Below, piece by piece: positions 1 through 64,000 of a stretch of 64,000 nucleotides of DNA. The stretch covers positions 6,386,001 through 6,450,000 of the forward strand of contig OZ024753.1 in NCBI GenBank assembly GCA_964016885.1, written 5' to 3'. Numbering within the stretch: position 1 is the stretch's first letter; each line of letters opens with the position of its first letter. The stretch comes from Eledone cirrhosa. Lineage: Eukaryota. The notes below the pieces were generated by a model. That model made no database searches, was not told the origin of the DNA, and worked only from the letters and a program-made list of their open reading frames with translations. Position numbers and translations under genes: made by a program.

Positions 1-179
1 ATGGAAACAACAACAAAAACGATAGCAGCATTATCATAAACAACTCTTTGTCTTCTAGCTGAATTACAAATGAAAGCAGAACGGAGGATTTGTTTAATTT
101 ATGCCCAATAAAATGTTTTTCTATATGGTCAACACAGACATCCCTAAAATATGCATTGTGTCATTTTATTTGGGACTCA

Positions 180-720
180 TTAAGTATTGGAGAATTCAAA
201 TGTGGAGCTCATCAAGTATTAAACTTTCAACAAGAACAAGGAAGTACTAAAATCAAAATGAGTTTCCTATCATTTGAAGGCTAAGATCTTTGATACTTAC
301 ATCGTACCAGTTGTGTTATATGGTCTTGACTGTGTTAATTGAACGACAAGGTAACTTCAGAAGCTCTCTACATTCCAGAACCACATTATGAGACTTATGA
401 CTGGCAAGCGGCTCAGCGACCGTATCTGCATCAGTGAGCTGCTCAACATTACCAAACTTAGACAATTACATCAATTGTCGAGTCAAGAGTAATCAAACTA
501 TACGGCCATATAAAAAGATCAACTCGTGGTGTGAGTAGGTTTTGCCTAGCAAGAAGGTTGGCTGGTAAGAGAAGCAGATGCCAGCAGCAAAAACGATGGC
601 ATCATAATACCAACTTATGGGCTGGACTGGACTGGATCTTTGCTCTTTGAACTCTGCTGCCGGAGAGAGATATCACATGTGGATGCGCACTCCGCAACTG
701 GCGGAGTTTAGCATCACAAG
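180..720 (+). mobile_element. Decayed RTE-like LINE 3' fragment (RT C-terminal region)
   Basis: Frameshifted translation LKAKIFDTYIVPVVLYGLDCVN...FQNHIMRLMTGKRLSDRI...IKLYGHIKRS...GKRSR...KRW matches the typical C-terminus of RTE-clade ORF2 (LYG-x-E/D-x-W, GH-x-x-R, G-x-R-x-R-G...W); contains stops. Confidence 0.75.
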
Positions 721-1334
721 AATTATTGGATATTTCATATTTGGTGCTCATTAAGTATTGGAGATATCATATTTCATTGTGGTATTCCATTAGAAGATTG
801 TTAGAAGTAGAGAGGATACTTCATATGTGGCTCTATTATCTTGAAAGATTTGTACTTAAAGTTTACGGCGAATATGGATAATAAGAGTATCACAGAAGCT
901 GCTCAGACGGAACTTTAGGTAAAGTAAGCTAGATATTTTATAATCAATATGTAAACAACTTCGACAATAAACTCTGTATAGTGTTCTTTAACGCTATAAG
1001 CATAATACGCAACCAAACAGTTAAAACTTTACCATTATTTAATCTTAACGTCTCAGTCAGTGTAAGTCAGTTGCCAATGTTGTTGCCGAATTTTTAATAA
1101 TTGTTTTGTTTATATTTGAGTATTTAACTTTCATTCACTAGCACGCTAATTATAAGTATATTTTTGAGTTTTGTTTCTTTCGCTATATATAACAAAACTG
1201 AAGCTGCAATTCATTTCATTCGATGCGATTCAATTCAATTTATTGTTATATAAAACCACATAAGTTATGGAGAATAATTTGAGATGCAGGTGTGTCTGAA
1301 ATGTATAAATCAATTAAGTCAATCTTTCACAATA

Positions 1335-1791
1335 CAGGTAAAATTCCGTTATAACGAATACTGTTATAATGCATTTTTCAGTATAAAGAAATTTTTTTCA
1401 ATCCCTACCCCCATTCGATGTGTTAGGGCGATCTCGTTATAAAGAATTTTTCGTTACAACGAATTTTTTTTTCATACCCTTTCAAGTCCCTTATATCGGA
1501 ATTTCCAAATATATGACATGGCGACAATTATTTATGATTTCGTTGCAACGTTATGGAATTACATGGGAATAATAAATCGGGGAACGTAGGTAGTTAATAA
1601 TTAGTGGTAGAAATAAAATTCCGTTATAACGAATACCATATAACGAATTTTTCAGTACAACGAAATGTTCAATCCCTGAGGTAATATCAAACAAACGCTC
1701 GATTTGTTAGCGTAGATCTCGTTACAAAGAACTTTTTGTTTCAACGATTTTTGTTAATAACCCTCAATTTTCTTATGACAGACTTTCACTG
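1335..1791. mobile_element. Tc1/mariner Tigger/pogo-like MITE with two tandem sub-units
   Basis: TA|CAGGTAAAATTCCGTTATAACG at 1333 and CTTATGACAGACTTTCACTG|TA at 1772-1793; internal repeat AAAATTCCGTTATAACGAATAC at 1340 and ~1615; repeated CGTTATAAC motifs. Confidence 0.6.
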
Positions 1792-2041
1792 TATTTGTTT
1801 TATCGGGCTCCTACCAACATTGGAGCCGGAAGTATCCTCATGAAATACTTACTATGAGTCATTTTGATCTACGAATCCCTTCCTGTTCTCTACATTTGGC
1901 ATTCAATCTCGCAAAGGATAGCTTTGTGTTTTATCATTTCAAAGTAAATATAAAATGTTTCTGATCATCAGAAAATGTGCTGCCGTACTTCTTCCGAATC
2001 TTGTTATCTAAAGAGCAATGGAGTTTACATATCTAGTAGAT

Positions 2042-2248
2042 CAGGCATGTCAAACTGAGGGTCCACCGAGGGACAATGGTTCACATATGTGTTGTATGAG
2101 GGACAGACGACAAATAATTGCGCATATTACAACTAATTTTTTTAAATTTCATATTACTGACATAAAACATGCTCGCGCTGTAAAAACCTTTGTGCGGGCC
2201 GTAGGTGTGCTTTTAAAGGGCCCGTGGGCCGCATGTTTGACGAGCTTG
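2042..2248. mobile_element. hAT (Charlie-like) MITE
   Basis: TIRs CAGGCATGTCAAAC / GTTTGACGAGCTTG (11/14), subterminal GCGGGCCG motifs, perfect 8-bp TSD TAGTAGAT at 2034-2041 and 2249-2256. Confidence 0.85.
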
Positions 2249-2590
2249 TAGTAGATTCAGCCTGCCTCTTTTTATGGAATAGAAGCTTCTCATGTGCCAT
2301 TAGCAATTTCACATATGCGGGATATATTCTGGATATAATTTCAGGACAACCACCTGCTTTCCTATGACCACACTGGTTATGCAAAGTCTCTGGGCACTGT
2401 AATTTGTCTCCGACTCAAAGAAGGACATAATTATACCTTCATCGTCTTCTTTTCCTTCTTTTTCCTTTTCTTCTTCTTGAACCAGTTATTCCTGAGACGG
2501 TCGTGGGGACACATTCCTTAAATACTCCTTCCAGTGGGTCCTGTAAGAAATATATATAGAAGTGGTTACACAACAGTTAGTTCACCATAC

Positions 2591-2628
2591 CGAGAACAAT
2601 TGTTTCACCTGAACGGATCCTCAGCTCG
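2591..2628 (-). ncRNA. Minimal type I hammerhead ribozyme, family F1
   Basis: Minus strand reads CGAG-CUGAGGA-UCCGUUCAGGU-GAAA-CAAUUG-UU^-CUCG: perfect 4-bp stem I, intact core, palindromic stem III ACAAUUGU; abuts (TA)n at ~2635. Confidence 0.75.
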
Positions 2629-2631
2629 AAA

Positions 2632-2663
<32 letters not shown>

Positions 2664-3107
2664 ATATATACTTACATGATTTTCTTTATAAATTAACACG
2701 GAAGATGGTTTTGTATCTGTTATTAGGTAGATCAAATGATTTGGGCACGAGATATTTTATATAAAGCGATTTAAAAGTGTTTTATAATGAATTAATGATA
2801 AATAGAACGATTACTATATTTGGAAATGATCTAGTGAAGTTTGGGTCACTCTGTATTTATGCAGTTAAGGGAATCAATTAATACGACATGTCTCTGCTGT
2901 CAGGATTTCATATTAGATTTGTTACTAATTGGAAGAAACCTGGTTTTATACATTTAATATAATGATATATTTTGATTTTTCCGTTATATATGTTCTCTTC
3001 AAATCCTAAATCACTCAAATTTTAAAGCTCATGATAGGTCTAGATCGTTCGATTATATATTTTTTTTATCTTAAAAATGTTTACTTCTTTTATTATGCTT
3101 TAATATT

Positions 3108-3291
3108 ATTGGCAGTATCGGTAGAGAGTCGGACGCCATGCTTTGACGCATAGAGTTACGGCCCTTGCCATTCTGTGTTCAAATCCCGCCGAGGTTTACT
3201 TTACCTTTCATCCTTACGAGGTCGATAAAATAAAGTACCAGTAATACACTGGTAATTTGCTGGCCTTGTGCCTAAAGTAGAAACAATTATT
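3108..3291 (+). mobile_element. tRNA-derived SINE family A, full length
   Basis: A-box-like TGGCAGTATCGG, B-box GTTCAAATCC, central CCTTTCATCCTTACGAGGTCGATAAAATAAAGTACCAG, tail TGTGCCTAAAGTAGAAACAATTATT; many copies in the window. Confidence 0.9.
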
Positions 3292-3619
3292 AAGATGGAG
3301 AAACGTTAGAACGTCGGATAGAATGCTTTGAGTCATTCGTTCCAGCTCGAGTTCAAATCCCATCGACGTAAACTTTCCCTCTCATCCTTTCATACATAGG
3401 AAATCTGCTGTACTCAAGCTGAAGATCGTTGGGCTCCATGATACATAAAATACCCAACAAACGCCGTATGGTAGTATGGTACCCCTACCATTGGTCCAGG
3501 GGTTACAGGATCATACTATGCCTTACCGATATATTATATTTTCAGACGTAATTATAGCACCAGCAGCACAAGCAATGGATCGTATAATGCATCGTTGATG
3601 AATAGTTTCTCAATCCAAA

Positions 3620-3735
3620 ATAATTGCTTCTACTTTAGGCACAAGGCCAGCAATTACCCAGTGCATTACTGGTACTTTATTTTATCGACCCCGTAAGGAT
3701 GAAAGGCAAAGTCAACCTCGGCGGGATTTGAACCT
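3620..3735 (-). mobile_element. SINE family A, 5'-truncated at B-box
   Basis: Reverse complement of the SINE A 3' half, ending at GGGATTTGAAC. Confidence 0.85.
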
Positions 3736-3771
3736 CAATCCAAAATAATATTTAGTATCCTGTAATGCCTA

Positions 3772-3791
3772 TAAATATATATATATATTTA

Positions 3792-3834
<43 letters not shown>

Positions 3835-4173
3835 GTATATATATATATGTATATATATGTATATATATATATATGTATATATATGTATATATATGTATAT
3901 ATATATATGTATATATATGTATATGTATATATATATATGTATATATATGTATATATATATGTATATATATGTATATATATATGTATATATATGTATATAT
4001 ATATATGTATATATATGTATATATATATATGTATATATATGTATATATATATATGTATATATATGTATATATATATATGTATATATATATGTGTATATAT
4101 ATGTATATATATATATGTATATATATGTATATATATATATGTATATATATGTATATATATATGTATATATATG
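3772..4173. repeat. (TA)n/(TATATG)n compound microsatellite
   Basis: Direct reading; source of the spurious Y/I/M ORFs. Confidence 0.95.
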
Positions 4174-5204
4174 TAGTATTCAGTGTTTCTTTTGAATTAA
4201 CGAATGTAACAAAAAATGAATTTGCAAAATATATATTGATAAATGAATGGACGAAACCATAGGAAATGAAACAAATATAACAAATAAATAGATAGCCTAC
4301 TTGGAGCCTTTATGGAATATACCAGTCTATTTCCATTAGTACTTCCTGTCAGTCAACCATTTTATTTGTCTGGGATATAAAATGAATTCCATTAGAGATC
4401 TCAAATAACAAGTGAAAAAATATTACATGGAATTTCAAGTAGTTTCCAAAAGCTTTTTCAGAACTACCTTCAATTAATACCAGGTTTCAAATTGCAATTT
4501 ACCATACACTTCAAATATTTGAAGCATTATTTCTAAAACACGTATCCATTTATCCTTAGATATCTAATTTTTTTATCTAATTTATTTTGGTATTTTCGAT
4601 ATTTCTTTTAAAGAATATTGAATATTAGGATATCTATCATATCTTGAATCAGACGGTCTTGAATATTGGGAATCAAAATATGTTACTATATGTATTTCTT
4701 CAATTCGGAAAAAGAAAATATGTTATGAAAGAGAATATGAATTCAGAAGCAGGTATACAATTTCCACCCAGAGGGTTGAACATACAACTACAAATAAAAA
4801 CGTTTGCTTGAAAGTAGGCGGCAAGAAATTACAGTGTAAAATAGACATAATGTATTGATAGTAAAAGCTGAACATAAACACATTCATAAAAACAAACAAT
4901 AACATATACTTGGTTTTCGTCCTTTAGACAATAAAGGGAAATAATATGGCGCGAATCTTCATTGTTGTAAGAGTGGCAGTGAATTAATGCGGGAAATAAT
5001 TGATTTTAAAAGGGTATTAAAACCGAGTATTGTATTCCGTTATTTTGGTGTTTATTTGGTAAGTAGTTAACAGCGTTCAAATGTTTAACAGACAATCTGC
5101 ACACTGAAATACTGCCGGCTGTTTTCTGGTTAACATGGTAGTGAAATCAAACACATATAATATACAAAGCAGGTAGTGAGCACTTAGTCACAGCTACACA
5201 ACCA

Positions 5205-5310
5205 CAAGGGTATGGTCCGAACGTGGAAGAGCCGAACACCCACTGTCTTCCCATCCATCACTCTCGCCCTCCCCATCTCTCTCTATGTTGAGCAAATGAG
5301 GTCCCACTGT
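5205..5310 (-). mobile_element. 3' UTR fragment of CRE-like LINE
   Basis: GAAGAGCCGAACACCCACTGTCTTCCCATCCATCACTCTCGCCCTCCCCATCTCTC matches the 56981-57200 3' UTR. Confidence 0.65.
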
Positions 5311-5489
5311 TTATATTCTGATCATAATTTAGAAGAAGCAAAAGTGACGGATGTCGCAAGCACATACGTTTGTAAATTAACTTGCTACACGTGGTTGTAT
5401 CTCTTCATTCTCGAAGGTTTTATGCTTTGCATCAGTCGTTTGCTTCTCTGTATATTACTAGAATCTTGAGGATTACTACGAGGAACATT

Positions 5490-6165
5490 GATTGGCAGTA
5501 TCAGTAGAGGGTCGGACGCGATGCTTTGCAGCATGGAGTTACGGCCCTTTATAATCTGAGTTCAAATCCCGCCGAGGTTAATTTTGCCTTTCATCCCTAC
5601 GGGGTCGTTAAAATAAAGTACCAGTAATACCCTGGGGGTAATTGCAGTCCTTGTGCCAAAAGTAGAAACAATTATTAATATTAATATTGAGGTCGGCAGC
5701 AATCAGTAGAGCGTCGCACACCATACTTTGCAGCATAGAGTTACGAACCTTTATGATCTGAGTTCAAATCCCTACAAATTGGACTATGTAGGATATGATG
5801 CAGCATCTGTTTTAGGGTTGGATAAAATTCATATCATATGATATAACATTGAGTTCATCCTTTCTTACTACATGCACCATCGAGATGAGATGGTTGCAAT
5901 GATGTTTACTTTACTTTTCTGTCGTTTATTATTTGTATCTTATGGAAGGGCGGTCGGTAGGCAATACTGGGAGAGCATGGGCGACCATGCCTTATGGATT
6001 TTAGATACGTCAATTTATGTTCTCAGTTCAAACCCTGTCGATTCTAGATTCGCCTCTCATTCTTACGGGATCGATAATATAAAGTACCAGTAATGCACTG
6101 AGGTCAATTTAATCGACTTTCCCCCTACGCCAAATTGTAGGCCCTGTGGCTCTAAAACCATAATT
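5490..6165 (+). mobile_element. Cluster of three SINE A copies (5490-5676 full, 5690-5772 head only, ~5950-6165 diverged)
   Basis: Same A/B box and central domain as 3108-3291. Confidence 0.85.
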
Positions 6166-6559
6166 TGTATTTTTAAATCAGTGACTATTGTATTAACATC
6201 AAAGTACAACAGATTGGTTCGTTGTAAACTATATTTGCTTGGGCTGTGTCAACAGTCATCTCAACTTTTTAGACGATAAAATACCGTCATAGGAGAGACC
6301 ATGCTTGAAAGCGAATTTATAGCAGTTTATTTTCAAAGAGTTCTCCTTCAAATATACGTTTAATTTTGCATTCTAACACAATCGCTGCACCTATTGAGGT
6401 TTTCGTATAGAGAATCGTAGAAGATACGATACCTGTGTAAACCATGTAGGGCCTGCTACAAAGGTGTCTCCTTTGCAATATCTGTATATAAGTATCTATA
6501 AACCCGTAGTGCAAATATTTATTATTAGTAGAAATTAAAATGTTACCAAAAATGTCTAC

Positions 6560-6835
<276 letters not shown>

Positions 6836-7001
6836 AAAACCACAAACCCTCGATCTCAATTCTACATTTGAAAAGCACAAGAACTGCGAAACCGGTAAAG
6901 GAACCAAATAAATATTTTTAAAAAGACGCCAGTTGCATTTTCGATTTCATCTTTTTTCCTTACACTTTAAGTCATGTAGGACATCTCGTTTTTTTCACAT
7001 G

Positions 7002-7047
<46 letters not shown>

Positions 7048-7839
7048 AAAATAGAGGAAAACAGTGGGGACGCCGGCGCTGAGCTTCGGCCGTTTCGACA
7101 GCTAGATCCGAAACGTGTTCGGATATATATATATATACATACACTGACAGACTGAGGCGGGTATGTAAGCCTGTGTTTTTATATGCTAGTGTAATCTAGA
7201 AACAAATAAATATTAGGGTGTATTTTTAATTTCTAAACTGTTTATTACAGTAAAAATTAAATGATAATTAAATTTAAATTGTACCGACTTTGGAGACACA
7301 ATTCCGTATTGAAATACTCCATAGTGGATAACATATATGATACTTTTTCGGATTATGATACTTTTTCGAATTATACTTTGATATTACATTTCAAGAACAA
7401 TGTTTGTATGTTTGTGTGCCTACCAAAACAAACAACAACTAATATACAAAGTTCAATAAAAGTAATTTAATTCACTTCCTTGTTTAAACTTTTTTTAAAT
7501 CTTACATATTTATCATTATTTCTTTGCGTTGGTTTAAATGTTCCGCTATTATGTTAATTGAGCGTGTATTTAGTTATTTCTCCTGATAGAGAAACAAAAC
7601 AAAGAAACAGAGGATAGCGTACATATTTGTTACTATTTTTCTTCTATTGAATTTGTCTTGTTTGTTTACCAGGTAACTTCGTTTCATTGTCTTTGTTTAT
7701 TGTGAATGTTTCTAGTTAATTTTTCTGTGGCCTTTATTGTTTTGTTACACATACAATTCCCTTTGTTTATACATAGCATATATGTGTATATACATGTGTG
7801 TGCTTATACATATAATTGTGTATGTGTGTGTGTATGGAT

Positions 7840-8093
7840 ATATATATATACACACAACAAATATATACAAATATATATATATATACATACATAAAAATAT
7901 GTATACATATATATTTATATATATACAAACACATATTTACGTATATGTATATATATACTATACATGTATATATATATATAATATGTATATATATATAATA
8001 TATATATATATATACTATACATGTATATATATATATAATATATATATACTATACATGTATATATATATATAATATATATATATACTATACATG

Positions 8094-8124
<31 letters not shown>

Positions 8125-8158
8125 CTATACATGTATATATATATAATATATATACTAT

Positions 8159-8190
<32 letters not shown>

Positions 8191-8302
8191 CTATACATGT
8201 ATATATATATAATATATATACTATATATATATATATAATATATATACTATATATATATATATATATATATACTATACATGTATATATATATATATATATA
8301 CT

Positions 8303-8334
<32 letters not shown>

Positions 8335-8430
8335 ACTATACATGTATATATATATATATATATATACTATACATGTATATATATATATATATATATACTA
8401 TACATGTATATATATATATATATATATACT

Positions 8431-8461
<31 letters not shown>

Positions 8462-8463
8462 CT

Positions 8464-8494
<31 letters not shown>

Positions 8495-8496
8495 CT

Positions 8497-8528
<32 letters not shown>

Positions 8529-8965
8529 ACTATACATGTATATATATATATATATATACTATACATGTATATGTATATATATATATATATATATACTATA
8601 CATGTATATATATATAATATATATATATATACTATACATGTATATGTATATATATATATATATATATACTATACATGTATATATATATAATATATATATA
8701 TATACTATACATGTATATATATATAATATATATATATATACTATACATGTATATATATATATACTATACATGTATATATATATAATATATATACTATATA
8801 TATATAATATATATATATATACTATACATGTATATATATATAATATATATACTATATATATATACTATACATGTATATATATATAATATATATACTATAT
8901 ATATATACTATACATGTATATATATATAATATATATACTATATATATATATATATATAATATATA

Positions 8966-9003
<38 letters not shown>

Positions 9004-9030
9004 TATACATGTATATATATATAATATATA

Positions 9031-9061
<31 letters not shown>

Positions 9062-9089
9062 CTATACATGTATATATATATAATATATA

Positions 9090-9120
<31 letters not shown>

Positions 9121-9340
9121 CTATACATGTATATATATATAATATATATACTATATACTATATATATATATATATATATATACTATATATGTATATATAT
9201 GTATATACTATATATGTATATACTATATATGTATATATATGTATATACTATATATGTATATACTATATATGTATATATATGTATATACTATATATGTATA
9301 TATATGTATATACTATATATGTATATATATATATATACAT
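7840..9340. repeat. (TA)n microsatellite with higher-order unit TACTATACATG(TA)n
   Basis: Dozens of ACTATACATG interruptions between 7957 and 9130, switching to TACTATATATG after 9180. Confidence 0.95.
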
Positions 9341-9523
9341 TTGTATTTGTTTATTCACGTTTGTAAGCTTCTGTATAGTAGGGGTTATGCTTACTCCGCT
9401 GTTTATTGGAATTTAAAATTGTAATGTGATTATTTTATTCAAACGTAAATCAAATAGGGGGAAAATAAATCACTTGTTTTTTTTATTTATTTAAATGTGA
9501 AATCAAACGAGAATAAAAAATTG

Positions 9524-10318
9524 TACTATCACTACTACTACCACGACTACTACTACTGCTATTACTAGTACCACCAGCACTACTACTATTACTACCTCTG
9601 CTGCTATTACTACTACCACCACTACTATTACTATTACTACTACCCCAACACTATCACGACTACCACTACTACTATTACTGCTACTACCACCACGTCCACC
9701 GTCACTAGGAAGAAGGGGGGGAGATGATGAAGGGGTAGAAAATGATGATGATGGTGGAGGGAGAAAAGAAAAGAAGTAGAAAAGAAAAGAGAAGAGATGA
9801 GAAGGAACTCCTGAAGAAGTCACATAAGTAGTAGTAGTAGTATCAGTAATAGTAGTAGCAGTGGTGGTAGTAGTGGTGGTAGTAGTAGCATTAGTGGTGG
9901 TAGTAGTGGTGGTAGTAGTAGCATTAGTGGTACTAATAGTGGTAGTAGTAATAGTAGTAGCAGTGCTAGTAGTAGTGGTGGTAGTAGTAGTGGTAGCAGT
10001 AGTGGTACTAGTAGTAGTAATAGTGGTAGCAGTAATAGTAGTAGCAGTGGTAGTAGCAGTAGCAGTAGTGGTACTAGTAGTTGTAGTAGCAGTGGTAGTA
10101 GTAGTGGTGGTAGTGGTAGTGGTACTAGTAGTTGTAGTAGCAGTGGTAGTGGTGTTAGTGGTAGTGGTACTAGTAGTTGTTGTAGTAGTGGTGGTAGTGG
10201 TACTAGTAGTTGTAATAGTAGCAGTAATAGTAGTAGCAGTGGTAGTAGTAGTGGTACTAGTAGTGGTAGTAGCAGCAGTAATAGTAGTAGTAGTGGTAGT
10301 AGTAGTAATAGTAGTAGA
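9524..10318. repeat. Opposed trinucleotide arrays: (TAC/CAC)n 9524-9700 and (TAG/TGG)n 9827-10318
   Basis: Direct reading; source of the poly-T and poly-V pseudo-ORFs. Confidence 0.9.
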
Positions 10319-11115
10319 AAAAGAAATGTAAAACTTAGGAATTTCTTTCTTGATCTTTCCCTGAATCATGTCTACTCAAGCATTACACCAATTTATTTTA
10401 TAAGATTAAACTGGAGAGATTTTAATTAAAGATATTTCAAATGTTATAGAATCCGTTCTTCAGAGGGTTAATATAAAAATATAATCACGCACAAAGAAAT
10501 ACATTGGACACATGTATATTCTGAGAGAATAACAGGTACATACACACGCATATTTACACGCACACACACACATATGTATACATGTATATACATATATGTA
10601 TATATGTATATTTACGTGTATATATATATATATATATATATGTGTATGTATATATATCTATATATATATGTATATATATATATATATATGTTTAAATATA
10701 TATATATATACACATGAATATATATATATGTACATACATATATATATACCCATATGCATGTATATATATATATATACATGTTTAAATATAAATATGTAAA
10801 CATGAATATATATATGTACATATATATATACCCATATGCATGTATATATATATATATATATACATACATGTTTAAATATAAATATGTATACATGAATATA
10901 TATATGTACATATATATATACCCATATGCATGTATATATATATATACATACATGTTTAAATATGTATACATGTATATATATATATATGTGTGTGTATATA
11001 TATATATACATACATAAATGCTTAAATATAAATATATATATATATATAAATACATGCTTAAATATATATATATATATATATGTTATTCCGGGTTGAATCG
11101 GAGGTAACCACACAC

Positions 11116-11150
<35 letters not shown>

Positions 11151-11806
11151 TACATATATACACACACACATACATACAAGAGATACAAAGGTAACAAACA
11201 ATATAACGAAACATATAAGCCTCGTTTATTTCCGTTTCCGCTTGGGCGAACAATTTTCGAACATAGTCGTGACTAAAAGGCACAGAAGCGGTCACAAATG
11301 ATAATATTGGTACAGAGGAATATTAGGAAGAATATAAGAATATATAGGAAAATATATATAAAGAATAAAAACAAGATAAAGAAAGATCTAGATAGAAGAT
11401 ATATGCGACTTAATTTCATTATTAGATTAAATGAGATTACATTTTAGAATTACCATAATTATTTGAAACTATCTCAGAAATGTTTCACTTTACGACAGAT
11501 ATTTGCATACATACATACATACATACATACATACATACATACATACATACATACAAGTAAACAACGACGCGCACACACACACATACATACATACACATAC
11601 GTAATATATATATATATATATATTACGTAAGTAAATATATACACCTAACCAACATACATACAAGTAAACGCTAAGACGCGCACACATACAGACACACATA
11701 TACGTAATATATATATATATATAGATAAGTAAATATATACACCTAACCGATATTCACAATTATACATACACATATACATATATACACACATACATATATG
11801 TATTTA

Positions 11807-11847
<41 letters not shown>

Positions 11848-11942
11848 GTAGAACACTGGAAGGTAATATCCGTAGTGGTAGAGCACTCAGTCTATGGGAC
11901 GTGTTAGGTAGAAGTAGTTACACAACAGTTTCTTCACCATAC

Positions 11943-11980
11943 CGAGAACAATTGTTTCACCTTAGCGGATCCTCAGGTCG
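11943..11980 (-). ncRNA. Hammerhead family F1, second copy
   Basis: CGAC-CUGAGGA-UCCGCUAAGGU-GAAA-CAAUUG-UU^-CUCG; the element (11845-11995) is bounded by (TA)n on both sides and shares GTTACACAACAGTT..TTCACCATACCGAG with 2560-2630; one stem I mismatch. Confidence 0.65.
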
Positions 11981-11994
11981 TAATGGAGTCCACT

Positions 11995-12027
<33 letters not shown>

Positions 12028-12110
12028 ATAAATACCCCACATCTTGAATTAAGCGATTACAAACGGGTTCCTTTGCCTCTCATTTACCAGCCGTCTATCT
12101 TATCACTATA

Positions 12111-12165
<55 letters not shown>

Positions 12166-12197
12166 AGATCAAAAGATGGTTAAAGGAGTTCCATATA

Positions 12198-12264
12198 TTT
12201 TATTATGCGCATTTCAAAAACAAACATCATCATGCAATAATATTTGTGTTTTCATCAGATAATA
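12198..12264 (-). ncRNA. Type I hammerhead ribozyme, family F4
   Basis: UAUUAU-CUGAUGA-AAACACAAAUAUUAUU(GCAU)GAUGAUGUUUGUUUUU-GAAA-UGCGCA-UA^-AUAAAA; 16-bp stem II with one mismatch, palindromic stem III AUGCGCAU; between (TA)n tracts. Confidence 0.75.
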
Positions 12265-12302
12265 CAGGAGAACATGATATGAAGGCTAAAAAACACTTGT
12301 GG

Positions 12303-12348
<46 letters not shown>

Positions 12349-12975
12349 TTGGAGGAATGACTTGTACAGTGCTAGAACTGTTTCATATGAATTACACACT
12401 TCTAATGTTGAAGAAGACATTTCTATATTTATATAATAGAAATGGCTATATTTCACCAATGAACTGCGTAAAATTTTTACCTGTGGTTACCCACTCAACA
12501 CAACTCGGGAATCTATGACATATATACACCCCCACTTACAGACATGCATTTATACTTGTAATTATATATACAACTGTATTGTTCCAATATGCAGCTATAT
12601 AAAAGTCCCAGTCCTCCGTCACAAAACTACATTCCTGCTTAAATCTAAGCGGAGCAATTTTACCCTTTTATGTTAAATTACAATTTTAATCAATGTTGTT
12701 TATTTTGGAAGTCATTCTGTTTGTTAATTAATCTGCTACATAACCCGTTACATTTAATTAGCTTTCTAACAGTTGTATCTTCTTGAAGCTCCAATTTTAT
12801 CTCTGTAAGGAAACTGCTACTTCACCAAACATTTTCATTAAATTTGTATATACACTCATTCATATACACAAACGTATATATTCGCATACACTCTCAGGTA
12901 TGTGTGTGTGTCTGGTGGTAGCTAAGGTGCTTCCATAGGTAGTATGCCGGTTGAGCAATAAAATAATTGCTCTGT

Positions 12976-13020
<45 letters not shown>

Positions 13021-13026
<6 letters not shown>

Positions 13027-13215
13027 GAAAAAGTATGACGCCGACGGCAGAGCTCAAGCCGTTTCGACGGCTATTTCTGGACTAGAAATAGCCGTCGAAA
13101 CGGCTTGAGCTCTGCCGTCGGGTTCATACTCTTTCCTATTTCCCACTCTACTACCCTAAGTATTGAGTACTCTGGTGCGTTATGGTCCATTTGGTTCCTT
13201 ACCACATTTCCTTTA
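13021..13215 (+). mobile_element. Inverted-repeat element family F3 with partial hammerhead (GAAA-stem III-GUC)
   Basis: Hairpin ~13025-13137 (GACGGCAGAGCTCAAGCCGTTTCGACGGCTATTTCT / AGAAATAGCCGTCGAAACGGCTTGAGCTCTGCCGTC) plus tail GGTGCGTTATGGTCCA..; flanked by (TA)n; relatives at ~7050-7125, 19815-19928, ~39505-39557. Confidence 0.6.
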
Positions 13216-13223
13216 TCTATCTA

Positions 13224-13259
<36 letters not shown>

Positions 13260-13924
13260 GGAGAGAGTGAGAGAGATTCAGATATCTATACATATATATA
13301 TATATGTATATATATGTGTGTATTTAACATTACTACATACGGGCGAAGACTGATAGTTATTTCATGAAATTGATTTTCATTAGAAATTCTGAACAGCATT
13401 AACAAAAAAAACAAACAAACAAAAAAAAAAACATCTTACATAAGAAAAAAAGAACACAAGTGTAAACAGAAATTGATTCGGTTGTACACTGTTGCAATAA
13501 TCTTCTTTTCTTTTGAAATGAGTTTTCACGCCTGTTAAAACAAGAACTAACACAGAACGTTGATTCTTAAAAAACATAACGTAAACATATCGGGTTTATT
13601 TATTTTTTTTGCATGATTTCTATTAGATATTAAAAGCCAGTCCACGCCTGAATTATCATAAGTAAGACGAACTGTTAAAGTCATACTGAAAAAACCTCAG
13701 AAGTTTATAACACATGTGAGATAAATATATTTAAGGACAAAAATGTAAACTCGACTTCTGTAAACTCAAAAGCCGCATTTCGAACTGTCGCGTAGAATAT
13801 AATAATTTCTTCAAGAAAATTGAAAGTATATTCAATTAAAACATGACAGACTTATTAATCTTGTCAGAAAATCAAATGATATTTTAATTTCATGAACGCG
13901 GTTGGGTTATGGAGTAGATATATA

Positions 13925-14759
13925 TTAAGGAGTAAATATATACATGTATATACATGTATATATATATATGTATAGATAAAATATGTATATGCATATATAT
14001 ATACACATATATTTATGTGTGAATATATATATATAATATATGTTTATATGTATATAAATATATAATATATTCAATATACTCATTAATATATATACTATAT
14101 ATATATGTGTGTATATATGTATATACATATATATGTAAAAATATATATGTAAAATATATATATGTATATATATATGTGTATATGTATACATACATATATA
14201 TGTAAAATATATAAATACATATATATATATAATATATATGTGTATAAGTATACATAAATATATATGTAAAATATGTGTATATGTGTACATACATATATAT
14301 ATGTATACATATATATAATATATGTGAAATATATATATATATATATATGATATATCTCTCTCTATATATATGATATATATATATTTTACATATCTATGTA
14401 AAATATACATATATACATATATATATAATATATAGATATATAATATATATAGTAATAATAATAAATTTGAAGACTAAAATCCAAAGAGGGCTCGATAATA
14501 TATATGTGTATATTATATATATATATATATAATATATATATGTGTATATTATATATATATATAATATACACATATAATATATATATATATTTAATATACA
14601 CATATAATATATATATGTGTATAGTATATATGTATATATACATATACACATATATTATATATATATATGTGTATAGTATATTTATATATACATATACACA
14701 TATATGTATATATACATATACACATATATTTTATATATATATAGAAGTATATATACATA

Positions 14760-14791
<32 letters not shown>

Positions 14792-14856
14792 GTTTAAATT
14801 ATATATATATATATGTATATATACATATACACATATATTTTATGTATATATATGTG

Positions 14857-14888
<32 letters not shown>

Positions 14889-14959
14889 GTTTAAATTATA
14901 TATATATATATGTATATATACATATACACATATATTTTATGTATATATATGTGTATATT

Positions 14960-14994
<35 letters not shown>

Positions 14995-15091
14995 CACATA
15001 TATATATATATATATATATATGTTTAAATTATATATATATATATGTATATATACATATACACATATATTTTATGTATATATATGTGTATAT

Positions 15092-15123
<32 letters not shown>

Positions 15124-15620
15124 CACATATATTTTATATATATATATATGTGTATATTATATATATATATATATACATATATAATATATATGTGTATATA
15201 TATATATGTGTGTATATTATATATATATATATATATACATAATATATATGTGTATATTATATATATATATATATATACATAATATATATGTGTATATTAT
15301 ATATATATATATATTATATATATATATATATATATTATTTATATATATATATAATATATGTATATATATATATATATATTATTTATATATATATATAATA
15401 TATGTATATATATATATATATATTATTTATATATATATATAATATATGTATATATATATATATGTATGTATATATATTATATATATATATATATATAATA
15501 TATGTATATATATAATATATGTATGTATATATATATATAATATATATATATATATAATATATGTGTATATATATATATAATATATATATATATATAATAT
15601 ATGTGTATATATATAATATA
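13925..15620. repeat. Long degenerate (TA)n region with internal tandem duplications and an F2 tail fragment (14450-14499)
   Basis: Repeated TGTTTAAATTATATATATATATATGTATATATACATATACACATATATTTTATG units at 14790-15070. Confidence 0.9.
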
Positions 15621-16628
15621 TGTTCATTATAGTCCTCCAAGCCATAACAGAGGAGTTTAAGACTGGCTCTCCATGGGAACTTCTCTATGCTGACGATCTG
15701 GTTCTTATAGCAGAATCAGTAGAGGACCTAGAGAATAAATTCTGGCTCTGGAAACAGCAGTTGGAAGCAAAAGGACTGAGAGTGAACCTAGTTAAGACAA
15801 AAATGTTGATAAGTAGAAAAGAGGACAAAACTCTGATTCCATCAGGTAAAATGGCCATGTTCGATATGCAGAAAAGGAACTGGCATAAATTCTATAAAAT
15901 GCACACAATGCAGATCCTGGGTACACAAGAGATGTAGTGGGACAGCAGGCAAACTAACAGGTAGGGAGAAATACGTATGCAGTAGATGTACAGGGAAATA
16001 AGACAGTAGAAGTTGCACTGATAGACACATTTTTCAAATGCAGGCGGGTGCTATAGAAGTGGTGGATAGCTTCCGGTACCTAGATCAGATTAGCATGGGG
16101 GGAGTGTTTTCCGAGGCCATAGTATCTAGAATAAGGACGGGTGGAAGAAGCTTAGGGAGCTGCTTCCTCGCGTACGAAAGGTCGATTATATGATGCATGT
16201 GTAAGGAGCGCGATGCTGCATGGTAGTGAGACATGGGCAGCAACTGGAGAGAAATGAGGCAAGGATGCTCCGTTGGATGTGCAAAGTCAATGTGCGTGAA
16301 CGACCCAGCATGAATGTGTTGAGAGAGAATCTGTCTGAAAGGGATAGAATGTAGTGTGCGAGAGAGGACACTGCGATGGTATGGACATGTGATGCGCATG
16401 GAGGATGACCGATAGGTGAAGAGGTGCCAGGAAATCCCAGTTGAAAGATGACGTGGTAGAGGTAGACCACGAAAAACATAAGCGGAGGTGGTGAGAGCAG
16501 ACCTCAGATCGCTGAAGCTCACGGTGGAGATGACGAAGAACCGTGACAAGTGGAGAGATGCTGTGTTGAAAAGGACCCGTCTAGCCATTGCAAGCAGGGA
16601 AAAGCGGACGTAAAATGATGATGATGAT
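15621..16628 (+). mobile_element. 5'-truncated RTE-clade LINE (RT pseudogene with 3' UTR and (TGA)n tail)
   Basis: FIIVLQAITEEFKTGSPWELLYADDLVLIAES (YADD), GLRVNLVKTK, Cys-rich insert (CSIC..CTQC..HKRC..CSRC), FRYL, LRWYGHVMRM, GRGRPRKT; ends AAAATGATGATGATGAT; frameshifts and stops. Confidence 0.92.
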
Positions 16629-16755
16629 ATGTCTATATGTATATATACATATATACATATATATATTACATAAATATTGTGTGTATATATGTATATACAT
16701 ATATATATATATATACATTGATATAATATATGTGTTTATGTATATACACATAAAC

Positions 16756-16821
<66 letters not shown>

Positions 16822-16862
16822 GATATATTAACAAATGGAAACTATATTTATAAAACCATATT

Positions 16863-16927
16863 TATTTCATTATACATATTTCAAGGACACCAAGTTAAAT
16901 TATGGTGTGCTTTCATCAGATAAAATA
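16863..16927 (-). ncRNA. Type I hammerhead ribozyme, family F4
   Basis: UAUUUUAU-CUGAUGA-AAGCACACCA(UAAUUUAACU)UGGUGUCCUU-GAAA-UAUGUA-UA^-AUGAAAUA; 8-bp stem I, 9/10 stem II. Confidence 0.8.
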
Positions 16928-17077
16928 TAATATAGATCAGTTTTATAAATAAATATTGACATACCCTTAAAGAATGCGACCATTTCTGTTGGAAGCTCCC
17001 GGAGATTCCAACAGAGTGCTTTATATCAGTTATTAAAATATTTGCTTGTTGTATCCCATCAATTTAAATAGAACTTC

Positions 17078-17135
<58 letters not shown>

Positions 17136-17559
17136 CATATGGGGTTATATAAACATATATAAATTCATGTATATGTATTTATATATCAATATGTTGTTTA
17201 TATAAACTATCGTACTTATATAATTATTTGTAAATATCGACAAAATAAATAGAATAAACAGACTTCTAAAGCTATCATACATAATCAAATTTCTTTTTAA
17301 TGATATCAAGTTATAAACATGATCACCTTCCTACTAAACATATGCAAAACGGAAAAAGGAATGTTTGATACCGTGACAAAAAAAAAAAATGTTTCTATAT
17401 ATAATTTGTTCTATTTTTCTCCTCCAGAGATATTCTATTCATTTTAGCAAGCTTCGATCTACATAAAACATGTTTAGCTTTAAAATATATTTTTCTACTA
17501 AATGTAAATATTTCTAGAATCACGATCTAAATATTCATGTCTCTCTTCCCATTCATATT

Positions 17560-17591
<32 letters not shown>

Positions 17592-17643
17592 ATACATACA
17601 TATATATATATAAATACATATATATATATAAATACATGTACAT

Positions 17644-17674
<31 letters not shown>

Positions 17675-17830
17675 ATATATTTATATATATATATATATAC
17701 ATATACAATAAATATATATATATGTATATAAAATACATGTATATTTATGTGTATATATATATATATATAAAATACATATATATTTATATGTGTATATATA
17801 TATATAAAATATGCTCCGAAATCATTAGAC

Positions 17831-17918
17831 GTGTCCGTCGAACCTGCGGGTCCAGAATCAGACAGATCCACACAATGATCGCGTCTCCAGCTGTCCGCCG
17901 GCGAAACAATTGTAACAC
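17831..17918 (+). ncRNA. Hammerhead-like motif family F5 with expanded stem II
   Basis: GUGU-CCGUCGA-ACCUGCGG...CCGCCGGC-GAAA-CAAUUG-UA^-ACAC then AATAAA; core has two deviations; element 17810-17963 lies between (TA)n tracts. Confidence 0.5.
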
Positions 17919-18669
17919 ACAATAAATTGAGTTCGGATGCATCACTGATTATTCGTTTTCTATTATATATATATATATATATATATGAAAAACATGAGGA
18001 GAAGAATACTGCATGGTTGCACATGGATTACATAGTATAAAATTAGTCCCTCATCAATGATTTGCCAACGATCATTGGTATTTCATCGCATTAAAAATCA
18101 TATACCTCAGGTTGGTGCGAGCAATAACTAAAATAAGCTATTGGGACAAGTGAAACGCGTAAAGCGAGTGAGACAAGTAAACAACATAGAAGGAAAAGCT
18201 AACCGAAGATGGGAAGAAAAACAAGCAACATGGTTATCCGATCAGCATAAGCTGGGTGAATTTCATGAACGCTCAGCAAACAGACCTTTCGCTGTGAATG
18301 GGATGTGAGAAAGAAAGAATCCGACTCCTAGCGAACGGGAGGAAGTGAGAAGGGGAGAAACAGAGAGTGAGTGAGTGGAAGTGCGAGGAAGAGGTCAGTC
18401 TTTTCAAGACTATACAGAGCATTTGAAGTTGTCCCAAATTGAAGGTTGAGTACTTTAGACTTTGTTTTATCATAAGTTAAGGCTCTACTGATTTTTCCCT
18501 GGATTTCTCTAAATTATGTTGGATAAATCTCTATCCTGATTCCTTTTCAATTGAGTCTGAATTATTTTTCCCATATCTTATGTTAACTATTTTCCCATTT
18601 CGATGCTGTAGTCACATATATGTTATGGAATACTGTTAGCTTCTCGCTACAACAATTTCTATACTTTTC

Positions 18670-18706
<37 letters not shown>

Positions 18707-18786
18707 ATTTCGGGTTGAGTCGGAGGTAACCACAGTAAGTAAGGTACTCAATACATTGCAGAGTATAAAAGTTTTAATATAGATGA

Positions 18787-18835
18787 GATTCTACAGGACT
18801 AGAACTGTTTCATTCTTTAGAAATAATCAGGAATC
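18787..18835 (-). ncRNA. Hammerhead F6, probably inactive copy (CUGAUUA core)
   Basis: GAUUC-CUGAUUA-UUUCUAAAGAAU-GAAA-CAGUUCUAGUCCUG-UA^-GAAUC. Confidence 0.6.
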
Positions 18836-19204
18836 TGGGTATCAAAAAATAAATATGGTATTTATAGGTCTCTTCAGGTGGTAGAAGGTGGGGAGTGGGA
18901 TGGGTAGAGGTCATTGGTTGATAGAAAAGGGAATTCATTAAAAGCTAATTCTTTAAAGCTATAATTTATATTTAGAGTAACAAAAGCAGAAAGAATTCTA
19001 TAAACAAGTTCAGAATGTGTTGCCACTCCTTATTTTTAAGTTTCACTTAAGCTAACAATGCATAGATTTCAGGTGTCTATAAGATCGTTGGGGGTCAGTT
19101 ATTTTAATGAATTCACTTTTGTATCAACCAATGACCTCTCCCCATCCCACTCCCTACCCTCTCCTACTACCTGAAGAGACCTATAAATACCATATTTATT
19201 TTTT

Positions 19205-19253
19205 GATTCCTGATGATTTCTAAAGAATGAAACAGTTCTACTCCTGTAGAATC
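19205..19253 (+). ncRNA. Type I hammerhead ribozyme, family F6
   Basis: GAUUC-CUGAUGA-UUUCUAAAGAAU-GAAA-CAGUUCUACUCCUG-UA^-GAAUC; perfect stem I, stem III ACAG/CUGU. Confidence 0.8.
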
Positions 19254-19284
19254 TCATCTATATTAACACTTTTATACTCTGCAA

Positions 19285-19784
19285 TGTTTTACAAATAGTG
19301 ATATATTCAATACAAGAACTTATTATTTTAAGTTCTGTTTGAATAGTTCAAACAGAATTTAAAATAAGTTCTTGTTTTGAATATGTCACTATCTCTAAAA
19401 CAACTTGTGTATTTTATTTTTTTATACGCTCTCATCAGATAAAATACAAAAGTTGTTTTACAAATAGTGATATATTCAATACAAGAACTTATTATTTTAA
19501 GTTCTTTCTGAATAGTTCAAACAGAATTTAAAATGATAAGTTCTTGTTTTGAATATGTCACTATTTGTAAAACAACTTTTGTATTTTATCTGATGAGAGC
19601 GTTCGAAAAATGTTGGTACCCTTGAAATATATATAATAAAATAAATATTTTTTTATAAAGATAGCTTCCATTTATAAATATTATTGATATTATACTTCAG
19701 AACAATTTTGTAGAGTGCTTCTAATCTGTTATAAACTAAATTTGTTGAATAACCAACAAATTAAATAACTCATTGGTTATATAG

Positions 19785-19790
<6 letters not shown>
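19285..19790 (+). mobile_element. Family F4 element with inverted 5' duplications
   Basis: Hairpins 19285-19415 and 19426-19601 precede the hammerhead; the 3' tail AGAGTGCTT..ATAACCAACAAATTAAATA resembles 17012-17080; ends in (TA)n. Confidence 0.7.
19582..19643 (+). ncRNA. Type I hammerhead ribozyme, family F4
   Basis: UAUUUUAU-CUGAUGA-GAGCGU..ACCCUU-GAAA-UAUAUA-UA^-AUAAAAUA; perfect 8-bp stem I. Confidence 0.8.
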
Positions 19791-19817
<27 letters not shown>

Positions 19818-19926
19818 AACGAGTAGGACCCCGACGGCTGAGCTCAAGCCGTTTCGACGGCAAATTCTGGACTAAATTTACTTTGGTGCGTTATGGTCCA
19901 CCTGGTTCCTTACCACATTTCCTTCG

Positions 19927-19971
<45 letters not shown>

Positions 19972-20087
19972 TAAGAGGAATTCCAACTTTGTCTGATTTA
20001 CTCGTTTTATTTACAATCCTTTAAAATATATATAATATGGTATTATAATGAAATAGTATGATAGAATATTAAATTCTAAGTGTTAAT

Positions 20088-20126
20088 TGAACAAGTACTT
20101 TCATGCTTTCGCAATCTTCAGGTTCA
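20088..20126 (-). ncRNA. Minimal type I hammerhead, family F7 (mirror copy)
   Basis: Exact reverse complement of 20199-20237. Confidence 0.8.
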
Positions 20127-20198
20127 TGATATGTGGTGACAGTCGAGTTTGCAATTTTCACAGTTGAAAATTGCAAACTCGACTGTCACCACATATCA

Positions 20199-20237
20199 TG
20201 AACCTGAAGATTGCGAAAGCATGAAAGTACTTGTTCA
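20199..20237 (+). ncRNA. Minimal type I hammerhead ribozyme, family F7
   Basis: UGAAC-CUGAAGA-UUGC(GAAA)GCAU-GAAA-GUAC-UU^-GUUCA: perfect stem I, GNRA-capped stem II, palindromic stem III AGUACU. Confidence 0.85.
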
Positions 20238-20442
20238 ATTAACACTTAGAATTTAATATTCTATCATACTATTTCATTATAATACCATATTATATATATT
20301 TTAAAGGATTGTAAATAAAACGAGTAAATCAGACAAAGTTGGAATTCCTCTTATTAATATAATCTTCTATACACAATCATACACACCCTTGTATATTTAC
20401 CTATCTATATCTATATATATATATAATGATAATAATAATAAA

Positions 20443-20718
20443 AATTGTTTCTACTTTTGGCAAAAGCCCAGCCATTACACCAGTGCATCACTGGTACTTT
20501 ATTTTATCGACCCCGTAAGGATGAAAGGCAAAGTTAATCTAGGCGGGATTTGAAATCAGAATGGAAAGGGCCGTAACTCTATGCGTCAAAGCATGGTGTC
20601 CGACCCTCTACCGATACTGCCAATCGAATAATGATAATAATAATTGTTTCTACAATTGGCACAAGGCCAGCAATTATCCCAGTGCATTACAGGTATTTCA
20701 TTTTATCGACCCCGTAAA
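20443..20718 (-). mobile_element. SINE A full copy (20443-20625) plus truncated copy (20640-20718)
   Basis: Reverse complement of SINE A with (AAT)n tails. Confidence 0.85.
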
Positions 20719-20722
20719 ATGA

Positions 20723-21117
20723 GACGATTTGTTAAGCCTTCATTATGTTTATTGATTGGTCACGCGCGTTTCGCTATTGATCAGCTCAAGATTTGATTTG
20801 TATCGATCTGGAATCAAAGGCTCGTCGGACCTCTGATTCCAGAGTCGGGCCAGATCAAAACTTTAGCTGATCAATAGCGAAACGCGCAACAACAATCAAT
20901 AAACATAATTATTTCTACTTTTGGCACAAGGCCAGCAATTACCCAGTGCATTACTGGTACTTTATTTTATCGACCCCGTAAGGATGAAAGGCAAAGTCAA
21001 CCTCGGCGGGACTTGAACTCAGATCATAAAGGGATGTAGCTATGCTGGAAAGCATGGCGTCCGACACTTTACCGATATTGCCAATCCATAAACATAATGA
21101 AGGCTTAACAAATCGTC
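20723..21117. mobile_element. Inverted-repeat element family F8, hammerhead-like at 20758-20831 (-), interrupted by a SINE
   Basis: GACGATTTGTTAAGCCTTCATTATGTTTAT at 20723 mirrors ATAAACATAATGAAGGCTTAACAAATCGTC at 21088-21117; minus strand GGU-CCGACGA-GCCUUUGAU..AUCAAUAGC-GAAA-CGCGCG-UG-ACC. Confidence 0.65.
20910..21087 (-). mobile_element. SINE A full copy with 11-bp TSD
   Basis: TSD ATAAACATAAT at 20899-20909 and 21088-21098. Confidence 0.9.
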
Positions 21118-21265
21118 AATACACTGTGTAATTGCTGGCCTTGTGCCAAAAGTAGAAACAATTATTATATTACACTCTGAATAGCTCTACACCTCGTAAC
21201 AGACGTGAATCTAAACATCGAGTGTTCACCTGGGTGAACCTACATATCTTCACGTTACACTCCCT

Positions 21266-21307
<42 letters not shown>

Positions 21308-21471
21308 ATATGATGGACTCTCCTGTGACTCAGAGTTTAACCTCTCCATATATATATATATATAATAAAATTGGAGGCCATATTCAGTTAGTTCGGGTTT
21401 ATTTAAAACCCTGTTATATATATTTCCCTGAGGACTAAAAACCTTTATATATAGAGAGAGATAGATAGATA

Positions 21472-21945
21472 CATGTTTTATTAGCCACAAGGGCACACAA
21501 ATAAAGAGTTTACATACAGGTATATGAAAATAAAACTATTAATAAAATAACAAATAACAATTGAAATCCCCAATAGGGGGAGGTGTTACACAGGGGTTGT
21601 ACACACCCCGAAAAAATATACAACCCTCATCGCCAGGAGGACCAAGAGTGAGTACTCCCTGCCTCTCTTCCTCTTTTTCCTCAACCTACAGGCTTATATA
21701 GAGAGAAGGCCCAACCACTCGGGCCATCTTTGCCACATTCACGCACCTTTTATAAAATTTGCTGGGGTACAGCACCTCTCTCTCCATCCTGATTCTTCTT
21801 CCAAAATGATATTTGAAAAAACGAATCAGTTGCTCGCCGGAGAGAAAGGTATCTGACCTCAGCCCTTTTAACCTCGTCTACCATATAACCTCTTTCCCGA
21901 TAGCCATAACACAGGAAAACCGCCTCTCTCTCGTTTTTGAAGGAG
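21472..21945 (-). mobile_element. L1/Tx1-like LINE 3' end
   Basis: Minus translation MAIGKEVIW*TRLKGL...LIRFFKYHFGRRIRMEREVL...FYKRCVNVAKM resembles the Tx1 ORF2 C-terminus; 3' UTR ends CCCTTGTGGCTAATAAAA; flanked by (GATA)n. Confidence 0.65.
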
Positions 21946-22289
21946 ATAGATAGATATATGCATGTCTGAGCGTGAGTCTCATTAACCGTATATTTATATA
22001 TAATGCTTATTCTGGTATAAGTTTTATTATTGCTGAAATATTTAATGCAGAACTTATAATTGATATTAATGACTTATAAACTAAGCTGTGGCTGTGACAT
22101 GAGCACTAGACTTTCATTTGAAGTCTATTTTTGCTTAATTTATTATTTTACATATAGCATTTATTTATGTTTGATTCTCTGTCAAAACAGTATGATTACT
22201 TCATTAGATTATTCATATAATTTGAAGTGTCTAAAGTCTGCCTTGAGCATGGAGCCGCATCGGGCCAATGCCTATCTCGGTTCTTGTGA

Positions 22290-22430
22290 CGTGAATGGAC
22301 TGAGAGTACAAGACTATTGCTGGTGCTATTTGTCTGCTGAGTATACTGGAGCAACGTAAAATGAAGAGTTTTTTTTGCTCAAGAAGGCAACCTAGTCCAG
22401 GAATCAAACCACTAAGCCCCGCGCCTCCGC
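22290..22430 (-). mobile_element. SINE family B (CORE-like) fragment
   Basis: Minus strand GGAGGCGCGGGGCTTAGTGG..TTCTTGAGCAAAA..TTTTACGTTGCTCCAGTATACTCAGC, homologous to 56261-56600. Confidence 0.65.
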
Positions 22431-23675
22431 TAATTTGAAGTAAAAGAGAAAAATACTGCACAGTCATTAATTTTCAAACACTCAGACACTGAAACTATCG
22501 CATACACACACCTCGACACAGACACAGACAGATAGATGTGCTCACATGAACACACTAATACAAAGGAATGTATTCATTAATACAGACACGTTTGTAAAAG
22601 ATTTCTCTTATCCAATATTCTCTCATACATTATGACGAAATAACCGTATTTTTAGAAGGGACAGTATTCGCCCTTTCTAAAAACCAGGGCTAATAATGAA
22701 GTAGATATCATTTAAAAAAAAAGAACACAAATGACATTTACTAACAGAATCACATCACAATATATAGGGACACAATTGTAACACAAAGGCTAATGTTTTG
22801 TATAAACATATGTTTCTGCCATCCATTCAGAACACGGTACCATTGCTAGTAAGAACCTCTCTAAGCTATCCTCTACTAAGTAGATCCTTGGTAAAGCTTC
22901 CAATTATTATACTGCTTCATTTGTTAATAGTGGGTTTCAACATATGTTCCTAAACATTATATAATGACCAACGCCCAATATGAAATTAGAAATCCTAAGA
23001 CAGCATATTCCCCCCAATGAACACTCAAATATATTTCTAGGATAAAATTACATAGAAATGATAATGAATTTAATAATTTATCAAATAAATAGAAAAAGAA
23101 AGTAGTATTCGAAAGGTTTGTAAATGTTGTAAACGATGGGGAAAGGAGGAAAAGAACACGGATTATTAGGTAGAGTCGGAAATGAGTAAGAAATTCGCTA
23201 CCTATACGAACATTATCAAATGTAATAATAACGTAATAACCTAAGGGTCACCTTTGCCTAGAGACAGGGATCTCAGTCCACAGGGTATCAAGTGCTGGTA
23301 GACGTATACGTAAATAAAACAGTCAATTGCTTAAACTTAATATGAATCCATGTGGAACCTAAATTCATACAGACCAATTTAGCAGCATTAATTTTCATTT
23401 GATAGATAAGTAAATTATTCGGTAACTTTATTTCCCCATTTCTTTACATTAAACGGAGTGGTTGTATTCCTGGTTATTTGGTATTTTTCAATTTTTTTTG
23501 CCTCTGATTTCTTTCGGATGTAAACTTGCGTGATCTTTAATAATCAATTAAAATGCTATGTAGCTTAACGTTGAGAAAATACACATTAAGGTTATCTTAA
23601 TGATCACGTTTGGTAATAGGAATTATAATTCGACGCTCCCCACCCCTATTTCTCTCTCTCTCTTTCTCTCGCTCG

Positions 23676-23720
<45 letters not shown>

Positions 23721-23856
23721 AGAACATACTTACTATAAGACATGAATTTATCTGTTTTGTTTGGCATTTTTTCACGTTGAAATATTTCATCTTTTACTTC
23801 TGAGATTTCTAACGAAAGAAAAAATTATATGCATAATAGGTAGCTTAATTCAATTA

Positions 23857-24036
23857 GGCCAGTGAATTGGCAGTACCGGTAAAGGGTCGAACGCCATGCG
23901 TTGCAGCCCTCTACGTTCTGTGTTCAAATCCCGCCGAGGTTAACTTTGTCTTTCATCCTTACGGAGTCGATGAAATAAAGTACCAGTAATGCAGTGGGTA
24001 ATTGGTGGCCTTGTGCCAAAAGTAGAAAGAATTATT
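23857..24036 (+). mobile_element. SINE A
   Basis: A/B boxes, central domain and tail. Confidence 0.88.
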
Positions 24037-24467
24037 TTAATGCAACATTAAACTCACTTTCATGAAATGCTTTCTTCTTATCATTTCATTTCATTTATTT
24101 TTAGTGTCTTCATTTCGATGTTGTGTTTTATACTTATATACTCTTTTACCCTTTTACCTGTTTCAGCCATCCGGCTGAGGCCATGCTGGGGCATTATATA
24201 TATATATATATATATATATAACAGTTCATGTCCGTTTCTAATTTATTGATAAATGGCACAAAAACGTAGTTATATTAATTGCACGAATATACTGATTGAT
24301 TCCATTTCAAAACAATATAAGAAATGTATATAAAAATGTGTTTCATCTGCTCTTATAATAAATATTTGCTCTATGGGTTTATATATATATATATAATCCT
24401 TATCGAGCCCTCTTCGGATTTAAGTCTTAACATTTATTATTACTATATATATACGTATATATATATA

Positions 24468-25287
24468 TATATAGAATTCACAAGAATCAAAGCTATGTTC
24501 AAAGCATTTATTCACTTACAATTGTTTCATCCAAACGTAGGCTTGGTGTGTCTTCGGAGCATTTTTCAACGTTTGTACATATAATTGACTTCCTATCCAA
24601 CGCAGGAGACATACAGGTACATATATATATATATATATTGATGTACAGTGGAGTGACATATATTATACTATACTATATTTGTACAGCAATTCAAATATAA
24701 AATTAAAATTAAAATACATGCGGCAGATTACACAGATAATGTAAGAGGATTGTTTGTAAATCAGATCTAGTAGATAGTGTATGCGTTAGTCACACATGGA
24801 GCATGCAAGTATGTCTCATTTATATACGATTATTGTGTGGCAAGGTGTTACATGTAATGCAAGCACTTTAAGCGGGTAAGCAAGAGTAGTATGGTGGTTG
24901 TAGTGGTAGTGTATTTTTTGTATAGATCAAAACAGTATGTTTACACACACCTGTGCACCTGTTCTTTTTCTTTTTCTGCACACATACTTTTTTGATCTAT
25001 ACAAAAAATACCCTACCACTACAACCACCATAATACTCTTGCTTACCCGCTTAAAGTGCTTGCATTACATGTAACACCTTGCCACACATTAATCGTATAT
25101 AAATGAGACACACTTGCATGCTCCATGTATGACTAACGCATACACTATCTACTAGATCTGATTATCAAACTATCCTCTTACATTATCTGTGTTATCTGCC
25201 GCATGTATTTTAATTTTAATTTTGATTTTAAATTTGAATTGGTGTACAAATATAGTATAGTATAATATATGTCACTCCACTGTACAT

Positions 25288-25339
<52 letters not shown>

Positions 25340-25620
25340 CTGTATCTGTATGTCTCCTGCGTTGAATAGGAAGTCAATTATATGTGCAAACATTGAAAAA
25401 TGCTCCGAAGACTCCAAGCCTAGGTTTGGATGAAACAATTGTAAGTGAATAAATGCTTTGAACATAGCTTTGATTTTTGTGAATTCTATATAACTGCTCT
25501 GTAGAACAACTGATGTTATTACATTGAGCTATTTATCTTACTGGTAATAAGGTAGTAATAAATGACTGACCTTCCCTGTTTATAGTTTAAAATATACATA
25601 ACTATAAATAGTATCCTTAA
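24468..25620. mobile_element. Large inverted-repeat element family F9 (arms 24468-24940 and 24982-25492, plus 3' tail)
   Basis: About 470-510 bp arms, mostly complementary with scattered substitutions, ~40-nt spacer; (TA)n at both ends. Confidence 0.85.
25401..25447 (+). ncRNA. Hammerhead-like motif F9 (CCGAAGA core); mirror at 24513-24561 (-)
   Basis: UGCU-CCGAAGA-CUCCAAGC(CUAG)GUUUGGAU-GAAA-CAAUUG-UA^-AGUG then AATAAA. Confidence 0.55.
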
Positions 25621-27415
25621 TATTATATATATATATATATATATGTTTAGTCATCTATCATCTCTATCCACACAAATATTGAATATCATTAATGTTGTGA
25701 ACCTTCCCCCTGTTGCTATTAGGTCTATTTTGGGAAGAACACACGCACGCGCACAGGTGTGTGTAAACATAAATAAGGCTGTTATTTCTCGAATATATCC
25801 ACAAAACACCGAACAAACACCCCAAAGTAAACGTCATCATACAGTCTTAAATCCACCCTCCAAATTTGCAAACCAAACGCGCACTCATAAATATATTGGG
25901 TGGCTTTTGTGGTCCAAGTGTGTTTGTGTATTATGTGTGTGTATTATGTGTGTGTGTCTATTGGTTGTGTGTGAGTGCGTACATGCGTATTAACCTTATA
26001 TATATTCAAACACGTTCGGTGTTTTTCTTTAGATCTTCGTTCTCTCGTAAATTAACACCTATACATCCAATTAATAAAGACAGTAATGATGTTTGGATCC
26101 CCGTATATTACATAATGTATATCATTGACCAGTTTAATAAGAATATTACACCTGTCATGATTTTATCAATGTGAAGTGTGTGTGCTTATGTACATTACAC
26201 GTATATGATATACGAGCGTCCAGGAAACCCAGCTCGAAACATTCCTATGCTCCCAAAAATACTCAATAGATATCAGGCGGTCACTTAACGTTTTTTTCAT
26301 AGGGCAGCCATGTCACCCACCATTCAGTTCATTTGCATCAATTTTATACATGCGAGAGGCATCCGTATTCAATCAACCTTATATGACTTCCGAATTACAT
26401 ATCTAAATAAATAATAGCCAATTCAAAACAGGCACCTTCAAGTGATTCACATTTCAGCAGACAGGAATTATACACTCGAAAGTATATGAGAATTCATTTG
26501 ACATCATGTTTATAATGTCCATTCACAAAATGTCTCGCATATTCTCTTCAAATCTTCAATACAATCAATTGAATAACTTTTTATTATTTTCTCTAATTTA
26601 GAACAAATCTCGTTGTAAAATATTATTTGTGTTTAGAAGAAAAATAAACACATTTGCAGTCAAACCATTATGATGATATTTCAATAAAATTCACAAATGT
26701 AGCTTTAGAAATAAAGAAATTTCGAGAATGAAATCCCTGAAGACTCGTGACAATGTATTACGTTTAAATAGGATCCCAATATTTCGAAATTTAGTCCATT
26801 AATGTGAGTTGAAGAGCCCATGTGACCTTCCTTTGCAAGCTGTTTCCTGTTTTGGTTCAATAATAGCAGTTAGTTTAGTAGAGATTCAATGGAAACTTTC
26901 CATTCCAACATCTTCAACCTACGACACAGAAATTACGTTTATTTATTTATACTTTTAAATTGTTTTCCTTATTTTTCATTTCTATTCTTTTGCTGAGGGA
27001 ATGCAACTTGTGTAACATAGTTAGTAAATGAAATAACATCAATGATAAAAGATATTTTAGTAACAATTGCTTTATTCTTTTTCATTTTGTCATCATTTTA
27101 GAAGGTTTCTGTGTGTAAAGACCTGTGTTTATGCTAATGGCTGGTTTCATTGAGAATGTTTTACTTCCACTTTTACTGAAGATTCCTAAAGGTCAGAGAT
27201 ATCTCAGAGAAAAACTACCTTAAAAAGGTCTTTTAAATGTTTGTTTTCACTTGTTTTTTTTTTGTTTTTTTATTATTATTTTTTGTTCAAGTATTCTCAC
27301 GTGCAATGTTGTAAGGACGCTGTGTTGTTATTCAGTCTTCCACAAATATATATTATGTCTTATGCCCGATTGCATAATCATAGTTACGTAGATACGTAGA
27401 CGCGCACATACATTG

Positions 27416-27460
<45 letters not shown>

Positions 27461-28692
27461 AATATTATATATATATATGAATATTATATATATATATATA
27501 TATATATGTGTATATAAATGACATATATATGTGTATATAAATATTATATATATATGTGTATATAAATATATATAAATATTATATATGTGTATATAAATAT
27601 ATATATATATGTGTGTGTATATATATGTATATAATATGTGTGTGTGTATAAATATGTATATAAATATTATATATATATATATTATATATATATATGTGTG
27701 TGTGTGTATATAAATATGTATATAAATATTATATATATATGTGTGTGTGAGTCTAAGTTGGTATTGTGTGAATGTGAACATATGTGTGTTTATATCTATG
27801 TAGGGATGTACTCATAGGAGCTCAGATATATTTTTTAAGTATTTCTGAATGTTGCATTAAATTGAGAAGAATCTCAGAGGAACTTTAGGGAATAACTTGC
27901 CATATTATTTCTACACACACTTAGCCTGCTTTTGGAGAAACTAATAAAACTCAGATGCCTGTGAAGGGAAAGTATACACATGGTGTTCTAGCAATACCTT
28001 TATATTTCTTATTTAATTTTAATATTTAGCCAGAGAATAATGTGTTGTTATGTTTCATCTTGAGTATTGAAGTAGAGAAAAACACGACTGACGATATTAC
28101 TACTTGTACGCAGTTATATATTCTTTACATTCCATTTTATAAACTCTCGAGTCAACTCGTGAAAAGCGGTTACTTGACTTGCTAGATAAAGAAGCCTTGT
28201 GCTTTACAATTTTATATATCGTTTAATAAAGAGGAAGCGTCGTGTTCAGTGCGCATTTCAGCAGATTCGTGACTTATAGTGCTATGCGTATGGCATCCTG
28301 AACCTAAGGTTTTACCGAAATATTGCAAGATAATATACTCTGCTAAAGCCACCCAATAGATGACTTGCGATATTAAACTCGGTGAACTTTTATCTCAATG
28401 ATCCTAATGAATGAGATATCTACGGCTGCCGCATTAACCGGTGAAACTGTTCCATATTAACACCTGAAACTGACCTTTGTTTGCCGTTAGCCTGGTCAAT
28501 TATGTTGCTTTTATTTAGTCCAGATCAATGATTTGAGAAACAGACCCTCACCCTCATTCCAAGGTACCAAAAAGATATCATCGGCATTGCACTTTCTCCC
28601 ATGAATAAACAGCAAAACAATGAAAAAAAGTATTGAAATGCAGTGGGATATCTACTCAGTATGGTGATGTCCATAAATATATATTGTAAAAC

Positions 28693-29593
28693 GGAAAAAT
28701 GAAACGAAATTTCATTTATCACTCTTAGTACGGCTGTTACTTAAATATAAGTATGTATACGTACATACATATATGTATACAGACGTACAGTAGTATGTAT
28801 ATATATATATATGTACGTATGGATTCACCGAACATTTATTATAATGATAGGTGTGTTTGTAAACAAACATCCAGAATTAAGCCGTACAGTGTCTGGCAAC
28901 CATCGTTGCTCATTTGTTCAACCCTGACAAAGAAACGCTGTACTAGTTTCAAGCTTATTAGCTATCGTCAGCAACGTATACCTTCGTGCCAGATGATTGA
29001 ACGTCTGAAAGTATATACTTTCTGTATGCATATTAACGTCTGAGCAGCCTAATTTGCATATCGAGTGAATCCATACGTACATATATATATATGTGTGCAT
29101 GTATGTATATATATATATACATACTACTGTACGTCTGTATACATATATGTATGTACGTATACATACTTATATTTAAGTAACAGCCGTACTAAGAGTGAGA
29201 AATGAAATTTCGTTTAATTTTTTCCGTTTATCGTTTTCGATACCCCGGCCGATTAACTCACTCGATATGCAAATTAGGCTGCTCAGCCATTAATATGCAT
29301 AAGGAAAGTATATACTTTCAGACGTTCAATCATCTGACAGGAAGGTATACGTTGCTAATAAGCTTGAAACTAGTACAGCGTTCCTTTGTCAGGGTTGAAC
29401 AAATGAGCAACGATGGTTGCTAGACACTGTACGGCTTAATTCGGGATGTTTGTTTACAAACACACCGATCATTATAATAAATGTTCGGTGAATCCATACG
29501 TACATATATATATATGTGTGCATGTATGTATATATATATATATACATACTACTGTACGTCTGTATACATATATGTATGTACGTATACATACTT
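28693..29593. mobile_element. Family F10 element with double inversion and 16-bp flanking direct repeat
   Basis: 28689-29068 is mirrored by 29065-29229 (short) and 29258-29596 (long); ATATATATTGTAAAAC at 28677-28692 and 29594-29609. Confidence 0.8.
28936..28976 (-). ncRNA. Minimal type I hammerhead ribozyme, family F10
   Basis: CGUUG-CUGACGA-UAGCU(AAUA)AGCUU-GAAA-CUAG-UA^-CAGCG; palindromic stem III ACUAGU. Confidence 0.82.
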
Positions 29594-30377
29594 ATATATA
29601 TTGTAAAACATTAGTCCTATGCTAATAGACAGTAATAAACACCTCTTTATAAAATGGGGAATATTAATGAATTTGGTATGATACAATTCTAGAAAGAGTA
29701 AGCGATAAATATTGTTATTGGAGAGATTCCTTTAATTCAGTCCTAATATTGTACCATTACCAACTGGATTAATTCTATACAACTCATACAGCAAAGAAGC
29801 ATTAATAATTATAACGACTCTGTCAGGTACATTCGAAGCTATTAAAATGGTGGGAAGCATAATGATAAAAAATACATTAATGTAATATTACAGATTATTA
29901 TATTAAAACAAACAAACAAACAAAAAATAACAAAGAAAAGTTAATATAGCAGTCTGAATGTGAATGTACAGATATTTTTATATGAACACAACAAGCAAGA
30001 TATAAACATATTTCTGTCCAAAGTACAGACAAATTATTACCTTTAATCACATGACGCCTTATTACTCTTGTATTTCCAAATATTTTACCATTAATATTTC
30101 TGTAGTGATATGCTGCCAAAATTGGCTTCGTTTATTGTGAACTTTTAATGGCATTAAATTTTCGGATTCAGTTATATTTCACTTTTATATAATCTGTCTT
30201 AATAGTAGCCACCTTTAATTCCTATCGCGACTATAGACGATTATGTCTTGCTCGTCTATAATCAAAGTGAAATCAGTAACAATTTAGTCAATTATTATAT
30301 TGACGCAGTACATACAGTTGACCAAACCATTGATACCATAATACATTTTGTTTTACTTTTTATTATATCCAGCTTTT

Positions 30378-30600
30378 GGGCGATGGATTGGCAGTATCGG
30401 TAGAGCGTCGTACGCCATGCTTTGCAGCATAGAGTTACGGCCTTTTATGATCTGAGTTCAAATCCCGCCAAAGTTAACTTTGCCTTTCATCCTTACAGCG
30501 TCGATAAAATAAAGTACCATTCACGCACCGGGGTCGATTTAATCGTTTTTACCCTCCCCCTAAAATTGCTGGTCTTGTGCCTATATAAGAAACCATTATA
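30378..30600 (+). mobile_element. SINE A (longer variant with GGGGTCGATTTAATCG segment)
   Basis: A/B boxes, central domain and tail. Confidence 0.88.
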
Positions 30601-31439
30601 TCAAGCTTTTAGATCCCTGTAACTATATGACGAGGAATTTATTTTAAAGTATTAACCCCAAACACAATTAAGGTCATACAAGTTTCACTTGACAATGGCT
30701 ATTGAATATATATATGTTTTCATCAGTATATAATGAATGGCTTATCTCAAACATCTTTGTGTATGTATGTTATATTGGCATCGCAATTACACGAGCAAAT
30801 CCATTTTATATTATTTCATCATTAATAATTAATATGCTGCTAAACTGTGGATAATGTTTATTACATATGTAATCTGTGTTGATATCAAAATTAATTATAT
30901 TTAATCTAGCGCAAAAGGTTAGCTGTTAGTTAATAATTGCCAAATACAATAAACATTTAAGAGAACAGCAAATCTAGAGTTATGTGTTCCAGCATTGTAC
31001 GTAATTTTACAGCCATCTTTTTAATATATAAATTTCATATATAACTAGGCATACAAATATTTAGTGAATATTTCAGAATGTGTTCATCTTACGTTTATAA
31101 AAGCGTGAATGTAATAATAAACCGTTTAGAAGTGATTAACCACGTTTCATCCATGCAAATTTGTTTTCGAATAATTGATAATTTCCACGTTTCTATGCAA
31201 TTACATATATCACTAAAATTAGTGATAGCTAATCAAATAGGACTACACTAATAAATCGGTGACTCAATAAATTGTTAGTATATCTATACTTTATTTTTAT
31301 ATCTATCAGAAGTGGAGGCATTTCCATTAAATCAAATGAACTCTTCACAAACGGAGGAAGGTATAACTACCGAATGTTAGCAACTCCATCATTTTAATGG
31401 ATTAATCATGCACCAGTTACGTAAACATTATAAAATAAT

Positions 31440-31547
31440 GAGTTCAAATCCTGCTGAGGTTAACTTTACCTTTCATCCTTACGGGGTCGAAAAATAAAGT
31501 ACCAGTAATGTATTTGCTGGCTTTGTGCCAAAAGTAGAAACAATTAT
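31440..31547 (+). mobile_element. SINE A 3' half
   Basis: Starts at B-box GAGTTCAAATCC; lies between two copies of a ~135-bp direct repeat. Confidence 0.8.
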
Positions 31548-31827
31548 AAAATAAAGTATAGATGTACCATCGGAAGTGGAGGTATCTACATTAAATCAAA
31601 TGAACTCTTTACAAACGGAGGAAGGTATAACTCCCGAGTGTTAGAAACTCCATTATTTTAATACATTAATCATGCACCGGTTACGTGAACCTTATAAAAT
31701 ATAAAACAACATAAGAGCTATTTTGTCACATTTACGAACCCTACGTAAAACTATGAATATTAAAGGAGCTGAAAAATTGAACACAGAAAGATCAGGTACA
31801 CATTAAAGCTGTATGAGTGATACAAGC

Positions 31828-31940
31828 AATAATTGTTTCTACTTTTGGCACAAGGCCAGCAATTACCTAGTGCATTACTAGTACTTTATTTTATCGACCC
31901 AGTAAGGATGAAAGGCAAAGTCAACCTAGGCGGGATTTGA
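31828..31940 (-). mobile_element. SINE A 3' half
   Basis: Ends at GGGATTTGA; AAGCAATAAT present on both sides. Confidence 0.8.
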
Positions 31941-32100
31941 AGCAATAATGCAGGGTATGCATATATATTCGTCGCGTGTTAATATTTCGGTTAGAGAAAT
32001 GTGCATGAAATATACTTTGACAATCGTAGCCTAATGTTCTTTGAAACATTATCTCTCTCTCCTCAGAATGGAGTAGGGTGTGTAGGTTGAGGTGTATAGA

Positions 32101-32150
32101 GAGCTGTACTGATGAAGGGTGATACCCAGAAACATTAGTGTCCGGAGTTC
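32101..32150 (+). ncRNA. Decayed type I hammerhead, family F11
   Basis: GAGCUGUA-CUGAUGA-AGGGU(GAU)ACCCA-GAAA-CAUUAGUG-UC^-CGGAGUUC; core and GUC site intact, proximal stem I mismatched; the downstream tail 32185-32230 matches 34330-34370. Confidence 0.55.
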
Positions 32151-32251
32151 TGTTCACATGCCAACATAAGAGCAAGAATGAATTGTTCATTCTACTGACA
32201 TGGCTATAAAATTGAGGTTTGTTTGCATAATTGCAAACGAATCGAATGTTT

Positions 32252-32440
32252 GTGGATTGGCAGTATCGGTAGAGAGTCGGACGCCATGCTTTCCAGCATA
32301 GTTACGTCCTCCCTTTACAGTCTGAGTTCAAATCCCGCCGAGGTTAACTTTGCCTTTCATCCTTACAGGGTCGATAAAATAAAGTACCAGTAATGTACTG
32401 GGTAATTGATGGCCTTGTGCCAAAAGTAGAAACAATTATT
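32252..32440 (+). mobile_element. SINE A
   Basis: Near-consensus full copy. Confidence 0.9.
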
Positions 32441-32519
32441 AATATTCGAAAAACCCAGATTACATTTATATATATATATATATATATATAGTGTGTGTAA
32501 ATATAAAAATACACTCTTA

Positions 32520-32725
32520 ACAGATGCAATGTGTCCGAACACAGAAGTGTCGAACTCCCACTGTCATCGCCCCCCCCCCCCCACCATCTGACTGTATAGT
32601 GAGCAAACGGTGTCCCACGTGCTGGCCGGCGGACAGAATGGAGAAAGAGGTTACCCCGAAAGATGGTAAGGGAGATGCGCTGTAAATGTTGCACCACCTA
32701 ATAATGCACTGACTGGCCTGCACCC
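32520..32725 (-). mobile_element. CRE-like LINE 3' end
   Basis: HLQRISLTIFRGN.. plus 3' UTR homologous to 56981-57280. Confidence 0.7.
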
Positions 32726-33407
32726 GCTATTGTCACAAATGAAATGTATTTGATTTGAAATTTGCTCAACCAAATCTGTTAGTACAACTATTTGAGCAGA
32801 CGATCATTGTCGATTGTCTTAGAGAAATTGTATTTCAGTTTCTTGTGGAAATGATAAGCATTTCTGGGACATTTTTCATGCATTAATATTATTAATGTAT
32901 CAAATAAAATACAGGCTAGTAGTGGATAGATACGCATGCGCATATAAAATATTTCGTATATGTATAATACATGTTAACTATCGTATCCGATAACAACCAT
33001 GTCTTAAAGAAAAACGTAGTATTGCTGCTGCTAGCACTGATGTCACCATGAATGGCTCATCAAAAGGGGGGGGTAAAGAAATGTCATACCAGAGAGAGTG
33101 TATGTAAGATTCACACCTGCTTGAGTTTGTGTTAACTCACCTGCGGAGTAACACACCTTAGTACATATGTCACATGCAACATCAAGGTGTATGTAGTACC
33201 CAACTGTGTTATTTGCATTAATATGACGTCTGCTAAGGCTTAGGTGTCCAGACTTCGACATTCATACATATCTGCCTCCTTCGCGGGTAAGAGTCTCTTT
33301 CGCTCCCTGTTTAGGGAACAGATTTCCCTTCTTTTTAATTCTTTTTATTATAGCTAATAACAACAGTAACATGTGTTGTTAGAGGTTGTACAATGGTTTT
33401 ATCCATA

Positions 33408-33598
33408 GAATAATTGTTTCTACTTTTGGCACAAGACCAGCAATTATCTCAGTGCATTACTGGAACTTTACCTTTCATTCTTACAGGGTCGATAAAAAAA
33501 GTTAACCTCGAAGATATTTGAAATCAGACCATAAAGGGCCGTAACTCTATGCTGCAAAGCCTGGCGTCCGACCCTCTACCGAACTGCTAATCCGCCGC
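33408..33598 (-). mobile_element. SINE A (rearranged)
   Basis: Tail, B-box and head recognisable; the central domain is in locally inverted orientation. Confidence 0.75.
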
Positions 33599-34287
33599 CT
33601 TGCTGTTAATCCACCGCATATCCATAGAATAATGTAGTTTTCAATTCAATATAGTTCGATCTTATGCCTAAAATATCCTCCGTCTCTTTGAAACGATATT
33701 AACCAAATATGGTTATTTTCCCCAAGAGATGTTTACGGAATAGTTAAATGCATCAACACACACCATTAAATGCTTTTCCCCGAAGGAAATTACTACCGTC
33801 TAAATTAAATTACCAAATTAGGGTTTTGCTATGAAGAACGTCCCAACTTAAACAAATAGATTATTTCTGTTCAGTTAGGCATATCAATGATCTGAGAAAG
33901 AGGTGACAGGAATTTGTGTAACGATTTTAGCTTTGTTTCTGTTTCTTGTTTGACTCCAAGTTTAAATTAAATTTAACTATACAAAAATAACAACGTTGGC
34001 ATACGCTGAATGCAATTTCCTATAGCTTTGTCTTGAACAAACAGGAACAAGTTTCAATGATGCCAGTTAATAAAACGAGGCAATTGGTGTGGGAGAAATT
34101 CTAAAAGGGAAAGCATAAATATATTATGTAATTCTATGACAAAACGATACAGTGTGTGTCCATCACACTTTTAACAACAGTTGAAGCTGAATTGTCATTT
34201 GAAAAATGTAGCATTTCTCTATATAAAATGTGTTGTTTTCCTGTATATAGTATCATGCGCAAACGAAGACCTCACACAGAAGTAACG

Positions 34288-34366
34288 AAAACAGCCTCTT
34301 TTATAAGCCAAATCAGTAGGATGAGCCCCTCATTCTAGTGACATGGCTTATAAAAGAAGCTGTTTG
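34288..34366. repeat. Hairpin (inverted tail of family F11) abutting (TA)n
   Basis: AAACAGCCTCTTTTATAAGCCA..TAGGATGAG(CCC)CTCATTCTA..TGGCTTATAAAAGAAGCTGTTT. Confidence 0.7.
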
Positions 34367-34962
34367 CATATATATATATATATATAGTGAGAATGGTTAG
34401 GTGAGTCTGTGCCAATGTGTATATAAATATAGATATTACTTATATGTACACATGTAAACAGACTGGAATATAAGAATATCCCTGTATAATGAGAAGACAG
34501 TAAATACATTTTATTGATTTTCGAACCTAGTTAGTTCTTCATGAGGAGGTGTATATATCTAAAAAAGGAAACACTTTTCTTCAGTATACATGAAAATGTA
34601 TACATTTTGCACGTTTACATATTATACATACGTATGTATGTATGTATGTTTGTATGTTTGCTCACTATAAAAGCTTCACGGCACAGGCATTGCTTTATAT
34701 CTGGAGATCTCTCTGCAATTGTCGTCACATGGTACCATGGGCCCAGCACTATGTGTCAATAATTGTCACAAGTGTAGTGTTTGTACCAGAGTTTTCAAGT
34801 CATTGGCTGGACTAAAAAGTCACAATCGTTTAGCGCATCGGTAGGGCTTCTCCTATATGGATATAAAGTAGTGGCTGTACTCGAAAACGAGTTGGCAGCC
34901 ACCATGTATGTATGTATGTATGTATATGTGTGTGGGTATGTATGTATATATGTGTGTGTGGG

Positions 34963-34999
<37 letters not shown>

Positions 35000-35050
35000 A
35001 TATATATATATATGTGTGTGTATATATATATATATATGTGTGTGTATGTG

Positions 35051-35083
<33 letters not shown>

Positions 35084-35202
35084 ATGTGTGTATATATATA
35101 TATATATGTGTGTGTATGTATGTATATATATATATATGTATATATATGTATATATGTATATATATCATAAATCATGTCCTTAGAATTATTAGATAAAATA
35201 TA

Positions 35203-35238
<36 letters not shown>

Positions 35239-35969
35239 ACGCATATATATATATATATATATATATGCGTGGATATGAGGGTCTCATTGTGTGTGGCTGT
35301 TTTCGCGCCATATTCTCTGTAGTGTATCATAATATTTCCGTCGGTGACACCTAGAAATACCACAGCGCTTTATTCACATGAAAAAAAAAGAAAATCTCGC
35401 TGTCATCCTACGTGAACAGCTGACGATAGATAAAAGATTGTAACTGCTTTCCAATAAAGATGATGCGATAGGTGTTCCTTGTAATAGAATGCACGTATTG
35501 CGAGAATAGAGTCTCGTGTTCAGAATAGTATAACTGATTCTGGAATTATCATATTCTCAGAATTTGAAATGATGTAAAGATATATAAAGGCTTCTTTGAA
35601 ACGCGAGATATTTGAGATAACATTTTTCTGTGCTTTCGTTTTTATATCATTTCTATTTCAGAAAATTTTCAGTGAGATTATATTGAGATTAAATCTGAAC
35701 TACTTTACCGATCTTTGAGCAAATTCTTGAGCTAATTCTAATGATTTGATTACAGAAAAGTTCTAACATACGCTACATTGGTAAAACAATAACGCATTCA
35801 TGTTATACTAATACTGAAATCTTTCAATATTTTTGGAGCGTCAATTGTCATGTTGCAGCCCTCCTGGCTTTCCCTTGTAAATAATTGATTCTACTTTTGG
35901 CACAAGGCCAGTGTGTTCTTGAGCAAGACACTTTATTTTACGAGGTTCCAAATCACTGAGCAAGATGCA

Positions 35970-36162
35970 GAGGGCTTATAATTGAAGAGACTTGAAGGCA
36001 TTATACAGCACAATAAGGCAGATATTGGGTCCACAACCCTAAAAAAAAAATATTTATTTAAGATGGGAACCTCCTCATCAAAGATCCATCAGGTATCATG
36101 AGTAGGTGGATTGAACACACTAAAGATCTGTTTGACAACTCATCTGTAGTTGATGAGGAAAT
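35970..36162 (+). mobile_element. RTE (BovB-like) ORF2 tether-region fragment
   Basis: DGNLLIKDPSGIMSRWIEHTKDLFD matches the (K)DG-x-L...I-x-x-RW-x-EHF-x-x-L motif. Confidence 0.6.
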
Positions 36163-36346
36163 TATTAATTGTTTCTACTTTAGGCACAAGGCCAGCAACT
36201 ACCCAGTGTCTCACTGGTACTTTATTTTATCGACCCCGTAAGGATGAAAGGCAAAGTCAACCTCGGCGGGATTTGAACTCAGATCGTAAAGGGACGTAAC
36301 TACGCTGGAAAGCATGTCCGACTCTCTACCGATACTGTCAATCCAC
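36163..36346 (-). mobile_element. SINE A
   Basis: Full reverse-complement copy. Confidence 0.88.
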
Positions 36347-36935
36347 TGCCAATCCCTTGTAGCTAATACTTAGACAAAGTTGGATTTGCAATAACAATCT
36401 GCAATCTGTATTGACAAAAGTAATAGACATATTTGCAGATATTCCAAATGATATTAATCCATGATAACATCTGATGGATCACTTGGAAGGAGCATGTATG
36501 TTTGAATAAGACATATGTAAAGCAAAATAGTTGTAACATGCCGTTCTCTGGGGAAACGCCTTCTCCATTCTGTCCGCCGGGGCTGTGGGGAGGCCACCAA
36601 CATGATTGACTGACTTATCATTTTATCAGTCAACCTGCTATTTGTATTTTCATAGAATATATAAAAATATTAGATATATCTTTTGTAAGTTTGTAACACA
36701 AGCATAAGAATTTCATGTTCATAAGAGCCTTTGAAATGTATACAATAGACAAGCGATGGACACAAAGTAGCCGTTAATTGCATTTTGTGAGCAATAAACC
36801 AAGAGAATACAGCAATTTGATATTTCAATAATTAGTTCAGTGAATTTTGTATGATAGAACGCCGATGATTATATCTACGAGTGTGTCTAGATTACATGCG
36901 ATAATCTTATAGTATTCGACATTGTATATTCAACG

Positions 36936-37132
36936 GGCGGTGAATTGGCAGTAATGGTAGAGGGTCGGACGCCATGCTTTGGAGCAGAGAGTTACAGTCG
37001 TTTACGGTCTGAATTCAATTCAAATCTCGCCCAGGTTAACTTTGCCTTTCATCCTTACGGGGTCGATAAAATAAAGTACCAGTAATTCACTAGGGTAGTT
37101 GCTGGCCTTGTGCCAAAAGTAGAAACAATTAT
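36936..37132 (+). mobile_element. SINE A
   Basis: Full copy. Confidence 0.88.
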
Positions 37133-37358
37133 TATATTAAACGTTAATATAAACGAAGTGGAAATATTTCAAGACTATACATCACTAAACAATGCAGCCA
37201 AACAGCTATCCGTAACTTCCCTGATCATTTTATAAGATTTTGTCTGATATTTGGACCGCGGCAATGATGGTATGATTATAATATACCATTCGTTTCCTTA
37301 CTACGTAATTACTTGTGATGTGATATATTAACACTCGCGTTTCTAAATATTAGCTTAA

Positions 37359-37579
37359 CCCTTTAGTATATAAACTAGCCATACCCGGCCAGAAATCTCC
37401 CACCTGTTTCTGTTCAAACCGGCTCTAACTGGCCTCTCATACTGATATTAAGGTATTGTTTACAAAATAAATAATATCAAAACCTTATAGATTCGATATT
37501 ATGTGGGATAATTATGTGAGGTAAAGCTTTTACCATAAAAATACATTACTATATATAGAATAATGTATATGCTAAAGGA
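37359..37579. mobile_element. piggyBac-like MITE
   Basis: TTAA|CCCTTTAGTATATA ... TATATGCTAAAGGA|TTAA; TIR 12/14, TTAA TSD at 37355-37358 and 37580-37583. Confidence 0.8.
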
Positions 37580-37772
37580 TTAAACATTCTACCCCGTATA
37601 TCCTTACGATATGATGGTTGACTTCATGGATTGCTTGGCAGGAATAATATGGAAAATTACATATTTATTCTGTACAAGTGTTAAGTTAAACCCCTAACCG
37701 TATAGGCTACAAGCTAAATTTACTCTAAACAGGAAAATAGAACACCATGTAAAGTAGAGCAGTAACATATAT

Positions 37773-37775
<3 letters not shown>

Positions 37776-37810
<35 letters not shown>

Positions 37811-37915
37811 TCACTCACTCACTCACTCACTCACTCACTCACTCACTCACTCACTCACTCACTCACTCACTCACTCACTCACTCACTCACTCACTCACTC
37901 ACTCACTCACTCACA
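37776..37915. repeat. (CA)n(CACT)n microsatellite
   Basis: Direct reading. Confidence 0.95.
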
Positions 37916-38094
37916 CATATTAAATCTGCCATCCTAACAATAACTCATCTCTGACCGATCCTTTAAGTCCTTCACATGGATACTCCATTGATAATGGATT
38001 TCTAAACCCGAATATATTTGGGATAATTAAAATTGGCATGGTAAAATTCTATCGTTATCTTGTCACCTTTAATTTTCTCATGCATTGTATGGTG

Positions 38095-38545
38095 GCTGCC
38101 AACTCGTTCACACCACTTTCATTGATTTCACAAAATCTTTTGACAACGTGAAACTACCCAGCTTGTGGCAACTCTTAAAGTATACGTCAATTAACAAAAA
38201 AATACATCAACCTATTGAAAGAAATGTACACCAACTCAACAACAAATATCAAAACAGAATTGGGAACTACATGGTGTATAGACATCTTGAAGGGAGTATT
38301 ATCAACACTTCTTTTCTGTATAGTTATAGCTGCATTTATGTACCAAACTGAAGAAGAATACTCCTTTGGTTATCAAATAATATGTAAAATCCTATCAAAT
38401 AATATGTAAAATCCTTTCAAATCTTAGCTATGCAGACGATCTGGCCATCATGAGTTACTCTTGAACAGATCTGCAAGACTTTCTGAATGTACTGGCCAAA
38501 CATTCGCTGGAGGCTGGCTTACACATCAACATCACCAAAAACAGC
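38095..38545 (+). mobile_element. Decayed LINE reverse-transcriptase fragment
   Basis: FIDFTKSFDNV, IDILKG..LLFCIV, NLSYADDLAIM, AGLHINITK: RT motifs across frameshifts. Confidence 0.8.
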
Positions 38546-39641
38546 CAATATGTTAACTTATAAAGTAAAAATACTAACAATATCTATATGATAATTGCAG
38601 GGTATTTGCTATGTTTGAAGAGCAGCGATGTGCCTCACTGTTAATTTCACTTTTGTCAATAATATAGTGTTATATATCGACACAGCTATATGTGAATGTT
38701 TACCGAAGAGAATGAGGGGACGTCAATAGACAAATCTCAAAGGAATATGAAAATATGCAAAACTATCCGTATTTTTACCAATGGTGCTATGAATCCATAC
38801 AGATTTTCTAACTGAACTATATCAAATCTTCCATGAACAATCAAAGCGAATTTCGGATTTAAATTTTAGCAATATTTCATGCTGCGTTGTATAAAAGCGT
38901 AAATAATTTGGAGATATTTTCGTTATGTTGGAACAAAGAATATTTATACAGGTGCAGCGATCATTTCAGTAGCGCTATTGGAAATAGAAGTAGAGTCGAA
39001 ATTAGTGGCTTCATGATAACAATGATTCTGGAATTCTTGATGATTTAAATTTTGGTAGTTGATGATATAAAGGATATATAGTATAAGACACGCACACACA
39101 CTCTCTTTCTTTATCTCTCTCTTTCTCTCTCCCCCTCTCTCACTGTCTCTTACATACATACTTATATGTATATATAGATATATATATTTGTATATAGAGA
39201 TATGTATATATGTATATTCATATATGTTTATGTATATATATATATGTATATGTATGTATATATATATATATATGTGTGTGTGTGTATATATATATGTATA
39301 TAAGAGTGGAAGTCAGTAAAATCGAAGTTGCGGTGCTCAGCCAGCATCCACGAAAGAAACAATATTTGGAAGCTTTGCACGAACCACTCAAGAAGATATC
39401 GATAAGTTACATCTTAGAGTAATAAACATACGTTAGATAGCGTGACAAATTGAAAACTGTGGTTAAGGGGACAAAGCCACAGGGGTCCTGAATCTGTTCA
39501 TATAACTCACTCTACTACCCCAAGTATCAAGTACTGCGGTGCGTTATGGTCCACATCTTTGTTATATATATATAGTTTGCAGCAGGAGAAAATACAACCA
39601 AATTGTCGAAAGAATATCTATTTGTTTACAATAGTTTCAGA

Positions 39642-39689
<48 letters not shown>

Positions 39690-40089
39690 ATATACGCGTC
39701 AGTCTGTCGTGCAGAAATTGTATATAGTCTGGGTTCATATAAAATACAATTATCATTACATATGCGCTGCCTTTTTCCTTTCTCTTAAACTAGTGTGCAC
39801 TGTGAGATTTAAAATTCTTACGAACAAATCTTACATTTATTCGGGTGAATAAGGAATACACGAGCGGAGATGGAATCCCTTTGGGTTAGTTCCTTGATCA
39901 AAGTTATTTATTTATTTTTTCAGTTGGTAGATTCACATCAGAATGTAAGCTCAACATTTTATATTTATCTTAGTTCGATTTATATTCTTTTTCACCTTAT
40001 CTTTTTCAACTATCTGCTTGAGAGTTGATGGCTAGCATTCTGTTTCTTTTGGGGTTTTTTTAATTCCTCGTTCTTGTGTGTCCTCACAG

Positions 40090-40460
40090 CGGTCAGTCTC
40101 TCTAGAATTTCAAGCCAGGAACTGAATAAGGATCTGCTGAAGCGGCTATGATTCTTCTGTGCTAGCTTCGTAGACAGCAGGTTTATTTTATAAGTACATA
40201 TGTAGCGTTTATTGAGGCGATCATATCACAAATGATGATATGGAAAAGGTATCGTTCCGTAATCTGTAGAATACACACAATGGAGAACAGCTGAAGATAC
40301 TTGGCTATGTCACGTGCTAGGCATGTTCGCGAAAATATCGCAGAAAGCCTTCCTTGAATGGATGCCAAGAAGAGGGTGATGGAAGCGAGGCACTCCCGCC
40401 AAAATAAAGGTGATATCTGTGAATGAGGGTCTAGCAATGAAGTACCGTGTAACAAGGCTG
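40090..40460 (+). mobile_element. Decayed RTE-like LINE C-terminal fragment
   Basis: Remnants EAAMILL..QLKILGYV..EWMPRRG.WKRGTP. Confidence 0.5.
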
Positions 40461-40549
40461 ACAACTGTAAGAAATGGGGGTATTTTGTCACACAATGTTA
40501 GATAAGGAGATGAAGGATCTTTCTTTCATTCTCTCTTTCTATCTCTCTG

Positions 40550-40870
40550 TCACTCGTTCGCTCGCTAACTCACTCAATCACTCACTCACTCTTTCACACA
40601 AACACTCTTTCACTCACTCACTTTTTCACTCACTCACTTTTTCACTCACTAACTCTTTCACTCACTCACTCATTCACTCACTCACTCTTTCACTCACTCA
40701 CTCTTTCACTCACTCACTCTTTCACTCAAACACTCTTTCACCCACTCACTCTTTCACCCACTCACTCTTTCACCCACTCACTCTTTCACCCACTCTCTCT
40801 TTCCCTCATTCACTCTTTCACTCACTCACTCACTCTCTCTTTCACTCACTCACTCTCCCTATCTCTCTCT
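40550..40870. repeat. (CACT)n/(CACTCTTT)n compound microsatellite
   Basis: Direct reading; source of the S/L/T/H ORF 40474-41094. Confidence 0.9.
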
Positions 40871-41025
40871 ATATATATGTGTATGTATATATGCGTGCAC
40901 ATCTACACACAACACAACACAACACATGCACACACCCACACATGGACCCCCAGGAGGAAGGAACTTTCTTTCTCACTTACTCTCCCTATCTATCTACACA
41001 CACACAAATGTACATGCCCCCCCTA

Positions 41026-41074
<49 letters not shown>

Positions 41075-41659
41075 GTAATGGAACACGTTATTAATCATAT
41101 ATATATATTGTTAAACAAATACCATAACAAGCTAACCGCTCTCATATTTTTACAAACTCAGTAAAATACATTTATTACTACATAGTTCTCTCTGTGATTA
41201 TGCAATAATATATTCAACCAAATAATAAGGTTTTAAATATCTATGAAGAATCGATATTACACGTTGGCTTCTATATTATACTTAGTATAATGTGTATCTA
41301 AGCTTCAAATAAAGTCCCACTAACCCACATATCGTAAAATATATTTAAACTTTACTATGATGTTATATTAACCTGTGCATCATAAAATATATTTAAGCAT
41401 CATACGTAGTCAGTCGATGACAATAAAATCAAATATTAAAAGCTGCGCTCTGTACAAATAAATCTTAATAGAGTAGCGTTGATGATAGTATGTTTTGCTA
41501 ACATTAAAATCATATTTATGTATACGCTAGTGTTTAGGAAACGTTATGATTTAAACTGCAATGATTCTAAAACGTGTTTCATTACACAGTAAACTAGGCA
41601 GTAATTAAATGTGTTAGTTTGTAATAAAATATATATAGATTGATGTAATGGCCATAATA

Positions 41660-41829
41660 TAATTGTTCTGATTTAAACACAAAGCCAACAATTTTGGAGG
41701 TGAGGAAAGTCGATTAAATCGACATCGACATCCAGTGCAGTACTGGTATTTTATTTCATAGGCCCCGTAAATATGGAAAGCAAAGCTAACCTCAGCAGGA
41801 TTTGAACTCAGAACGTAAAGCGCCGTAAA
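41660..41829 (-). mobile_element. SINE A variant, 5'-truncated
   Basis: Reverse complement of central domain, B-box and tail. Confidence 0.8.
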
Positions 41830-44109
41830 TGAGAGAGAGAGACACACAGCGACAGAGAGGGATAGAGGCGTGTGCATGCGTGTGTGTGTACATACATACA
41901 CAATAAAAACGAGTTAAAATACGATGACAGTTAACACGATAGGGTGGACAAAAATTCAATAGAATTATAGAAAAATATATTTGTGTGAGATTTTTATTCT
42001 TCTAAATATATTTTGGGTGTTTCAATCAGATAATCATTTCAGGAATTTTGATACCACAATAATTTACAATGATTTATAAACGAATATTTTGCCGATATTT
42101 TTTCTTTCTCTTTGGCACCTTTTATATAATTGTTTTCCATATTGAACCACGTTGTTTTGTTTTTTGTGTATATATTTTTTAATTTTTGAATACGTAAACA
42201 AACATGGTCAGATATCATTTAATTATTTTTCAAACTAAGATAATTTTCTAATGCCATTATCAAGTAGGCTACACAAAAAATAACGAATTTCATAAATTCA
42301 AATCTAAAAAAAAAATGACATGTACAAATCAAAAATATTTTATGAACTAAAACAAGAAACATTACATTAATATATTGTTTAATATTTTAATACCAAGCAA
42401 AATACTGATACTTGATTTATTTGCCTCTGTACATCATTTTCAATAAAACATTTTTTAATATTATATTCCATTCGAATATTAGAGAAACGTATGGTCAGTC
42501 TTAAAGTTGTAAAAATAAATATCGGAAGCAATCAGGAAATATCTGTTTTTTTTTAAATCTGAATACATAATACAATCCGAAAAAGCAATAAGATGATATA
42601 TTATAAAAGAGACTATTAGTAAATCAGCGCATAATATCAAAACAGAAAAAAATATATATTAAATTATGTGCGGCTCCTCAAATGAAAATAAATGGAAGAT
42701 TTACACGTGACGTTTAACAAAATGAAGCCGAATAAGGAACAACTAATCAACACTGAAGTATTAGTTTAATACCTTACATGTGCTTACTGCTTTCATTTGC
42801 ATTCAGCTATCGTTTCTGTAAATTAAACAGGTTTGCATAATTAGAAGAATATTCTATGACTTAAAGTGCAGGCAATATTTTACGAATTAACAATCACTAC
42901 AGCAAAATCAACGGAAATAATAATAATAATAATAATACTGATAATAATAATTTTCTTGTTATTGCTATTATATCGTCAGTTTGTTATTTTCATTAATTTG
43001 CACAGCGTTTCTTGTTGAAACGAACCATCTAAAGCTTGCTGCCCTCTACATAATAGAGCGGTGAGACATGGGACAGAGTTTGCTGACAGCACTCAAGCAA
43101 GAATAACAACAACAACAGCAGCAACAACACAAACACCAACAGCTGTCGAAGCAGCAACATTTTTCGTAGACATCTGTAGCTCCCCAACGTGAAGTGGCGA
43201 TGAAGGGGAACCCTGAAAATGCTAAAGAGAAAAAAAGAAAACATTCTAAAAATAACAGCTTGCTTCACACCAATACATCCCCGAAAAAAAAGAAGGAAAA
43301 CACACTCACAACAATTATATACTCGCCCACAACAACTCCTGACGCACAACACCACATCCGTCAACGAACACCAGCAAAACTACCACAATCAAAACTACGC
43401 ATAAAAGGAAAAGTCAGAACAACAAACAACCACGCGGACACAAAGCCTCGTATAACTGACAAACTTTAATGAAGATCTGTTGAACTTAATAGCACGAAGT
43501 AAAGATCTTGAGATAACCGGAAAGATTCTCGGCACCTACAAATTTAGAGTGCCACAGAATTCAATGATGGTGAGCATGTCTCTTAAGACATGCAGATGCT
43601 TTAGTGCCAGCTTCCAATAGGACACGGGAATCCCACGAGTCGGGTATAAAAGGAACACCAACCAGATATGTGTTACCGGACAATCCGGACTCCAATTGCA
43701 CCTGGAGGATACATAACCCTCATCTGCCTCCTCTAGGCTCATTACGGCTATGGCGATTTCTAGAGCCGACTACATAAATGCATGTCGCATGGGGGTTGAC
43801 CTGGAAGGAAATTCATTTGTTCAACGTTCTCAGCTCACTAGCAAATTATCTTGTATATCTTAGCTATGATTAGGACTTTTATCTGTTCAATAAAAACCGT
43901 GATTTGCAATAAATTTCGTACGTATTCTAATAAACATGTAAATAGCTCTGACGAATGTGAAGTAATATCAATTATGATTTTCTCTACGAAAGGAAGGAAC
44001 ACATATTTTTACATTTGACCTTTTTAACATCGAGTATTATAATTTAAATCTCTTTTATGACTATATTAAAATGATGAACAACTTTCCAATGGAGGTCATA
44101 TTTCAGTTG

Positions 44110-44345
44110 AATATAAGAGATAAACACAAACACATACATACACAGAATACACACACACATACACACATACACACACATACATATACATATATATACATAT
44201 ATATATATATACATATATATAAATTTCGTTTCTGAATTTGTTTAGCAAGATTCTTTATCTGAAAACGTGTGTTGAAACCGATATTGTTATTGTGTATTTC
44301 TTATTGGCAACATGACCCTCCCAAAGCATAACAATATATATAGAG

Positions 44346-44376
<31 letters not shown>

Positions 44377-44389
44377 CATATATATATAC

Positions 44390-44436
<47 letters not shown>

Positions 44437-44584
44437 CACATATATATACTGTATATATATATACATATATGTATATATACATATATGCATATATATATAT
44501 ATGTATATATACATATTTATATATGTATATATATAATATATATATGTATATATATATGTATATATATATGTATATATATATATG

Positions 44585-44618
<34 letters not shown>

Positions 44619-44620
44619 CA

Positions 44621-44670
<50 letters not shown>

Positions 44671-45135
44671 TGTATATATATATATACATATATGTATATA
44701 TACATATATGTACATATATGTATATATATATGTACATATATGTATATATATATATACATATATGTATATATACATATATGTATATATACATATATATATA
44801 TATACATATATGTATATATACATATATGTATATACATATATATATGTATATATACATATATGTATATACATATATATATGTATATACACACACATATGTA
44901 TATGTCAGTCTAATGGTAATAAAACAAATTCAATATCTTCGCAAATAAATGAGCAATTGGCGTGTGTAATAGAAACATGGCTATATAGAGTCACTACGAG
45001 TTACTATAAGTAAACTTATATCAAATTAGGACAAGGTGTCCCATGTGACTAATAAACGCCGACCAAGATCAAACAGTAAAGTAAATAAAACTAATTAATA
45101 ACCATGCTCCACGACATAGAATTCGTATATATATA

Positions 45136-45166
<31 letters not shown>

Positions 45167-45380
45167 ATGTATACATTATATATATATACGTATTTATTTA
45201 TATATATATATAATGTATACATTATTTATATATATATATAATGTATACATTATTTATATATATATATAATGTATACATTATATATATATATATATATATA
45301 ATGTATACATTATATATATATATATATATATAATGTATACATTATATATATATATAAATGTATTTATGTATATATATATA
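44110..45380. repeat. (TA)n/(TATACA)n blocks including tandem AATGTATACATT(TA)n units at 45165-45365
   Basis: Direct reading. Confidence 0.9.
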
Positions 45381-46150
45381 CTAGCAGTGGTACCCGGCGT
45401 TGCACGGGATAAGGTATTTTGGAACGCGGGGCCCCAACAGACCTAATCGTGGAAAAACTGCGTGCCTGGACAATATGTAAAGAAAATAAACCGAATACTC
45501 TGATTGCTGGATAATCTTTAAGATTTTCCTCGGTGAAGCAGGAAAAATGCAGGTTTTCTCCTAATGCGGGCCCTATTGGATCAAGAAAGCACCTAATGCG
45601 GGCCCTAGGCCATAAAAAAGTTGGATTTTGTTTGCTTACCTTATGAAGAAGAGACTGACTAATGCATAGTTGCAATTTCAAGGAAATAGGTCTGACGTAA
45701 CGCCTCAAAAAAACACTAAAAATGTTAAAAAGCGCAGTTTTTCACCTAATGCGGGCCATAGGAGATGAAAAAAGTTGAATGTTCTTTGTGCGTAACACTC
45801 CCTGAAACATAAGTAATACACATGTAAAGTTTGAAAAAAATCGGTTGGGTACTTATCGAGCTTTAGGGATTCGAAATCACACACACACACACACAGACAG
45901 ACATCCTCAGACAGATATCATAAGGGCGCGACGTTATATGTATGTATCTATCTAAAAAGAGAAAGACTAAGAATTATAGAGCGAAATCGCTAAATCGCCG
46001 AATGCAGTCCCTAGGGCATTGAACATTTGAAATTTCTTTTGCTCAGAACACTCCCTGAAACATAAATATTACATGTGTAAAGTTTGCAAACAGTCAGTTG
46101 GGTGGTTCTCGAGTTTTAGGGATTCGAACTCACACACACAGACATCCTCA

Positions 46151-46155
<5 letters not shown>
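45380..46155 (+). mobile_element. Helentron/DINE-1-like non-autonomous rolling-circle element, 3' part duplicated
   Basis: 5' ACTAGCAGTGGTACCCGGCGTTGCACGGG (short stem-loop), internal CCTAATGCGGGCCC repeats, (CA)n-CAGACATCCTCAG 3' end at ~45910 and again at ~46150, inserted in (TA)n. Confidence 0.55.
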
Positions 46156-46194
<39 letters not shown>

Positions 46195-46887
46195 TGCATG
46201 CATGCATGCATGCATGCATGCATACATACATACATACATACATACATACATACATACACAATGGCGACTGTTGTGGTCAGTGTCCGATAATAGGACGTGT
46301 GTAATTACGGCTTACATGAAGGCAACATACGATATATTGGAAAAAGTTGAGCTACATTACGTGGTAAGATTACATACAATAATTCTACATAAGTGTTTGA
46401 ACTGTGTGTTGTAATACACCTATTTATATGAACGATACATACACTTATGATATATGAACGATACATACACTTTAACATATATGCAACGTTGTTATATTAC
46501 ATTTGTAAAGAAATATGCAAATAACGTTTTCGATTCAGAAACAAACACATAAGCGTTTGAACTGTGAGTATGTTGTAGAACACCTATTTATATAAATGAT
46601 ACATAAACTTTAACATATAAATACAACGTTGTTATATTATATTACATTCATAAAGAAATATACTAGGTAACGTTTTTTTTTTTGTTTTTTTTGTTCTCGA
46701 TTCAAACGATTCAAGAACAACGTTTAAAACACAGTTGTAGAATTAAAAACTAACTGAAAAAAAATATTACCCAAGCTGTGAATAACTTTAAATTTGATTT
46801 TGACAGAACTTTGTCGAAACTTTTAAAGAAGATCATCGACTATTTTGAAAAATAAATACAAAATATTAGTGAATAGACGAACTCATC

Positions 46888-47628
46888 ATGGCAAAACGTA
46901 CAAGTCTCTTTCGATCAAATCGCAACTACAACCGTAGTATACAGTGGAGCTACGAGCTTAACAAAAAATTATATGAAGCATACAAACAATCTGAACCCCA
47001 AAAGGTCGGTTTTATGCAAAGGCTAAAAACTTTATTGCACTCCAAACACCCAGAATTAGACTTTTCTCCAAAGCATTTAAATGAACAGGCAAAACGTATA
47101 ATTAGATGTAAATTGATACATCTAACGGAATTGAATGATACTACAAATACAGCCCTTGTAGACAACCACCCCACCCCCACTGACAGACAAACAGAATGGC
47201 CAGCTAAATCTAACAGTGAACAGCTCACCAACAATTTTGCTGAAATCCATCCCACTTCCACTGAAGAACAGCGAGAATGGTCAGCTAACTCAACAACGAG
47301 GCTGAAATTCAAGACTCTACTGTACAAACAGAACACCACAAACTTGTGGACACCTTACAAGTGATATGGGGCGATACGTTTCAAGAGATACACAGCCTTA
47401 ATGTGAGTGACAGACCATACAACACCAGAATCAGTAAAGAACCTAAATTGGAATTGGAAGCGGTGAAAGAAATAGCTGACAATTAACTGAAGGCTATACG
47501 ATCTAAAGGTGTAGAAACGACATTTGAAACGCTTAACATTTTGTTATGTTTCAGCTGTCACATTGCTATCATATAACACACATCTAAAACCACGCAATCA
47601 AGATACAAACCAAAAGCTTGAACCAGCG
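46888..47628 (+). mobile_element. 5' fragment of R4/Dong-like (RLE) non-LTR retrotransposon ORF
   Basis: QWSYELNKKLYEAYKQSEPQKVGFMQRLKTL..HPELDFSPKHLNEQAKRI matches the N-terminal W-x-x-E-x-N..Y-x-x-S-x-P..G(Y/F)M-x-R..P..L-x-x-Q motif; downstream YVSAVT..PAW; frameshifted. Confidence 0.6.
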
Positions 47629-49105
47629 TGGACAGCCTTGAGAAATGGGAATATTTTGTCACACATTGTTAGATTCGGAGAGGAAGGAACCCCCTCCACC
47701 TTTCCATCCCTCTCTCTCTTTCTCTCTTTCTCCTCTCTCTCTTTCTTTCTTTCTCCGATCTCTCATTCTCTCTTTCTCCTCTCTCTCAACATACAATTAT
47801 GTAACTATCCCCATCAGTTTTTCAGGCTAATACCTTATAATATATGTCATCGGGTTTTCCTAAACATCTACCAGGCAACACACCTGACAGCGCGCAATTC
47901 CTATCTCCCATAGAAAATATAATTAAAACTATTTATAAAAGGACATCTCGGAAATAGAGTACAGACCCGACAAACAGCGGTATCTCTCTTTCACGTGATA
48001 TAATATTTCAACATGCTATGCCTATGATTGCCGAGTACAATGGTAGCTAATCTAATATAGTTGTTTGTATTATATAATATAGTACATGCTCATGGTAAGG
48101 TATTGCTCCGTGTCATTGTTGGGTAAATAATTCCTGAAATTGATTTATAATGCTCAATAAGGAATTCTATCGTTTGGCTATGCATTATGTATGAATGAGA
48201 ACTATGAAATTATCTTCAGGTTATTGTTGCAGATATAATTCATTAATCCTCATCGTAACGTGAATGGCATCTTTCTCACGAAATGCATATTCAGTTGGTT
48301 GAATCAAGTTAACTCCCAGAGAAATCCCTAATAACAAATTCCCGTCATACCCATTATAGTATCCCTGATAAGATTAATTACATCACTAGGTATAGAACTA
48401 CACTATAGCTGTAAAGAAAATCATCACTGCAATGACAATTATTAAAATTAAAATTCACATACAGGGATATTGATACAAAGGAAAATAATCCGTTGCAGAT
48501 AAACCCGTTCGATTTCAAATAAAAATATGACAGTATAGATATAAATGTTTTATGGAGTGCATTTTGCGTACGTTTATCGTGTGGAACTAACTGCCATATC
48601 TTGCTCAAATTACATTATATTGACGTTAATGAATACACTATATTTGAAAACAGGAATAATCGTTATCGAGAAGTTTAAAAACATTTACTTCAAAGTGTAC
48701 ACCTGTCTTAAACATTATTACGATTGGGGATTCTAGCATTACTTTCTGACACTTTGAAAATATTTTACATTCTACTTTATTTGCTCTTTCCAACTCTTTC
48801 TTTTATTTGGTCACGTATTTTTGTATTTATATACGTGATTCTTTACTAATCATAACTTACCTTTGGAGTTCGTGTGCGTGTGTTGGGGAAAGTGTGTGTG
48901 TGTGTGTATATGTACATACAGATCTCTAAGATTTTCCCTTTGAACACTCCCTGTTTTTAGGTCCTCCACCATGGCCCTACTCCATAACATATTTGTTGTC
49001 TCTCCTGTTGTTTTCGGATCCGGCCTAGGTGATATATGATGTCTGCTATCAAGCTCTAACCTCCCAGCAGCAGCGGAGCTACTGATGGTCTCCGACCTTG
49101 CCACC

Positions 49106-49216
49106 TGAAAATCCCACCGAGGTTAACTTTGCCTTTCATCCTTACGGGGTCGATAAAATAAAGTACCAGTAATACACTGGTAATTTGCTAGCCTTGTGTC
49201 AAAAGTAGAAACAATT
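49106..49216 (+). mobile_element. SINE A 3' half
   Basis: Starts at a degenerate B-box. Confidence 0.8.
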
Positions 49217-50309
49217 CTTACTATCCCCTTCATCATCCGACGCTGGGCGCCGCCTTCTGATAGCAATTGTGGCACTAATCAATGGTTCATCCATGGCGTC
49301 CTGGACCCATACACCCGAGGCCTCTTCTTTTCGGCCAGCCTGACCGCTCTCAAGAGGAAATAGGCTAGAATACGCCACATCGATGTAGGCAATGTCTTCC
49401 AGAGGCTGACTGCTAAGGTGGTATGCAGGTCCATCACACCTGAACATGGTAAGGAGCTCAGCCCGGTGTTTCTTGTGGTCGGCGTGATTGAGAGGGCCGC
49501 ACATTCAGCTAGGCAGTTCTTCAACAGCTTCCCATCGGATTAGGCGTCGAGGAACGCCAGGCACTTAATTGTAAAGCTTTACAATTGAGCTTTACAATGC
49601 CTCCTTTTGGAATATCTTTAACTGCTACACGATGACTACCTGCTCGTTGTCTGCCTCAGCCGAGCCTCCGTTGTCTACTTGCTGGCCCAGCTGCAATATG
49701 GAGGGGCCCCGAACATGATCCTTGCTGTTGACACGTTAATAACTTCAGTCACTGGGCTTCAGCAGGAGACATTGACCGTGGGAGTTGGGTTCCATTGTGC
49801 TCAGAGCTGGTTTATATGTATATATTTATTTACCACACCGCATTAACTGTGGATTACAGAAGACATAATAATAACATTGATAATGTGACACTTGCTTTTC
49901 TTTCGAAATATGTAAAGATAATGCGAATATAAGTTTGGGTTTACCAATGATAATAGTATATATATTCTATCATATTTTCATGGTGGCATTTATAACTTCC
50001 ATAGAAATTTACATTTTAGGTTTCTCGGAGACATTAATGTAATCTATGATTTGTAAATATATTCACTATTCAGCGTGGATTGCGTTTGCATTTAATCAAT
50101 TGACGAACAGTTTCGTAATTCATTGATTTTCCAAATACTATATGTGTCATCATATTTAATAGAAATAATAGATATATCTCAGAGAAAGAATAAAAATTAA
50201 AAAATAAATAAATAAACAAATAGGTAAAGCATTTGGTCAAACAATTCCCTAGGGAATTAATTAATAATGTGTAAAATATCGACCACACTTAAATATGGAA
50301 TGATACGCG

Positions 50310-50400
50310 ATGTCCCCTCCCCACACATACAGTCCCGGCGGGTAGAGTTGAGAAGGCTTTCCCCGGAGAACGGCAAGGGAGGCGCGCTGGAAAAGCCATA
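50310..50400 (-). mobile_element. CRE-like LINE C-terminal fragment
   Basis: WLFQRASLAVLRGKAFSTL; a similar piece lies on + at 36540-36595. Confidence 0.6.
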
Positions 50401-50683
50401 TTATTGCGGTGAAATACGTAATTTTACGTGTTACACTCCTCCTCTATAAGAATGGCCAAAATAAAACCATTCAACAAATGGTTTCAACCATATGTCACGG
50501 TACTTATTTTGACGCAGTCTACATTTAAATGATGTGGTGTTACTCTACAGCCAAGAAGACTGGGTATGTACTTCATATGCAGTCAGCCTGCAAATTTGAG
50601 TCACTAAAAATTAATGTTTTGCATACCTAGCGTCTCTGCATTCCTGTAGCCAATGAAATAAATAAATTTAAAAAAAATATTAG

Positions 50684-50704
<21 letters not shown>

Positions 50705-50714
<10 letters not shown>

Positions 50715-51092
50715 TTCTACATTTGGCACAAGGCCAGCAAATACCCAGTGCATTAGTGGTACTTTATTTTTTCGACCCCGTAAGGATGAAAGGAAAGTTA
50801 ACCTCGGCGGGATTTGAACTCAGAATGATAATAATAATAATCATAATAATTGTTTCTACTTTAGGCACAAGGCCAGCAATTGCCCAGTGCATTACTGGTA
50901 CTTTATTTTATCGACCCGATAAGGATGAAAGGTAAAGTTAACCTCGGCGGGATTTGAACTCAGAATAATAATCATAATAATTGTTTCTACTTTAGGCACA
51001 AGCCAAGGAATTTCCCAGTGCATTACTGGTACTTTATTTTATCGACCCCGTAAGGATGAAAGGCAAAGTTAACCTCGGCGGGATTTGAACTG
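50705..51092 (-). mobile_element. Tandem trimer of SINE A 3' halves
   Basis: Three ~125-bp units, each (AAT)n + tail + central domain, ending at GGGATTTGAACT. Confidence 0.9.
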
Positions 51093-51195
51093 ATAATAAT
51101 AATAATCATAATAATAGTAATTATTATTATTATATATATATGTATATGTATGTATGTGTGTGTGTGGGCGGAGGTGGGGGGTGGGGTGATAATGG

Positions 51196-51246
51196 GGCTT
51201 CTTGATGATTTATCCCGAATGAAACAGTCCTAGTCCTGTAGAAGCC
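51196..51246 (+). ncRNA. Hammerhead F6 copy (UUGAUGA core)
   Basis: GGCUUC-UUGAUGA-UUUAUCCCGAAU-GAAA-CAGUCCUAGUCCUG-UA^-GAAGCC; stem I covaries relative to 19205. Confidence 0.65.
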
Positions 51247-51426
51247 ATGTCTCTATTAAATATTTATACTCTGCTATGTATGGAGTACCTTACTTACTGT
51301 GGATACCCCGATTGAAACCGGGATAAACATATATATATGTATATATATCAGAATGGAAGCGGTAAAAACCAGTTAGATAATTACTCAGGTTGGGTAATAG
51401 GAAAAATTCGGGTGAAATCATCAGGA

Positions 51427-51476
51427 AGCTCCTGATGATTTCTCACGAGTGAAACAGTCCTAGTCTTGTAGAAGCT
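51427..51476 (+). ncRNA. Hammerhead F6 copy preceded by an inverted head
   Basis: AGCUC-CUGAUGA-UUUCUCACGAGU-GAAA-CAGUCCUAGUCUUG-UA^-GAAGCU; GAAATCATCAGGA/TCCTGATGATTTC fold-back at 51414-51442. Confidence 0.65.
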
Positions 51477-52134
51477 TTTCTATATTAAAAATGTATACTC
51501 TACACTGTATTGAGTACCTTATTTACTATGGTTACCTCCAATTGAACCCGGGATAACTTATATATATATATGAGAGAGTGTGCTTTTTAATAGTAGGTAA
51601 TGCACTGCGTATACTAAAAATCTAATGTGATGTAAAAAGCAATGAAATAAATAAATAACTTCCTATATCTTGGGAGCTATTTAGACGTTGATTTATTGTA
51701 ATCTATCATATGGAAAAAGGAAACAAAACTATGAAGAACAAATCTAACTATATATCGTATAAAAAATATTTTAATATATTTTTGCAATCCATTTTTTCTG
51801 TCATACCAGGAGACACTTCTATAATATTCATATCTCTAGCGAGAAAGTAAGATAAATGTATCCGATATGAATTACTTGTGACAAATGACTTTAATAAAGC
51901 TATTCCGAATTATTTTATTCACAATTTTTTCGCCTTGTCTAATACTTTGTCTAAACTATGTAGAGCATCTTAACTTTTGTTCTATTTCTGATATATTAAC
52001 TAAAAATTATGATGTAAATTTTTGCTTTATAAATAGAAAAAAATTTCGCAGTTAATAGTTCTCATTCAATGTGGATGTAACTTATTTGACCATCATAGCC
52101 AATACTTTAAATACAAAAGCGATGAAAAAATATA

Positions 52135-52815
52135 ATAATTGTTTCTACTATTGGCACAAGGCCAGCAATTAACAGTACATTACTGGTACTTTATTTTATC
52201 GATCCCGTAAGGATGAAAGGCAAGGGGAAGGTGGAAGTCGATTAAATCGACCCCAGTGCTGTTACTGGTACTTTATTTTATCGATCCTGTAAGGATGAAA
52301 GGCAAAGTTAACCTCGGCGTGATTTGAACTCAGACCGTAAAGGGCCGTAACCCGATGCTGCAGAGCATGGCGTTCGACCCTCTTTCGATACTGCCAAATA
52401 ATGGTTTCTAATATAGGCACAATGTCAGGAATTTTAGGAGAAGTAGATTAAATCGACCGCAGTACGTGACTGGTACTTTGGCTTTCGTCCTTACAGGGTC
52501 GATAAAATAAAGTTAACCTCGGTGTGATTTGAACTCAGACCGTAAAGGTCCGTAACCCTATGCTGCAAAGTAAGGCATCTGACCCTCTTTCGATACTGCC
52601 AAATATGATAATGAAACAGTAACTTATAATAATTGTTTCTACTTTAGGCACAAAGCCAGCAATTACCCGAGTGCATTACTGGTACTTTATTTCATCGGCC
52701 CCGTAAGGATGAAAGGCAAAGTCAACCTCGGCGGGATTTGAACTCAGATCGTAAAGGGACGTAACTATGCTGGAAAGCATGGCGTCCTGCCCTCTACCGA
52801 TACTGCCAATCCACC
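52135..52815 (-). mobile_element. Cluster of four SINE A copies or variants
   Basis: Repeated central domains and B-boxes. Confidence 0.85.
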
Positions 52816-52927
52816 AAAAAATAAACACACTCACCAATAGACAGTACTGGCCAAATGATAATCCCCAAATATAACAATATCGGTTTCAACACGCGATATC
52901 ACATTATGAATCTTACACGTGTGAGTC

Positions 52928-52969
<42 letters not shown>

Positions 52970-53013
52970 AAGAAGAAGAACGATTTGTTATGTCTTCGTT
53001 AAGTTTATTGAGT

Positions 53014-53098
53014 AGTAACGCACGTTTCGCTATTGATCAGCTCATTGTTCGATCTGTATCGATAGTGTCCGACTCTGGCATCAAAAGCTCGTCGGACC
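53014..53098 (-). ncRNA. Hammerhead-like motif F8 with CCGACGA core and expanded stem II
   Basis: GGU-CCGACGA-GCUUUUGAU...AUCAAUAGC-GAAA-CGUGCG-UU^-ACU then AAUAAA; the element starts at (TA)n ~52965. Confidence 0.6.
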
Positions 53099-53832
53099 CC
53101 TGTTGTGGTAATATCATTATCACAGAGTCAGGCTAGATCGATACAGATAAAACTGGCCTCTGAAATGTCCATATTGTTCGCAGAAATGAAAATATTGGGG
53201 AGTTTAACCTGTTATTTTTCTCTGCAATATAATATTCAACTCCGTTCTCGCAACACCAACAATATTCAACATCAAAGATTGATGAGTTGCGTAACGTCGA
53301 GTTCTTTCCTACTATTACATTATTTTAGAATTACCAATTCTATCCAGTTGTGAACCAGCAGACTTAAATGTATATATATATATATGTGTGTGTATGTAAG
53401 AAAGGAATAATACAGTGAGAGACTAGTAGTATGATTACTATAACTACATCTCTAATTACAAAAACTAACGCGATTTGTTTAATCATTTCTAAGATAAACT
53501 GTACAGCAAATTTTTATTGTCGTCATGTATTTATCTATCGTTAGTAAAATTCTAACTATTAACAGCTGCACACAACTCGGGTAGTCGATTTCAGATATGC
53601 TTCCGGTATTCTGGAGAAATATCACTAATTAATGTCTCATGAATAACCTTGCTTAGTTAATTGTCTTATATTGCAATGAATAAGTTCAGTAATATTTAAA
53701 TAACTTTCTGCAAATTGTTCTCCTATTATTACTTTTGTCTGTTTCGCGCCGGTTAAATCTTCATCGTTGTCTCGTATCAAGTTCGTTTCCTTCTCTGTAC
53801 ATATTTATATTATTATATTAAATTATCCCCCG

Positions 53833-54330
53833 AATAATGGTTTCTGATTTAGGCCCAAGGGCAACAATTTGGGGAGCGGGAAAGTTGATTAAATCGATCC
53901 CAATATGTTACTGGCAATTTATTTTATCAACCGTTGTAAAGATGAAAGGCGAAGCTAACCTTGGCGTATTTTGAACTCAGAGTTTACCCGGTAATAATTG
54001 ATTCGACTTTAGGCACAAGGCCAGCAATTATCCAGTGCATTACTGGTACTTTATTTTATCGACCCCATAAGGATGAAAGGTAAAGTAAACCTCGGCGGGA
54101 TTTGAACTCAGACCGTAAAGGGACGTAACTATGCTGGAAAGCATGGCGTCCGACTCTCTACCGATACTGCCAATCCACCGGTAGTAATGGTTTCAGATTT
54201 AAGCACAAGATCACAATTTTGTGGGTGGCAACAGTCAATTAAATCGACCCAGTGCACTGCTGGTACTTTAATGTATCGACTCCGAGATGATTAAAGACAA
54301 TGTAAACATTGGTGTGATTTGAAATAGAAA
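53833..54330 (-). mobile_element. Cluster of three SINE A copies or variants
   Basis: Full copy at 53995-54178 flanked by diverged copies. Confidence 0.85.
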
Positions 54331-55544
54331 ATTACCTAGTAATAATATCATATATTTCTTCTGTCCTTTTTTTATTATTTCTGGCAAGTCAAGCTATCAT
54401 ATATAGTTCCCCATAGATTCATATTCTATCTCAGTTATAACTGATTTGACCAAGATTTTATGAAGTATGATATGATGGTTTATTTTCAATGTAATAAAAT
54501 ATACTTCTTTCCTAACATAGGAAAAGTAACCATAGCAATGAAGAATTTATGTAGTTCTTTATAAATATACTATTAATAAAACATTATTTAATAACGAACT
54601 CACAAACAAATCATTTCAATGATATCTAACAAATGCGTTTAAGAGTCTGAAATAATTATATATTTTGATATAAAGTTGAAGAATTTCAAGAAAGAAGAAA
54701 GGATATGACGAGTATGATACTTAGTTTCGTAAGCTAGAGAGGAACAGGAATGAATACGCTACAACATACAGCACAATCAACATATATTTCTACTAATCCT
54801 AATAACGCATTGGACCATATACACGCAGTTGATTATTCCATGTTAACTTAATATATTCTGAGAAACTGCTTCTGCAAACAATACCCTTAGAGATCAACTA
54901 TACATCATAAGATAATGATTTTAAATACTGTAGCTTCGAGGGTGAAACGTAAATGCTATAAATCAATTATATAAGTGATCTTCGCTTTCTCCCAATGCAT
55001 TATTCTATCAATCTTTTCATAATTCGAAATATTCCCAGTTATTACGTTTTATCCATTTCTATCAGCAAATTCTTGTATTTTTATGCTGTTATGATTTATA
55101 AAATATATTTGATTGAAATGTTTATATAGCATGACATGTTAATAACAACGTATTTCGTGTTGCTTCCTTGCGTTTATTTTTGCTGAAGGACAAAGAGTAG
55201 AAGAAATCATTTAAAAATGTTTTCTCACATTTACACAATTCTGTAAATATTCTTTCGAATATACTGCAGAAAGGTGATGGAGCATATCAATTCTCCAGTG
55301 TTTTTAATTGTCATGGATTACTGGATTAGTGTATCGTTTTAGTTGTTATTGAAGCGTTAAGACACATTCAAAATTTTCATGAAGTAATATTAATTGCGCC
55401 TGGAAATATTATTGCAAGCTTTGTATTCAATTTTGTATTTATTTAAATTCGAAATGGTATGTAAACAAATACTAAACGTTGTTCCGTCTGATTGTGAAGA
55501 GTAAATACTTTAGATAAATGAAATCAGGCGATAAAATTAATTAT

Positions 55545-55915
55545 TATTCCTTTATTGGCCACTAGGGCCAACAAACAAGTGTCAATACAAATGAGCTAAG
55601 GCAGTAACGATTTACATATAATTAATCACGCAAACAAATAAAATGGTTAACAAAATACCAATGAATGAAAACAACATAGTTTCCCAATTGTTGTGGAGCA
55701 TCACCAAGGAGTGGTTTAGGAACCACACTTATGTGAGACTAACCAAAGTGCGAAGAGCACCCTAAGAAGGGGGGCCCCTCCTGTCCGAACGATATTCATA
55801 GGCTTATGCCGAATCGTGCGGTTTCAAAGAAAAGCCATTTGTACACGTTGTTTTGTTTGCATTTAAAGAATTGTATTAAGGGGGAAATGATCTATAGCAG
55901 AAAGACTGCCTTGCT
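55545..55915 (-). mobile_element. Old L1/Tx1-like 3' end remnant
   Basis: TTTATTGGCCACTAGGGC terminus resembles 21476 TTTTATTAGCCACAAGGGC; the rest is highly degraded. Confidence 0.4.
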
Positions 55916-56260
55916 ACAATGTAATAGAGGAAATATAATGAGTAACTGAAATCTAGGCAGGATATCCATTTAGATTTCAGTACAATTTCGAACAGTATAG
56001 TTCAAAGCGCAAAATATACTGAGACGTCTATGAGTTCTCTTCCATTATATAGAAATAATATCAAAGCACACTACAAGGCACATTGAATTGTTTTCGAAAG
56101 ATTCTTCATTAAATAACGTAAATCTACGGAAAATTTTGTTGAAACAAACAACGTACATTCACGATATGTATAACTAGTTTTACGAGGGTAGGCGGAAAGT
56201 TTCATAATGATACTTTCATCGAATGACAAAATGAGGTGTTTATTTTTCAACATAGTCCCT

Positions 56261-56600
56261 GAAGGCGCATAGCTTAGTGGTTACAGCATTGTGCTTGCAA
56301 TTGAGAGGTTATGATGCGGTCCGGGTGATGCGTTATGACCTTGGAAATAACACTTTATTTCACGTTGCTCAGTTTACTCAGCTTACTCAGCTGTAGAAGT
56401 GAGTTTCGACGTCACTGGTACCAAGCTGTATCGGTCATTGCCTTTCCCTTGCACAACATCGATGGCGTGGAGAGAGGAGACTGGTATGCACGGGTGACTA
56501 CTGGTCTTCCACAAAACAAACCGTGCTCAGGCTTGTGCCTCGGAGGGAAAATTTCTAGGTGCAAAACCATGGTCATTCATGACCGAGTGGGGCCATTATA
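56261..56600 (+). mobile_element. SINE family B (tRNA head, CORE-like domain)
   Basis: GAAGGCGCATAGCTTAGTGGTTA A-box, GACCTTGGAAATAACACTTTATTTCACGTTGCTC central domain, tail CATGGTCATTCATGACCGA. Confidence 0.7.
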
Positions 56601-56964
56601 TTATTAAGTCCCAGCAAAGAAACAATGCAGTTATTTAATAAGTATTGAAATTAATGCACGCTAGATTTCACTGCTCTAGCATCTCTCCTTCATAGTCAGC
56701 CTATGGACGTTTCGGCCAAACCTCGTATACCTCTGGTTGATCAGCGCTAAGCTGGGAACTAAATAAACATTAAATAAATAGCAGTAATACATAATCTACA
56801 CGATATTACAACGTGTTAGACATAGCAGTGAGTTATCCGAGAAATGGAACTAGAACTGTTTCATTCAAAGTAACTCATCAGGGAAGCCGACTGTCAATGT
56901 GTCTCATACAGAAATCTAGTTGAATAAAACATGCATAGCAAGTATATAAAACCTACTGTCTGGT

Positions 56965-57415
56965 AAATGTGTGCAAACACTGAAGAGCCGAACTCCCACT
57001 GCCATCGCCTCCATCTATTTGCCCTCCCCATCTCTCATATCCGAACTCAGAGGAGCCGAACTCCCACTGTCATCACCTCCATCTATTTAGCCCTCCCCAT
57101 CTCTCATAACCGAACTCAGAGGAGCCGAACTCCCACTGTCATCACCTCCATCTCTCTCGCCCTCCCCAGCTCTCTGTATCATGATCAAATGGGGTCCCAC
57201 GTGATGGCCGCCCCACGGTTCCGACCTACAGAATAGAGAAAACGTTTCTCCAGAGGATGGTAAGGGAGATGCGCTCGAAGAGCCATTCTTTATCGCGAGG
57301 ATCACACCAGTGGCTCGCAAACTCAGCGCCTATGGTGGTAAATAAGGAGTTAGCCTTAGGGCCAAGGACACCAGAAGTCTCCAATACTAGGGGAACGACA
57401 GCAATGGCACTCTTT
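56965..57415 (-). mobile_element. CRE-like (RLE) non-LTR retrotransposon 3' end with triplicated 3' UTR unit
   Basis: VVPLVLETSGVLGPKA...DPRDKEWLFERISLTILWRNVFSIL matches the CRE C-terminal P-x-x-x-ET-x-G-x-x-G...DPRE..L.QR.S.A..RGN motif; 68-69 bp repeats start at 56985, 57053 and 57122. Confidence 0.75.
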
Positions 57416-59276
57416 TTAAAATGAGGAACGAAAAATTGATTCTTGCGCTGCAATATGTTTGGAATAAAAAGTAACTAGCATGGTCTGGCCATCTTTTATC
57501 AGATATTGTATCGGTTAGGATAGAAATGGTGTTATAAAATATAGCAGTATACACAACAACAAGGAAATCCCAGAAGTGAGCCAATATTAAGGACAAACCG
57601 AAAACAATAAAAGGTATTACGTGCATTATAGAGTGCAATACAATATTCCTAGCTAATAATTCCACTGGAATGTAAGGTGGGCTTTATCTTGGATTCGTAC
57701 AACCTTTAATAGTCAATAATGTAATCTGATTTTGTGTCATCTCTCTCTCTCTCTCATACACACACACACCTACCTAGATCTCTCTCTCCCGCACCTACCT
57801 ACCTCTCTCACACACACACCTCCCTCTCTCTTTCTCTCTATATATAGATATATATATAACCACTTACAGACAGCATGGTAGAGTAAGCCACATTGGACAT
57901 TGGAATAGTTCATTTATTTTCCTCGGAAGAAGAGATATTAATCTCGAAATATAAGGACATATGAATGTATATATATATAACCAACATCAATAACAATATT
58001 AAAGCTACTGAAGTATTACTAATACCGATATTTGATTCTGGAATACGTGTTTGTTGATGTTATTTAGTTCTGGGACATTATTAATGAAGCAAAGCTATGT
58101 TCAAAGGAAATCCAACCTTAAGTATCGAACATATACTCTGTGAGAGGTTTGACTGTAGGCTGTTACTTCAAGATATCTTGGCTGTTATTTCTGTTTTATA
58201 TCTGGTTTTTTTCTAGCAGATCCAGTGAGCTCATAGCTGTTTTCTTCTTTGGGTTTGGTTATAGCTCTTACAGTTCTTACAGTTCTCTTGAAATAAAATT
58301 ACGGAAATTAATCTAAAGTATATAATCCAAACGATGTTTTTAAATGTCCAGAAATGTGTGTTGTACCTATAGTTAGTGCGTTGTATTTATCGTAAACATT
58401 AGATTTCCTTCAGGATCTTCCATTCATTCACGCTTTGTGAGTATTGATGTGTTTATTACCTGGCACAAACTGACCGAATTCTATGACATTCCGTTATTCT
58501 TTCCCTTCTAGTAAACGACTGAGACAACAATATTATCAGGAAATAAATTTATGCAATGTGGCATTATACGTGATAGCTAATATAGCATTCTACGTTTTCT
58601 AGATAATAGCATTGCCAGGAGAAGGTAATATTCACAAATGTATACAGGAATGCAAACATACATACATGTATTCCTGTGTCTACGTACGCCTGTAAATTTA
58701 TTATACGCATTATATATCTATCTATGTATGTGTATACAAATATATATATACATATATTTATTTGTATATACATATATATATGTATATGTGTATATAGATA
58801 TATTTATGTATATATATATGTATGTACAAATATATATAGATATACATATATTTATTTGTATATACATATATATATGTATGTGTATATATATATATTTATG
58901 TATATATATATATATGTATATACATATATATATATCCATATATATGCGTGTGTGTGCATATGAATAACTGTATGCATTGTATTTACCTATATATACATGT
59001 ATATGTGTGTGCGTGTGTGTATATATATATTCATACACACCCCAGAATCGGGCACAGAAGTGTATAGGCGTGTGTGTGTGTATATGTTAATATTTCTTGG
59101 ATATTGGTTCTTCTATTTAAACATTTTCCATATAAATCCTAGCTTTTCATGAAAATGGGTCATTTATTCCGAAAGATATAATGCAGTATATTCTATTACA
59201 TTGAGAAATATACTCTTAATTGGATAAATATATCATGGTTATATGCAATATAAAAGTAATAATGTGTTATACAGCA

Positions 59277-59620
59277 ACTACTACTACTACTACTACTACT
59301 AAAATTATTACTACTACTACTACTACTACTACTACTAAAATTACTACTACTACTACTACTACTACTAAAATTATTACTACTACTACTACTACTACTACAT
59401 CTATTACTACTAGTACTAACACCTACTACTAATATTATTGCTACCTTTACTACTATTACTACTACTAGCCGCACTACTAACACAACTACTACTACCACTA
59501 CTGCCAATTCTACTAACAATACTACTAATGCTGCTACTACCACTAATACTACCACTGATAGCGCCACTACTAACACAACTACTACTACGAACTACCAATA
59601 CTATTACTACTACTACCATA
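59277..59620. repeat. (TAC)n degenerate trinucleotide array
   Basis: Direct reading. Confidence 0.9.
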
Positions 59621-59621
59621 T

Positions 59622-59879
59622 CTGTCGTACATAAAAGGAGAGTAATATTTGCTGGCCTCTGCCATCACGCCACCTATGAGGCTGTGTCCCCATTAGTACT
59701 TTGGAAACCACAAGCAGTCACTAATAACAGGGGCCACAAGCTCTCCTACCCCGATGTCATCTCCAGAGATTCTGGTATTGAAATCTACGATTTGGCAACG
59801 GTAATGAACGCCAGACCAATGTGAAGACCAATTGTTGAGTCGATTTTGACTGAGGCGCCGGTTGATGTTGATAACGATT

Positions 59880-59880
<1 letters not shown>
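59622..59880 (+). mobile_element. LINE (RTE-like) extreme 3' end
   Basis: RRVIFAGLCHHA..SPLVLWKP..RGHKLSYPDVI.RD..DLATVMNAR..: FAGHC/LW-x-P/RG..YxD C-terminal signature. Confidence 0.6.
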
Positions 59881-59910
<30 letters not shown>

Positions 59911-60030
59911 AGATTTCGCATTCTTCTAACAATTGTTTCTAATTAAGGTAGAAGTTCTAAATTTTAACCCCAGGACTTTACTGGACCTACATTTTATCGA
60001 TACCTAAGGATGGAAATTTAATTTAAAAGG

Positions 60031-60212
60031 AATTGGTAGTGTGTCGGGCTCTATGCATTTTAGCATAGAGCTACGGCCCTTTACGTTCTGAGTTCAAATC
60101 CTGTCGAGGTTAGCTTTGATTTTCATCCCTACAGGGTCGATAAAATAAAGTCGATTTAATCGACTTTCCCATCCCTTCAAATTGCTGGCCTTGTGCCTGA
60201 AGTAGAAACAAT
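60031..60212 (+). mobile_element. SINE A variant
   Basis: B-box, central domain and tail. Confidence 0.8.
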
Positions 60213-60314
60213 GATTTATTGCTCATAATAGAGAGAGATGAGGGGAGCTGGAGAGACCTAGGGGGTGACAGTGTGAGTTTGGCCCCATTGTGTTCGGACC
60301 TGGTGTATATATAT

Positions 60315-60528
60315 ATTTATTAAAATAACAGATTAAAGTTTCAGTAAAGAATCGCTACTTTCACCCTTAACGGGACAAAAGATCCCGTTAAGGGTTAAAG
60401 CAGCGATTTTTTGCTTAAACTTTACTAAGTTATTTTAATAAATATTTGCTCTAGGGTTCTTATATATTTGATATATATTTATCGTTATCGAGCCCTCTTT
60501 GGATTTTAGTCTTCACATTTATTATTAC

Positions 60529-60533
<5 letters not shown>
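60315..60533 (+). mobile_element. Family F2 element: fold-back head plus 3' tail
   Basis: Inverted arms 60315-60375 / 60383-60445 around TCCCGTTAAGGG; tail TATCGAGCCCTCTTTGGATTTTAGTCTTCACATTTATTATTAC also at 24401-24443 and 14450-14499 (-). Confidence 0.7.
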
Positions 60534-60564
<31 letters not shown>

Positions 60565-60597
60565 TAATAAAACAATGAATAAACAAAGAAACAGTTC

Positions 60598-60914
60598 TTA
60601 TATATATATTATATATATATATTATATATATATATTATATATATATATTATATATATATATTATATATATATATTATATATATATATTATATATATATAT
60701 TATATATATATATTATATATATATATTATATATATATATTATATATATATATTATATTTATATATTATATATATATATTATATATATTTATATTATATAT
60801 ATATTTATATATATTATATATATATATATGTATTATATATATATATATATTATATATGTATTATATATATATTATATATTATATATATATATTATATATA
60901 TATTATATATATAT

Positions 60915-60946
<32 letters not shown>

Positions 60947-61207
60947 GTATTATATATATATATATATTATATATATATTATATATATATTATATATTATA
61001 TATATATATATATATATATGTATTATATATATATATGTATTATATATATATATATATATATATATGTATTATATATATATATGTATTATATATATATATA
61101 TATATATTTTAAATAATATATATATATATATATTATATAATATATATATATATAATATATATATATATATATTATATAATATATATATATATATATTATA
61201 TATATAT

Positions 61208-61253
<46 letters not shown>

Positions 61254-61286
61254 ATATATATAATATATATATATTATATATATAAT

Positions 61287-61364
<78 letters not shown>

Positions 61365-61385
61365 ATAATATATATATATATATAT

Positions 61386-61433
<48 letters not shown>

Positions 61434-61453
61434 TATAATATATATATATATAT

Positions 61454-61484
<31 letters not shown>

Positions 61485-61498
61485 ATATATATATATAT

Positions 61499-61535
<37 letters not shown>

Positions 61536-61667
61536 ATATATATATATATATATAATATATATATATTATATTATATAATATATATATAATATATATATAA
61601 TATATATATAATATATATATATATAATATATATATATATATTATATAATATATATATATATATATAT

Positions 61668-61698
<31 letters not shown>

Positions 61699-61714
61699 AT
61701 ATATATATATATAT

Positions 61715-61754
<40 letters not shown>

Positions 61755-61837
61755 TATATATATTATACAATATATATATATATATATATATTATATAATA
61801 TATATATATATATAATATATATAATATATATATATAT

Positions 61838-61883
<46 letters not shown>

Positions 61884-61893
61884 TATATATATT

Positions 61894-61935
<42 letters not shown>

Positions 61936-62003
61936 ATATATATATTATACAATATATATATATATATATATATTATACAATATATATATATATATATTAT
62001 ATA

Positions 62004-62039
<36 letters not shown>

Positions 62040-62112
62040 ATATATATATATTATATATATATTATATATATATTATATATATATATTATATATATATTAT
62101 ATATATATATAG

Positions 62113-62167
<55 letters not shown>

Positions 62168-62281
62168 ATATATATATATATATTATATATATATATATAT
62201 ATTATATAAATATATATATATATTATATATATATTATATATATATATTATATATATATTATATATATATTATATATTATAT

Positions 62282-62316
<35 letters not shown>

Positions 62317-62425
62317 ATATATATATATTATATATATATTATATATAGATATATATATATATATTATCATATATATATTATATATATATATATTATATAT
62401 ATATTACTATTATATATATATATAT

Positions 62426-62477
<52 letters not shown>

Positions 62478-62539
62478 ATATATTATATAATATATATATA
62501 TATATATTATATAATATATATATATATTATATATATATT

Positions 62540-62575
<36 letters not shown>

Positions 62576-62594
62576 ATATATATATATATATATA

Positions 62595-62680
<86 letters not shown>

Positions 62681-62747
62681 ATATATTATATTATATATAT
62701 ATATATTATATAATATATATATATAATATATATATTATATATATATA

Positions 62748-62789
<42 letters not shown>

Positions 62790-62801
62790 TAATATTATAT
62801 A

Positions 62802-62872
<71 letters not shown>

Positions 62873-63272
62873 ATATATATATTATATATAAATATAATAT
62901 ATAATATATATATATATATATAATATATATATATATATATTATAATATATATATATATATTTATATATATATATATATATTATATATATATATTATATAT
63001 ATATAATATATATATATTTATATATATATATATATAATTATATATATATATTATATATATTTATATATATATATATTTATATATATATTATATATATTAT
63101 ATATATATATTATATATATTATATATATATATATATTATATATATATATTATATATATTATATATATATATATATTATATATATATATTATATATATTAT
63201 ATAATATATATTTATATATATATTATATATATTATATATATATATATTTATATATATATATATTATATATAT

Positions 63273-63304
<32 letters not shown>

Positions 63305-63865
63305 ATATTTATATATATATATTATATATTATATATATTTAATATATATATTATATATATTATATATATATATATTTTATATATATATTTATATATATTT
63401 ATATATATATATTATATATATATATTATATATATTTATATATATATATTATATATATTATTTATATATTTATATATATTATTATATATTATATATATATA
63501 TATTTATATATATATATTATATATATTATATATATTTTATATATATTTTATATATATTATATATATATATATTTATATATATATATTATATATATTATAT
63601 ATATTTATATATATATTATATATATTATATATATATATATTTATATATATATATTATATATATTATATATATTTATATATATATTATATATATTATATAT
63701 ATATATATTTATATATATATATTATATATATTATATATATTTATATATATATTATATATATTATATATATATATATTTATATATATATATTATATATATT
63801 TATATATATATTATATATATTATATATATATATATTTATATATATATATTATATATATATATATT

Positions 63866-63899
<34 letters not shown>

Positions 63900-63902
63900 A
63901 TA
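60598..63902. repeat. 3.3-kb almost pure A/T (TA)n-derived array
   Basis: Direct reading; only sporadic C/G. Confidence 0.95.
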
Positions 63903-64000
63903 GTGAAAAATTGAAGAATAACATGGTCGGCTGTACAAAAAAGGTTTATTTCTAGTATTAACAATGGTGTCATCGATCAGGGGAGACTAAAGGCCGCTGA

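Follow-up and report, generated by a model that had tools for sequence, protein, structure and literature searches.

The 64-kb stretch of DNA analysed here (the window) raises the question of whether hammerhead-like motifs that carry C rather than U at core position 4 are genuine, and whether they form a ribozyme class of their own. A preliminary description had located such C4 cores in three families, F5, F8, and F9, and this much is confirmed. Five C4-core type I hammerhead motifs are present in the window, representing two lineages (F5 with F8, and F9), and position 4 is C in every one of them. A descriptor that left positions 4, 6, and 7 free, and that was loosened once after the first matches had been seen, returned 14 matches in the window (seven U4, five C4, one A4, and one G4). 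Block-wise dinucleotide shuffling (n = 100) yielded an expectation of 0.34 C4 matches per window, and five or more were reached in 0 of 100 shuffles. A chance origin of the five C4 motifs is thus excluded. Other CCGANGA strings in the window, at 18203, 24417, 28584, 36862, 38703, 45533, 47853, 52698, and 57926, fail the descriptor.

Each of the motifs has three stems arranged around the core, is open at stem I, and carries A15.1-U16.1. The core bases other than position 4 are those of a hammerhead in all motifs except at position 6 of F5 (U for A), and stem III becomes complete only as a dimer. Cleavable hammerheads carry an NUH triplet; position 17 is A in F5 and F9 and U in F8b, and F8a fails this rule with G17. 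Searches with Rfam gave no family at gathering score over the whole window, nor any hammerhead family at E ≤ 10 within 16500-26000, and those minimal motifs of the window that have a canonical core are likewise missed by Rfam.

F5 is probably a decayed copy of a type I hammerhead-like unit. It lies on the + strand between (TA)n tracts, with approximate ends at 17811 and 17962 judged from sequence and folding. In the predicted fold, a distal part of stem I is formed by 17811-24 pairing with 17928-42, whereas stem I proper has 4 bp, with its 5′ arm at 17831-34. The core CCGUCGA (17835-17841) carries both U4C and A6U, and it is followed by a 61-nt stem II domain (17842-17902) predicted to form a long, unbranched hairpin. 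GAAA, the palindromic stem III ACAAUUGU, A17, and the 3′ arm of stem I complete the motif (17903-17918). F5 had been listed under a CCGANGA heading, which its A6U change does not permit, and A10.1 faces C11.1 besides. An AAUAAA hexamer lies at 17921-26, downstream of the motif.

Both F8 copies lie on the − strand. The hammerhead arm of F8a (20723-20835, from descriptor and self-BLAST) has its CCGACGA core at 20828-22, a 49-nt stem II domain (20821-20773) that is short by one insert unit, stem III ACGCGCGU at 20769-62, G17 at 20761, and a 3-bp stem I ending at 20758. Head-to-head with it on the + strand lies an inverted, 5′-truncated, coreless copy (20836-20909, from self-BLAST, folding, and model search), into which a copy of an abundant repeat that we read as SINE-like has inserted (20905-21095, self-BLAST). 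The tail of the inverted arm resumes beyond this repeat at 21081-21117 (+) and is 97% identical to 20723-59. F8b is a unit of a multi-copy repeat (52985-53112, its extent taken from read depth and loose ends) with the core CCGACGA at 53089-53095, C4 being at 53094. Its 60-nt stem II domain (53029-53088), defined by folding and covariation, consists of a nine-position base helix whose step 4 is a pyrimidine mismatch, a 2-nt bulge, 3 bp, and then a variable insert. GAAA, stem III ACGUGCGU (53025-18), position 17 (53017), and the 3′ arm of stem I, 3 bp and ending at 53014, fall within 53014-53028. The base helix earlier proposed for F8 is the one found in F8b.

Public sequencing runs place F8b in a much larger family, a repeat of ~130 bp with matches in hundreds to thousands of contigs. 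Matches to 52985-53360 were found in 2023 (run X1), 604 (X4), and 4 (X6) contigs and in 690 reads (X23). No RNA run was found to contain the stretch used for searching. Position 17, which is U in F8b, is C in 98% (X1) and 91% (X4) of the matching family sequence and in 278 of 288 reads (X23), giving GUC as the majority cleavage triplet. Likewise, a base at 53022 that restores the palindrome is present in 78% (X1), 67% (X4), and 261 of 297 reads (X23), such that the majority stem III is a perfect palindrome. Position 4 does not appear among the 40 differences listed for the family, and a further 82 include at least eight G>A places. The C4 core is printed in one X1 record; U4 occurs in a single group of loose ends (43 reads from X23), in which the rest of the core is broken. 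Since the leading differences do not include U4, the family state is likely C4, although U4 may persist as a minority. The strand switches at 6 of the 12 joints listed for the family, none of these joints goes back as a tandem arrangement would, and the copies in the window are only dispersed or inverted.

F9 is best read as a separate family in which the C4 change has likewise been tolerated. Self-BLAST defines a left arm at 24468-24940 (−) and a right arm at 24982-25492 (+) that is 88% identical to it. The left hammerhead (24513-24561, −) has its CCGAAGA core at 24557-51 and a stem II of 22 nt, and the right one (25401-25447, +) has the same core at 25405-11 and a stem II of 20 nt. Thus, the enlarged stem II once attributed to F9 proves to be an ordinary one. 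Both arms carry the palindrome ACAAUUGU and a stem I of four pairs, two of them G-U. Because the arms form one fold-back at 88% identity, they represent a single C4 event. No similarity between the F9 tail and those of F5 and F8 was detectable (p about 0.5).

F5 and F8, by comparison, appear to be kin. The ends of their inserts are alike, and with ends that we chose ourselves, 0 of 5000 shuffles aligned as well. Between them, 5 of 11 stem II pairs are changed on both sides, with 94% of cells paired; covariation this good arose in 4 of 500 shuffles, slid registers left 18-49% paired, and the comparison involves three sequences that in effect represent two lineages. Permutation of F5's own arm gave only p = 0.048. 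Because C4 is common to F5 and F8, parsimony suggests that repair of the helix continued after C4 arose. The stem II domain spans 49-61 nt across copies, with an insert interior of variable length and one unit missing from F8a, and this interior seems to consist of two or three degenerate tandem units of ~11 nt set over a conserved helix. The branched added domain suspected previously is not favored, given that core-free folds of the inserts predict no branching, that interior length varies, and that F9 has no such domain. A covariance model built from the three copies matched, beyond them, only the inverted arm of F8a and its tail. As for a variant hammerhead class, the motifs are real, C4 is likely a family-level trait in F8, and the F5/F8 base helix is compensated, but a single class spanning F5, F8, and F9 does not survive the short stem II and unrelated tail of F9.

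The U4C change is not without precedent. It is known from a natural viroid hammerhead (Ambros and Flores 1998, cited in PMC3088659), in which activity in vitro is reportedly lowered but enough remains for infectivity. Viral contigs yielded 56 C4 stretches, versus an estimated 1200 or so with U4 and 11 with A4 or G4. All stems are present in 32 of 45 distinct C4 motifs versus 1 of 9 distinct A4/G4 motifs, which indicates that C4 is tolerated in nature. The viroid and phage examples share their core change with F5, F8, and F9, but in F8 it is apparently the majority state of a multi-copy genomic repeat, from a likely animal, with a minimal, dimer-type ribozyme. A core-unbiased pattern for F5/F8 matched 3 stretches of viral and 11 of metagenome sequence, none of which resembled a hammerhead when inspected, and F8-specific patterns gave 0 matches in genome contigs and 2 unrelated viral ones.

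Minimal type I hammerheads of Penelope-like elements were reportedly described by Lunse and colleagues in 2017. Their architecture is documented (Cervera and de la Pena 2014, PMC4209133; PMC6765202), and judged against the former account, the window motifs have the minimal form with palindromic stem III. Shared features are the type I order, a stem I of 3-4 bp, a palindromic stem III suited to dimers, a longer-than-usual stem II, and a distribution as numerous scattered single copies and as neighboring pairs on opposite strands. In contrast, the core variant reported there is U3-A8 rather than C4, and F5 and F8 differ further in their stem II of 49-61 nt with a bulged helix, in the core-complementary segment of F8, and in that no adjacent ORF was found. 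Inverted 5′-truncated copies and a (TA)n bias, known from Penelope-like elements including the Hydra, Chlamys, and PLE-X groups (Craig et al. 2021, PMC8557442), recur here in the F8a and F9 fold-backs and the (TA)n flanks of F5. Some hammerheads in that study also have U-U at the base of stem II, as do neighboring motifs in the window, and two PLE-X motifs have long loops II of 35 nt and 29 nt (File S2). All File S2 motifs are CUGA, unlike those described here. No F8 or F9 motif string was found in the supplement text, in which a match split by a line break could be missed. In Chlamys-1_meVir, a CCGACGA ... GAAAC string considered as the missing ribozyme of Naiad/Chlamys elements was rejected by eye because the letters of its core form pairs with the sequence preceding GAAAC and stems I and III are absent; the other 9 of the 10 CCGANGAG places listed do not look hammerhead-like.

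Nine translated frames upstream of F8b and F9 gave 0 relevant Pfam matches to a Penelope reverse transcriptase or endonuclease, and one Cys-rich frame, which lies upstream of F8b and bears a faint resemblance to an endonuclease end, is unsupported by Pfam. With no such ORF found beside the copies, the link to the elements rests on anatomy. Animal non-LTR retrozymes, which are thought to be moved by Penelope-like elements (PMC7229834; bioRxiv 10.64898/2026.07.22.740005), are likewise short, non-coding repeats with type I hammerheads. Unlike them, the repeats here show no tandem copies in the window or at the listed joints, and their hammerhead is minimal rather than canonical. Moreover, the core is predicted to stay free in animal retrozyme RNAs, whereas in F8 it is predicted to be masked, as in plant retrozymes and viroids. 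An octopus repeat annotation makes no mention of ribozymes in its main text.

This predicted masking is new in this analysis. Within the F8 insert lies a segment of 7-8 nt that could pair with stem I and the core, located in F8b at 53067-53073 (−, from folds and shuffles) and complementary to 53097-53091, the end of stem I plus core positions 3-7. Folding predicts an OFF state favored by 7.9 kcal/mol in the monomer and 11.8 in the dimer, and formed by about nucleotide 51 of the growing chain. The F8b lock has 7 bp (p 0.007-0.05). The segment is lost from the F8a hammerhead arm but present in its inverted arm (20844-51), which would pair with the F8a core over 8 bp (−16.4 kcal/mol; p 0.001-0.16 depending on the measure). 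F5 has no such segment (p 0.66-0.99), and its insert is a better match to a core with U4 than to one with C4, which together suggest that C4 may have arisen twice.

Could the insert be a regulatory lock, kept by selection, that restrains the core pending refolding by a protein or partner RNA, with C4 retained through its pairing with a G of the lock? The same 8-bp form is found in the loose-end majorities of X1, X4, and X23, common variants at 53066 and 53068 preserve the pairing, the freed 3′ arm has another possible pairing partner in the insert in the predicted fold, and C4 strengthens the lock by 2.2 kcal/mol. However, the lock was spotted post hoc, the segment is missing from F5 and the F8a hammerhead arm, and the variants that preserve pairing are plain transitions. 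Furthermore, the lock holds with U4 (the gap is still 5.7 kcal/mol), which leaves C4 unexplained, and F9 has C4 without an insert; we regard such selection as decidedly improbable. A related and still quite unlikely proposal is that F8 is a natural self-locking hammerhead, whose anti-core strand within the enlarged stem II traps the OFF fold during transcription and supplies a spare partner for the freed arm, with cleavage occurring only through the retrotransposon protein or a partner RNA and with C4 fixed in the lock. If true, this would be built-in allosteric control inside a mobile element.

The copies in the window are partly decayed (A6U and A10.1 in F5, G17 in F8a), and one could therefore imagine that canonical copies each mutated U4 to C after insertion, given the age of the copies and the fact that a change from U to C is a transition. 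This idea is scarcely credible, and for F8 it is largely refuted: C4 occurs in F8a, F8b, F5, and both F9 arms, no convincing A4 or G4 motif exceeds the chance level in the window, and U4 is not a leading difference in a family whose most frequent changes are C>T and G>A. A weightier but still unlikely alternative is that the F8 source had lost cleavage through C4 and the masking segment and spread anyway, with conserved features inherited from an older active ancestor. Such spread is conceivable because reverse transcription needs no ribozyme, and catalytic mutants of a Penelope hammerhead leave insertion in vitro unaffected (PMC11167929). CUGA-turn changes also gave low activity in a mutational scan of another hammerhead (PMC9901934), the OFF fold of F8b is predicted to be strongly favored, and every copy in the window is impaired in some other way or has a weak stem I of 3 bp. 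Yet the five two-sided changes separate F5 from F8, both of which have C4, the majority triplet and palindrome of the F8 family are better than those of the window copies, and C4 recurs in complete phage hammerheads.

Our preferred reading, to which we assign a probability of roughly 0.58, is that F5, F8a, and F8b are scattered members of a single short-repeat lineage with a minimal type I C4 hammerhead and an extended stem II, that this lineage likely stems from the ends of Penelope-like retrotransposons, and that its source RNA would cleave slowly, as a dimer, after the GUC of the family. Spread would have occurred by Penelope-type reverse transcription, as the head-to-head 5′-truncated inversions and AT-rich or (TA)n sites suggest. 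Dimers would form through the self-complementary stem III, and the first insert unit of F8 is predicted to pair with stem I and the core during RNA synthesis. Cleavage would then require refolding, most likely aided by the element's protein; strictly protein-dependent cleavage has been published for a Penelope hammerhead (PMC11167929). The motifs are therefore best regarded as a Penelope-like, minimal, putatively dimer-cleaving hammerhead variant rather than a new class.

Hammerhead surveys that rely on CUGANGA and short stem II descriptors miss families like F8. Counts of Penelope-linked ribozymes, and claims that some clades lack one, may consequently need revision, the former being perhaps too low. 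The masking segment, if real, would offer a testable answer to an open question, namely the poor cleavage of Penelope hammerheads on their own and its improvement by protein. Finally, a C4 majority in a family that has been amplified would show that a genome can do without U4 on evolutionary timescales.

Each of the five hammerhead cores claimed in the preliminary description to carry C in place of the usual U at position 4 (C4 rather than U4) was matched at its position by sequence inspection and a descriptor search. Three of these belong to type I copies with a long stem II (F5, F8a and F8b), and two are the arms of a fold-back, F9. With core positions 4, 6 and 7 left free, the type I descriptor, which was loosened once after a first look, gave 14 matches over the window (seven U4, five C4, one A4 and one G4, the last at 57924 on the plus strand and at chance level for the descriptor). 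Among 100 block-wise dinucleotide shuffles, the mean was 0.34 C4 matches and five were reached in 0/100. The C4 motifs are real and beyond chance. However, because the F9 arms form a single fold-back of ~500 nt with 88% identity, five motifs are not five events, and the enlarged stem II claimed for F9 measures only 20-22 nt. Additional departures are A6U and an A-C at the base of stem II in F5, and G at position 17, the predicted cut site, in F8a. Rfam detected none of the five. An AAUAAA sits in the stem I loop, 4-7 nt past the predicted cut site, in F5 (17921-17926), F8 (53004-53009 and 20749-20754) and both F9 arms.

The F8 family was examined by matching public contigs and reads at 80% likeness to 52985-53360, which includes F8b. 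The matched runs come from three coded organisms, among which the window species may or may not be included. Matches numbered 2023 of 16.3 million contigs in run X1, 604 of 17.6 million in X4, 4 of 8.3 million in X6, and 690 of 12.5 million reads in X23. Depth is restricted to ~52985-53112, and the X1 loose ends past 53112 show poor agreement beyond the fifth letter, which indicates a unit of ~130-135 bp. Strand switches occur at 6 of the 12 F8 joints listed and go-backs at 0 of 12. The base at position 17 is C in 98% of X1, 91% of X4 and 278/288 X23 reads; a perfect stem III palindrome is seen in 78%, 67% and 261/297, in that order. Judged by sequence, the family makes a better candidate hammerhead than the F8b copy. 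Position 4 (53094) is absent among the 40 differences listed, which extend down to about one-quarter of depth in each one's best run, in an order whose rule is unstated; 82 further differences exist. From those listed, we infer that U4 is a minority state. One X1 record prints the C4 core, and U4 appears in a single group of loose ends, 43 in X23, whose core is otherwise broken.

Penelope-like elements carry minimal hammerheads with a short stem I, a long stem II and a palindromic stem III suited to dimer cleavage; most occur as single copies or near opposite-strand pairs (PMC4209133; PMC6765202). The C4 motifs share this build. Such elements also show inverted 5′-truncated companion copies and a (TA)n bias (PMC8557442), features that recur at F8a and F9. 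Pfam searches of translated frames found no reverse transcriptase or endonuclease upstream of F8b or F9, and the Penelope link is therefore one of anatomy. The retrozyme definition (bioRxiv 10.64898/2026.07.22.740005; PMC7229834) fails because there is no tandem array.

The window as a whole (30.5% G+C, many (TA)n tracts, no long genes) has the look of animal DNA and, besides the five C4 motifs, holds ~10 canonical-core hammerhead-like motifs of the same minimal build from several families, all missed by Rfam. These lie at 2624, 11976, 12258, 16919, 28971 and 56881 (minus strand), at 19210, 19590 and 51432 (plus), and at 20121 (minus)/20204 (plus), a head-to-head fold-back pair. About 20 nt upstream of that pair, a short motif (20141 minus, 20184 plus) resembles the F8 unit 5′ end in loose ends (53112 onward), and perhaps is a shared start or boundary signal. 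A GC-rich repeat family (13035-13125 and 19830-19880), present as one near-perfect fold-back and a further copy at 19860, has GAAAC and a small hairpin; the upstream core is absent. A broken RVT_1 fragment (15620-16450, plus strand; E=2.9e-5, under the curated cut-off) reads as LINE-like, without a tie to the hammerheads. An abundant SINE-like repeat (>20 pieces by self-BLAST), which we take to resemble cephalopod SINEs, has a copy at 20905-21095 that splits the F8a inverted arm, and so F8a is older than that insertion. A short stretch immediately before F8b on its upstream side (53123-53153) repeats some of the insert, or stem II interior, in inverted orientation, a second sign of fold-back insertion. 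By depth, a second multi-copy repeat lies farther upstream (53232-53322) beyond low-depth sequence; one of its frames has a Cys-x-x-Cys motif, for which Pfam gave no support.

F5, F8a and F8b align without gaps through the core and the first 15 and last 14 nt of stem II. With hand-chosen ends, the inserts of F5 and F8b outscored 5000/5000 shuffles, and the tails of these two copies are similar (p=0.0025); the F9 tail is unrelated to those of F5 and F8b (p 0.47 and 0.58). In the register taken from F8, both sides have changed in 5 of 11 stem II pairs between F5 and F8, a pyrimidine mismatch is kept at step 4, and a 3-bp helix beyond a 2-nt bulge is invariant. Paired cells reach 95.6%, matched by 4/500 shuffles, compared with 18-49% for slid registers; when the GC-rich arm of F5 itself is permuted, p=0.048. 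With three sequences from two lineages, this pattern suggests compensatory change and is no proof. Since both lineages carry C4, parsimony places the stem II repairs after C4. However, the F5 insert complements a U4 core better than its own, which could mean that C4 arose twice or that the F5 insert has decayed.

With the core held free, stem II in F5, F8a and F8b folds as an unbranched hairpin with internal loops, contrary to the earlier suggestion that it may be branched. Two or three degenerate ~11-nt units can be read in the interior, one of them absent from F8a. The first F8b unit is exactly complementary to 53097-53091, a segment spanning the stem I end and most of the core (53095-53089, minus strand), and pairs with it in the minimum-energy fold, while a later unit captures the freed 3′ arm. 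This OFF fold is predicted to appear by ~nt 51 of the growing chain and to be preferred in monomers by 7.9 kcal/mol for F8b, 2.4 for F5, 0.1 for F8a, 0-0.5 for F9 and 0-1.1 for five canonical-core controls. Predicted dimer preferences are 11.8 (F8b), 2.4 (F5) and 1.3 and 3.1 kcal/mol (two controls); the 9.3 kcal/mol gap of the F9p dimer comes from intermolecular stem II pairing. An 8-bp form occurs in the F8a inverted arm and in the majority sequence of the X1, X4 and X23 loose ends. Shuffle p values, tested after the fact, are 0.007-0.05 (F8b) and 0.001-0.16 (8-bp form); by the same test the complement is absent from F5 and the F8a arm. Because a U4 version retains a gap of 5.7 kcal/mol, the masking does not explain C4.

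Most likely, the source element RNA bears this hammerhead near its own end. Two RNA copies would join via stem III and then cut after GUC. C4 would make the cleavage slow, and in F8 the RNA would first have to refold. Reverse transcription would insert copies, often with an inverted truncated twin, followed by decay. Alternatively, the F8 source element might have spread without cleavage. A published Penelope hammerhead cuts only with protein added, and its cleavage is dispensable for insertion in vitro (PMC11167929), findings that support protein-assisted refolding and spread without cleavage alike.

U4C is not new among hammerheads. A viroid U4C variant has much reduced activity in vitro and enough in vivo (cited in PMC3088659); on the other hand, mutants with changes in the CUGA turn had low activity in a mutational scan (PMC9901934). 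In viral contigs surveyed with one fixed stem II pattern, ~1200 stretches have U4 (estimated from 7 of 64 parts), 56 have C4 and 11 have A4 or G4; stems I and III are present in 94/106, 32/45 and 1/9 distinct sequences, respectively. Transition bias and phage relatedness inflate the C4 count, yet they hardly explain 32 versus 1. In the consulted portion of the PMC8557442 supplement, two PLE-X hammerheads have loops II of 35 and 29 nt, so a long loop II was already known, and every motif tabulated reads CUGA. The C4 motifs are not a separate hammerhead class, a possibility raised in the preliminary description. A Penelope-type family with a C4 majority is not described in the literature searched, which did not cover the likeliest source (Lunse et al. 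2017). The probable C4-majority family and the predicted core-masking segment both merit follow-up.
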